Shown: in pieces, positions 1 through 64,000 of the stretch
How the letters are laid out: every line of letters starts with the position of its first letter
Numbering within the stretch: the stretch's first letter is position 1
Source of the DNA: Octopus vulgaris
Taxonomy: Eukaryota
Assembly (NCBI GenBank): GCA_951406725.2
Contig: OX597825.1
Span: 4,650,001-4,714,000 of the forward strand
DNA length: 64,000 nt
Reading direction: 5' to 3'
The notes under the pieces: model-generated
Database searches by the model: none
What the model was told of the DNA's origin: nothing
What the model saw: the letters and a program-made list of their open reading frames with translations, nothing else
Made by a program: the position numbers and the translations under genes

Positions 1-902
1 GAAGAGCGATTAAACCAACATTTGCACGAAGATTCTTGTCAAACAACAAGGGACCTGGCAGAGAAAATGGAATGGTCTCACACTGCTGTAAAAAAGCATC
101 TTCAGTCGATGGGAAAGGTTCAGTAGTATGGAGCATGGGTTCTGTATGCTTTAAATGACAACAACAACCTTCAACGAGCCAAAATCTCAGCTGGTTTGCT
201 TGCTCGTGGACGCGTGCTCATGGACACAAGCAAGGATTTCTTTACTGAATCGTTACTGGCGACAAAAAATGGTGCCTGTTCATCAATATGAAGCAGCGTA
301 AGGTATGGCTTAGCCTCGGTAAACAAGCGACACCACGCGTGAAGCAAGATCTTCATCCGCGTAAAACGATGTTCTGCGTATGGTTTGACTGGGAAGGGAT
401 TATCCATTACGAATTGCTTAAACGGACCCAAATGGTCAACACGGAACTGTATGCTCCACAGATGGAACGACTCAACCTCCCTATTCAAGAGAAAAGACCT
501 AATCGGCAGCATGGAGTTCTTCTACTGCATGACAACGCCCGCCCTCATATCGCCAGTATGACCAAAAAAGCCATTCAAACGCATGGCTGGGAAGTTCTGC
601 CACACCCGCCGTACTCTCTTGATTTAGCACAAACGGATTTCAACCTCTTTCGATCTCTTTCGAATGCTATGCGCTGAATTTCGTTCAATACTGATGCAGA
701 ATTGAGAGTATGGTTGAATCAATTTTTCGAGTTGGAATCGGGTGATTTCTACCAACAAGGTAATGGAAATCTTGTTGAACTTTGGGAAGAAGTTGTAAAC
801 AACAAGGGTGAATACATTATTTATTAATTAGTTGTTATTTTAATTAACCCGTTAAAAAATTTAAATTTTAAAGACGGGGGGAACTTTGATGCCAGCCCAA
901 TA
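1..902 (+). mobile_element. Mariner (Tc1/mariner DD34D) transposon, 3' part, with inactivated transposase and right TIR
   Basis: Translation gives WVLYAL (cf. WVPHEL), IVTGDKKW, HDNARPH and HPPYSLDLAQTDFNLF, with exactly 34 residues between the 2nd and 3rd Asp. Stops break the frame. A mariner-like right TIR GAACTTTGATGCCAGCCCAATA (881-902) runs into a TA tract. Confidence 0.93.
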
Positions 903-970
903 TATATAGGTATGTATGTAAGTATGTATGTATGTATATATATGTATGTATGTGTATATATATATATATA

Positions 971-1867
971 TATAAGCGAGAATGAAGCAACAAGAATGGA
1001 TAGGTTTTTAGTACAATCGTTTCATACAAGGACAGGTTTTATTAAAAGTTGCAAAAATTACAGCATATAAACGTGTCCCGTACTCATCAGCTAAAATACA
1101 TGTGAGTTCTCTAGACATCCTAGTGGTTGAGGCTATACTCATGAAGTAATGTAGATAATTAAGTAACATAAACAGATTTCAAAAGTTCATTAAAGTTCTT
1201 TAAAGATGATGTACAGTCTTATCACAGAATTTTAAAAAATTCCTGCTTATTAGCATTACAGAGAGGGTGAATTAATCCTTTGTATAGATGCACAATTTCC
1301 AATGGTGTAGGTGTAATTCACCTACCCTCTCTGTAATGCTAATAAGCAGGAATTGAAACCCACCTCGTTGTAATTAACAATGGATAAATTTGTCTTCTGT
1401 GAGTATGTAATCCCTCATCATATCTCTGGAAATTCATATGTGCACTATGGATTAGGTCACCTTCTCTGTGATGCTATTAAGACTTTTTTTAAAATTCTGT
1501 GATAAGACTGTACATCATCTTTAAAGAACTTTAATGAACTTTTGAAATCTGTTTATGTTACTTAATTATCTACATTACTTCATGAGTATAGCCTCAACCA
1601 CTAGGATGTCTAGAGAACTCACATGTATTTTAGCTGATGAGTACGGGACACGTTTATATGCTGTAATTTTTGCAACTTTTAATAAAACCTGTCCTTGTAT
1701 GAAACGATTGTACTAAAAACCTATCCATTCTTGTTGCTTCATTCTCGCTTATAATCACCCCACATTACTGTATTGTTAAATCAGTATAGTTTTCTTTGGT
1801 GCATCTAAGTTAGGTACCATATCCAAGTAAATTCATTTAAATTAACTTGAATCTTTATTGCTTTTTG
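971..1867 (+). mobile_element. Non-coding Penelope-like fold-back element (inverted pLTR pair plus 3' tail) in (TA)n
   Basis: 971-1239 is the reverse complement of 1485-1753 (~269 bp, no mismatch seen by eye). A nested 31-bp inversion lies at 1238-1268/1324-1354. An unpaired tail runs 1754-1867. Both sides are (TA)n and each arm contains an HHR motif. Confidence 0.8.
1628..1718 (+). ncRNA. Type I hammerhead ribozyme motif with canonical core (mirror copy on the minus strand at 1006-1096)
   Basis: Order of parts: stem I TTTTAG (1628-33), CTGATGA (1634-40), stem II GTACGGGACA...TGTCCTTGTAT, GAAAC (1701-05), GATT, GTA cleavage triplet (1710-12), CTAAAA (1713-18, pairs with TTTTAG). Confidence 0.8.
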
Positions 1868-1947
1868 TATATATATATGTATATATATATACACCTTTAT
1901 ATTTTCGTTTTGCCAGGTTCTTGATCTGAATTCGAGTGTTAAAGCAG

Positions 1948-2172
1948 ATATTGTTGTACTTGGGGATCGTCATGTTTCCAATTTAGCTAATGAAAACACA
2001 AGCACTATGTATTTTGGTGTTTACTCGCTTCAGCTTTATTTCATATTAATTGTATTTCGGCCATAGTTCTTTCGTCACGCGTCTGTGACCTCGTCAGTGG
2101 TCCTTTGCTAACGATCGTTAGTAAGGAAAGACACAAAGAAAGGAGGAAGCAATGGACCACTGATGAGGTCAC
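1948..2172 (-). mobile_element. Older pLTR fragment related to the 59-64 kb Penelope-like element, with HHR motif and short inverted copy
   Basis: 1948-2107 aligns by eye with 59181-59350. The minus strand at 2059-2103 reads GGACCA-CTGACGA-G-GTCAC-agacgc-GTGAC-GAAAG-aa-CTA-TGGCC. Fold-back centre CTAACGATCGTTAG (2108-2121), then a truncated plus copy ending GGACCACTGATGAGGTCAC (2154-2172). Confidence 0.75.
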
Positions 2173-3109
2173 CAAATATAGCGGCAGAGGCCTGAACAAC
2201 AATGAGCTTGTCTCACAGGGAACGTTTCCTGTGTCTCTTTTAGGGACATCCTTATACTTATAATATAAAACCTCATTAATACACGTCCGTATATTGTTCA
2301 GTTAATTTCATTTGCGAGTGGTATACACATTTAAAGGAAATGAGATGAAACGAAGAATTAAACATTTCAATATAAGAATGAAATCACGAAATGTTAAATA
2401 CTTATTTCTTTATAAGTATGTTTTAAAAAAACCGTCATTCGTAAGCGTCGCATCGATGTCTTTGTCTTTTAAACAACACTTGATATTTTCCTTTATCCAC
2501 TTCTCCATTTTAAGATACATTACAATTTTAACCTCGGTAGACGTGGATATGTGGTGAACATTATAGTTTGTTGAGGAGAAATGAAACATGATATTCATAT
2601 CTTGCTGCTAATGTATGTGAAAATATTGTTCCAACCTGGACGTGAAACCGAGTTACTTTTCACATATAGATTTACTCTCCTCTTTTCAGATGTATCCGCT
2701 TTCGTATATATTGCAGTAGTCGCCGAAAAATTGAGCTTGTGGTTGACGTCAAATGAACAGTGTTCACAAATTTATTTCGATTTTTGGTGTTTCATTTAGC
2801 TTTAACAGATTTATTCCTTGTACATTTCTATAAGCAGACATTTACAATTTAACAAATGTGAAAAAAATAACGATATTTCTAATCTATTATATAAATAACT
2901 ATTGGAACTGTCAGTCTAGAGTGTAAATGCTACGAGACAAATGCAAAAAATAAACGAAACCACTCCAGCGTGTGTCGAATGATTTATAGAAAGTATAAAT
3001 CTTATAAACTGGAACAAATTCAACAGCTTCAAACGCTAAAGTGTACTCACAAAAAAAGTATATATATAGACATGTAGTGTTATATATATATATTGATGAA
3101 TTTTCCAGT

Positions 3110-3715
3110 ATAGGCACGAGGTCTAATATCTAAAGGAAGGGCGCTGGTCAATAGTTTCTGCACTAGTACTTGATTACTACTTTAGTTTATGGGCAATGAA
3201 AGGAACTCTCGACCCCATGCAAAATTTGAACCCGGAAAGTACACAGCCATGAGACATGCAAGTATGAATTTTTCCGATGCGCTAACGGTTCTGCCAGCTC
3301 GACGACTTTTATGTAATAAGTTTTTCTACGATAGACATAAGGCCTGAAACGTCTGGTAAGCGAACTAGTCGATTTCATTGACAATGAGAGATTGGTGCTT
3401 ATTTTGTCGACGTCGCTAGAATTTGAACTCAGAACATAAAGATCAAAGGAATGCCGATAAGTATTTTCTCCGGCTTGCTAACAATTCTGCCAACTCGCTT
3501 TTATTTTCATCCATTTAGTAAAACTTTCTACAATAGGAGATAGGTCTGAAACTTCGGGGTGGATAACAGGCATTTATATCAACCCCCAGTGCATGACTGG
3601 TACTTATTTTATCGATCTTGGAGGGATGAGAGGCTAAAGTTAACCAAGACGCAATTTTAAGTGAGAACGTAAAGCCGGAGGAAATGCGGTTAAACATTTT
3701 GTTCGGATCCTGCTG
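3110..3715 (-). mobile_element. Cluster of three diverged tRNA-derived SINE copies (family B)
   Basis: Repeated ...ATTTGAACTCAGAAC...TTCTGCCAGCTCG blocks, the reverse complement of the SINE at 40789. Confidence 0.7.
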
Positions 3716-3959
3716 CCTTTTATTCGTTTAATAATCACAGAAATTACGACATTTTGTTGCCTAATAACGTTAGCGTAATCACACAAAATGTACGGACAGT
3801 GTTTGTAAGATGGCGCAATATTAATATATACGCTCAATGTAAATTCCAAATAGAACTACAAAGAAACAAATATATGTAAGGACAATAAGTACGATGCGTA
3901 TCGTATAAATATTTCACAAACAAACAGACACAGACACGCCCAAGCACACGTAGTTCTAT

Positions 3960-4203
3960 CTAATATATAATGATACATTCATATATACATATATATATAT
4001 ATACACATACATATATATGTAAATATATACGTATATATATATGCATATGTATATATGCATATATATATATATATGCAAATATATATGTATATATATTTAT
4101 ATATATATACATATATATATGTATATAAATATAATAGTGTGTACCTCTCTCTATATACACACACATGCTCTCACACACATATGTACATACGTATACATAT
4201 GCA

Positions 4204-4259
<56 letters not shown>

Positions 4260-4321
4260 TGTATATGTAGTCATATGTATATATGTGTGTAAGTGTGTGT
4301 GTAGAAAGAGAGATACACACA

Positions 4322-4401
<80 letters not shown>

Positions 4402-4973
4402 TAGGAATAAATCTATAAGGTGAAGGATTGTAGGCCATACATAACTTCACTTATGACTTAGAGAATGTGTTAAGATAGCGGATTGCGTTTATAAATCCCC
4501 GTTTCTTTTCCAGCAAATTTTTTTCTAGTCACACTCTTATCAAGCATCCAACACAGTAAATACACTGATGAAAGAACACAGCGCTAAATAATGTGTATTT
4601 CTGCTTGTTTTTATTATTGTTTTCCCATTCTGTTGTTAGATATGGAGAGATTATCCAGCAAAAGGTGGAAATGCATGCGAGGTCGATTAATTTTCCCCGT
4701 TCCTATCTTTATACCTTCAGACATTTCGTAGTTGTAACAGACATATATTTATTGACGTCATACGGTAAAATATTCTTTCGGTTTTTTTTTCTTCTTTCCA
4801 TGTGTTGCTGGCTGAAACCAGAAAGATTTCTCTTCTTAATAGTTTCCTTGTTCACCCTTTCCTTGCATAGGTGTGCGTAGCAGTATCTACACACACAGAC
4901 ACACACACCCTTACTTGCATACACAAGCACACATTCAAACGCATACACATACACACATATATATATACATATA

Positions 4974-5031
<58 letters not shown>

Positions 5032-5056
5032 CACACACACGCAAAGACAAATATAG

Positions 5057-5094
<38 letters not shown>

Positions 5095-5261
5095 GGAGGG
5101 AGAAGGAGAGAAAGGGAGAGAAGGAGAGAAAGGGGAGAAAGAGCATTTATGTAACTATACATTATGCATATAAGCATGTGTGTGCAAGTGCGTGTATTTG
5201 GTGGCTGCAGGCTAAGCCTGAGTGTGTGTATGTCTGTGTGAGTATAGACATACATACAGAC

Positions 5262-5292
<31 letters not shown>

Positions 5293-5395
5293 TGTATGTA
5301 TGTATGTTTGTATGTATGTATGTATGTACGTATGTGTATATGCATGTATGCATTTATGTATCAATACATGCATATGTGCCTGTATGTGTGTGTTG
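3960..5395. repeat. Compound (TA)n/(CA)n/(GA)n/(TATG)n microsatellites with short unique spacers
   Basis: Directly visible; the ORFs here are YIYI/HT translations. Confidence 0.9.
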
Positions 5396-5630
5396 AACGT
5401 TTCATAATACTTCATAATCTAATCCATTTTGACATTTCTGTACAATCAAATCCCTTCAATCGAAGAATTTCCTGAAAGGTGTTTTCATAATCTTGTCAAC
5501 ACGCTTAAATTTTACCATTGAACAGAAGAGATTCTTCTTAGAAGAATATGTCTAAGATGATTTGGTATCGCTTTCTATAAGTGAAAGGTTCATGAGTTTT
5601 ATTTCGTTTATATATATATATATATATTCT

Positions 5631-5666
<36 letters not shown>

Positions 5667-6432
5667 TCTACACACACATATATATATATTCATTTATTCT
5701 ATATGTTATTTATTCATTCTATTTATCTTCTTCCCCCATATGCATTCCATTAGATGCGTAACTAACTTAGAGAATACACGGAATCAGAATAAGAAAATAT
5801 TTCATATTAACATTATGTGTTGTAGATCTATGAAGTAGATTCACATTTAAATTCAACGTGACAACCATTGCTTGTATAAATTTACGTTCCTATCAAAATA
5901 TGCACAAAAGATGCGCGGACACGTATCTAAGAGCTTAGATTCCGAGTCTTATTTACTTTACTTTCCTTATCGCTTTTATTTTAAATGTTTTCTTCTTGAT
6001 CTTTTATATATGATAATGTTTATTTTAAACATATATTCTATTATTCTTTTATATATGTTCATATTTTTCTAGTAGTATATTCATTGCCAATATAATTCAC
6101 AGAATCATCTATGTATCTACCGATGTTTGTATGTGACCGTGTGTGTGTGTGTGAACAGATGGATGGTTTTACATGCATTATGTATGTATGCATACATACA
6201 AACACTAACGCAACCTTGCCATCTGATTCACAAGTCTATGGTTAAAGCATATAAAATAAGTAAATAGAAAATATAACGCAAATATTTTCTTATATAAAAA
6301 CAAACATATGTCCGTGTGTTGCTGTTTTTGTGTATTGATATATATTCACCGACACATGTATATCAATACTTCTATCTATCCATCTAGCTAACTAGCTAGC
6401 TATATGTGAATATGTGTGTATGCGTGTGCACG

Positions 6433-6532
<100 letters not shown>

Positions 6533-6854
6533 GAGGATATATATACTGTTTCTTCAATGAATTGCTATTGAGCGAAACAGGATTATATTCTCAAAGGTAT
6601 GTAGCTCTATAGCGTTACTTAGCTTTTACGTTTATACTCAGGCTTCAGACAGCAGCTTGTTGTAATGTAATGAAATGTTCTACTTTCCAAAATGGTGTTA
6701 CGGCATCGTGAATTCATTGGTTGAATCTTATCATGTGAGACCTTTATATGAGAAGCGTCATGAAATTCTTATATCAAAAATTAGCAAAAGTAATTAATGA
6801 ATAAACTAACAATACGCAAGAATAATTGTATTACTTATCGGGAATGGAAATTAG

Positions 6855-7705
6855 CGGCGACTGACAGAATCGTAAGCATCTTGGACAACATGCTTGGAGG
6901 TTTTCCGTCCGTCTTTACGTTCGGAGTTAAAATTCCTACGAGGCAGACTTTACTTATTCATCCTTAAGGGTCGATAAAATAAGTATCAGTTGAGGGTCGA
7001 TGTAATCGACTAGCCCCTGTCCCTCAGATTTCAGGCCGAACGAAATGCCCCTTAGCATTTCGTCTGTCTTCGTGTTCTGAGTTCAAATTCCGCCGAGGTC
7101 AACTTTGCCTTTCATCCTTTCGAGGTCGATTAAATAAATACCAGTTAATCAGTGGGGTTGATGTAATCGACTTAATCCCTTTGTCTGTCTTTGTTTGTCC
7201 CCTCTATGTTTAACGCCCTGTGGGCAATAAAGAAATAATTATTATTAAGGCACCGAGCTGGGGAACTGTTAGCACGTCGCCAGACAAAGTACTTAACTGC
7301 ATTTCGTCTACCTTTATGTTCTGATTTCAAATTTTAAAATGGTCGACTTTGCTTTTCATCATTTAGGAGACGATAAAATGATTACCACTGAAGTACTGGG
7401 GGGGGTCGATTAAATCGATAAGCACCTCTACCTTCAAATTTCAAGCATTGTTCCTATAGTAGGAAGTATTATCATTACTCTTGCTGCTGTTCTTGTTCTT
7501 GTTGTTGATGTGACAGAGTGAAACGCTAGGTGAAATGCTTACCGTTTTTTCGCCCGTCACTATACTCTGAGTTCAAATTCCGCCGTGGTCGATTTTGCCT
7601 TTCATCCTTTCTGGGTCGATGAAATAAGTACCAGTTAATATCCCTCTCTCCTACTAACCCGCTCTCAGAAAAGTTCAGGCATTGTACCTATAAGAGGATG
7701 AATTA
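6855..7705 (+). mobile_element. Tandem cluster of four family-B SINE copies
   Basis: Four repeats of GAGTTCAAATTCCGCCGAGGTCRACTTTGCCTTTCATCC-like B-box/body (about 6924, 7079, 7323, 7569), separated by AT-rich tails. Confidence 0.8.
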
Positions 7706-7799
7706 ATATTGTTGTTATTCTGGAAGACTCTTGGATAGTTCTTAATTACCGGTTATTCTTTACTGGAAAGCAGTCAATAACAAATCACCAAAGGTTTCA

Positions 7800-8010
7800 A
7801 GTAGTGCATTCTCCTGTGACTCAGAGACAATACTCTCCTTAGAATGCGAGCTGTACCCAACAATACTGTCTTCCGGATTACTTCGGGCCTTACAGCTGCT
7901 CCAAGTATCCTTAATATGTCTTTCAAAAGCTCTTGGAAACTGCTCCTAATGCTCCAATTACCACCGGTTTCACCATTACTTTCCTCATGCCATATAATTT
8001 TCCTATCTCG
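7800..8010 (-). mobile_element. R4/Dong-clade non-LTR retrotransposon 3' fragment
   Basis: The minus strand encodes VKPVVIGALGAV and VIRKTVLLGTARILRRVL, the C-terminus typical of R4/Dong RLE ORFs. An (ATT)n tract lies nearby at 8078-8142. Confidence 0.75.
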
Positions 8011-8076
8011 TCCAGAAGTCCAGAAGTGGCTGGTATTTCTTAATCCGCTTTTTGCATTGTACCTATAGGAGAAAGG

Positions 8077-8129
<53 letters not shown>

Positions 8130-8745
8130 CATTATTATTATTAAATACTTAGCAAAGAAGCATAGATATTAAGATTTAAGCTCTTATATTCAAGATACTG
8201 ATTAGATCGCATAAGAATAGTTTCTATGTCACACACTGCTGAAAATAGCTGTCGTAACAGCAATATGCGCTTCATTTTTTTCTTTTTGTTTTAATACATC
8301 ATTTTATCGCAAAATTGTTTTCCTGTGAGTCTTTCAAGGACCAAATATATATCTAAAGGTATACCTCCCTGCAAATATTCCCGAATCTAAACGAATGGGC
8401 TGCCTTAGAAATGTTTTGTCTTTTCGGTACGCGTCTTTAATACACCTACACCTACTAGTATGTGTGTACTGGAGTACTACCACCCCTTATGAGAGTGTGA
8501 TGTAGTTTATCTCGGGAAATAGTGAACCCCGAACGCTAGCATGGACAAACGGACGTTTCAGTAGAATCAATTGAGCTGTTTCCCGAACGACGTAGGAACC
8601 AGATCAGAAATCAATGGCAGCCGAATTCATATATCTGCACTCTATACTCTATGTCATGTTGTGAGTACTTTTGTTCGTTACATTTCAAACCACAAGTATA
8701 TAAGTGCTCTGTGATGATGTGCCTGTGCGTGTCTGTGTGTTTGTG

Positions 8746-8843
<98 letters not shown>

Positions 8844-9453
8844 AGAGTTCTAATCTGAAAATCTTTCCTCGTCTTGCGGCGAGATTATTTCAATATTGTT
8901 TAAAATGTCAATATATTATCGCACGACCATCTAAACCCCACACTCGCGCTATCACACTCATGCACGCTTATACAGAAATACTCATATATACTCACACACA
9001 CATACACACTTCAACACATCCACACACACATACACACTTCAACACACACACACACTAACACAATCATCCATACGCAAACAGACACGGAGAGGAATAAATT
9101 CTGACTTTAATCACCATTGAAAGTTTCAAAATCTCTTAATCTCGCTGCATCACTATACAGACAGACACCGCTAGATATATTTTATGGATTATTACGCTCT
9201 ATTCTACCCATGTTATATATAATATTTCCAAAATCTACATAGCAAATTTTAGACATATTCAAACACGTTGCAATATCTACTATGTCAATACTTATGATAT
9301 CTTCGTAGCATTCCTGTTTGATAGCTGACCACTACAGTCGACTGCTGTTGGCTGACTACATTTTATAACGACTAAACAAATACATAACACGTGTAAACAT
9401 ATGACTTACGCTACCACACGTGTTTTACACACATATTAATATATGTGTGTGCG

Positions 9454-9568
9454 TGTACGTGTGTGTATGTGTGTGTGTGTGTATGAGTACGTATATGTGT
9501 ATGTATAGCTATATATATATGTGTGTGTGGCTGTGAGTGTGTCTGAGCATGTATGTGTGTATGTATAA

Positions 9569-9602
<34 letters not shown>

Positions 9603-9641
9603 TTATACATACACACATACATACTCAGACACACTCACAGC

Positions 9642-9691
<50 letters not shown>

Positions 9692-9741
9692 TACATACAC
9701 ATATACATACTCAGACACACACACACATACACACACGTACA
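9454..9741. repeat. Imperfect palindrome of compound microsatellite centred on (TA)n
   Basis: GTGTGGCTGTGAGTGTGTCTGAGCATGTATGTGTGTATGTATAAGT-(AT)n-ACTTATACATACACACATACATACTCAGACACACTCACAGCCACAC; the arms extend further with indels. Confidence 0.8.
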
Positions 9742-9745
9742 TATG

Positions 9746-9793
<48 letters not shown>

Positions 9794-10087
9794 GTGTGTG
9801 TGTGGGTCTGTTTGAGTACGTATGCATGTGCTTATGTATATGTGTGTGTATATGTGTGTGTATGTATATATGCATGTATGCGTGAGTGTGTGTTATATGT
9901 ATTATATATATATATATACGATATATATACGACAAATAAGAAAATGGAGAGGATACAATAACGACACACATCAGTCGTTTTTGTATCTTATCTATTTATT
10001 TATTTGCCGTATAAATTAATGGTAAGCTCCTTTTAAACCCCGCCCATATATGACACTCATCTAACTCTCACAGAGATGTATATACAT

Positions 10088-10220
<133 letters not shown>

Positions 10221-10394
10221 TACATATACATATACATTACATGTGCCTGTGTGTCTGTGTGTCTGTGTGTGAATGTTTAGGTTTGTATGTATATCAATAC
10301 TTCTCTTTATGTTGATTTATATATAAAAACTGTTTAGCACTAAACTGAAGATTAGTGAATATATTTTAGTAGAGTATTTATGCGTGTGTGTGTG

Positions 10395-10440
<46 letters not shown>

Positions 10441-11879
10441 GACAGTGAGAAAGGAGGGGGACAGTCATATATACATAGATATATACGTACATGCGTTCTT
10501 ACATACACATTATGTACAGGGTTGGTGTGATTCACCGTGTCTATCGCTCTCTGTTGAGAGATTCCCGTTTATTTTCAAACTTGACACAAGAATAAATGCA
10601 TAGGGCTGTACCGAAATTAGATGATACCAGGCCATATTATGTGTCAGCTGAATCTGAGAGAAATTTCTAATTCATTGAAGTGATGTGCTAGTGGCGAATA
10701 AAACTAAGTTACATTGCCCATAATGCACATTTATCTATGTTTGAGGCGAAGAAAATATTGTCCTCACTGTAAATATTAATGATGATAGAACATCTTTTTA
10801 AGCTATCTGTTTTTCATTTTCCTTGTCATACATAGTTTTAGTTATTAAAGCTATAGAGCTTGTCTTACTTCTTTTGGTTACGATATTATCAGCCGGCCTT
10901 AAGATATGATACTTCTCTGAAATGCAGAAGCTGCACAAATATCTTAAGTTCAAGCGTGATATGGTGTTTGCATTTGACGATACTCCATGCTGTTGGGAAT
11001 GTTAAAAATTCTTCTAGTTTTAAGTTTCCTGATTTGCATGGCAAGAATAATTATTTAATTCTGTCACTAGATCTAAAGGAATGTATGTACTGGCTGTCAG
11101 GTTTTCAGATTGCTCGTTATTGTCCAATTCAATACAATCTTCTGATGTCGGTGTGGTTCAAGCGTCATGTTGATTTAATTTTTCTTATTATAATCTCATG
11201 TTGAGATACACCATAATTTCTATGGCATTTGCACATAGTTTCTAATCCAATGACTATTGTAGAAAATTTGAAAGCGTACATGATATAAACATCTGTACCT
11301 GCCCTTTGTCCTATTCTTATTGATAAACTTACGGTGTTTGTGCCATACTGAAATGCCTACTTCCCACTAGCATGGAGTATATATTTATACACTCCTAAAA
11401 TGCAATCATATTACCTGAAAGATTACACTTGATGATCTTATTGATTTGCGCTTAGATTTTCGATGCATTTGTTTAATGATTTGGATTTTGGGTGCATTCC
11501 TTTAATTAGGATGTTTAATGAGCTTTCGAATTTCACTTAAGTAACTACATAATAGAATTGTGTAATAGGATGGGGATGACATTTGGTCAAGGGTCATTTT
11601 GTCTTCTCTCAACTGGCAGAATGATTAGAGTGTCGGAAAACATACTTCGCTTACTCCTTCGGGCTCCCTGCGATCTCATTTAAATCCCATCCCATCGAGG
11701 TCATTAAGATTATTTATTAAATGAAGTAAACTAGTTAGTTTGGAACTCCCATTTTATTCCCTGGGTGAGTCAAAAATATAACCCTTCTGCGAGTCAGTAA
11801 AATATTAAAAGGTAAAATAAGGAATAGAATCACTCCAAGGTAGAATTATATTGCCTTAGATCACAGAGTAATAAAATGC

Positions 11880-12232
11880 TATCCCCGTGGATTTTATCAC
11901 GTCGGGAAATTTACCATATGCGAAGAAACTCTGAAAGAGTATCTCCAGTGTCTTTGCAAGAGCCATTTTTTAAGGGAATAGCCGGGCGTCTGTCTGGGGC
12001 TACTACTGAGATTGATCTCATCTTATCAATTGCCGATATTACATCCTCTTCTGTGATGTTGATGTAATGGATGGTTTCTTATTTGTGACATTGAGAAACT
12101 CCACGGGCTTGTTTATTTACATATTTTCCAGTGGAGAAGTGAAGATAAATCGGAATTATTTATATAGTGCTTCACTTATCTTCCCCAGGTCTGCAGTTAG
12201 TGGGCCGTTTTTACCAAGTAGTGGCCTTATCT
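11880..12232 (-). mobile_element. CR1-like LINE fragment (region just upstream of the RT core), degraded
   Basis: Minus-strand translation KIRPLLGKNGPLTAD... and INITEEDVISAIDKMRSISVVAPD resembles the CR1 'I.I.E..V..AI..M...SA.GPD' segment. Frameshifted. Confidence 0.6.
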
Positions 12233-12240
12233 TATATATG

Positions 12241-12288
<48 letters not shown>

Positions 12289-12386
12289 TATATACATGTA
12301 TGTATCTCTATGTATATATAAATATATGTATGCATTGTATGCATTTATATGCATATACCCATGTGAATATATATATTATGTGTGAG

Positions 12387-12424
<38 letters not shown>

Positions 12425-12524
12425 CGTATATATATATATATGTATATATATATAGTATATATATATGTATATATATATATGTGTGTATATATATGTATAT
12501 ATATATAGTATATATATATATATG

Positions 12525-12572
<48 letters not shown>

Positions 12573-13098
12573 TGTATGTATGTATGTAAATTCTTCAGTG
12601 GTGTATCTGTGCCTATGTACTGGAATATGTGCGGATATGTGTGTATGTGAAGAGGGTGGGGAGCACAATTTCGAATTATGTACTGCGGTACGTGTTTTAT
12701 CTCATAACAATGAGACAGTTAAAATGCAGAAAAATAATATCAAAAATAAAAAAGAAAAATACCAACAAAATCAAAGCAGAATAAAAAAAAATCATCAAAA
12801 CCAAAGTGTGGTGTGTATGTGTATTTGCGCGTCTATATTTGTAAAGAATGGTTTAAATGAAATATAATAACACATAGTTGTTTAGCTCGTTAAAAATATC
12901 AGATGAAGAGAAATATCGTTGTTAGTGAGTGTGAAACACAAAAGAAAGAAAATATCTTCTAAACAGTAGTACACACATACACAACTACATATACAGATAC
13001 AGATACACACTCACACACACATACACACACACACATATATTTATATATATATATATAGATATATGTATGTATATATATACTTGTATATACATATATAA

Positions 13099-13134
<36 letters not shown>

Positions 13135-13245
13135 GTATACATACACATATGTATATACACATATACATGTATGTATATGTATATATATGCATATATATAC
13201 ATACACACCCACAAATACATATATGTATGCAGATATATATGTGTG

Positions 13246-13290
<45 letters not shown>

Positions 13291-13389
13291 GTATATATAT
13301 ATATGTGTGTATATATATATACATATATATACATATACATATATATATATATATAAACACATTCACATACATACGTACATACATACATG

Positions 13390-13440
<51 letters not shown>

Positions 13441-13460
13441 TCATGTATATATATATATTT
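12233..13460. repeat. Compound (TA)n/(TG)n/(TACA)n microsatellites
   Basis: Directly visible. Confidence 0.9.
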
Positions 13461-14132
13461 AACAGTGAGACGGAGCGGGAGGAGGGAAACGATAAACGAC
13501 GAATGAATAAGAAATATCACGTGACTTTTAATGTTTATCTTTGAGCAGAACCGAATAAAGGAATTTTCACAGGTACATAAAATATAGAAGAGAAAAGTGG
13601 CGGTGGGGGGGGGGGGGAATAAACCAACGAATCTACTCGAACACGGTAAATCATGATAGCAAAATATCAATAAACATTGACAATGACAATAAACAATGAC
13701 AACGCCAATAACATTGACAACGATTCCAACAAGAACAACATCAACGCTGTTTTTATCAAAATGGATAGAAAAGTGAAAACATAATTACTGGTAACAATAA
13801 CATTTACAAGTACAATAATTACAAGACAACCAATTAATATTCACTGCCATAACTGTAGTAATTATGACGTCAAAAGAAGAACGAACAAACACATCGCACA
13901 CGCACAATCACTCACTCACACACACAAACACACACGCACTCACGCAATGTCTCACTGACGAAGCTTTTTGGATCAGAGAGTAACGTGTTTTATTTAGATA
14001 TGGGTGCAGGCCTCTGCCATTGGTGCAAGCTGGGCCCAAACTCGACTCCTAGAAATCGTCTCAAAGATCTGGGTTTTCGAGGGAAGAGGATGGTAAGCCA
14101 GGAGCCTGCCCTCACTATTTTATTAAGCCCAT

Positions 14133-14207
<75 letters not shown>

Positions 14208-14214
<7 letters not shown>

Positions 14215-15127
14215 GAGTGGCCATGGGAACGAGAAAGGGGCCCAACTATGCGAACCTGATCGTTGTCTACGTTGAGGCCCAAATATTCACTGGTCCCACT
14301 CCCAAACTATACGGCCGTTATATTGACGACTGTACCGGTGCGATCTCACTCTCCCGCGAACATCTAGACTCCTTCATCTTTTCTGTCAAATCTTTCCATC
14401 CTGTCCTCCACTTCTGCACTATCTCTGATACCTCTGATTCCTTTCTTGACGTTTCGTTCAGCATTCTTCACGCCCCTCTCACCACCTCCATCCACTACAA
14501 AAACCCAGACTCACACTCATACCTCAATTTCTCTTCCTCCCACACTAAACACACCAAGATTTTCATCTTCGGTTCTCAATTCCTCCGTCTACACAGGCTC
14601 TATAGTGTCGGCTCTATAAGGCTCAATCTCAACTCATGGCTTGCCACTTCATCCTACGTGGATATCCCCTCACCACTATCCACACCGCCCTTGCCAGAGC
14701 ACGTTCCATGGACCGTGCATCTGCTCTCTCGCCCCGAACCCGCACCGCCGTTTCCCGCCCCGCCGTTTCCCGCTTTCCATTTACCCTCACCTATCACCCC
14801 GCTATCCTACCTCTCCAATGCACCGTTCTCCGAGCCTTCTGGCGACTCCAGTGCGACCCCTCCACTTCGCACATCTTCCCTAACCGACCCTTCCTTTCTT
14901 TCAAATGAGCCCACAATCTACGAGACCTCTTTTTCCACAGCTTCTTCCCTAACCGAACCTCCCAACCCGGCTCGCTCCCCTGCTCCCGTCCATGCTGACG
15001 CACTTTCCCTTACCTTTCCAACACCACCCTCCTCTCCGGCACTCATCATCGATCCTATCACATCACCGACTCCTTCACCTGCTCTTCTACCAATATTATC
15101 TATTGCATCGCCTGCTCTCTCTGCCCT
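14208..15127 (+). pseudogene. Penelope-like element (Neptune-like) RT-thumb-linker fragment, frameshifted, starting directly after (TA)n
   Basis: GVAMGT..GPNYANL, YGRYIDD, FLDV, HSYLNFSSSH, SQFLRL. After a frameshift: RGYP, TLTYHP, a degenerate Cys linker and FTCSSTNIIYCIAC (start of GIY-YIG). Truncated at both ends. Confidence 0.88.
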
Positions 15128-15349
15128 CAAGCTTGAATTGTGGCCACATCGGAAGCGCACAAAGTCTTCTAGACCGGAGTACGACAGTTGCTCCTTTGCT
15201 GCCACTTATTAATAGTGATTTAAGCGGTCCTTTTTGCACACCTAGATTGAGTGGTAGAGTTAGTGGTTACATGATGTCCTCAGGCGCTGTACATGGCCTG
15301 GTTGTTTAGAAAGGGAAACAAGGGGGCTTGAAACATGGTGCGATAGCAA

Positions 15350-18200
15350 ACTATCTCTCTCGCATGTCCGGATCGTCTCTATTTTATTTCTGTTGTTTCC
15401 TTGTCATGTGTGCACTGTCGATGTATTCCACATAACATATGAGGTGACACATAGTACGTCGAATGTAAATAATGTAAATAATGTACATAGTACGATGTTT
15501 ACGATTAGACAGATTTGATAGTGAGGCGAAAATTGTATAGACCAGGATGGATGCAAAGTATTGTTTGTACAAACAGTTTTATCTTGTGTGTTGGCCAAAT
15601 GTTTTTAGTGCGATTTGGTGCATTACTATACTTTTTTTTCTTTTCATGCGTCTTTGTAAATTATTATGAATATTGTAAGTGCTGCAAGGAGATAAATGTA
15701 AAGTTGTAACATTATTGACGCCTTTGTGTCTAGGATGATTCTGTTGTTAATTAATGTTGTTTCATTCGTTTGGTGTTTCTCTCGTTTTGCAAGAAAATTG
15801 AAGGTGTTACAGCAAGTCTAACGTAGTATTCTTAGACTTGTGATTTTACATATGGTCGGAGTAGATGTGCAGCGGTATTTTGAATGATTTAGGATGATGT
15901 GAGACAAAACACATCTACATAAGGTTATATAGACGTTTGGATAATTCAAATAGATAAAGGTTGAAATCACAAGACGACATGACATGTCGGTAAATTGCGG
16001 CTTTAGGAAGTGTTGTGTTACATTACGCATTTGCCGGCATGGAAATTGTCTGCTATCTAACGTAACCCTAGCCCTACGAAATTTCATAAAATGGTAGATA
16101 AATTTTCTAAGCTTTTTGTTTTTCGTTCTTTTTCTTTCGATATGTTGATAGCAGCGAACAGAGTCGCAACCTTTGAACGGTAGGTTTCTCAGCTCTTGAA
16201 GCCACGACGTTTTCACTGAGCTTTCTGTGTAACGGTGTGGATGAATGTAATTATTTGAATCCCATATTTTGGGGGGAAAGGGATTGTCTGGCTTAGCAAT
16301 ATGAAGTATTAGATATCATAGTATATTTTAGGGTATGGTTAGGAAAGTCATTCGTCTGTTATTTCATCTATTTCCTTCTTATTTAATCGTTTGGGACGGA
16401 GTTTTATTTTGTGTGGCGTCGTTTTGACGTATCGTGTTTAAGACTTCTACGTTCAGTTTATTTCCATGAGCTCACATTTCCTTCCTACGTCACCTTCCAT
16501 AATATGCGCGTGGGTTTTCGATGCATCTGTAATTGCATTACATCTATTTATTTATTGTTGTATCTCTGATGTTGATTGGATTGTTGTTCTATTTTTAAAA
16601 ACTTTGATTGTATTTATTGTTTAAAACGCGTTCCATATCGCTTTATCAATTTTTGTTTCCTTTTTTGCTTTCTATATCCATGTGCGAGTATGCTGATCCG
16701 AGAAAAGTTGAGAAAATACTTTTCAAATTGTTTTTGTACTTCGACGTGTGAAGCAAAATGTGATTTCACAGTAAGTACTTTGTGCTTTTTGTTTATCTTA
16801 CATTTGGCTTGGTGGTGTGTATGACTCGTGCTAGAGTACGGATCATTTTTAATGTAGATTATGTTCAATTACGATGAACCAACGCCCTCAAGGTGTTTGT
16901 GTGATTATCAAAGTGTGGAGGTTCCGTTAGGTAACCCGGTGTGGGGAGCTGTGTGCGCTCAGTAGAGATATGCAAAAGCTCATTATCCTGAAGTACTGAA
17001 TTTTACTGATTTATATCTTGAATCTGGTATTAATCCGTACATTTTCTTTTCGTGTATACTAGTTGTGATATTTATATATTGGATAGAAGATTTAATATGT
17101 CATTATAACACTATCTCACTCAGGGAAGCCTCTGTTTAGTCAAAACACGATGCGATTTATAATGGAAAGTATTTTGGTAGTGGTTTTAAGAATGTTTCAT
17201 TATTGCTGAAGAGATTGTGTGCGATATTTTTAATTATCTGAAGGTGTTTTTAATACGTTTCCTGATGTATTAAAGAATTTCTAGACTTTCTAATGTAATG
17301 TTTGCTCATTTTCTTTATATCAGTGCATGTGTGTATATTTGTGAGCCAGAGGCGTGTATATTTTCCTGATGTCTGTCGAAGTCTGTGATGACGTAAACAG
17401 CATTCAATATTTTGTTTCGCCGGTGTTCTTTTCCTTATTGCATAAGTTAGACAAATCTGTATTTCTAAATCGTCTGTAAATGTTTGCTGAGTTTTGAAAA
17501 CCAGCTAAAGAAATCTTACTTTTGGACAGGTATTAGGGTTCGTTAAGTGATGATATTTCACTTCTAGCTTTCTATGATATCTTTATGTGCTGCGAAAACA
17601 TTTTTTGTGTATCGAAATTTAGTCTTTCGACTGCTATTCTAGCATGTGTCCGATATCGGCTGATATTCAGTATTAGATCATTTATAAGATATTATATAGT
17701 ATCTGAAGAAGATTTAGCTGTAAATTTGCTGGCCGAACAAATGCATAGAGATTTCATAGAAAGATTGTATGTTACAAGTGGTAGAATCCTTTCTGTGCGA
17801 GTGGATGTAACATGACTTGTCTAATACATATATCAGAGAAAACAGACTTCTGTTCTCAATAAGTGTTCTGACATTTGATGATGATCTAATATATTTACGC
17901 ATAATGAATTGACAATCAACATTAGTGATGTCACAAATTATCATACTGACTGATGCCAATTATCCATCCAGGTGCGCCATCTGCTTGAAAGCTATAAATC
18001 AAATCAATACAAGACAACTTAATGAAATGATAGGGGAAATCTAACTAAAGATTCATATTTATAATCTGAGAAGTAAACACTAGTTTAATAAGATTTAGGT
18101 ATGTGCGGATGAAACCACTGGACATGTTTTGGGTTTATTAGACCTCTTCAAGCTAGCATAATATCCTCCATACTTGCAAATTGGTGATATCATTATACTT
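15350..18200 (-). mobile_element. Heavily decayed retroelement relic, probably Penelope-like
   Basis: A 3-kb microsatellite-free island with fragmentary PLE-like peptides on the minus strand (TGLPNG, KIYLPFYEIS, KAAIYRH). A degenerate HHR sits at 18118-18153 (TTGAAGA-GGTC..ACCC-AAAAC-AT-GTC). Confidence 0.35.
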
Positions 18201-18319
18201 ATGTAGAATAACTAAACCAGAATTTCTTCCAGAAGGTTTTTCCATAGTTTTTGGGACAAATATTTTTGAAATCTCCCAACTGCATCCGGGTAGAGAGATT
18301 GCGGTGTGCTATGTGTGTT

Positions 18320-18688
18320 ATGTGGTAGCAGTGGTGGAAGCAGTGATTTTAGTAGCAGAAGCATTCGTGCCTTCTAAGGCTTGCGTGTGTTCACGCGGAA
18401 CGGGTTTCCTTTCAGCTTCTTTCATCTCTAGCATTGGTAGAGGCGGGAAGTCGGCCTCATGGTTTCGCTTAGCCATATTTGTTTAGAAATATGGCAGGGA
18501 AATCGAAGAAAATAGAAACGTAAATAGTTTGAAACTACCCATAGGGGTCAATTCCTCCCTTGAAAACACACCCTAACGAAAGCTAGGTCCTTCAGACACC
18601 TTATGTGCAAAAACTGAAACAAAATGTGTGCAATAAAAGGTCAAAAAAATGAATTACCTGCGGAGCCGATGCGACATCGTGTCAGTCA
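18320..18688 (-). mobile_element. Possible 5' end / ORF1 start of a non-LTR retrotransposon
   Basis: The minus strand begins GACTGACACGATGTCGCATCGGCTCC directly after (TATC)n. ATG at 18476 opens MAKRNHEADFPPLP... (FPPL-type motif common in LINE ORF1), with a stop after about 52 codons. Confidence 0.3.
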
Positions 18689-19081
<393 letters not shown>

Positions 19082-19599
19082 ATAGAATATGTTTGTACGA
19101 ACAGAAAAATATTCAATCCTACAACAGCGTCATTAATTCTTACCTGAAAGTTGTTTTTGTTATTTTTTTTTTAATATGATACAGGCTTTTATAGGTTGAA
19201 GATTCAAAATGAAAACAAACTGCAAAAAGCAATATAGAAATAGGGAAAGAAAGTGAGAACTGTATACACTTAAATTATAAACTCTGTAGGTGGCTGTTGG
19301 AAATTTGACCGGTCTATATCATGTCTAGACATATAGATAGCATCTTAATACACTTTGTCAGAACTAAGTAAAGCTAGCGGCTAATAACACCTGAATTATG
19401 AAGCTCTAAAACCTATTATAGTGGCAAAGCAACAAATTAAACTTATATATCAATTTCTTAATACTGAGAGAAGCAGATCAGTTCAAATTACTAATCTGTT
19501 TATCATTCTTAGAACATATATTCTATTGAAAGCCTTCAAAGATGCGACATTCGTCTGGAGAAAAAGCGTCTTTTATACACGTATAGCATTAAAAAGACA

Positions 19600-19880
19600 G
19601 GAATATATCAAATACGAAATGTTTCGTTCTTGGATTTGGTTTGCAAGATTCTTTATGTGAGTTGGTGTGTTGAAGCATATTCTGTTGTGTCTGGGGAGAG
19701 TCATTTTCTTTTGGTGCCTTATAATGTAACACACTCACCGGTAAAATTTCCACTTATTTCTTTTTTATTTTTCTAAAATTTTCGTTGCGTCTTGCGACCT
19801 TTTCAATGATTTTACTGTTGAGTGTGTTTAATTATAAAGCAGCAAAAGAGAATGACTCTCCCCAGACACAACAATATACT
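19600..19880 (-). mobile_element. Penelope-like pLTR fold-back with U3:A8 HHR-like motif
   Basis: Arms ~19675-19748 and ~19809-19880 are inverted (TGTTGTGTCTGGGGAGAGTCATT / AATGACTCTCCCCAGACACAACA). The loop reads on minus TTGAAAA-G-GTCGC-aagac-GCAAC-GAAAATTT (19772-19808). Confidence 0.65.
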
Positions 19881-20022
19881 GAATAATTTTCCTGTTCTTT
19901 TTTCTAAACTCTTTTTTTATACGTGTATAAATAATACTTTCTTGAGACAAATACGTCAGTTTAGGACGCTTTCAACTTTTGATTTATGCATGTATATATG
20001 TATGTATGTAAGTATGTATGTA

Positions 20023-20092
<70 letters not shown>

Positions 20093-20314
20093 TAAGAAAG
20101 TTTGTTTGGTAAAGCACGTGGTGAATATATAAGAAAATAGTAAAGTGTGAAAAAACGACAGAAGGCTTAAATGTTAAAAGATATATATATTTGTGTCAAA
20201 ATGTCTGAGAATATTGGAAAATTTTTTTCCTTTCCTTAAATGACATAATTTTTAAATTTTTAAAGAAATTACCGTGCGTGTGCGTGTGTATGTATGTGTG
20301 TGAGTGTGTGTGTG

Positions 20315-20510
20315 ACCGCGTGTGTACCGTTGGCGATTTTTTTCCCTCTGTCTTCCCTTCTCTGGATATTTCCTTCTCCTATGTTTCCGACGAAGAGCTC
20401 CGCTCGAAACTTTACACCCTCCTTCTTTCCTTCTTTCCTGAGCGTTCCATATTTGTTCCACGTCCTCGCGTTGTTGTGTTTTTTTCTGCTTTCTGGTTTG
20501 GATTAACTAT
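20315..20510 (+). mobile_element. Penelope-like pLTR fragment with minimal HHR-like motif (CCGACGA core)
   Basis: GTTT-CCGACGA-A-GAGC-tcc-GCTC-GAAAC (20383-20410), ending in (TA)n. The same family occurs on minus at 37690-37850. Confidence 0.6.
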
Positions 20511-20740
20511 ATATATATATATATATGTATATATATTACTTTATAAAAATAGGGTTCAGTAAAATACTTTACTTTACCACATACCGAACTATTTAGAAAT
20601 AGCAGCCAAAAATTTAGCTATTTCTTCTACTTTAAGAAAAGTCTCCCAGACAATGCATACTCAGAAATAACTCACATAGGTATAAGGGAAAAACAAATAT
20701 TCTTTTGAAAAAACTTTTTCTAAATTTAATTATTTAATCG

Positions 20741-20783
20741 TTACAGTTGAAAAGGTCTCAAACGACCGAAACCTGTACTGAAA
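20741..20783 (+). ncRNA. Minimal type I hammerhead motif with U3:A8 core, within a pLTR-like segment (about 20535-20870) between (TA)n tracts
   Basis: TTACAG-TTGAAAA (20747-53)-GGTC-tcaaac-GACC-GAAAC-ct-GTA-CTGAAA. All three stems can form. Confidence 0.7.
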
Positions 20784-20866
20784 TGTTCTTTATAAAATTA
20801 TTTTAGCATTTTCTATCTTGACTTATTTTTTCATATATATCAATTCGTGTGTTCCTTTTCACCCTT

Positions 20867-20921
<55 letters not shown>

Positions 20922-20944
20922 GATTGTGATATATATTGATTTCA

Positions 20945-21101
20945 AATTTCTACCCCAGTACCCAACTGTTCCTTATTTTATCGACCCTGAAAGGATGAAA
21001 AGCAAAGTCAACCATGGCGGAAATTGAACTCAGAACGTGAAGACGGACGAAATGCCGCTAAGCACATTAGCCTACGCACTAACAATTCTACCAGCTCACC
21101 T
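20945..21101 (-). mobile_element. Family-B SINE
   Basis: Reverse complement of the 40789 SINE (ATCGACCCTGAAAGGATGAAAAGCAAAGTCAAC...CCAGCTCACC). Confidence 0.75.
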
Positions 21102-21511
21102 TTTATCATGTGTATGTGTGTGCATGTGTGTGTGTGTATATATGTATTATCATGTGCACCTGTGTTTGTGATTGATTTTATGCATTTCGTTTTGAGGTCT
21201 AAGCGGATTCGTGTGCATATTTCCAAAGCTGATGTAATGAGATGTAAATGCACATCATAATGTTAATACGTTGGTATTAACTTATTTCGACATACGAATA
21301 AAATTACTCCATGCTCAGGTGTAGCAAATGATTATCTAAGCTGCTTCGCATTGCGTTAGAATGATTATAATATCGGTAAGCAGGCAGAATTATTGGTATT
21401 TCTTCAGGGTTTACGTTATGAGTCCAAATGCCAAATTACGCTATAAGTTCAAATGCTGCTAAGGCCGACATTGTTTTTCACTGTATTGGAGACGATAAAA
21501 TAAGTATTATC

Positions 21512-21813
21512 GTGGCACTCCGTCGGTTACGACGACGAGTGTTCCAGTTGATCCGATCAACGAAACAGCCGGCTCGTGAAATTAATGTGCAAGTGGCTGA
21601 GAACTCCACAGACACGTGTGTCCTTAACGTAGTTTTCCAGTGGAGATTCAGCGTGACACAGAGAGTGACAAGGCTGGCCCTTTGAAATATAGCTACAACA
21701 GAAACAAGAAGAAAGAGTGAGAGAAAGTTGTGGTGAAAGAGTACAGCAGATTTCGCCACCACCCCCTACGATCGCATGTCTGCTACCCTAACCAATGAGC
21801 CGTTGCGCCTCCA
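21512..21813 (-). mobile_element. Family-A tRNA-derived SINE, internally deleted
   Basis: Reverse complement of 22898-23285, missing part of the head/body. Confidence 0.85.
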
Positions 21814-22304
21814 GAAGAAAGAATTATGAGGATTTGTGGAAACAACAGCACTTCATTTAACCGAGATGTTTATGTTGGTTTCTGTTCAGTATCTTTTTGT
21901 GCTCAGAGAATATTACAGTTAAACTTAAAGCCTTTTCTGCTACATAGATTCTGTTCAATTTTACCCAATCTTCTTTCTTCGCATATTAAATCCTTTAAGC
22001 CACGTTGTTTAATTTAGAGGTGATGCCTGCTGTTGCAGTATACTTTTATATTTCGTTTTGCATTTTACTGATAAAACGTTTAGGGCTTACAGGTGATCTA
22101 GCGAAGGTTTTTTCCCCCTCTTTTTGTTCTATTTTAATTTAAAACTGAGATTATTTGTTGAAAGAACCTTCTTACGTCTATAATCTATTCCACTACTGGG
22201 AGTGTTATTTACGAATATAACGCTAAAACGATATGAAAAAAAATTTCCTGTCTTTTCACGAGCTAGCTTTAGCAATTTTAATATTTTCTCTCTTCATAAA
22301 TATG

Positions 22305-22500
22305 GCTGAGAAGTGACAGAATCGTTAGCAAACAGGATTTAGTGGTATTTTGCCCATCTTTACGTTCCGAGTTCAAATTCTGATGAGAACGACATTACCT
22401 TTCGTGATCGATAAAGTAAGTAGCAGTTGAACACTGAAGTCGAAGTGATCGATATTACCCCCTCCCGCGAAAGTCCTGGACTTTTGCTGAAATTTGAAAT
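22305..22500 (+). mobile_element. Family-B SINE, diverged
   Basis: GACAGAATCGTTAGCA...GAGTTCAAATTC...TCGATAAAGTAAGTAGCAG. Confidence 0.6.
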
Positions 22501-22897
22501 TTATATTTTCTGTACTCTTTTTTTCTTCAAAATTTGTTACGATATCGAGGGTATAGTCCACCTGCCTCTATTATTACAATATTTTCAAAACTTTTCTTTG
22601 CGCTTTTATTTAACGTAAGCACTGAATAAAATTACCTCTCTTATCATGTTGACACATTCTTATAAATTCTTATAAATTCCTTATTAGACGCGGTTTCATC
22701 TCTGCATATTCAGCTCGGCAGTTCCCCACATGGTAGATATACCGGAATCATTTATGGAGCCGATAGAACAGCACAGAAAAGGGTTGACAAGCATGTTGTG
22801 AGCAATCGAGGGGGCCGCTGTGTCTTTTATTCTGCACAGCTCTGAGAGGGCTTGACGCTTCTGATGCAGCAGAGAGGAGGATCTTAAATTGCAGAGA

Positions 22898-23285
22898 GTG
22901 GAGGCGCAATGGCCCAGTGGTTAGGGCAGAGGAATCGCGGTCATAGGATCGCGGTTTCGATTCCCAGACCGGGCGTTGTGAGTGTTTATTGAGCGAAAAC
23001 ACCTAAAAGCTCCACGAGGCTCCGGCAGGGGATGGTGGTGATCCCTGCTGTACTCTTTCACCACAACTTTCTCTCACTCTTACTTCCTGTTTCTGTTGTA
23101 CCTGTATTTCAAAGGGCCGGCCTTGTCACTCTCTGTGTCACGCTGAATATCCCCGAGAACTACGTTAAGGGTACACGTGTCTGTGGAGTGCTCAGCCACT
23201 TACACGTTAATTTCACGAGCAGGCTGTTCCATTGATTCGGATCAACCGGAACCCTCATCGTCGTAACCGACGGAGTGCTTCCACC
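22898..23285 (+). mobile_element. Full-length family-A tRNA-derived SINE with 12-bp target-site duplication
   Basis: A box TGGCCCAGTGG and B box GGTTTCGATTCC. Flanked by AAATTGCAGAGA at 22886-22897 and 23286-23297. Confidence 0.92.
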
Positions 23286-24114
23286 AAATTGCAGAGAAAC
23301 CCTTGACTGGTTTTGGATAAAGTGAACGGGCCAGTGGTTCGCTGAAGCTGAGATAACAGTTGTGTGTTGATAAATCTTGGCTGGGTCAGGTGGACGAAGG
23401 GGGCTGATGTTGAAAGACCCGAAAACCCCTAAAATTCCAGAAATATCACAGATAATGCATCCCAGAGAATCCATGAGATGTATCTTGAAACGAAACTACA
23501 GAAGGGTTGGTATAGGTTACCGATATGAGCGTGTGATGGAAGTTTAGGATGCTTCGTAAATGTTTGTGTTCTCCATTAATCTATTATTGGGATTCTAGAA
23601 AGATAATCAATACGATTTGTAACCAATATTATCGATACAGTTGAATTACCTCCTAGATCCCCAGGCAAATGATAATCTTTACTAGTTATTGAAGGCGAAA
23701 ACAATTTGAAATTAAGCTATATATATACATATGAAGGTGTGGGGGGGGTGAATATATTATTTATTATTCGTTTATTATTTATTATTCTCTGGCACTCCAA
23801 GAGTCTTACATGAGTAGCAGGCTCGCTACCGGCAGCCAGTGGTACCATACCATTTGTTCTCTTCAAGGAAGCAAACATATGCAAAAGCTCTACTGGGCAA
23901 TCTGTTCATATTTTGCTTTATATTTCTCTCAATACTCTCTGACACTGTCCCAAGGTTCCAACAATAATTGGCACCCTCTTCAGATTTTTCGTCTTCTACA
24001 GTAGGGCAATCGCGTTTTTAAGAGAATTAAATATCGAACCAAAACGATCACAGCATCTTATTCTAATATATATAGATATATAATTGTGTCTGTGTGCGTT
24101 CGATTGCGTGCGTT

Positions 24115-24480
<366 letters not shown>

Positions 24481-24549
24481 TGCGTTTGTTAGGAGAGCGC
24501 ATTTTATAATAAATAAATATATATTTTAGGAGAAGTAATGGCAAGTGTG

Positions 24550-24767
24550 GTCGACAGGGGGAAGGGTAGAGGATAGAGAGTTACTGAAAGGATGTAGATG
24601 AGAATGAGTAGGAAGTATGTGTGATTAAAATGTAGTTTACATGAAGGGGGTATAGTGAGAGGTAGAGATAGGAGAGGGGAGAAAGCATATGATGAGAAAG
24701 TATAGTGAGAACATAGAGAGAAGAAGAGATGTAGAAGTAGCTAGAAGGAAATAGAGAGGAAGAGCGA

Positions 24768-24804
<37 letters not shown>

Positions 24805-25753
24805 ATGGAGATATAGTGGTAGGGGTAAAGAGATATATAAAAGCTGTGTTAGATAGAGGGAGGTGGTGAGAGAGTGGGAGAGAGAGAGAGAGAGAGAGAG
24901 AAAGAGCGAGAGAGACGTGTGTAGAGAGGGTGTATGTGGGAAGAGAAATAATTCTGGTGGATAGATAAGATTGCGACAGAGTATGAGAGTAAAGGAAAGG
25001 CAAAGAGTAGGAGAGAGAGAGTAAATAAGATAGATGATGAGACATGATGAGAGGGAAAGTAAGAGAGAAGGAAAACGATATGTGAGAGAAGGGATAGGTG
25101 TGTATAATGAATAGAGAGGAGAGTGATAATGAGAGACACTGCAGGAAAGAGAGGGAGGAGAGGGCGAGGGGGGAAGAAGAAGAAGAAGAAGAAGAAGAAG
25201 AAGAAGAAGAAGAAGAAGAAGAAGAAGAAGAAGAAGAAGAAGGAGAAGAAGGAGAAAGAAAAGAAGAGACGAAGAAGAAGATGAAGAAAGAGAAGACGAA
25301 GAAGAAGAAAGAACGAAAAAAAAAGAAGAAGAAGAAGAGGAAAGAGGAGGAATAGAGGAAAAAGAAAAACAAGAGGAGGAAAGGGGAGGAAGAGAAGAAG
25401 AAAAAGAAGAAGCCGGAGGAGGGGAGAGGGAGGGGTGGAGGAAGTGGAGGAGGAATAGGTGGAGGAGGAGAAGAAGACGAAGAAGAAAAAGAAAGAGAAG
25501 AAGAGAGAGAAGAAAAAAAAAAGAAGAAGGAAAATATGAGATAAATACAGAGGCGGGGAATGGTGAGAGACAAAGAAAGAGAAAAGGTGAGAGGAAAACA
25601 GAGAATATATATATGTGCATGTGTGTATGTATGTATATAGATAGATACATACATGCACACACATCGATATATATACATTTAATCATACACAATCATATAT
25701 AAACACATACGTTCCATACACACACGTACCGTACACACACACATGCATAATAC

Positions 25754-25788
<35 letters not shown>

Positions 25789-25789
25789 C

Positions 25790-25843
<54 letters not shown>

Positions 25844-27605
25844 GTATATATATATGTATGCTTGATAAACATAGGAGATGCTAAGAAATGCTGAGAGAGG
25901 TGAAGTGAGAGCGCAAGAGAGGATGTTATGTGAGAATAGACAGAGGCCTATATATGTGCATTAAAAGTGTAATGAAAAGAAAACAACAAAAAATAATAAC
26001 AATAAACTAGAAGAAGGAGAGCAAGACATTAACGTGAATAAATGTAAAATTTAAGTGAGAGAACATCAAAAGAATACAGATGTAAGAATTAGGTATTTAA
26101 GTTGTTGACAGAGATTTCTCTGTGATACCATAGTAAATGAGTTGTGTGACTAGAATGGTGGGTGGTGGGTGAGTAGCTGAGGAAGAGGGGGATGGAGAAA
26201 GAGAAGAGGAAGGTGAAGAGGGAGGAGGAAAAGAATAGGAGGAGGCTCTGTGTGTTTTATATATGTGTGTGTGTGTGTGTGTAGTGGGAAAGAACATATA
26301 AGAGGGGGGTGGATCATTTGGAGTGCAGTACAATCATAAAGAGAGTCGTTGAGAGAATGGTGGGAGGTAGAAATGAAGAGAAAGGTGGGAGGTAGAAAGT
26401 CATGGAGGAGCATCAGAGAGAAATAACAGAGACAGGGAGATGAGGCGGAGATAGTATGAAGATAGAGAGGGAGGGAGGAAGAGAGACAGAGAGAGGAGTG
26501 AGGAAATCAGGAGGAGAAAGAAGGAAAGAATATAAAGTATGGATGAGGGAAAGAAAGGCATAGAGATATGAGAGACAAAAATAAGAGAGATAGATGGATG
26601 GGGGGGGGGGAGAAAATATGAGGAAACATGGGTCAGAGACTAGGAGAAGGGATGTCAAACGGATTGGAAGCGAGAGAGAGGGAGTGGGTGAAGGATCTGA
26701 AGAAAGTATGATGGAGAGATATACATAGAGAGAGAGATATAAAGACAAAATTGAGAGGGAGATAGAGAGTGATACACAGTGAAATATCAGAAAGAGAGAG
26801 AGAGATTGTGTGAGAGCTGGGAAGTGATTAAGAGGAAACTCTTAGAGAGGGGGAAAATATAGACATATTTGAAAGAGAGGAGCTGACAGAGATAGAAATC
26901 GGTTTGGCAGAAGAGGAAGAGGCTATGATAGAGAAGGAGAAGCAGACATAAGGGGGAGGAGAAAGAGGAGATATGCAGGAGATGGGTGTTGAGATACTAG
27001 GGAGAGGACATGAGGGGGGAGAGACATGGAGAATGAGGGAGGGGAGAGAGAGTAAGATCAAGAAAAATGACCAGAGAAATTGTTATACATTCTGTGAGTG
27101 AGAGAAACATGCGCATGCGTATTCACACAGCAAAGGAGAAAGAGGATGAGAGAGACACATACAAAAAACATAGACAGAGAGAGACAAGCATACAGAGAGA
27201 GAGAGAGAGCTCGACTCATATACAGAGTATAAGAAAGAGCGAAAAACACATAGTTTGAGTGAGTGATTGAGTGATTGAGTGAGTGAGTGAGTGAGTGAGT
27301 GAGTGAGTGAGTGAGTGAGTGAGATATACGCAGTATGAGAGGAAGAGAGATACATACACACACTCTATGAGATATATACACACATAAAAGTGTAGGAAAG
27401 AGTGGAGCATGAACTCGGAGGAAGACAGACACAGACATACATAGTCAGATATAAAGACACAAACTTCTGATGAGAGGCAAGAGATAAAAATGCAGCGAAA
27501 GATAGACGTATAATTAGACCCAGTGAAAAAAAGTGAAACACATCCGCGCATTGAGGGAAACAGAGGCATAGAGAAATAGAGACAGAGACATATATATATA
27601 TATAT

Positions 27606-27664
<59 letters not shown>

Positions 27665-27700
27665 TGACTGAGAAGTGAAAAGTGAACAGATGGAACATCA
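24550..27700. repeat. ~3-kb purine-biased low-complexity tract with (GA)n, (GAA)n, (GAGT)n and one internal (TA)n block
   Basis: The plus strand is dominated by A/G; pure (GAA)n at about 25173-25241. Confidence 0.9.
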
Positions 27701-28879
27701 AGCAGAGCAATAGGAACAAGAACAACAACAGTAATGGTAGTAAGAACAGCAATGACCAAAAATGGGAGAAAAACAACAAACAACGAGGACAACAACAGCA
27801 AGAACAACAGCAATAGTGGCAAGAACAGCAAAGACCAAAAATGGAGGGAAAACAACAAACAACGATGACAACAACAACAACATCACCAAGAACGACAATA
27901 TTGCAAATAGCATGCATGTCCGCCGCCATAACAAATTAGTTCGGCGTCGACGATACGACGTCACGATGCTAATAATAAAATAAGAGCTATAAATTTATAT
28001 AGTGTTTAAACAGTTTAAAACATGAATATGTATGAATAGATCCAATTAAGAAACGATGTCATTATTTTAGAGAAAATTTCCATCAAGATTCTTCTATTCG
28101 GAATTTGCTGTTTCTTTGGCTTCCTCTTCGTTTGTTAACTAAAAAGAAAATGCAATTAGATATATGCGTTGCGGATGGTGATGGTGATGGTGATGGCTAC
28201 TATGCAGGAGGAGGAGAAGGAGGAGGAGGCGGAGACAGAGGAAGAGGAGGAGGAGGAAGCTTGGTGGTTGTTTTGAAGAAAGGAGGAACGGATTAGAGTA
28301 TTCCGCAGTTACTTTATTTGCAACATACTGCTTGTGTGTTTATGTCTTTTGCTGCTGTTGTTGTTGTTGTTGTTGTTGTTGTGGTGGTGGTGGTGGTGGT
28401 GGTGGTGGTGGTGGTGGTGGTGGTTGTTAGACTTAGGCGGGGCAGAAAGGTTCGGAAAGGTGTGTAGGGGATTGGTGAGGAGGTAGAGGTGGAAATTTCT
28501 CTGGATTACTGGTTTCTTTTGCTAATTTCTACTTGTGTTTGTTTTCGCATTTTTGGTGCTGTTTGCTGCCGTTGTCTTCTTGCTACAACTATAGAGGCTT
28601 CTGCTGCTGCTACTGCTGCTGCTACTGCTGCTGTTTTTGTTGTTGTTTGCTGCAACTATTGCATTTTTTGGTGATGTTTATGTTTAGTTCTAGATCAACC
28701 CTGCTCTTGCAGACGTTTGGTAAAATCCATTCCATCTACGACCATCTAACCATTTTCTAGAAGGTCCAATGAGTTCTTTCCTAAGTTAAGACGGCAGGTA
28801 TACTGAGATCTGTAAGAAATTTGGTGGCTTCAAAAACTTATTATTATTATTAGCATTATTATTATTATTAATAATAATA

Positions 28880-29474
28880 ATATAGACGTCGCACAGTATA
28901 CAATATCGTGAGGTTGATGATTGAAGATATTGTGTTTGCCGGGCCTTGTACAGTTTGTCAAGCCACAATAAGGACCTTAGACAGTCAGTACATTCTGCAA
29001 TATGCGTGCAATTCCAAGTAATGCCGACTTTTGCAATATATCTAGATTTTAGGGTATTTCTAAGGTTTTCAGATGTCTCTTTCAGATTGCTCCGATGTCA
29101 ATAGGGATAACATTTATGTTTGATTCTCGTAGCTGCCACGTCTTAGCAATTTCAATCCTCAGGTCTCCATATTTATCAATCTTTTCTCTTTCTTTCATGA
29201 CGATATGTTGATCTCCTGGCACTGCCACGTCGATTACTAATTAGGCAATCTTGTTTGTCCCTCCTAAAGATTACTATATCCGGCCTTCGGAGGTCTAACA
29301 CCATGTCTGTCTGGAAATGAAAGACCGAGAGGAGTTTTTTCCTTCCCCTTTTCGTTCATTACCTTTTCAGGTGTTTGTTGGTACCAAGCACCCGTCAACT
29401 TATATCCCTACGGCATAGCAGCCAGTGGAGGTTTTGGGGTATTTCGTCGTGTTTACGCTTGTACTCTTTCTGCG

Positions 29475-29476
<2 letters not shown>
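28880..29476 (-). mobile_element. R4/Dong-clade non-LTR retrotransposon 3' fragment (RLE domain) between (TAA)n tracts
   Basis: Minus strand: AQKEYKRKHD..LHWLLC, QTD..RRPDIVI, VIDVAVPGDQHIVMKEREKIDKYGDLRIEIAKTW, LQKSALLGIARILQNVL. TTA/TAA repeats at 28838-28881 and 29477-29580. Confidence 0.9.
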
Positions 29477-29531
<55 letters not shown>

Positions 29532-31888
29532 CATTATTATCATTATTATTATTATTATCATTATTATTATTATTATTATTTAGCCACAGGTCAAACCTTA
29601 ATGAGTAGTGCAACACTCAGAGGCATTCCATCAAGTTCCTTATCTCTTCTTCCGAATCATTAACATCTGAAACACCTTATCCAATCATATTCCTAGAATT
29701 TAATTGCTATTTCTAGAAGGTCAAGTCACCACATAGATGCTCCCTCGCTGGCTTCTTACTCTTGTTGCTATTTAATAAGGCTAGTGTTGTTTGTTGTTGT
29801 TGCTGATGTTCGCGTTGTCTTTGGTTGTTCCTACATCTTTGATATTGTTTCTATTGTTTGTACCACAGATGTCGCTGCTACTGTTGTTGTTGTTGTTGTT
29901 GTTGTTGTTAAGCAACAAGACAGGTAAGGGTGATTAGGTGATGGTCTAGGGTTTAGGGGCGGGAGACCCCAGACCTTGAAAGGAAAAAAAAACTTTGCTC
30001 GTCTTGTTGTAGTCGAGGGCTCTTCGTTGACACCCGACACCACTGGGAGGTGGCCCTCGAAGTCGCTGGAAATGGAGATCTCCAGGCCCAAATTCTTGAA
30101 CGGCTACAGCTGCTGCTGCTGCCGATGATGATTATGATGGTGATGATGATGATGATGATGACGCTACCGTTATTCCTACTTTTGTTGTTGCCGTGGCTTC
30201 TCTTGTCATTGGTGTGGGCTTTTATCTTGCAGTCACTGATTTTGTTGTGGCTTTCAATATTGTTGTTGTTGTTGCATTTAATATTTTTCCTTTTGTTTTG
30301 TTGTGATTTTTGTTTGTTGGCTGTTGTTGTTGTTGCTGGTGCTGGTGCTGGAGATGGTGGTAGTGATGCTAATGTTATTGCTGCTGGTAATATGCTGTTG
30401 GTTGTGTGCCGATGGTGATATTGGTGATGGTGGTACTTGTGACAGTGGATGCGCTGGTAATGGTGGTTGTGGCGCTAGTGATGGTGATGGTTGTGGTGGT
30501 CGTTGTCTTCGTCGTCGACATGGTGCTGCTGTTGTTGCTTCGGCTGCGGTTACTGCTGCTGCTGATGTGCATTTAGTAGTGCAGCTGCTTGTGGTGTGCC
30601 GATGAGGAAGCCGCTGGTGATGTGCAGATGATGACGGTGGTGTGGAAGCTGCAGTTCTGCTAATAATTCTTCGCTCTTTCTTCTCCACTTTCTCCTCACA
30701 TCAGTTCTAACAAGTCACTAAGTATTTAAATTTTCCTAATCCACTCACCGACTGAGTACGTCATAATTATATTAAGTAGACCCACCAACTCTACCACCAG
30801 CGCCATCTGCCGACAAGATTGCATAGAATCTGTCAAGAGCCTGATACATTTTGCAGTGATTGGAAAATGACAAAATTATAAATTGAAAGAAATGAATATG
30901 TACACAAGAAATTCAACTTTTGCAAAATTATCATCACGTGCACTGGATTCTTTAAGTGAAACGTTTCTTTTAAACCCTCCGCAGAATTTTCCCGTAAAAA
31001 TCATATTATAAAGAGAATAAATTCGATTTACTGTCCGTTACATGTGTGGAGCAATATTTGTGTATGTAATAACAAATTTATGCATTCAATCTCGCCTGAA
31101 AAAAAAGAAATTAGACTTATCTGCATATTTGTTTATTCATTTGAAAAATGCGGTTTATTCTATGTTCTAGAAGGTTTTATATGCGAGAAAATATTATATA
31201 TATAATTGCAAATGTCTCTTCCATTAACGCGGGAAGAACATCTAAGGGGTTATCGAATTTGTTAGAAATAGCACACAATATTCTTCCATATGGCACTCTG
31301 TTGGATTTAAAGTCACACAAATATCTTGGATTCTGCATTCCTTGATAATCTATACACAAAAGCTAGTTAAAATAGATATCATTGGAAAGCCTCCATTAAT
31401 AGACTGGCTTAGATGGGATAAAATCTCAAAAACGTCTCCACAAATTGATATACAACTGAGATTCAGTTATAATTTGTGAATGCAGGTGAATCAAGAAAGC
31501 AATTGACAGGGCCATTAGAATAATGAGCAAGCTGTTGCGTTTGTCACCCCAAATTCGACGGAGATCAAACTTTCTCCTAGGACGGATAATCTAAAATCAC
31601 TAAACCATAGCAGTGAACTGGTAAAAACACTCTTGGCTTAAAGGCTTTACAATCTTTAATCCGGCAGGTTTGGCACTATTTTGATGTTAGTTATTAAGCA
31701 GGGGTAGTCGGCTACGTGACAATACGTGCTCGTTTCATAAAATTGTCCCTTCCGAAAATTCCATGTTAATTGTCACTAAATGCATATTCTGGATCTGTAC
31801 TCATAGTTAATCCTTTAACACCAATTACGTGTGTGAGGGAGGGTATGTATGTGTTTGAATGTTTATCTATATATATATGTACACAGTT

Positions 31889-32082
31889 TTATTAAAGCTG
31901 CAAAAACACCACAAGAACTGTTACTCTGAGTTTCACGTTCCCGATCGTTGGACAGTTGTGATCAAGACTGTACGACGAACGGGAACGTGAAACTCTGAAT
32001 AATAAGTTTTATGATGTTTTTTTTTTTAGCTTTAATAAGAATGCGCACTACTCTAACTTCGGTAATCGAGTACTATTTTCCC

Positions 32083-32088
<6 letters not shown>
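31889..32088 (+). mobile_element. Short Penelope-like fold-back with HHR-like motif in both arms, tail ending in (TA)n
   Basis: Arms 31889-31956 / 31967-32038. The two-arm consensus is ACTGT-CCGACGA-ACG-ggaa-CGT-GAAAC-TC-w-GA-GTA-ACAGT. Confidence 0.7.
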
Positions 32089-32137
<49 letters not shown>

Positions 32138-32792
32138 TTAAATCAGGAATGCGTACGTAAACAGAAAAGCAAAAGTGTGTTTCATACAGAGGTTTCAGAG
32201 AGAGATATATTGTCAAGTCGATTCACTCAATTTAAAAAAGAGAGAGAGAGAGAGAGAGAAATCGACGCACATGTATTAAATTAGAACATACGTGTGTCAT
32301 ACCGGGATACAATTGTATTTCTGAAATGTGACTCTGGTCATAGACAGACGTTCATAACCGCAGTCAACCGGAAGTAAATAAAAGAAATGCAAATTTTATG
32401 CTTATCGTATGTATTCTTGATAATACAAAACAGGTGAGAAGCATTTAGAATTCTTTGAAAACTTTAAAGTATTTAAATTTCCAAATATTTACGAGTGAAA
32501 TATTTGCTGCAGTGTCTGTATAATCGGGTAAATTTGAATTATCCGCATATATTTTCGGCTAAAAATGGTGCTGTTTGTGCCTCGTTATATGAAACCAGTT
32601 TAGCAGAAACAAAATTGTGTCCGGTTGAACATGTTTCCTCTAATTTGATATTTTCTTCTACCCGATTAGTATAATATATTAAGCTTATTTATATGTGTGC
32701 CTATGTGCGCGTATATCTGTGTATGTATATGAATATGTATATGTGAGTGTATGTATGTGCATGTATATATATAAATATATGTATATATGAAA

Positions 32793-33368
32793 CTGGCATT
32801 CTGCCGGTTATGACGAAGAGAGATCCGGTTGATCCAATAAACGGAACAGCCTGCTCGTGAAATTAACGTACCAATGGCTGAGTACTCCACAGACACAGAT
32901 ACCTATTCTTTATTACCCACAAGGGGTTAAACATAGAGGAGACAAACAAAGACAGGCATAGGTCTTAAGTCGATTACATCGACCCCAGTGCGTAAAAGGT
33001 ACTTAAGCTCAGAACGTAGAGACAGATGAAATACCTATTTCTTTACTACCCACAAGGGGCTAAACACAGAGAGGACAAACAAGGACAGACATAGGTATTA
33101 AGTCGACTATATCGACCCCTAGTGCGTAACTGGTACTTATTTAATCGACCCCGAAAGGATGAAAGGCAAAGTCGACCTCGGCGGGATTTGAACTCACAAC
33201 GTAACGGCAGACGAAATACCGCTCAGCATTTCGCCCGGCGCGCTAACGCTTCTGCCAGCTCCACAGACACAGATGCCATTAACGTAGATCTCAGGGGGAT
33301 TTAGCGTTACACAGAATGATACAAGGCTGGCCCTCTGAAATACAGGTACTACTCATTTTTGCTAGCTG
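32793..33368 (-). mobile_element. Family-A SINE (3' part) interrupted by a family-B SINE (32901-33258) with duplicated tail
   Basis: CTCCACAGACACAGAT is duplicated at 32885-32900 and 33259-33274. The inner element is the reverse complement of 40789-41050, and the outer pieces are colinear with 21512-21700. Confidence 0.88.
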
Positions 33369-33796
33369 TATGCATACACACACATACGCACGCATGTATG
33401 TATATATTTATGTAGGTATATACTAGTGAGTGGGTAAACGAAAGACCGTGGCACTCAACCCATCAGGTAGAAATTAGATTCAGCTCCATGCATATTCAAG
33501 AGTCAGAGGCTCGCTCATCGAACCTAACTCCTCCGGTGAAGAGATCTGAATGGATAGGGTCCAATATGGCTTCTGGAATTTGGCTGCTTTTGGCCAACAC
33601 GAGTGACATGGTGTTGCTATCATAGTATTATCGACATTGAATCGACAACAGTTTGGACAGGATGTTGATGTTCACTGCCGTGTGAGTGTGAGGATATAAG
33701 GTTTTGTATCGCGTGTGCGTAAATGGACATGAATGCTTTTGTGTGCTGATCATACGATACTTAAATAGACGTATACATACAAACGCACGTGCACGT

Positions 33797-33896
<100 letters not shown>

Positions 33897-34083
33897 TTGG
33901 ATGGATGAATGGATGGATGGATGGTTGGATGAACGGATGAAAATACGGAGACAGACAGACAGGCCTGACAGACAGACAGACAGACTGACAAATAGATAGA
34001 TGGATAGATAGAGAGAGAGAGAGTGAGAGAGAGAGAGATAGATACAGAGAGAGAGATAGTTAGTTAGATAGATAGATAGATAT

Positions 34084-34184
<101 letters not shown>

Positions 34185-34419
34185 CAGATAGATGGATGAA
34201 TGGATAGCGGTGTATCTGTGCCGGAGCTATTTAAGCTCGATTAGAAGGATACGTCAGGTTGGGTTAGTGAAGAAATTAACAACTGCAACATTGCAGAAAG
34301 CTGATTGAAGCCGTTCTTCCGTATTTTATTGACAGATCGCAACAATATCAACCATTGCCTGCAAGCTAATGAAATACACAAATGCTTCCAACAGAAACAA
34401 GAACAACAAATATAACGGG

Positions 34420-35345
34420 AACAGTCACCATCACCGTCGTCGTCGTCATCATCATCATCATCCTCACCAGCGCCTGCGACAGTACCACCACCACCTGCAT
34501 CAATATCATCATAGTCGTCTTTATCATTTTCATCATCAGCAGCATCATCATCATCAGTAGCATTATCCACCCTATTGCTGAGCCTTGTTAACTTCATGAT
34601 CATCATCCACATCTTCTTCTTCTTCTTCTTCTTCTTCTTCTTCTTCTTCTTCGTCTTCTTCATCATCATCATCATCTTCTTCTTCTTCTTCTTCTTCTTC
34701 TACCTCTTCTACTTCTTCTACTTCTTCTACTTCTCCTCCTACTCCTTCTTCTTCTTCTTCTTCTTCATCATCATCATCTTCTTCTTCTTCTACTACTCCT
34801 TCTTCTTCTTCTTCTTCTTCTTCTTCTTCTTCTTCTACTACTACTTCTTCTTCTTCTCCTCCTCCTTCTTCTTCATCGTCGTCATTGTCATCAGCGTCAT
34901 TGTCATCAGTATCATCAATCATCATCATCATCACCACCATCATCGTCATTATCATCATCATCATCATCATCATCATCACCATCATCGTCGTCGTCATCAT
35001 TCTCAGGCCCATCATCATCATCATCATCATCACCTTCAATATCATCGTCAGCATCATCATCCATCGCACGTTGCATTCCTTGGCAGCCTCATGTTTCAAC
35101 CAATATTGCAATCACCGTCGCCGTCACCGCCATCTTGATCATTATTATCAGCATCACCATCATCGTAACCATGACCACCGATCCACTTCTCACGCGGTCA
35201 CCAGCATCATCAGTCTCCCCATCGCCATCATCTGCAGCGAAGGCATGATTGATGATTAGGATGTTCGATATCGTCATCGTCGTCGTCGTTCTTGCCGCGC
35301 TCGAGATGATGATCAAGATGGTGATGACGATGACAACTACGGTGA
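34420..35345. repeat. (CAT)n/(CTT)n triplet low-complexity tract
   Basis: Directly visible. Confidence 0.9.
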
Positions 35346-35748
35346 GGATTGAATTATGTTCCCTTCCAAATTGTAGGATTGTTCACGATTCGTATATATG
35401 ACTGTCGTCATCACACACATATACACAAACACACACTCTCAGACACATACCACACACAGACACACACACACGCTCAAACGTAGATATTACACATATATAT
35501 TTATATATATATATATACCGCACACTCTGATGTAAAGTTTCAAAATATTATATACTGTCATAACAATTTTAACACTTCACATTGCTTATATACATGTCCC
35601 ACAAATATATACATACACACACACACACTAACACAAACACATGCATATGCACGCACACGTACACACATATACATATAATTATATATTTTGTACATAATAC
35701 ATATATAATCATGTGAATATCGTAAATATATGAATTTACAGTACATAC

Positions 35749-35801
<53 letters not shown>

Positions 35802-37689
35802 TAATATTTGAATATATACATATATACTTACATATATGTACATACCTACATATATGTATATATACAAGCATATCTGGGTACAGGACATCTATGTCTTTTC
35901 TAATGTTTTCGTTTCTCTTTGTGTCTACGTTTTTTTCATGTCCTGTACGCATATATGCATGTTTATATACAAATATATGTAGGTATGTACTTATATATAT
36001 GTATATATGCATATATTTATATATCATTTATATTATTATATGATCGAACGTCACGCATCCTTTTCCAATTATATATATATTAGCAGCAGTATTAGTAGTG
36101 CATGAGGGTTTATATATTAATATCATTTATAATAACTTAGCATATGTATGGTGAAGAATGAGAATGAAAAATGACATATTATCAATACTTTCTGGTAGAT
36201 TTGAACATGAATTTGATAATCGCTGTTTTATGTCTTTTCCAGTTCACAATACGCTTGTTTCATTGACGCAATGGACTTTTAATTCACTGTTTTTTCGACC
36301 TGGCTGTTCTTCTTCAGTCAAACAACCACTCATCAATGACTCTTAGCAAGTTTTCGGTCCCTTATTTATAAAATTTAATAAAGAAATCATTTGTTGATTC
36401 GTGCTGATGTCTACCAGCCGATAATAATTTACCATTGGACTCATAATTTCAGAGCAAATTTCAGTGCGTTCAAAGAGATGACTTTTAGAAAGGATCAGAA
36501 ACAATAACTTTCAATTAAGGAAAACTGCAGCCTGTTTTGTAATCTAGTAAATCAGTTAAGTAGAACATTACTGTTGTTCCAACGCCGAACACTGATAGCT
36601 TTTACAATGCTGGAATACCTACTTTACAGAAAATCTGGTTATGGCATACTCCACTTAGTAAAATTTTTATAGTTTTGCCCCTGGTAAGAAGAACGTACGC
36701 CCCACAATCTATATTTTAACTCGAGTAAAATTTAATTCTTTTTTAATCAGGACATGGGTTTGATATTTTTGGAAGTAATATATTTTGTATTTTTTTTGTA
36801 TCATGTATTTAATATATGTAACACTACCACTTGTGGATGTTAACATTTACAGATGCAGAAGACATACATTTTACTGTATTGCACTTATTGGATATAACTA
36901 TAAAGAAAGTTTGGCCTGCAAGTGAAGGTAGTAATGCGAAAGGAGTCTTAGAGATATTACGTTCGACGTTTCACAAATGTTTTATGCAGAATGAAAATAT
37001 TAGCCATACTGAAGATCATTTAAGCTTGCACAGCTCAAAGTTAGAAAAATGCACGATGATAAAAGTAAAATGAGTTCAAGTGCACGAGTAGGTACTCCAT
37101 TACTTGCAAGGCGTTGTTTCTTCATTGATCCACAATAATGCATAACATGAAGAGTCTCCTGATGTGTGGATCAACGATCAGAGTGGGCGTAAAATTCCGA
37201 TAAACACGATTCCCATTCAAGCAAGAGAAAACGTATTTCATGTTTATTCTTTAAAGAGTTTTCTTCAAAAGTATTTACGTATTTGCATTTGTTTTATAAT
37301 GATTGCTTTCATGCATACAAGTAGTTGTTTTAATTTTTTTCACATGAAACTCCGCAGAAACGGGTCTCATTTATAAAATAGGTTTACACACCATTGTTTT
37401 CATTTAATATTGCCCCATATGAGTATATTAATTTAGTTTTAATCTGGTCGGCTTTTGCATAAATCAGCAAATGATACTGCAAAAGATAATTACTATCAAC
37501 TTTCGACCATTCCTACCGAAGGTGGCTTTTTAACCTAATGTTATAATGTTATTTATAGCTTTATCTACTTTGAGCTTAATCATTAAACACGATACAAACA
37601 TACACACACACACACACACGCACACACACATACACACACACACACACACATACACACATACACACACAGATATATATACATATATACTT

Positions 37690-37850
37690 TTAAAAAACAC
37701 GGAGAAAAAGGAACACATGCAAAGTATTAATCATATTCTCAGAGAAGGAAAAGAGTGGTTGTTTTACGTTTCGAGCATAGCCCTTCTCCGGAAAGAGGAG
37801 ACAGGAAAGTTCAAAAGAAATGGAAAAAGGAGGGAAAAATCGCCAACAGT
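37690..37850 (-). mobile_element. Penelope-like pLTR fragment (same family as 20315-20510) with minimal HHR-like motif
   Basis: Minus strand 37761-37794: TTT-CCGGAGA-A-GGGC-tat-GCTC-GAAAC-GTA-AAAC, with palindromic ACGT as stem III. Confidence 0.6.
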
Positions 37851-38039
37851 CCCCGTGTATATATACAAACATGGATGTGCGTTTGTTCTAGTGGCCAATG
37901 TATGTACATAAACGCATGTATGGATTTTTATGGGGTTTTTATACCACCGTTTTCAACTATGTAGCAAACATGTGAAAATCACACAAAATATGTCTACACA
38001 CGATATAAAATATGGTCTGACATAAACTTCACCAATGAT

Positions 38040-38400
38040 ATGGAAATAAGACAGACATCCGACTTACTAAATTATAGCATACAATAGAGATAAAAATAAT
38101 TTATGAATTTGAATACAAAGATACTCTCAAGGCAAACTTGGAAAGTCTATGAGAGCAGTTTATTTGGAAGCATCCAGCTGGAGACAACCATCTGACACGC
38201 AGTGTGGTTTTCTAATCTGGAATACACCACTCAGAATCAGAAATGATCAGAGAAACTAAAAGAATGGGTCCTAACTCTGCTTTTACGTGTCCCCTCTGTA
38301 AACGTGGATTTTATGTCAATATCTGTTTAATTAGACACCTCAAGAATCACGGAGAGTAAAGCTGCTAATCTAGTCATGTCCGGTGTCGAAGGGCCACAGA
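38040..38400 (+). mobile_element. RTE (BovB-like) LINE 3' end, degraded
   Basis: YKDTLKANL and terminal FTCPLCKRGFYVNICLIRHLKNH zinc-finger-like motif, typical of RTE C-termini. Confidence 0.6.
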
Positions 38401-38496
38401 ACAAGGTGAATTGAACTGCTTTGTGTGTATGTATGTATGTATGTATGTAAGGCGTGTATGTATGTATGTATGTAAGGCGTGTATGTATGCATGTGA

Positions 38497-38682
38497 AGGG
38501 ACGTGGCTCAGTGGGTAGGGTTTTCAGATCAAGATCGTGCCGCGTTGAACCTCTCTCAGATTAACGTTAAGGGTACGCGTGTCTCTGGAGCACTCAGCCA
38601 CTTCCACTTTAATTTTACGTGCTGCTTGTTCCGTTGATCTCATCAATTAGAAACCTCGACGTCGTAACCAACAGAATGCCAG
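38497..38682 (+). mobile_element. Family-A SINE, internally deleted
   Basis: GTGGCTCAGTGGGTAGGG head joined to ACGTTAAGGGTACGCGTGTC...GTCGTAACC tail, as in 22898-23285. Confidence 0.7.
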
Positions 38683-39077
38683 CTATACATGCATACATCT
38701 GTGTGTGTGTGTATGTGTGGTAAGTATGCATGTAGATAATTGAATATGCGTAGTATGTGCATGGACTTTGATGGTACGTTCCTATACACTCATCAATATT
38801 AGTACACATGACAACATCAGTGAAACTGCAATCATTAGAATCTTTACAACAGTGTCAAGGAAATGAGACATGCAGCTCGGGTCACTGGCAACACAGTATA
38901 TTATACTACTATAGCAACAGTAAGCCAAATAAGGACTAAAGGAGGAGTGCTTGGAGGGCGGCAATTCACTCCTTAAGTGTGGGTATGTGCGTAACTTTCT
39001 GTTGCTATGCATGTATACGTGTGTATCTCCAGGCATACATCTATCAATATATATATATTTATATATATACATGCATG

Positions 39078-39125
<48 letters not shown>

Positions 39126-39471
39126 TATATATATATATGCTTGTATGTATATATGAATGTAGAGGTGTGTATATGTGCTTGCGCATGTTCATGTGTATAA
39201 GTATATACGTATACAAGTGCAAGATGAAACCTTCAGCAAGACATTCATCATTGCCGTAACACTGTCAGCGAGATCGATGTTATCACATATTATATTAATA
39301 CCCATTCGATGGCCTCATTCAATGTTTCACAGTTCGGCACCAGTATGTCTAAACACTTCTCACTCCATCTTCGTTTGGTCTTCGATAATCTCAAAATATA
39401 ATTGCGTATATTCGACACCTCAACCATGCCAATAAACTCGTATACGAATATGTGACTACATATATATATAT

Positions 39472-39539
<68 letters not shown>

Positions 39540-39921
39540 TCACACACAGATATCTATGTATGATAATATACGGTATGTATGTAAGTATTTCTGTATGTAA
39601 TGTATATTATGTCTTAGGCATAAATTTATGCGCGTATGAGTGTATGTATCTAGATATGTACTTGTCGAATGTTAAGTATAGTGATAGAGTCATCGCTTGA
39701 TTGATGGATTATAAATCATTCTTTAATCGTACCATTCCATCTAGCAATTCGCGCGTGCTTCTATACATGCACACGGTAACATATCTTTGCTTATAGTCAG
39801 ATATACGTATAAGGCTATATAGATAGATATTATATATATATATATACATACATACATACATACATACATACATACATACACGAATGCATATGCAAGCAAA
39901 GGCATGCTCCAACATATATCA

Positions 39922-39958
<37 letters not shown>

Positions 39959-40155
39959 GTATACATATGCACGTATATATATATATATGTGTGTATGTAT
40001 TTATACATACATATATGTATATATATATTTATGTGTGTATGTATGTTTATATTTGTGTGTGTATTTGTCTGTGTTTGTATGTATATAGCATCTGTATGTA
40101 TACATAAATGTATAGAAACTGGCAAAGCTAAACACTCTTAAATACATATACATTT

Positions 40156-40204
<49 letters not shown>

Positions 40205-40788
40205 ATGTATGTATATATACACACAAATATAGATATATACAAATATATATGTATACTCACACACACACGCACATATACCCATATACATACAGTTAGTGGT
40301 TCATTGCATTCGCTTAGCAAATATTTTTCACGAAACTTGTTAATATTTTTTATCTCCTTTAATGATAACCGATTGTTGACCTTTACTTCGAAATTTTAGA
40401 GACCTACTCGGAAACCTTAGGATTTCAGATACGCCATCAAGTCTAATCCTTCCACCTGGTAATGCGTTTTCCGTGTTAATGCTCTGCGCTGAAACTTTAT
40501 ACCCGCTTTCTTGGAAAACATTGAATTTTAAAATATATTAAGAAAATGCAAGAAACTTTTTTGTCCTTATAATAGTAAGGAAATATATATATAAGTTATT
40601 TTCATATTGTATCTGTATATATGCATGTGTGTGGGTAGATACTTTTTTGTATGTGGATATATGTGGGTTACTATGTGTCATTAATTTCTAGACTCACGTT
40701 TCGCCGTTACCCGTCGTTCTTAAACTTCCAACTCAATCTCTCTCCATAAATTCTTCAGCAGTAGTTTCACAATATTTTAACGGCAAAG

Positions 40789-41049
40789 GGTGGCAAGCTG
40801 GCAGAAACGTTAGTACGCCGGGCGAAATGCTTCGCGGTATTTCGTTTGCCGTTACGTTCTGAGTTCAAATTCCGCCGAGGTCAACTTTGCCTTTCATCTT
40901 TTCAGGGTCGATAAATTAAGTACCAGCTACGCACTGGGGTCGATATAATCGACTTAATCCGTTTGTCTGTCCTTGTTTGTCCTCTCTGTGTTTAGCCCCT
41001 TGTGGGTAGTAAAAAAACAGGTATTTCGTTTGCCGCTATGTTCTGAGTA
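40789..41049 (+). mobile_element. Family-B tRNA-related SINE, near full length
   Basis: GCTGGCAGAAACGTTAG head and B-box-like GAGTTCAAATTCC (40861-40873); many copies in this window. Confidence 0.85.
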
Positions 41050-41362
41050 GAAGGTGTTTATAAACCATTTGAAAACACACAAAAACCGTTATATACACTT
41101 CAGCACTTAAATTTAATTTGTGAAAATATTTTCGTTGCTTTGAGACCGCGACCTGTTCACTGACTACCTTCCGTGCAGTGAACAGGTCACGGTCTCAAAG
41201 CGACGAAAATATTTTCACAAATTAAATTTAAATGTTGAAGTGCATCTTACGGTTTTTGTATGTTTCAAATGGTTTATAAACACCTTCCATGCTGCAATTG
41301 TTTTTGTTTCAGCACACGATCTCAGATCAGCTCACTTGCTATGCAAGTGCATCTCCGTAATG
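41050..41362 (+). mobile_element. Penelope-like fold-back with G3:C8 HHR-like motif in both arms, tail ending in (TA)n
   Basis: Arms 41050-41162 / 41176-41287. Consensus GTGAACA-G-GTCGC-ggtctcaaa-GCGAC-GAA-AATATT-T. Confidence 0.72.
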
Positions 41363-42249
41363 ATATATATATATATAAAACAAAGACGAGGTTAAACAAC
41401 AAACGCACAACGTATTAGGTTGATGCTCAAGAATTTGGTTAGGAAATAACAAAAATATATTCCTTACCTCTCGACTGTTCACTCTTCTCACAGAAAGGAC
41501 AAAGAAGGAAAAAAAAGGAGAGAAGATAAATATATCTGCGTTCTTGTATATAAATCTTTAAATCTTTAAATTGTTTCAGAAATTAGAACCCTCTCTCTTC
41601 TCTCACATTCTCAGACTTTCCGCTTCTATCTGTGATTTTACATATCGCAGTAACTGTGGTCATGCTGGGGCACCAGTACATATATAAATTATACAAACAA
41701 TTCATTACACGCGAAGATATTGTATTAGTTTTAATGTAAATGAATGGGTGAAGGTATTGTTCAGCGTTTCGTATGTATTTGTCATTCGTCGTAGAACAAA
41801 CAGAGAGTGACGTGGGAAGAGCAACAGAGTGAGATATTGTGCAGCAAGGAATGTCTACACCTCCTTCTGCCACTGGGAATATGCGAAGTACTAACACCAC
41901 ATTTAGATTTTCTGTAAGATGTCTACTTAGTCTTTGGATTTCTCCATCAGTGGTAGAATCAGTAACGTGCCGGACTACATGCATTTTGAAATAATGGAAT
42001 TATATCTTTTCGTTTGTTCACCGGTGTTTATTTTTAACACCCTGTGCAATGAGGGAGTTGTCCTTCAGTCGCTTTGTCGCAGCCAACCGAGGCGAGTTAA
42101 GTCACCTGTCAATGACAAACCATATACATTGAGAACATGTGATCGATAATGGTTATAGCACAAGCGTTGCTTTTAATTCCTTACTGAATTCGATCTTTGA
42201 GTTTTTTCTGTTTGAATACCTTGCGAACCGTTTCAATTGGAAAATATTA

Positions 42250-42790
42250 TTTTTTTTCTACTCTAAGCACAATGCCTGAAATCTAGGGAGGGGTGTGAAT
42301 CGCTTACATGGACCCCATTATTTGACTTGTACTTAGTTTATCGACCCCGAAAAGATTAAATGGAATATTGACATCGGAGGAATTTGAATTCTGCACTAAA
42401 AAAAGAAATTCCATAAGCTTGTTGTCTTCCATGCTAACGATTCTGTCGGCTCCCCGAATCTGTGCCGAATATAATAATTATTCTTTCTATTATAGCCACA
42501 CGGCCTAGGAATTTTGTGGGAGAAGGCAAAGTGACATCAACCGCATTGCTTGGGTGAGAGTCCTTTTATCGAAAGGACGAAAGGCAAAATCGGCCCTGGT
42601 GGGGTTTGATCTCAACATAAAGCCGGAAGAAACACAGATAAGCATTTTGGCATCGACCAAATAAAAAAAAATAACACTTGCGATAGCTTGCCACCCTTAC
42701 ACAGAGAATGATAATTCTTTTTACTATAGAATCTAAGCCTTGAAATATGTGCGGAAAATGCCTGTCGATTACATTGAACTCGGTGCGTGG
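42250..42790 (-). mobile_element. Cluster of diverged family-B SINE copies
   Basis: TTTATCGACCCCGAAAAG...GGAATTTGAA and TCGAAAGGACGAAAGGCAAAATCGGCC blocks. Confidence 0.6.
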
Positions 42791-43135
42791 ATCAAACCCG
42801 ACACCTTTCAATAACAGGAAAAAATAATGCTAGTATCATATTTGTATATATTGAAGAAATTAGAACCCTCTCTCTCTCTCTTCTCTCACATTCTCAGACT
42901 TTCCACTTCTATCTGTGATTTTACATATCGCAGTGAAATACCCCGACCTTTGGCCAAAGTTAGAATTCAATAATTCAATAATGCTATATGCAACGGAAAG
43001 CGGGAGCGCATTCCCATAACCCACATATACTCACAAAGTACAACACAACACATAGACAGCCAAGTGCTCAAAGGATATGATAATAACACACATACAAGCA
43101 GACACACACACACACAATTGTAGGTGCGTATAAGC

Positions 43136-43181
<46 letters not shown>

Positions 43182-43248
43182 ATATATATATATGTATGTG
43201 TGTGTATATATATATGTATGTATGTATATGTATGTGTATGTGTGTGTG

Positions 43249-43344
43249 TGTGTATGTGTGTATAACGCATTATATATGTATGTGCATGTGTAGATATATC
43301 TACACATGCACATACATATATAATGCGTTATACACACATACACA
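43249..43344. repeat. Perfect 96-bp spacerless palindrome
   Basis: ...TATAACGCATTATATATGTATGTGCATGTGTAGATA|TATCTACACATGCACATACATATATAATGCGTTATA...; centre at 43296/43297. Confidence 0.9.
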
Positions 43345-43683
43345 TAAGTACACAACACAAAATAAAAACACACGCATTCTTATGCCTATGGGTGAGTGCA
43401 TATAGCGATTTCAGAATGAGATGCTGAAAGTCTGTGTGTGTGTGTGTATGTGTGTGTGTGTGTGCGTGTGTGTCTTCGAAATCAATAGCCTACCCTCACT
43501 ATCTGCGTGTATACGTTTGAGAATGTATTTGTATGTATGTATGTATGTATGTATGTATGTATGTATGGATGGATGGATGGATGGATGGATGGATGGATGG
43601 ATGCATGCATGTATCTCTATGTTGCCGTATATATATATATATATACATATATATGCATGTATATATGTACGTTTATATGCATG

Positions 43684-43732
<49 letters not shown>

Positions 43733-43855
43733 ATTCATATGTGTGTGTGTGTGTCATGTATATATATAGGAATATTGTATATGAGCAGTGAAACACGTGC
43801 GTATATGGTTGTGTATATACTTGAATGTATGTACATATATATGCATGTATACGTA

Positions 43856-43966
<111 letters not shown>

Positions 43967-44078
43967 CAGATATAGATATATATATATATACATACATATA
44001 TATATATATACATACATATATCTTTACTCTTACTCTTTTACTTGTTTCAGTCATTTGACTGCGGCCATGCTGGAGCAC

Positions 44079-44125
<47 letters not shown>

Positions 44126-44567
44126 TATATATGCATAATGCGTGCAAGAGAGAGAGAGAGGGGGAGAGAGAGTCATAGTACTTAGAAACATGTGCAGGGT
44201 GGGAAGACGCTTCTGTAGAAGCATAATACTTTATACAACAGAATGCCAAGACACACACACACACACACACACACACGCGCATGCATCACAGCTCGAGTAA
44301 ATATAGATTTACTTTGGAGCGCACACGTGTACCTGTATCCACATTTACTCCCACGAAGAAGGAAGACAGTGAGAGCTTCTGTTACTTCTGAAATATAGAT
44401 TTTTGCACATATATTGGAGTGGAGATGAGTAGGAATCCCAGCATGAATTAGTAAATCTGTTGGCAAAAACCTTTTGTTCAATATCTAATTTTAATTAACT
44501 CACGTATCATCATACCTTTCCTTATACAGATGAACCATATACACACATACACAAACATGTTCGCACA

Positions 44568-44628
<61 letters not shown>

Positions 44629-45282
44629 ATATATATACATATATATGTATATATGTATGTGAATATATACATATACGTGTGTGTGCGGGTGTGTGGGAAG
44701 TGTACATATATATATATAGAGAGAGAGAGAGATAGATAGATATAGATATAGATATGTATGTACGTATACATATGTATATATAGATATATATGTAATATGC
44801 ATATATATATATATATACATATATATATGTCTGTGTGTGTGTATATACGTATATATGTATGTATATATGTATATCTGCATGCATGTATGTATATATACAC
44901 ATCTACACACACACACACACACACATGTATATATATATATATATATACATACACATACATACACACACACACACATACATATATATGATCGTTGTGTGAT
45001 ATATGGAGAGGCATATCGGTTACCTGCTTTCCTATGTACACCATTAGTTTAACAATTTTCTTCTCTATGTTTTGTAATTGCTGTTTTACTAATGGACACA
45101 TGATACATTAATCGTGCACGCCTCGGATTTTTCTCTTACTTCATTCTTCACACACACACACACACACACATATACTCTCTCTCTCTCTCTCCCTCACTCT
45201 CTCTGACTATCACTCCCCCACTCACTCTCTCACTCATTCACTTTCTCTCTCTCTCTCTCTCTCACTCTCACTCTCTCTTCCC

Positions 45283-45314
<32 letters not shown>

Positions 45315-45639
45315 ATACATACCTCTCAATATATCTCTCGCACAATCTCTCAGCAAGTACAGCAACTTCGTAGTAAATTGGTTTTGAGGAGCGTGGAATC
45401 ATCACTTCACAGCTATCAGCTCCCAGGTCAACTTCGGCTCAAAGTAGTAGCACCTGTTAGGGTGCCACTTATGGGTTAATTAGCATATCGACAACTAGGT
45501 TTACAAGACCCCTAGTTTATGTTAGAAATTCTTTCCTCTACAAGATAAGTTCATTTAAACAAAAACCTGCACAGCAGATGGTTTCTCATTTTCATCTTTG
45601 TTTCGCCTGTGGCTTGTGTGTGGCCTGTGTGTGTGATTA

Positions 45640-45790
45640 TGACAGGCTTCTTTCACTTACTGTCCACTCACAAACCTCAGGTCAGTGGAGACTAGTGTGT
45701 GAGACTCTGGCCCAAGGTAACACGCAGTGGGACTGAACCAAAATCCACGAGGTTATAAAACTAACTTCTTACCACTCATCTGCGCCTGTA
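45640..45790 (-). mobile_element. Family-C SINE head, diverged
   Basis: CCCAAGGTAACACGCAGTGGGACTGAACC is the reverse complement of the 53153 SINE head. Confidence 0.65.
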
Positions 45791-46680
45791 TTGTTGATAT
45801 TTAATCTCAGATGAAACCCGATCGAGATGACCGACGACCAAAATTATTCTCACCACCCCATCTGTTTTCTAAGTTAGTATGGTTGTTGTATGATTATTAC
45901 TTCTCGCGAGTCTTGGGAGGACTTAGAGATTCTGTCGCTCGATTATTGATGTTGTTTAGCCTTAGGTTTCCACTCTGAGCAAACAAATTTATGGTGAAAA
46001 GCGTTCCAACCCTGGCTAAAGATTCTTTTGGGATATCTGTGACTTCAAAATTACTAAAAGCTTCTCGTATCCAGAAACTATCATCGCTTCTCAACCCACT
46101 TCTGTTCGATTAAATTTCATCTAAAAGCTTCACACCTGTTCCACGGCTGTTCCAAATGATTGGTTTCTTTATTACTGAGGATCTTTTCTGAAGGTACATC
46201 CGAGACGTTGCTAGCAATGCACCTCGAAGACTGGTCTTTCAGTTCAAATCCAGAAAATTCCTTGTCTCTCTAACAATAATTATTTACATTCTCCGAAGGT
46301 CAGGTACAGTTCACATCCAGTACAGTGCCTTAGATGTCCCTGAGAAACTATTACTATTTATAAATAGTGATTTAACTGCAATGCACTCTCGGAGTAGCTG
46401 AGGCGTTTTACATCGACGTTGATGGATAATTATTGAGATACAAATCTCTAAGGAGATTGCCAATTATTTTACAGTTTATTCAAAAGAACAGTAAGATATT
46501 TTCACATCTTAGCCTTTACAGCGAAAACATTCAAATAAATACCTGTACAGTTAGTTACATTATACGTTGTTTTATATAAATGTATTTTATTTAAATAACT
46601 ACATAATAATATATATATATATATAAGTGTAATATATATTATGTCTATGTTTGTGTATGTGTGTTTGTGTGTGCGTGCGT

Positions 46681-46713
<33 letters not shown>

Positions 46714-46719
46714 AGTGAG

Positions 46720-46766
<47 letters not shown>

Positions 46767-46917
46767 ATTCACTACAAGGGCACGTACGTGTATGTCTGAA
46801 ACACCGTGTCTGAATGCGTTCATTAAAAGATCAACATTAGGAATATGAATAAACAAACATACAGTCAGTGACACAAAAAACACGCAGAGCTCTCTCTCTC
46901 TCTCTCTCTCTCTCTCT

Positions 46918-46951
<34 letters not shown>

Positions 46952-47809
46952 CTCCCTCTTTTTCTCTCTCTCGTTCCGTCCATCCACCCTTACTACTTCC
47001 CTTTCTACAATACTTTTCAAGAAGGCTACTTGAGCAAAATTTACTAATAATTCCCTTCCTAGTTATTTTATCATTCTCAAGATCAATTATGTTTCTGTTT
47101 TTTTTTTAATAAAAACGAGAGCTCGCGATATAGCTGCAAAGAAAGAAAGAAAGAAACAGAAAGAACAAAAGGGACAGATAATGAGAAAGAAGGGTTGGCA
47201 TCTACTGGAGATTACGAAGTTAGTTATGGTAATTTCAGAGAGACAGGGGGCGCATGAGGCTGAAGGGTTTGTTGAGTGTTATACTTCTATAAGATTCTAC
47301 TTGGGAACTACTTCATATGCGACAAGCGGCAAAACGTGTTGATAAACTTAAACATTCATATTATCTCCCCCAACGCAGACACACACAAACCAATACATTA
47401 ACGACAAGGAATTTAACACTTAAATTTATTTCATAATGTTTGTTTGTTCCGGCTGGTTTGGTGGCCGGATTTTTGAGTGGTTTTTATCGGTGGAGTTTGT
47501 GTGTGCATTCTTTCATTAAAGTTTTGTTCAATTAAAAAATTACAAAAAAAAAACTACAACATGAAATGTGTGAATATAATATTATGTGTATGGGCCCCTG
47601 TGTATGCGTATCTGTATGAGTGTGAGCGTCGTCTCTGTGCGTGAGTGTGTATGTCTGTATTCATATTTGCGCATATCCATATATGTATAAAGAAATAAAT
47701 GTACAATTTACGTATGTCTTTCTCACTATATATATATATATATAGTGAGAAAGAGAGACGGGGTGAGAGAGGGAGATAGTCAGACAGATAGATAGATAAA
47801 CGGATAGAC

Positions 47810-47876
<67 letters not shown>

Positions 47877-49597
47877 AATGCGCGCATGTATATATATTTA
47901 TATATAGATATGTATATGTGTGTGTGTATGTATATATATATATATACATAAATATATATACATACATATATATACATATATATATATATGAGTGTATATT
48001 CTTGTATTCTTTTATTCATTTCTAGCCACGGTACTGTGGTCATGCTGGAGCACAAACTGTGATTTTATACTTCTGCATATTCTTATTTTGTTGGTGATTT
48101 CTTCAGGGTGGTGGCATTTCATATCATCATTCCTGCATGTGCTTTTGCCTGTGGTTTCCGGCCCCAATTTGCCGTATGATGGACTTAACACTGCTGCCCT
48201 CATCTGTTCCTCGTGCTAGTCTTATGGTTTATTCCCTAACGTTGGTAGGTAAAGGTCCTGTTTCCTTTTGAAGATATTCACGTCTACATTGTGTATCTTT
48301 TAAAATTGTTTTGGTAGGACATTGAAGAGATGTGTACCTTTAGACCCTAAATTATTGCAGTACCTGGTCCTGATTTTCGATAGGGTTCATAGCACCGTTG
48401 TGACAATGCAACAGCGTCCATCCCAGTCATTTGTAGAACACTCGATGTCAAAATTAACTTCTAGTCTTTCCAGAGTTTTCTATATGTAGATTACTACATA
48501 TCTTTCACGTCTTCTCTTCAGGGAGTAAAGTCGTAATTCTTTCAGCTTCCTCCGAAGTTCATCTGTTGCAATGTTTATCGTACAGTGACATTAGATCCGT
48601 TCAAGCTCCGTTCTTAGTTTGGCGCTATGTGTAGGTCACATCTGAGAGCAGTTGTTCAGGCTGAGAACAAATGTCCCCCACAAGGTCAACATAACTTTTT
48701 ATCTTTGCTTTTCCAGGGCCTTAGTAGCAACCCTGTCAATTGTCTGCACGTTGACGTCATGCTGACAATGTGCCTACGAAATGATACATCATTACTGATC
48801 CCCGCAAGTCTACCACTGTCTGTGATTCTGGGATTTCAGTGACTTCGGGTCCTTCGTATGCAGGTTGTGATGCATTTGTGACATGATAGCGCAGTGTTTA
48901 AAATTTTTCCGACATTAAACTGCGTGTTGTTTTCTACAGTCTACATGTATATTGCATTTAGGTCTCGATATAAGTTTGTATATGTATAAACACACACATA
49001 TGTATGTCTGTGGCGAGAGACAGAGCGAAAGATATATATATAAACATAGATACATATATAAATATGTTTACATATTCATGCATTAAATTAGCATAGTAAA
49101 TGCTAGCATACGTAATGTAGCAAAATAAAGAATTATAACTAAATATAATCACACACGTATCAAGGAAAACGAATCATTATCTAGATTATTTATTCCGAAA
49201 AACGAACAGCCGGTGAAAATAACTACAGCAATTTAATTGACGAAAACAATGTATAGCCTAATAAAAAATGGATATTGGATTCACAAATTTGAAGCAATTT
49301 CATTCTCAATAGACCTTAACATTGAAGAATTGTCTCACTATCACTGCAGACATTAGACTGAATCGTTCTAACCTGGCAATCAATATTTAATTGAATTTTA
49401 ATTAAGAACAAACTTTAGGAATTTGGTCATTTCTCTTGTGGTTGTTTCGATTTTTTTTTATTTTGTTTCTTTCAAGAATTGTTGTAATTTGAATTTATAT
49501 TTAAAATTTTCTGAAAATTCTCTTCTCGCGAAATCAAGAATTTTAGTTTTATGATTTAATGTAGCAAGCAGCCAGGGATTTCAATATATGTCCTTTC

Positions 49598-49669
<72 letters not shown>

Positions 49670-49750
49670 CACATGTATACGTAGCATATAAATTAATATA
49701 AGCTTCAGCAAACTGAAACACACGTACATATATACATAATATAGCTATTA

Positions 49751-50238
49751 CAGTAATCCTTTGACTATCGTGAGTGTTACGTTCCAAAACCTCCCGCGAT
49801 AGGTGAAAGTCCGCGAAGTAGAAACAGTACTGTACTGTATATATAGTTTTATCACTTTTATAATTTCTATATATTTATTTTATTATAAATGCAAAACAAC
49901 ACCACACACTCGATTCCCAAGTTTCATTTTCCATACAGTGTGTGCGATTCTTTGTTTATTCATCTACGGTACACTCCGTATTTTCTTTTAATATATTTTA
50001 ATTAATGTGTGATACACTACAGTACTGTACTCCATTTTCATTTATTAACTTTTAGGCGTGAAAATCCTTATTTTACCACAGAAATAATTAACATCTAAAA
50101 CAATATAAGTACCCATCGGCAGCAGAAACACGCGATATTCTGCGGAGTCCGCGATTCAAATATACATATATTAACCAAAAAAGTCCACGATACACTGAGT
50201 GCGCGATAGGTGAACCGCGAAATGGTGAGGGATTACTG
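49751..50238. mobile_element. Tigger/pogo-like MITE
   Basis: TIRs CAGTAATCC(T/C)T..CTATCG / CGAAATGGTGAGGGATTACTG. Preceded by TA, has internal CGCGATAGGTGAA subterminal repeats, and has no ORF. Confidence 0.8.
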
Positions 50239-51274
50239 TGTATAGTCATTCATATGTTTACTCAATACAACTTTATGTACTTTTCCTCCTCTCTACTTAG
50301 ATATTACCTTGCATCGTCTGATCTTTTCCCAGCGATATAAACACATCAACAATAATTCATTAAGTATCCTTAAAATTATAACTTGAAATTAATTCGAAAA
50401 CCTAACTCACATTATGCTTTCCAATATAACAAATGTTTAGTGTCTACACACATTTGTTCACCTAATTGCACTTTCAATATTAATTCATATATTTTCCAGT
50501 ATTTCTCACTCATGTGACCATTGATACACATCATCTAACGCATAGGACAATTATCCTTCAATTATATTTTGAGAAACACGTAAACAATCCCCTTAAATTT
50601 TGCATTAGATAGCCACCTTACATCTCTCATTCCCCCATGTTCGTTCTCCTACTTCCAATCTGCTGTAGTTTCACTACAAAATCTTAAGTGTATTCTCAAA
50701 TAGAAAATCTATTCATAAATGCACCAATAACTAACCAGAAAATATTAAAAATTAATATAAACATAATTACACATCAATTGTCTCTCAAACACCTATCTAT
50801 TCTACTTTATAAAGTATTTACAATACCTTTCATCCTTAACTTTACCAAATTAAACTTCATGCATACCATAAGACAATATAAGCTTCTATATTTTTATGCT
50901 CAATCAATTCTCTTATATAACTTTGTTACCATCTGCGTAAGTCTCTTCATAGGCAGGATTATTAATGTCGGAAAAATATCCTGCGTTATTAGTTCAAGCT
51001 CGTCACAGTTCAAATTCAGCCGAGGTGGCTGAAGAGAATGATGACATCTATGGATTATTGATTTTGCAAATCCAGGCAGGACCCGAGACACATTTTCAGC
51101 TTTGTGAAAATTATTATTGGAGTAACAGGACAAATGCGGTTATACTTGGACTCCTGGGGAGAGAATACAATTCTTTAACCCATACGCTACAAAGGATCCC
51201 GATACCTGGGTCTATAAAAGACTGCAAGATCTGAAGATTTTAAGGATGGCGGTTAAATCAAGATACTTTCCTTC

Positions 51275-51536
51275 ATTCATACATGCATGTATACTTACAT
51301 ACATTCATGCATACATTCATACATACATACACACACAATACATACATACATACATACATACATACATACATACATACATACATACATGCATGCATACATG
51401 CATACATACATACATACATACATACATACATTCATACATACAGACATACATACACACATACATACATACATACATACATACATTCATACATACATTCATA
51501 CATACAGACATACATACATACACATACATACATACA

Positions 51537-51567
<31 letters not shown>

Positions 51568-51685
51568 TCATACATACATACCTACATACACACATACATA
51601 CATAAATTCGTATGTACGTATTTACGTACATACAGACATACATACATGCACCATGCATGCATACATACATATATACATACATACC
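51275..51685. repeat. (TACA)n microsatellite
   Basis: Directly visible. Confidence 0.95.
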
Positions 51686-52080
51686 ATAGCTTAGTATATC
51701 TTATCATAAGCAATGCTAAACGTTTTGCACCAATTGATCTTCCAGTTGCCATTATCGTCATCGGCAGAAATTAATGGCTGCTCACGTAAGTAATGTTCAC
51801 CTTGTTACGTGGAACATTGTCTTGTCTGTAATTAAGGAGACAGCACATGTTTTTTTCCTAATTAATCCCTACAGCTTATTAATACATATCGGTTCCCTTT
51901 CAAACATAGTTAACTATGTAATAACTATAAGCATCAACTGGAAATACAGTCGTACAGTTTTTAATCTACTCGCGTTGGATCATCATCGATCCAGAACAGA
52001 GATTAAAGTGTTTGGGGGAAATGATTCTTGATTAGTTTTACCAGGATTATGATAACAAGATCTAAATACGAATGTGTGTC

Positions 52081-52155
<75 letters not shown>

Positions 52156-52206
52156 TATATATATATATATATATTTATATATGTATGTATATCTATCTAT
52201 CTAACT

Positions 52207-52272
<66 letters not shown>

Positions 52273-52919
52273 ATAGATAGATATACATACATATATATAT
52301 ATATACAGACACATATATGTAAAGGGGAACCGATGTGTATTAATAAGCTGTAGAGATTAATTAGAAAAAAACATGTGCTCTTTCCTTAATTACAGACAAG
52401 ACAATGTTCAAGGTGTTCTTAGAACGTAATAAAACTACTTCGTTAGATATATTTTCTTAAATTATCTCACTACAGAGATAATTTCGGCTTAATTACGCAT
52501 TTAAGGTACGTATTTGTGTCATTCACCTGAAAACATCATTTACCCACGATAGCATTCATATTAGTCTAACAACTATATAGCTACCAAAACAATCTCGAAG
52601 CTCATTCATATATTTCTCTGATAACTAAAAAGAAAATGAACGGTTTCAGATTATGCATTAAATTACAAAAACATTTTCCAGTGGACATTTTCTTTTTTTT
52701 TTTTTTTCATTCGAGCATCTAAAAAGGGATATTTGAAAGATTTCTTCCGTATAATAGCTGAACAGCTGTCATATTTACACAGGATGTGGGTTCGTGTCCC
52801 ACGGACAGCCTCAAACTCTTTCTATCGAAATAGCTCCCTATTTACAAACTGTTTTGTAGTTTTATCTTCGTCGAATTTCACGTTTAAGTTAAAATCTCTT
52901 GATTATTATAATATAAATA

Positions 52920-52950
<31 letters not shown>

Positions 52951-53152
52951 CAGAGATACACGCACAGATAGACCCAAACACACACACACACATGATACAA
53001 TTCACTCTGCCAGAAGTTTGGCGACGACATGCTAAATTGCTTGGCATTCTCGCCGGAAGCTCCAGTACGAACAAATGAGGAACACAGCGACTGTTGGTGT
53101 GCGATGTCCCCAAAACACGTACTGAGAGTGTTAAATATAAAAAATCCAGTCA

Positions 53153-53570
53153 AGGAGTAGGAGTGGCTGTGTGATAAGTAGCTTGCTTATGAACCACATG
53201 GTTCCAGATTCAGTCCCACTGCGTGGCACCTTGGGCAAGTGTCTTCTACTATAGCCTCGGGCCGACCAAAGCCTTGTGAGTGAATTTGGTAGACGGAAAC
53301 TGAAAGAAGCCCGACGTATATATGTATATATATGTATGTGTGTGTATATGGTTGTGTGTCTGTGTTTGTCCCCCCAACATCGCTTGACAACCGATGCTGG
53401 TGTGTTTACGCCCCCGTAATTTAGCGGTTCGGCATATGAGACCGATAGAATAAGTACAAGGCTTACAAAGAATAAGTCCTGGGGTCGATTTGCTCGACTA
53501 AAGGCGGTGCTCCAGCATGGCCACTGTCAAATGACTGAAACAAATAAAAGAAAGAGTGAAAGAAAAGAAA
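53153..53570 (+). mobile_element. Full-length family-C tRNA-derived SINE (CORE-like body)
   Basis: A box GTGGCTGTGTGATAA, B-box-like GATTCAGTCCC, GCACCTTGGGCAAGTGTCTT body and A-rich tail. Partial copies at 44022-44082, 48010-48053 and 55565-55685. Confidence 0.85.
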
Positions 53571-53572
53571 GA

Positions 53573-53863
53573 AGCATCATGGTACTTGGAGTAATCACTA
53601 ATGATGGCGACGTTATGCCTCCATTCATCTTCCCACGGGGCCTCAGAATCAACACGGAGGCCTACATCAACTACCTGAGACGGTAGTGTCGCTCTTGGTC
53701 AAAAGAGTGGCTGCTGGAAGACTCTATGCCTGGCAACAGGAATCTGCACCATGCCACAAAAACAGGAGAACCCAGTCATGGTTATCAGACAATTTCTGCG
53801 ACCACATCACCCCTAACATCTGAGCACCTAACTACCCACACCGCTACCCCTTGATTATTATGT
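53573..53863 (+). pseudogene. Tc1/mariner-superfamily (maT/DD37D-like) transposase fragment
   Basis: IMVLGVITNDGDVMPPFIF, WQQESAPCH...TQSWLSDNF and degenerate PN.P...PLDYY; contains a stop and a frameshift. Confidence 0.75.
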
Positions 53864-53929
53864 ATATATACATATATGTGTGTGTGTGTGTGTGTGTGTT
53901 TGCATGAGTGTGTGTGTACATGCGAGTGT

Positions 53930-54360
53930 GTATGTGAATAAGAATGCAAGAGTCAAGGAATTGAGTAGATAAGATCCGAGCTACATATGTTTCATAGCGA
54001 ACGGAACCTCGGCAGTGATGAATATCCAAGCGAAATGTATACTGCAGGCTACTTTTCAGGCCAATGGTATCTTGATTAAATGAAAGGAGTACCTCGTAAG
54101 GAGGTACATGTCAACACACGGACGATTAAATCAGAATCGTCTGTGTGTTCGCATTCTGATCGAATCGTCCGTGTGTTAACATGTACTCCCTTAAGACATT
54201 GTAAATTTCATTTGATGAAGATACGCTTGGCCTGAAGAATAGTCTCCAGTTTACACGTCGCTTGGATATTTACCACTTCCAAGGTTCCGCTCGCTGTGAA
54301 ACATATGTATCCCGGATATGATTTACTCCATTCCTTAACTCTTGTATTTTAATCGCATAC
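53930..54360. mobile_element. Old ~430-bp fold-back element with HHR-like motif in both arms (Penelope-like)
   Basis: 53930-54085 is a diverged inverted repeat of 54206-54360, and the centre holds a nested hairpin. Minus 53979-54062: GGC-CTGAAAA-GTAGC...GCTAT-GAAAC-ATAT-GTA-GCT. Plus 54232-54309: CTGAAGA-ATAGT...GCTGT-GAAAC-ATAT-GTA. Confidence 0.65.
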
Positions 54361-55856
54361 CTGGCAACCCTGCTCGCTTAATGTGAAATATAAAACTTTT
54401 TTCTTTCTTTTCTTTTTGAGCTGACCATACTCCGATACAGAAAAAATCTACAAACCTTCCACCTCAATAAAACTTTATTGTTCCTGAAAATTGTTGTTTT
54501 ATATTTTCTACGGTTTACTTGAAGCTAACCTTCTTCCTACAGCTCGATCCTTGGATCTTACATCTATATTTATATAAATAAATATATAAGCTGATAGATA
54601 TATAAAACCGACGAATTGAAAGCTATCGTGATATGAAAGTGTCTAACACCAGAGATTCTATATCTGATGCTTGACAGCACAGGTTAATTTGAATAAGTTT
54701 ACGTAAGTTTATGTGTGGGTATTTCTATGATTATGTGTGCATATATCTATATATGTTTCTATGAATATGCATACGGACTATATTTCCTTGTATATCTCTA
54801 TGCGTTTGTGTTATTGTTGTCTATGTATTTGTGTAACTGACTCTCCCGTCAACGTATGAGTCTTCAGCGAGATAACAAAAAAAACACACACATCGAACCA
54901 AATAGACAATCAATAACACATAATATTATTACTACTATTCAACAATGCTTACGATTCACTGACTTCACCTGGTGACACCGCATGTGAGCCCTCGGGCCAC
55001 CAAAAGCAATATGGATATGAGCATGACTTATTAAACCAATACTTGGCCTGGCTGAGGAATCACAATGTGGAGAATAGTGGTATGCATCTATCTATGCATA
55101 CATGCATGTATGTATATGTATGTATGTATGTGTATGTATGTATGTATGTATGTATGTATGTATGTATGTATGTATGTATGTATATATGTATGTATATGTA
55201 TGTATGCATGTATGTTTGTATGTATGTATGTATGGATGGATAGTTGGATGGATGGATGAATGTATGTATGTACGTATATGAAGTAACACTCTCTCAAAAT
55301 CGGACACACAGACACATCGTCGCACGAACATCAGCGGTGTGCAATTTCACATTTTTTAAATATATATCAGCGAAATATTATATATCTGAGAATACAATAC
55401 AATTTAACAGGTGGCGGTGCTTGTGTCTTATGGATTTGAAATATAATGAATAACGAAAATATATGTATGTGTGTCTATATATACATATATATAAGCATGA
55501 GTATATGTGTCCATAAATCTATATATATATATATCGTATACATATACCATATATATATATATATAACCCTAGGTCTGTTCGACCAAAGGTTATAGTTGAA
55601 AACATTCGCCCATGTTCCTACGCTGTGAGGTTGAACCTAAGGCCCCATTTTTGGAAGGGGAATTTCCTACCACATAGCAACAGCTGCATACATACATACA
55701 TACATACATGCATACATACATACATGCATACATACATACATACATACATACATACATACATTCATACATACATACATACATACATACATACATACATTCA
55801 TACATACATACATACATACATACATACATACATACATACATACATACATACATACA

Positions 55857-56205
55857 TGATGTCCGTCCACTCGTGACTGAGGATGACCATTGCTGACCTT
55901 CAGGAACATTCAGGAACCAAGTTTTCACCATTCACTACACCAGCAGCGCGCTTTCGAGCGGCACGCTTAAGTTCTCCATGCTGAATACGTGCTCCCTTAA
56001 AGGTGTCGACCCCCTTCTTAACCTGATTCCTCCTTCTGTGGCGATGACAGGCATTGCTCTCCCAGCCAGTCTCCTGCATATCACAGGCCTTTAATGAGGA
56101 TTTGACGCAGTCCTTAAATCGCAGCCTTGGTTTCTGCCGGGGTCTCTTTCCATTCACAAGTTCTCCATATAGCATCTGCTTGGGGATCCTGCTATCCTTC
56201 ATTCT
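55857..56205 (-). mobile_element. RTE (BovB-like) LINE 3' end inserted in (TACA)n
   Basis: RMKDSRIPKQMLYGELVNGKRPRQKPRLRFKDCVKSSLK...W, followed by a short 3' UTR GTCATCCTCAGTCACGAGTGGACGG. Confidence 0.9.
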
Positions 56206-56673
56206 AATACATACAGACATACAGACATACATACATGTATTCACTCATTCAGGTATGTTTAATTATACGCGTTTATTATTGTAATACAAGTAGAGAGTGT
56301 GTAATTCTTCTTTATATTAGAGGTATGCGGGCGCTGAACATATAAGAGTATATAGGAGCGCTATACGTGTGTATATGTGTGTATGTGTGTGTTTGTGCGT
56401 GGTTTGTGTGATCTGTGTATGTTTTATATGTGTGTTGTTTTTGTGTGTGTGCGTATATTGTGCATTGTGTATTGTATGTGATTGTTTATGAAGACGTGCG
56501 TGAAATATCGGTGCGTGTTCCCTTAAGAGATGGTTTTAATGAAGTGGTCAGCCATTTCACTGCAGACCATTACGAGAAGCGGTACTTAATGAGATACTTT
56601 TCAGAAATCAATAAACTTGCTACCTTAGTAGCAGCGGCACCAGCTGCAGCAGCAGCGATGGGAGCAGAAGCCG

Positions 56674-56674
56674 G

Positions 56675-56710
<36 letters not shown>

Positions 56711-56757
56711 CGACGACGACGATGACGATGCTGAGGAGGATGAAAACGACGATGATA

Positions 56758-56803
<46 letters not shown>

Positions 56804-56862
56804 CGATGCTGAGGAGGATGATAATGATGTTAATGATGATGATGATGATGACGACGACGACA

Positions 56863-56894
<32 letters not shown>

Positions 56895-57010
56895 GACGGT
56901 GGTGACGAGGATAATGAAGATTAAGATGATGGTGATACCGAAGATGACGATGATGATAACGACGGTGATGACAATAACGAGGAGGAGGAGGAGGAGGAGG
57001 AGGAGGAGAA
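56674..57010. repeat. (GAT)n/(GAG)n triplet tract
   Basis: Directly visible. Confidence 0.92.
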
Positions 57011-57299
57011 AGAGGGGGCGAACGAAGGTGAATAGTGAGAGATGTGAGGACGATGAAGTTTAGTTATTGGTTTGGTCGATGTTGATGACGAGGCGGATTT
57101 GAGTGTCCTTGGCGTAGAAACTGACATGCTGCATTAAATATATTTCTGCTAATTAGTGCTGCAGTGTATACTAATTAAGACGTAGTTAGCGAGGTGTCAT
57201 TACCTGCACACTTTCGCCAACTTACCAGCTTCTGAAAGAGTGATATATTGCAGCGTACGATCTGACAGGGTATTTAACGGGTTTATGGCCACAGGATGG

Positions 57300-57755
57300 A
57301 TTATCTCCTACAGAGATACATTAGGAAGCAACCTTTTAAGGTTTAAAGATTTCATGTAGTATTAATTATATAACGGCAGAATGGATTAGGTTTATCTTCC
57401 TAGAATTACATGGAGATTAATGTCGTAATAAATAAAGGGTACTAGAAAAGCATTAAGTTTGCCTACAGGAGGTTCAATAAGGGATTAGCTACTAACATTG
57501 TCTTTCGGATGTTATAGAACGGAAGGGAATTAGCTTTCACTGGCTTTCGTTGACATGGAGAAAGCCTTCGACAGGGTCCCCCGATCCCTTATCTGGTGGT
57601 AATGATGAAACTAGGGATAGATGAATGGCTAGTGAGAGCTGTGCGAGCCATGTACAGGGACGCTGTTAGTAAGGTGAGGGTTGTCAACAAGTACAGTGAA
57701 GAATTCCGGGTGGAGGTAGGGGTCCACCAACATACTTACAAGTATACATTCATAT

Positions 57756-57808
<53 letters not shown>

Positions 57809-57869
57809 AATATATGTGCATATGAATGTATACGCGTATGTATGTATGTATGTATATACATATATATAC

Positions 57870-57942
<73 letters not shown>

Positions 57943-58650
57943 TGTATGTATGTATATGTATCGGATGAAAATTTACAGTACATAAGGTTAGTATTAGAAT
58001 TAATGTGAAGACAGTTGTGCGCTATTATGGCTATTCAAGATGCCATTTTATTGTAAGATCAGGTTTTAATTCAAAGTGCTAGTTAATGAAATGCCTGTAT
58101 CGAACTGGTGTTCATTACACTGTTTGTTTAATGCTTTAGCACGATACAATTATATCAAGGGTTTTTGCGAGCGCGAATATTTCAGAATAATTTTGACTGT
58201 TAGTAAAAATTGTTCTAGCATAACAGATGCTATAGAATATTGCTAGGCAAGATATTGAGTTTTCAGATACCAAACGTAGATTGCATGACAAGTGGGGGAT
58301 ATTCTGTCTAAACTTCTGAAAGTGTTATATAAGTTTTAATAGCCTTGCAGTTAAGCAGATATTTCTGCTATTCGGGGTTAACGTTAGGTTTTACGTTAGA
58401 GTGGTTTGAATAGGAATAGTTTTTTCAAAGTAGTTACCATTGAATGGAAACAAGATACGTAATTGGCTGTATTATTTCGGTTATCAGGAATCGAATTATT
58501 TCTTTTTGCCTTATTAGTGTGTGATATGGTGTTAGCGAACTTTCCTAATGTGCAATACCTGGGTTTTAAGTGAATTTTGGTTGAAGTATATTTTTTAAAT
58601 ATGTCACGCAGGAAAATGTATTCGAGCAAGCAAAATGCAGGATTATTTCT
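57300..58650 (-). mobile_element. Decayed relic, possibly the N-terminal part of a Penelope-like ORF, interrupted by an RTE fragment and microsatellite
   Basis: Fragmentary minus-strand peptides in the expected order: AEISA.LQG (cf. E.S.L.KGL), KPDLTIK (pre-DKG region), FYNIRK..NPLL (cf. FY.LPK..RPI). Weak. Confidence 0.3.
57540..57730 (+). mobile_element. RTE-clade LINE reverse-transcriptase fragment
   Basis: [20 protein letters not shown]...[25 protein letters not shown]...[12 protein letters not shown]. Confidence 0.9.
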
Positions 58651-58969
58651 CAGAACAAGGAAAGGGCAATAATTGAAAAGAATGGATTACAACTTGTGAC
58701 ATTTCTTTAGGACTTTCGTTTAAAGGACTATTACATATTCCTTTATTCTTTACCATTTTTCCACCATTAAAATGCAGCCATGCTCGTCCCCACCTTCAAG
58801 GATTTAGTCAACTAAATCGAAACCAACACATTATCTAATTATTTTATCCAAAGCTTTCGCCGAAATCCTGCATTATATGGATGTATACGACCCAACACCG
58901 ATTGCCAATCGGTGAGAGGAAAAGTATAAAGACAAGCATACACATGGACACATATAATTGTATATATAC

Positions 58970-59010
<41 letters not shown>

Positions 59011-59060
59011 CATATATAAATATATAGGCATGTGTGCGATATACGAATATATATAATGCC

Positions 59061-59092
<32 letters not shown>

Positions 59093-59130
59093 TATATATA
59101 CGTATATATATATATATATGTATATATATG

Positions 59131-59187
<57 letters not shown>

Positions 59188-59207
59188 ATATTTCGGAATG
59201 GTCATAT

Positions 59208-59845
59208 TGCCAGTTTAGCCAATAAAAACACACGCACTATATATTTGGTGTTATTTTGCTTCAGTGATATTTATTTTTTACATTAATCTTAATCTTATTT
59301 CGGCCAAAGTTCTTTCGTCACACTCCTGTGACCGCATCAGTGGTCCTTTGTTTTCTTCTCACTTACTTGTGTCTCTCTTTACTAACCGTCAGCCATTTTG
59401 TATTTCTATTGTATGTCTTCATTTGCGCATGCTTATATCTCTATGTGCGTCTATGTTTATTTAGTGTGTGGGGGGGATGCCTGTAATATTTGTATCTTCT
59501 GGTTATATACATTCTTGTAATTTGTATTTTGTTTTTGTTGTTGTTGCTTTTGTTCTAATTTTATTCATGTGTTTACATCCACCCATTATTATCATTACAT
59601 ATGCTTGTATGTATGTATAACAACAATACTAGTAATAATAATAATAAATCTAATCGAGAAAAAAAAAAAAAGAATATACATATACATATATATATATATA
59701 CATACATATACATATACATATATATATATATATATATATACATATATACACACATATATACACATATACATATACATATATATACACATATACATATATA
59801 TAGATATTCATTTCTATTTCTTTAATTACCTGTGTATTTATTATG
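59208..59845 (-). repeat. pLTR / 3' UTR (left arm of inverted repeat)
   Basis: By eye it differs from 63358-64000 only by one substitution (CTCTTT vs CTCCTT) and A13 vs A17. Confidence 0.92.
59302..59346 (-). ncRNA. Hammerhead-like motif in pLTR, sense to the ORF (A9C core variant); mirror copy on plus at 63862-63906
   Basis: GGACCA-CTGATGC-G-GTCAC-aggagt-GTGAC-GAAAG-aa-CTT-TGGCC. Confidence 0.6.
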
Positions 59846-59864
59846 TTTGCAGGATCCACTATTG

Positions 59865-62800
59865 TCATATGTTGTGGTGTGCGCTATTGCTCCATTCTAG
59901 TTTTCTATTCAGGCTAGGTTTATTTTCTATTATATGTGTAGCTTCTGTAATTTGTCTAATTGTTGCATCTGTTCTATGTGTGGACAATATCTTAATCTCT
60001 ATGTTATTGATTGATCCCCCGTGTTCTTGTTCGGCGTGTTGGTACAGAATCGATGAGCTTTTACCTTCCTTGAGTTGTCTCCAATGTTCATTCACCCGCT
60101 CACCAATGCTTCTTGCAGTTTCCCCTACGTATGTTACTGTCTTGTTACTGCATCGTCCCTCTATACATCTTATACTATAGACCACATTTCTGGCTTTACA
60201 GTTCGTTTGTGGGCTAAATCTACATACAGTGCAATAGTTATCCGTACAGAGAGTTCTACTAAAAGGATAGGTTCTACCAATTATAGATCTGATAGGGTTG
60301 CCTGGCTTTTCAACAACCTTAATTCTTAGTTTAAGTTTATCTAGGGTCCTTCTAAAGCGGTACGCTAGTTCACCTCCAGGGGTGATGTCAACGAACATGA
60401 CACTCTGGTATTTATGGCTATCATACCAAGAGTTGGCCTTCCTTATTTTCTTTTTTGTCCTTTCTATAGTGTTCCATGACTTGTTCCTATAGAGTGGGCA
60501 AATCCCATTCCTATCATTACATAATATATTATCAAATTTCTTCATGGCTCCTTTGTATACTCTGATCCTTTCTTTATGGCTGTAACCTGAGAACTGCATG
60601 CGGTGAATGAAATACTGTATGTGTCTCTTTAATTCTGTAGGCTCGCACATGCGTGACACATTTCTCATTATTCTGACGAGGTCTGCCATCAAAATATTGA
60701 ATTTGGCATTGCCCGCAATGGCTGAGTTCCGGTGGATCAGGTATTTTGAGGCCATAGGTTTTGCATAGTATGAATGAAGGATTTGGGTTTTATTTTTCAC
60801 AATTTCTAGCCAGAGTTCAGTGTCTAGTACTGGTAGTCTATGGTTGGGGTGTTTAGTGGGGTAGTCTATTGTGACCTTAATACTCTGGTGGATGGAGTTA
60901 GCTATTTGCTGGATGCTCTCCATAGTATTAGTTTCTATTACTATATCAACAGTACTTTCTTGTGGGGGTGCCTTTACTACTATATTGATATCATCAACAT
61001 AGCGAGAGTACATGTTTACGAGTATGGATTTCTGCAGTAGGCATTCTTTAAGCCTTCTGTCCCACCATACCATGAAGAGGTTGGCCACATCACCAGCGAT
61101 ACTAACACCGATGGCTGCCCCCTCGTCCTGGGCATATATTTTATTATTAAATTTAAATGTGTGGCCTTTTAGGGTAACTCTTATACTAGCTCCTAGTGCA
61201 TGTGCGATCATTTTCTTTACCTGATGGACATTTGCGGGGCTCCGTATGGCTCTGGTCCATCCGCGCCATCTTTCTATATGTGTCTTCCTAGCCATAGAAG
61301 TAATTGTAGGCGGTCTACCTCTTAAACATCTACTGGGGCAGAAACTACTAAGATTATGTTTATCTAAGTATTCACTATTATATGTCAGTCTAAGTAGGAG
61401 GCCCAGTTCTTCTGTGTCGACATTACAGAACTCCACCTGGCTCTCGTTGATCATCTCCACGCACTTCTCCACTGCAAAATCTACGTCAATCGATGGGTAT
61501 AGGGATACCACATCCATGCTACCTACTATACATCCTGTCAAGTCACAAGTTTTGTTACAGTCACTGATCCTGCTTAGGAGATCTTCTGTGCTGTCACATA
61601 CATCAGGTGACATCCTGATTATAGGGCGTATGATCATTGAGAGGAAGTAGGAGATTCTGTAATTGCTAGCGATATTCGCTCCACAGACTGGTCTTGTTGG
61701 TGGTCCTGCTATAGGGTCAGTAAAACCTTTATGGTCCTTGCGAAGTCCATACAGTGCCGGGATATCATTGTTCCAGGCTTGGAAATTCTTTGCAGTACGT
61801 TTCTGAGGTCCCAGAACAATTGTCCACATCATCATGTGGGCATTGAGGACCTTTTCTCTCTCCTCATGCGCCTGTACAGTTGTTACTTTTGTATTGGTGA
61901 TATGAGGTTGCATTGCCTGGATGTAGTTCGGTAAGCTGTCTATTGACATCCTGCCAGACTTATCCGTGGGAAGGCATATCACCTCTCCGTTCCTCGTGCG
62001 CTGAATGAGCTTCTGTAGGCCACATGCAGGTTTAATCCCTAGTTGTTGGGCATCTGTCTTATTCTGTCTCTGTCTCTTAATGTATAAACCTAAAATCTGT
62101 CTAAGTTTGGTCCTAGCTATAGTGAACTGTGCTTCCATGTGGTCATTAGTACGTCTTGGGATGTATACCCTTTTGTTGAAGGGTAATGTTGTTGGATAAA
62201 TTCGGTTCATGCAGTAAGTTTTGTCGCATACGTTGAAGAATTGAGTGTCAAAGGGATGGGTATACATGTCAATGGTCTCTCTAGGGTTATCTTCATTATC
62301 GTTACTGTTTCCAACATCAGCCTTCCTATTATTATTATCACCATTACCACTACTACTACTACTACTAGTATTCCTATTACCACCACAACTATCACTACTA
62401 TCCTCATTACTACTTCTACTGTTACCATCACCACTACTACTACCACTATTATTGTTATTACCTTTATTCCTACCATTGCCATTATTACTATCATCGCTAG
62501 TGATATATTCATTGTTCCTGTTTCTGGTATATGTGTTGTTTATATTAGTGTTGGGTTTTATGTCTGTCTGTTGGTCCCTGTCAATCCCCCTGTTGCGGTC
62601 GTTATTTTTGTTCCTATGAGTATTGTTATCTGTTTCAAGTCCGCTGACTCCCTGTCCAAGGATCCTGTTGCATTCAACTTTATTCTCCATCGTGACCCCT
62701 ATGACACAACTTTTATTCGTGTTTTTGTGACTATGGCTATCTGTGTGTGTGTTTGTGTGTCGGTTCTCCCTATAATTGTTGTTGTTGTTGCTGTTGTATA

Positions 62801-63357
62801 CGATTTTTCTCTCTCTGTTTGTGTTTTTGTTTTTGTATCTATTGTTTGTGTCTATGCATACATTTTTTCTATTGTTATTGTTGTTGTCGCTGTTAGGGTT
62901 CGTGTTGTTGTTGTTGTTGTTGCCGCTGTTAGGGTTCGTGTTGCTTTTGTTGCTACGGTTGTTATTGTTGCGGTCATTATTGTTTGTGTTGTTGTTGCTG
63001 CGGTTAGTGTTTTTCGCGTTGTTGTTGTTGTCGCAAGTGTTGTTGTCATAGTATCTATTTAAATTCCAACGTATTTTTGTGAACGACTTTTCAATCTCGG
63101 ACAGGCATTTGATGGTATTCACTTTACTATACACTGCATACTTTGGTGGTAGTTGAAGTATCGATATTTCATCTGGGTCCGTTGTTACTCCCCCATAGAT
63201 GTTCGCTTCATTGTCTTTATTGAACTCTTCTGGTAGTAGCACATCTTCCATAATAATTCCATTTATTGTATCTGGATACTTCTGCTTTTCTTCCTTTGCG
63301 AGCTCATATTGACGTTTCTGTTTCAACCACGATAACTTCCTCTTAAAATGGATATTG
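59865..63357 (-). CDS. Penelope-like element polyprotein: reverse transcriptase + CX4CXXC linker + C-terminal GIY-YIG endonuclease (N-terminus truncated; first ATG at 63251)
   Basis: PTDKSG (DKG motif), [75 protein letters not shown]...[22 protein letters not shown]...PSLN. No internal stop. Confidence 0.95.
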
Positions 63358-64000
63358 CATAATAAATACACAGGTAATTAAAGAAATAGAAATGAATATC
63401 TATATATATGTATATGTGTATATATATGTATATGTATATGTGTATATATGTGTGTATATATGTATATATATATATATATATATATGTATATGTATATGTA
63501 TGTATATATATATATATGTATATGTATATTCTTTTTTTTTTTTTTTTTCTCGATTAGATTTATTATTATTATTACTAGTATTGTTGTTATACATACATAC
63601 AAGCATATGTAATGATAATAATGGGTGGATGTAAACACATGAATAAAATTAGAACAAAAGCAACAACAACAAAAACAAAATACAAATTACAAGAATGTAT
63701 ATAACCAGAAGATACAAATATTACAGGCATCCCCCCCCACACACTAAATAAACATAGACGCACATAGAGATATAAGCATGCGCAAATGAAGACATACAAT
63801 AGAAATACAAAATGGCTGACGGTTAGTAAGGAGAGACACAAGTAAGTGAGAAGAAAACAAAGGACCACTGATGCGGTCACAGGAGTGTGACGAAAGAACT
63901 TTGGCCGAAATAAGATTAAGATTAATGTAAAAAATAAATATCACTGAAGCAAAATAACACCAAATATATAGTGCGTGTGTTTTTATTGGCTAAACTGGCA
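63358..64000 (+). repeat. Inverted pLTR copy (right arm), continues past the window end
   Basis: Reverse complement of 59208-59845; it joins directly onto the open reading frame at 63357/63358. Confidence 0.92.

Follow-up and report, generated by a model that had tools for sequence, protein, structure and literature searches.

All four Watson-Crick pairs at core positions 3 and 8 of hammerhead motifs in repeat families of Octopus vulgaris

The hammerhead motifs of a 64-kb window of Octopus vulgaris contig OX597825.1 (the window being the whole stretch of 64,000 nucleotides analysed) belong to eight repeat families, and their deviating cores are states of entire families, not decay of single copies. 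A Watson-Crick pair between core positions 3 and 8 is the majority state in all eight. With a further family outside the window, the 3:8 pair occurs in all four complementary forms, which suggests continuing selection for folding of the motif into a likely self-cutting shape. We consider it probable, short of being assured, that these are minimal type I hammerheads in terminal repeats of Penelope-like elements, with C:G, U:A, G:C or A:U at 3:8 according to family, and that the catalytic fold is maintained by selection, with slow cleavage tolerated or favoured.

Motif sites in the window

The ten cores cited in the earlier note were confirmed in the sequence, both in position and in letters. 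After each core come stem II, GAAA, a stem III that is short and palindromic, and one strand of stem I. The motifs show the features of minimal type I hammerheads: a closing helix I, a helix II of 2-6 bp beginning with G-C, GAAA, A15.1-U16.1 and a palindromic rudimentary helix III. An NUH cleavage triplet is present, and position 17 is U in several families, matching published examples. Stem II measures 5 bp in the G3:C8 family (stem I 7 bp in intact copies) and just 2 bp in the A3:U8 family.

The cited cores had been listed together under the name non-canonical. This holds for the 19806, 20387, 20747, 31.9-kb, 41178 and 59340 families, where CUGANGA is absent as the family state, but the cores at 1634, 2097 and 54232 are ordinary CUGANGA, and the 1634 and 54232 families are unusual only in that the stem II region spans about 60 nt. 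The motif at 1628..1718 (+; canonical C3:G8 core 1634-1640, 60-nt stem II region, G12 at 1701, predicted cut after 1712, 6-bp stem I) has a single 97% copy, in locus L095. Its mirror arm at 1006..1096 (-; canonical core 1090-1084, long stem II) belongs to the same perfect inverted pair, 971-1239 / 1485-1753. The minimal hammerhead at 2059..2103 (-; canonical core 2097-2091 with A9) is an older relative of the 59.3-kb family at 77% identity, with a truncated inverted partner at 2154-2172 (+). The third canonical core, 54232-54238, lies in the type I motif at 54229..54312 (+; G12 at 54298).

U3:A8 cores occur in the minimal hammerheads at 19773..19809 (-; core 19806-19800) and, from a young family, at 20744..20780 (+; core 20747-20753). 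The one at 20383..20417 (+; core 20387-20393) has C3:G8 with U4C, its stems I and III being decayed here, and an old family is represented by an inverted pair of decayed hammerheads at 31918..32005 (cores 31951-31945, -, and 31972-31978, +). G3:C8 is found at 41117..41167 (-; core 41160-41154, G12 at 41133, stem I broken in this copy) and at 41171..41221 (+; core 41178-41184, G12 at 41205, predicted cut after 41214), the latter being the second arm of palindrome 41050-41287. C3:G8 combined with A9C marks the 3' repeat of an element at 59302..59346 (-; core 59340-59334) and the same hammerhead in its inverted 5' arm at 63862..63906 (+; core at 63868); the arms, 63693-64000 and 59208-59514, are 99% identical.

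The sites 1090/1634, 41160/41178, 31951/31972, 54059/54232 and 59340/63868 are two arms of one inverted insertion each, so that the window holds fewer independent examples than were listed. In copies 41160/41178 and 20387, some stem I or stem III pairs present in their families have been lost. The claim that 3:8 is always complementary in the better copies is true of family majorities, but two single copies are mismatched: C3/A8 at 54059 (-), the inverted partner of the 54232 motif, and A3/G8 at 31972. In an Rfam scan of the window, no hammerhead was among the best 150 of 479 matches, which were dominated by microsatellite hairpins. Lowest-energy prediction formed stems I and II in six of eight natural copies; for the A13C and A3:U8 copies, the predicted lowest-energy structure contained no hammerhead.

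Family states of the core

The genome was searched with flank-derived patterns in which the seven core positions were left free. The 41.1-kb family gave 7,208 matches, with G3:C8 in 95 of 100 among the matches listed; the 20747 family gave 1,976 (U3:A8 in 99 of 100 listed), the 59.3/63.9-kb family 3,842 (C3:G8 in 97 and A9C in 92 of 100 listed), and the 20387 family 12,234 (C3:G8 in 94 of 100 listed, where position 4 was C in 71 and U in 27). Reversed control patterns had no match genome-wide. A DNA search with the tail at 59.2 kb gave no match, probably owing to words that occur too often in the genome. A query lacking the core recovered U3:A8 in 37 of 45 rows of the 19806 family. The A3:U8 family, outside the window, showed its pair in 38 of 38 rows, a count from a later query that contained the core; two of its loci were first reached via the GIY-YIG frame. 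The commonest core of the 31.9-kb family is C3:G8 with U4C, and a sister subfamily (loci L066 and L078) has the canonical core. Here U4 was read in 6 of 39 rows and A5 in 7 of 39, fitting CpG decay from a master with C4; 7 rows could not be read because of decay or a shifted register. One subfamily outside the window has a U3/G8 wobble.

These core-free tallies rule out copy-specific decay as the source of the variants in every tallied family. The expected sign of such decay, a consensus reverting to CUGANGA, was not seen in the tallied variant families, and C:G, U:A and G:C are borne out as natural states at the family level. Covariation at 3:8 had been claimed more broadly: it applies to the U:A and G:C families, but the 20387 and 31.9-kb cores vary at position 4 and the 59340/63868 core at position 9. 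Elsewhere in the core, U4C is fixed in three families, A9C in one and A13C in one. A13C is present in 45 of 45 rows of its family and the A9C copies are 99% alike; both families are young, with intact frames.

Applied to 600 kb of genome sampled at even spacing, a descriptor with positions 3, 4, 7, 8 and 9 free matched 15 times; 13 matches had a Watson-Crick pair at 3:8, and a single tandem array supplied 7 of the 15. In 1.8 Mb of shuffles it matched 4 times, once with a Watson-Crick pair. The same strict descriptor recovered none of the window's own sites. Standard descriptors undercount such motifs by many thousands in the O. vulgaris genome. CUGANGA searches do miss large families, as had been anticipated, but they would find three of the cited sites, and the omission of U3:A8 is already described in PMC4209133.

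Link to Penelope-like elements

ORF linkage was established for nine families overall, four of which have copies in the window. RT/GIY-YIG Penelope-like ORFs are tied to four of the eight window families. Every family that could be traced is Penelope-like, in line with the earlier attribution, but the 1634, 20387, 31.9-kb and 54232 families are assigned tentatively, by architecture only; no linked frame was seen in the examined loci of the 20387, 31.9-kb and 54232 families.

Hammerheads of the 20747 family border an RT and GIY-YIG ORF in both tandem and inverted arrangement, and its protein matches Pfam RVT_1 and GIY-YIG (the latter at 22.4 bits, just under the cut-off of 22.6). The window itself contains an open frame of 1,170 codons at 59865..63377 (-), with RT, Cys linker and C-terminal GIY-YIG, in a 5'-truncated element. 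Over 790 aa it shares 99.6% identity with a frame of 1,312 codons in L152. Tandem repeats enclose the frame in L151 and L152, and inverted 5'-truncated arms occur in the window. The protein of this 59340 family had no Pfam match; its Atlas neighbours at 0.96-0.98 carry RVT_1/GIY-YIG, and tblastn connects it to the 20747 family. Frames of the G3:C8 and 19806 families are 43-55% identical to it. The 19806 family is connected to a Penelope-like ORF at one locus, L192. For G3:C8, the true link comes from long copies, whose RT-thumb/GIY-YIG frame shares about 50% identity with the C3:G8 element in the window; a first apparent link (L236) proved to be an insertion within another element's frame. Several ORF-anchored families had no hammerhead within 1.2-1.7 kb.

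Covariation of positions 3 and 8

In a tree of the proteins, built on at most 280 residues (one row 44% filled) with 11 hand-picked tips and C:G ancestry assumed, a single clade (100/100) unites the C3:G8 and G3:C8 families with one U3:A8 family. The A3:U8 family is sister to a U3:A8 family (97/92) inside a U3:A8 group (86/86). Over these 11 ORF-linked tips, about four double changes are seen at 3:8, all complementary, together with one wobble. Comparing mismatched with complementary states, as had been proposed, yielded no fixed mismatch. When position 3 was given 4 changes and position 8 was given 5, placed independently on the 11-tip tree, every tip was paired in 0.08% of 200,000 simulated runs (P 0.0008, about 0.001); counting the complementarity of the double changes alone gives (1/3)^4 = 0.012. 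Across families, complementary 3:8 changes far exceed what independent change would produce, which supports selection on the 3:8 pair.

The swaps could also be neutral founder accidents in master copies with already dead ribozymes. One master stands behind all copies of a family, so that thousands count as one event, and other core positions changed singly; against this stand the double changes and the absence of fixed mismatches at either of the above probabilities, and we regard such accidents as highly improbable. Selection on the active fold, as the earlier note had proposed, gains from complementary changes beyond independent expectation, but has to accommodate U4C, A9C and A13C, also fixed in expanding families.

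A second alternative is that the fold is retained as a structural signal, for protein binding, for starting or pausing reverse transcription or for 5'-end protection, and that cutting is lost or incidental in most families. Fixation of A9C, A13C and U4C during expansion would agree with this, as would copies derived from uncut RNA (see below), the dispensability of cutting in vitro (PMC11167929) and Naiads that thrive without canonical hammerheads (PMC8557442), as reported in the portions of these papers used here. However, the 3:8 pair belongs to the catalytically active conformation (PMC3884650, in part), and four complementary replacements are hard to explain if helices alone mattered. We hold a purely structural role to be rather unlikely. 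Penelope-like hammerheads are conserved, yet slow and dispensable in vitro, and repeated complementary replacement of a tertiary pair of the active conformation is evolutionary evidence for selection of that conformation.

Ends of copies and the role of cutting

In two families, the start of short copies lies 23 nt and 13 nt ahead of the core, and an additional G is frequent there: of 26 short copies retaining the +1 A, 15 have G at -1. Short copies keep the whole motif at their 5' end. No clear signal was apparent at the predicted cut site among genomic 5' ends; of 121 sampled G3:C8 copies only 3 start there, all at fold-back junctions explained by stem I complementarity, and 5 are long copies. 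Short copies mostly go back to uncut RNA. The 5' boundary coincides with a branch-point/pyrimidine/AG signal, and splicing is an alternative to a capped start at these sharp ends. The extra G and the unrelated upstream DNA appear to fit a putative capped start better than a splice acceptor.

Returning to selection for a catalytic fold with slow cleavage, the starts of short copies would place the motif at the extreme 5' end of the element transcript. Most RNA may be copied uncut, giving rise to thousands of short repeat-only insertions, and a minority may be cut, after two palindromic stems III pair or with help of the element protein. Rapid cleavage would cost the transcript its cap and leave a shorter template, so that slow cores (G:C, A:U, U4C, A9C) could spread. 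In a tested relative, cutting is abolished by a mismatch at 3:8, and such a mismatch would not reach fixation. The core changes of some active families would slow predicted cutting; given that young families whose frames are intact have A9C and A13C as fixed states, cutting may be dispensable for expansion altogether.

The opposite possibility, fully active ribozymes that process every tandem transcript with canonical efficiency, appears very unlikely. Complementary swaps, a stem I of 7 bp and a stem II of 5 bp in the G3:C8 family and the activity of natural U3:A8 examples (PMC3088659) would speak for it; against it, the double mutant restores cutting only in part (PMC11167929), minimal motifs are cleaved poorly even in dimeric form (PMC4209133), all according to the parts of these sources considered, and short copies hold the entire motif.

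More speculatively, and as a reading less likely than not, we propose that all four Watson-Crick 3:8 pairs, the wobble intermediate, U4C, A9C and A13C, each in expanding Penelope-like families of one genome, could amount to a natural saturation test, the 5'-terminal hammerhead being a switch, slow by design and triggered by protein, that decides between capped messenger/template RNA and cut RNA.

Comparison with known hammerheads

A close relative that has been tested is the hammerhead of the Anolis Poseidon element PAc, alike in ribozyme type, host element class and uncut RNA as the main template. There, a single C3G or G8C change abolishes cutting and the double change partly restores it; cutting depends on the protein of the element, and insertion in vitro proceeds without cutting. 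G3:C8 is in PAc an engineered rescue of a C3:G8 motif, whereas in the octopus a family with more than 7,000 matches has it naturally (PMC11167929, sections consulted).

Minimal hammerheads of metazoan Penelope-like elements, including Schistosoma mansoni Cercyon, share the terminal-repeat position, a short helix I, an extra base between 9 and 10.1, the palindromic rudimentary helix III, frequent U at 17 and many solo and closely inverted copies. Cercyon has the same U3-A8, missed by the standard descriptor. No G3:C8, A3:U8, U4C, A9C or A13C family states were found in the text and supplement file 2 of that report, as far as covered (PMC4209133). U3-A8 covariation in nature is also described in PMC3088659, together with a viroid U4C that is slow in vitro and sufficient in vivo; the text consulted names neither G3:C8 nor A3:U8. 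In print, G3-C8 was encountered only as an engineered variant (PMC3884650, PMC11167929, both in part).

U3:A8 in Penelope-like elements is therefore already known; for G3:C8 and A3:U8 as natural states, no precedent was found in the literature searched. The natural 3:8 pairs would accordingly rise from two known to four. The small dimer-cleaving Penelope-like hammerheads of Lunse, Weinberg and Breaker 2017, as cited in the part of PMC6765202 seen, likewise have a short palindromic stem III and cleave as dimers, and that work may already list some of these core variants. In contrast to PMC4209133, in the sections covered, the octopus core states are placed here on a phylogeny of the proteins that the elements encode; the octopus sister families, with different cores and intact proteins, are matched natural constructs for rate, dimer need and protein help.

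Hammerhead motifs in the window

All ten cores cited in the earlier note were found in the window (C12:4650001-4714000; genome of 2.8 Gb in 227 contigs), with the letters given there, in DNA very rich in microsatellites. Read with their flanks, the motifs have the layout of type I hammerheads, running from one stem I strand through the 7-base core (frequently followed by an additional base), stem II and GAAA to a rudimentary, palindromic stem III, NUH and the second stem I strand. They belong to eight families, designated here by the window position of the core, and include five inverted pairs, each representing one insertion. Their description as non-canonical applies to all except 1634, 2097 and 54232, which are canonical (CUGANGA); at 1634 and 54232 the stem II region spans ~60 nt. 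Decay is frequent: the 41160/41178 copies lack stem I pairs and the 20387 copy lacks one stem III pair. A decayed relative of the 20387 motif, absent from the earlier note, lies at 37743-37850 (minus strand). Short interspersed repeats with many dispersed copies (32796-33352, 40796-41047, 21513-21767, 23027-23278 and 6861-7639) are unrelated to the hammerhead families.

Core states at the family level

The genome was searched by flank patterns that left the core free, and states were tallied by eye over the first 100 places listed, which follow chromosome 1 order and count inverted partners twice. Reversed control patterns gave no genome match for any of the four families searched. Among these 100 places, the 59340/63868 family (3,842 genome matches) had C3:G8 in 97, C9 in 92 and A9 in 7; the 41160/41178 family (7,208 matches, at least two subfamilies) had G3:C8 in 95 and five single changes at position 3 or 8, none compensated; the 20387 family (12,234 matches) had C3:G8 in 94, C4 in 71 and U4 in 27; and the 20747 family (1,976 matches) had U3:A8 in 99 and a wobble in one. 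With core-free DNA queries, U3:A8 was the state of 37 of 45 rows in the 19806 family, two rows being out of register; in the 31.9-kb family, which is old, C4 was in the majority, with 26 of 39 rows against 6 for U4 and 7 that could not be read. The G3:C8 family was also present in sequencing runs labelled as three other organisms, where no second letter reached 5% over the core, with thin cover in a fourth. Family majorities in the core-free tallies did not revert to CUGANGA, the chief refuting outcome named in the earlier note; the variants are family states.

Association with Penelope-like reading frames

The window frame 59865-63377 (minus) contains reverse transcriptase (RT)-like and GIY-YIG (C-terminal endonuclease)-like motifs. 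It had no Pfam match; its Atlas neighbours carry RVT_1 and GIY-YIG, and a full-length twin sits between tandem repeats at another locus (L152). A long Asn/Ser-rich low-complexity N-terminal stretch of this Penelope-like frame (61700-63300, minus) is open in both places. Repeats of the 20747 family flank an RVT_1 and GIY-YIG frame, and a 19806 family repeat follows a related frame in L192. Copies of the G3:C8 family are mostly ~210-nt repeat-only insertions, with an upstream extension in 5 of 121; a query with the upstream part yielded 482 candidates, and a frame resembling the window protein (45-67% identical) occurred, in sense or as an inverted arm, in 15 of the 30 candidates fetched. An earlier apparent ORF link of this family was rejected as a nested insertion. 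The Penelope-like identity claimed previously therefore holds, by ORF link, for the 59340, 20747, 19806 and G3:C8 families; no linked frame was seen at the loci examined for 1634, 20387, 31.9-kb and 54232.

In the 20747 family (L151:3566-7163 minus; L154; L161), an upstream frame of ~436 codons overlaps the RT-endonuclease frame by ~60 nt, which suggests a programmed frameshift. Another decayed Penelope-like RT/endonuclease fragment (14214-15157; 22-31% to the L154 protein) has no clear hammerhead downstream.

So that the choice of loci did not rest on the core, GIY-YIG matches were sampled (30 top loci and 19 of 150 listed) and the downstream DNA was read. This yielded further U3:A8 families, one of which (L158:5736, L330, L141/L142, L151) has a 2-bp stem II and a U3/G8 wobble at two independent loci, a possible intermediate. 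In the young L292-L320 family (e.g. L295:3066-3110), which has intact 784-codon frames, the U3:A8 motif has very weak stems, and A13C is present in all 45 rows. U4C recurs in a third family, a C3:G8 one (L278, L279, L275, L287, L288), where 8 of 10 rows have it; its relatives L204 and L283 have a canonical core. A3:U8, the fourth Watson-Crick state, occupied 38 of 38 rows of one family, the query containing the core; this family (L221:2043-2081, L281, L351-L380; 1,365 first-look candidates) has a 2-bp stem II and a linked GIY-YIG frame. No recognisable hammerhead lay within 1.2-1.7 kb downstream in families L271, L273, L276, L277, L203, L284 and L080.

Covariation of positions 3 and 8

In a tree of 29 C-terminal protein fragments (one short row excluded), the window C3:G8, the G3:C8 and the 19806 U3:A8 families form a single clade (100/100); the 20747 family sits in another clade, with the A3:U8 family and a U3:A8 family as sisters there (97/92). 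With C:G assumed at the root, our parsimony count is four double changes plus a single wobble; no mismatch is fixed. When four position-3 and five position-8 changes were placed independently on an 11-tip tree, all tips were paired in 0.083% of 200,000 runs, a simulation that depends on our choice of tips, on the state assumed at the root and on alignments that are short. The observation of the earlier note is confirmed and its interpretation partly supported. Complementarity of the 3:8 pair is a property of family majorities; the single window copies 54059 and 31972 are mismatched. Neutral accident is to us an improbable account of these states.

In the parts of the literature available, minimal hammerheads in Penelope-like terminal repeats had already been described, including ~1,300 U3-A8 matches in Schistosoma overlooked by a first descriptor (PMC4209133), a pair shared by the U3:A8 families here; U3-A8 and U4C are natural variants (PMC3088659), and G3-C8 appears as an engineered variant only. 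We found no natural G3:C8 or A3:U8 there, and these two natural states would be the addition; the 2026 retrozyme preprint and PMC11014351 yielded nothing relevant. Lunse 2017, Przybilski and Hammann 2007 and supplements may bear on the point.

Copy ends and predicted cleavage

The 5' starts of short copies cluster ~23 nt (G3:C8) and ~13 nt (19806) before the core, and contigs of two sequencing runs have the same boundary with unrelated DNA upstream. Of 26 short copies that retain the +1 A, 15 have G just before it, where long copies have C (P ~1e-5 against 19% G), as expected from cap copying; in sequence, the boundary is splice-acceptor-like as well. On either account, the template contained the entire uncut motif. 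Among 121 G3:C8 copies only three begin at the predicted cut, each at a fold-back junction. A9C and A13C strongly impair hammerheads; PMC3088659 backs such impairment in general terms only. That the motifs are fully active ribozymes appears improbable.

Among eight natural copies folded, stems I and II formed in the lowest-energy structure of six; they did not form in that of the A3:U8 and A13C copies. A structural signal acting without cutting is possible, if rather unlikely. We consider it probable that the motifs are slow-cutting hammerheads placed 5'-terminally on element RNA, whose cutting would require dimers or the element's own protein and whose active fold selection would maintain. 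This explanation is modelled on PMC11167929, in which a single change at 3 or 8 abolishes cutting and a protein is needed; there, a 3+8 double change partially rescues cutting, and uncut RNA serves as the principal template.

As a separate observation, L061:2300-4600 holds a retrozyme-like tandem array in which every unit of ~359 bp contains a canonical type I hammerhead; both orientations occur.
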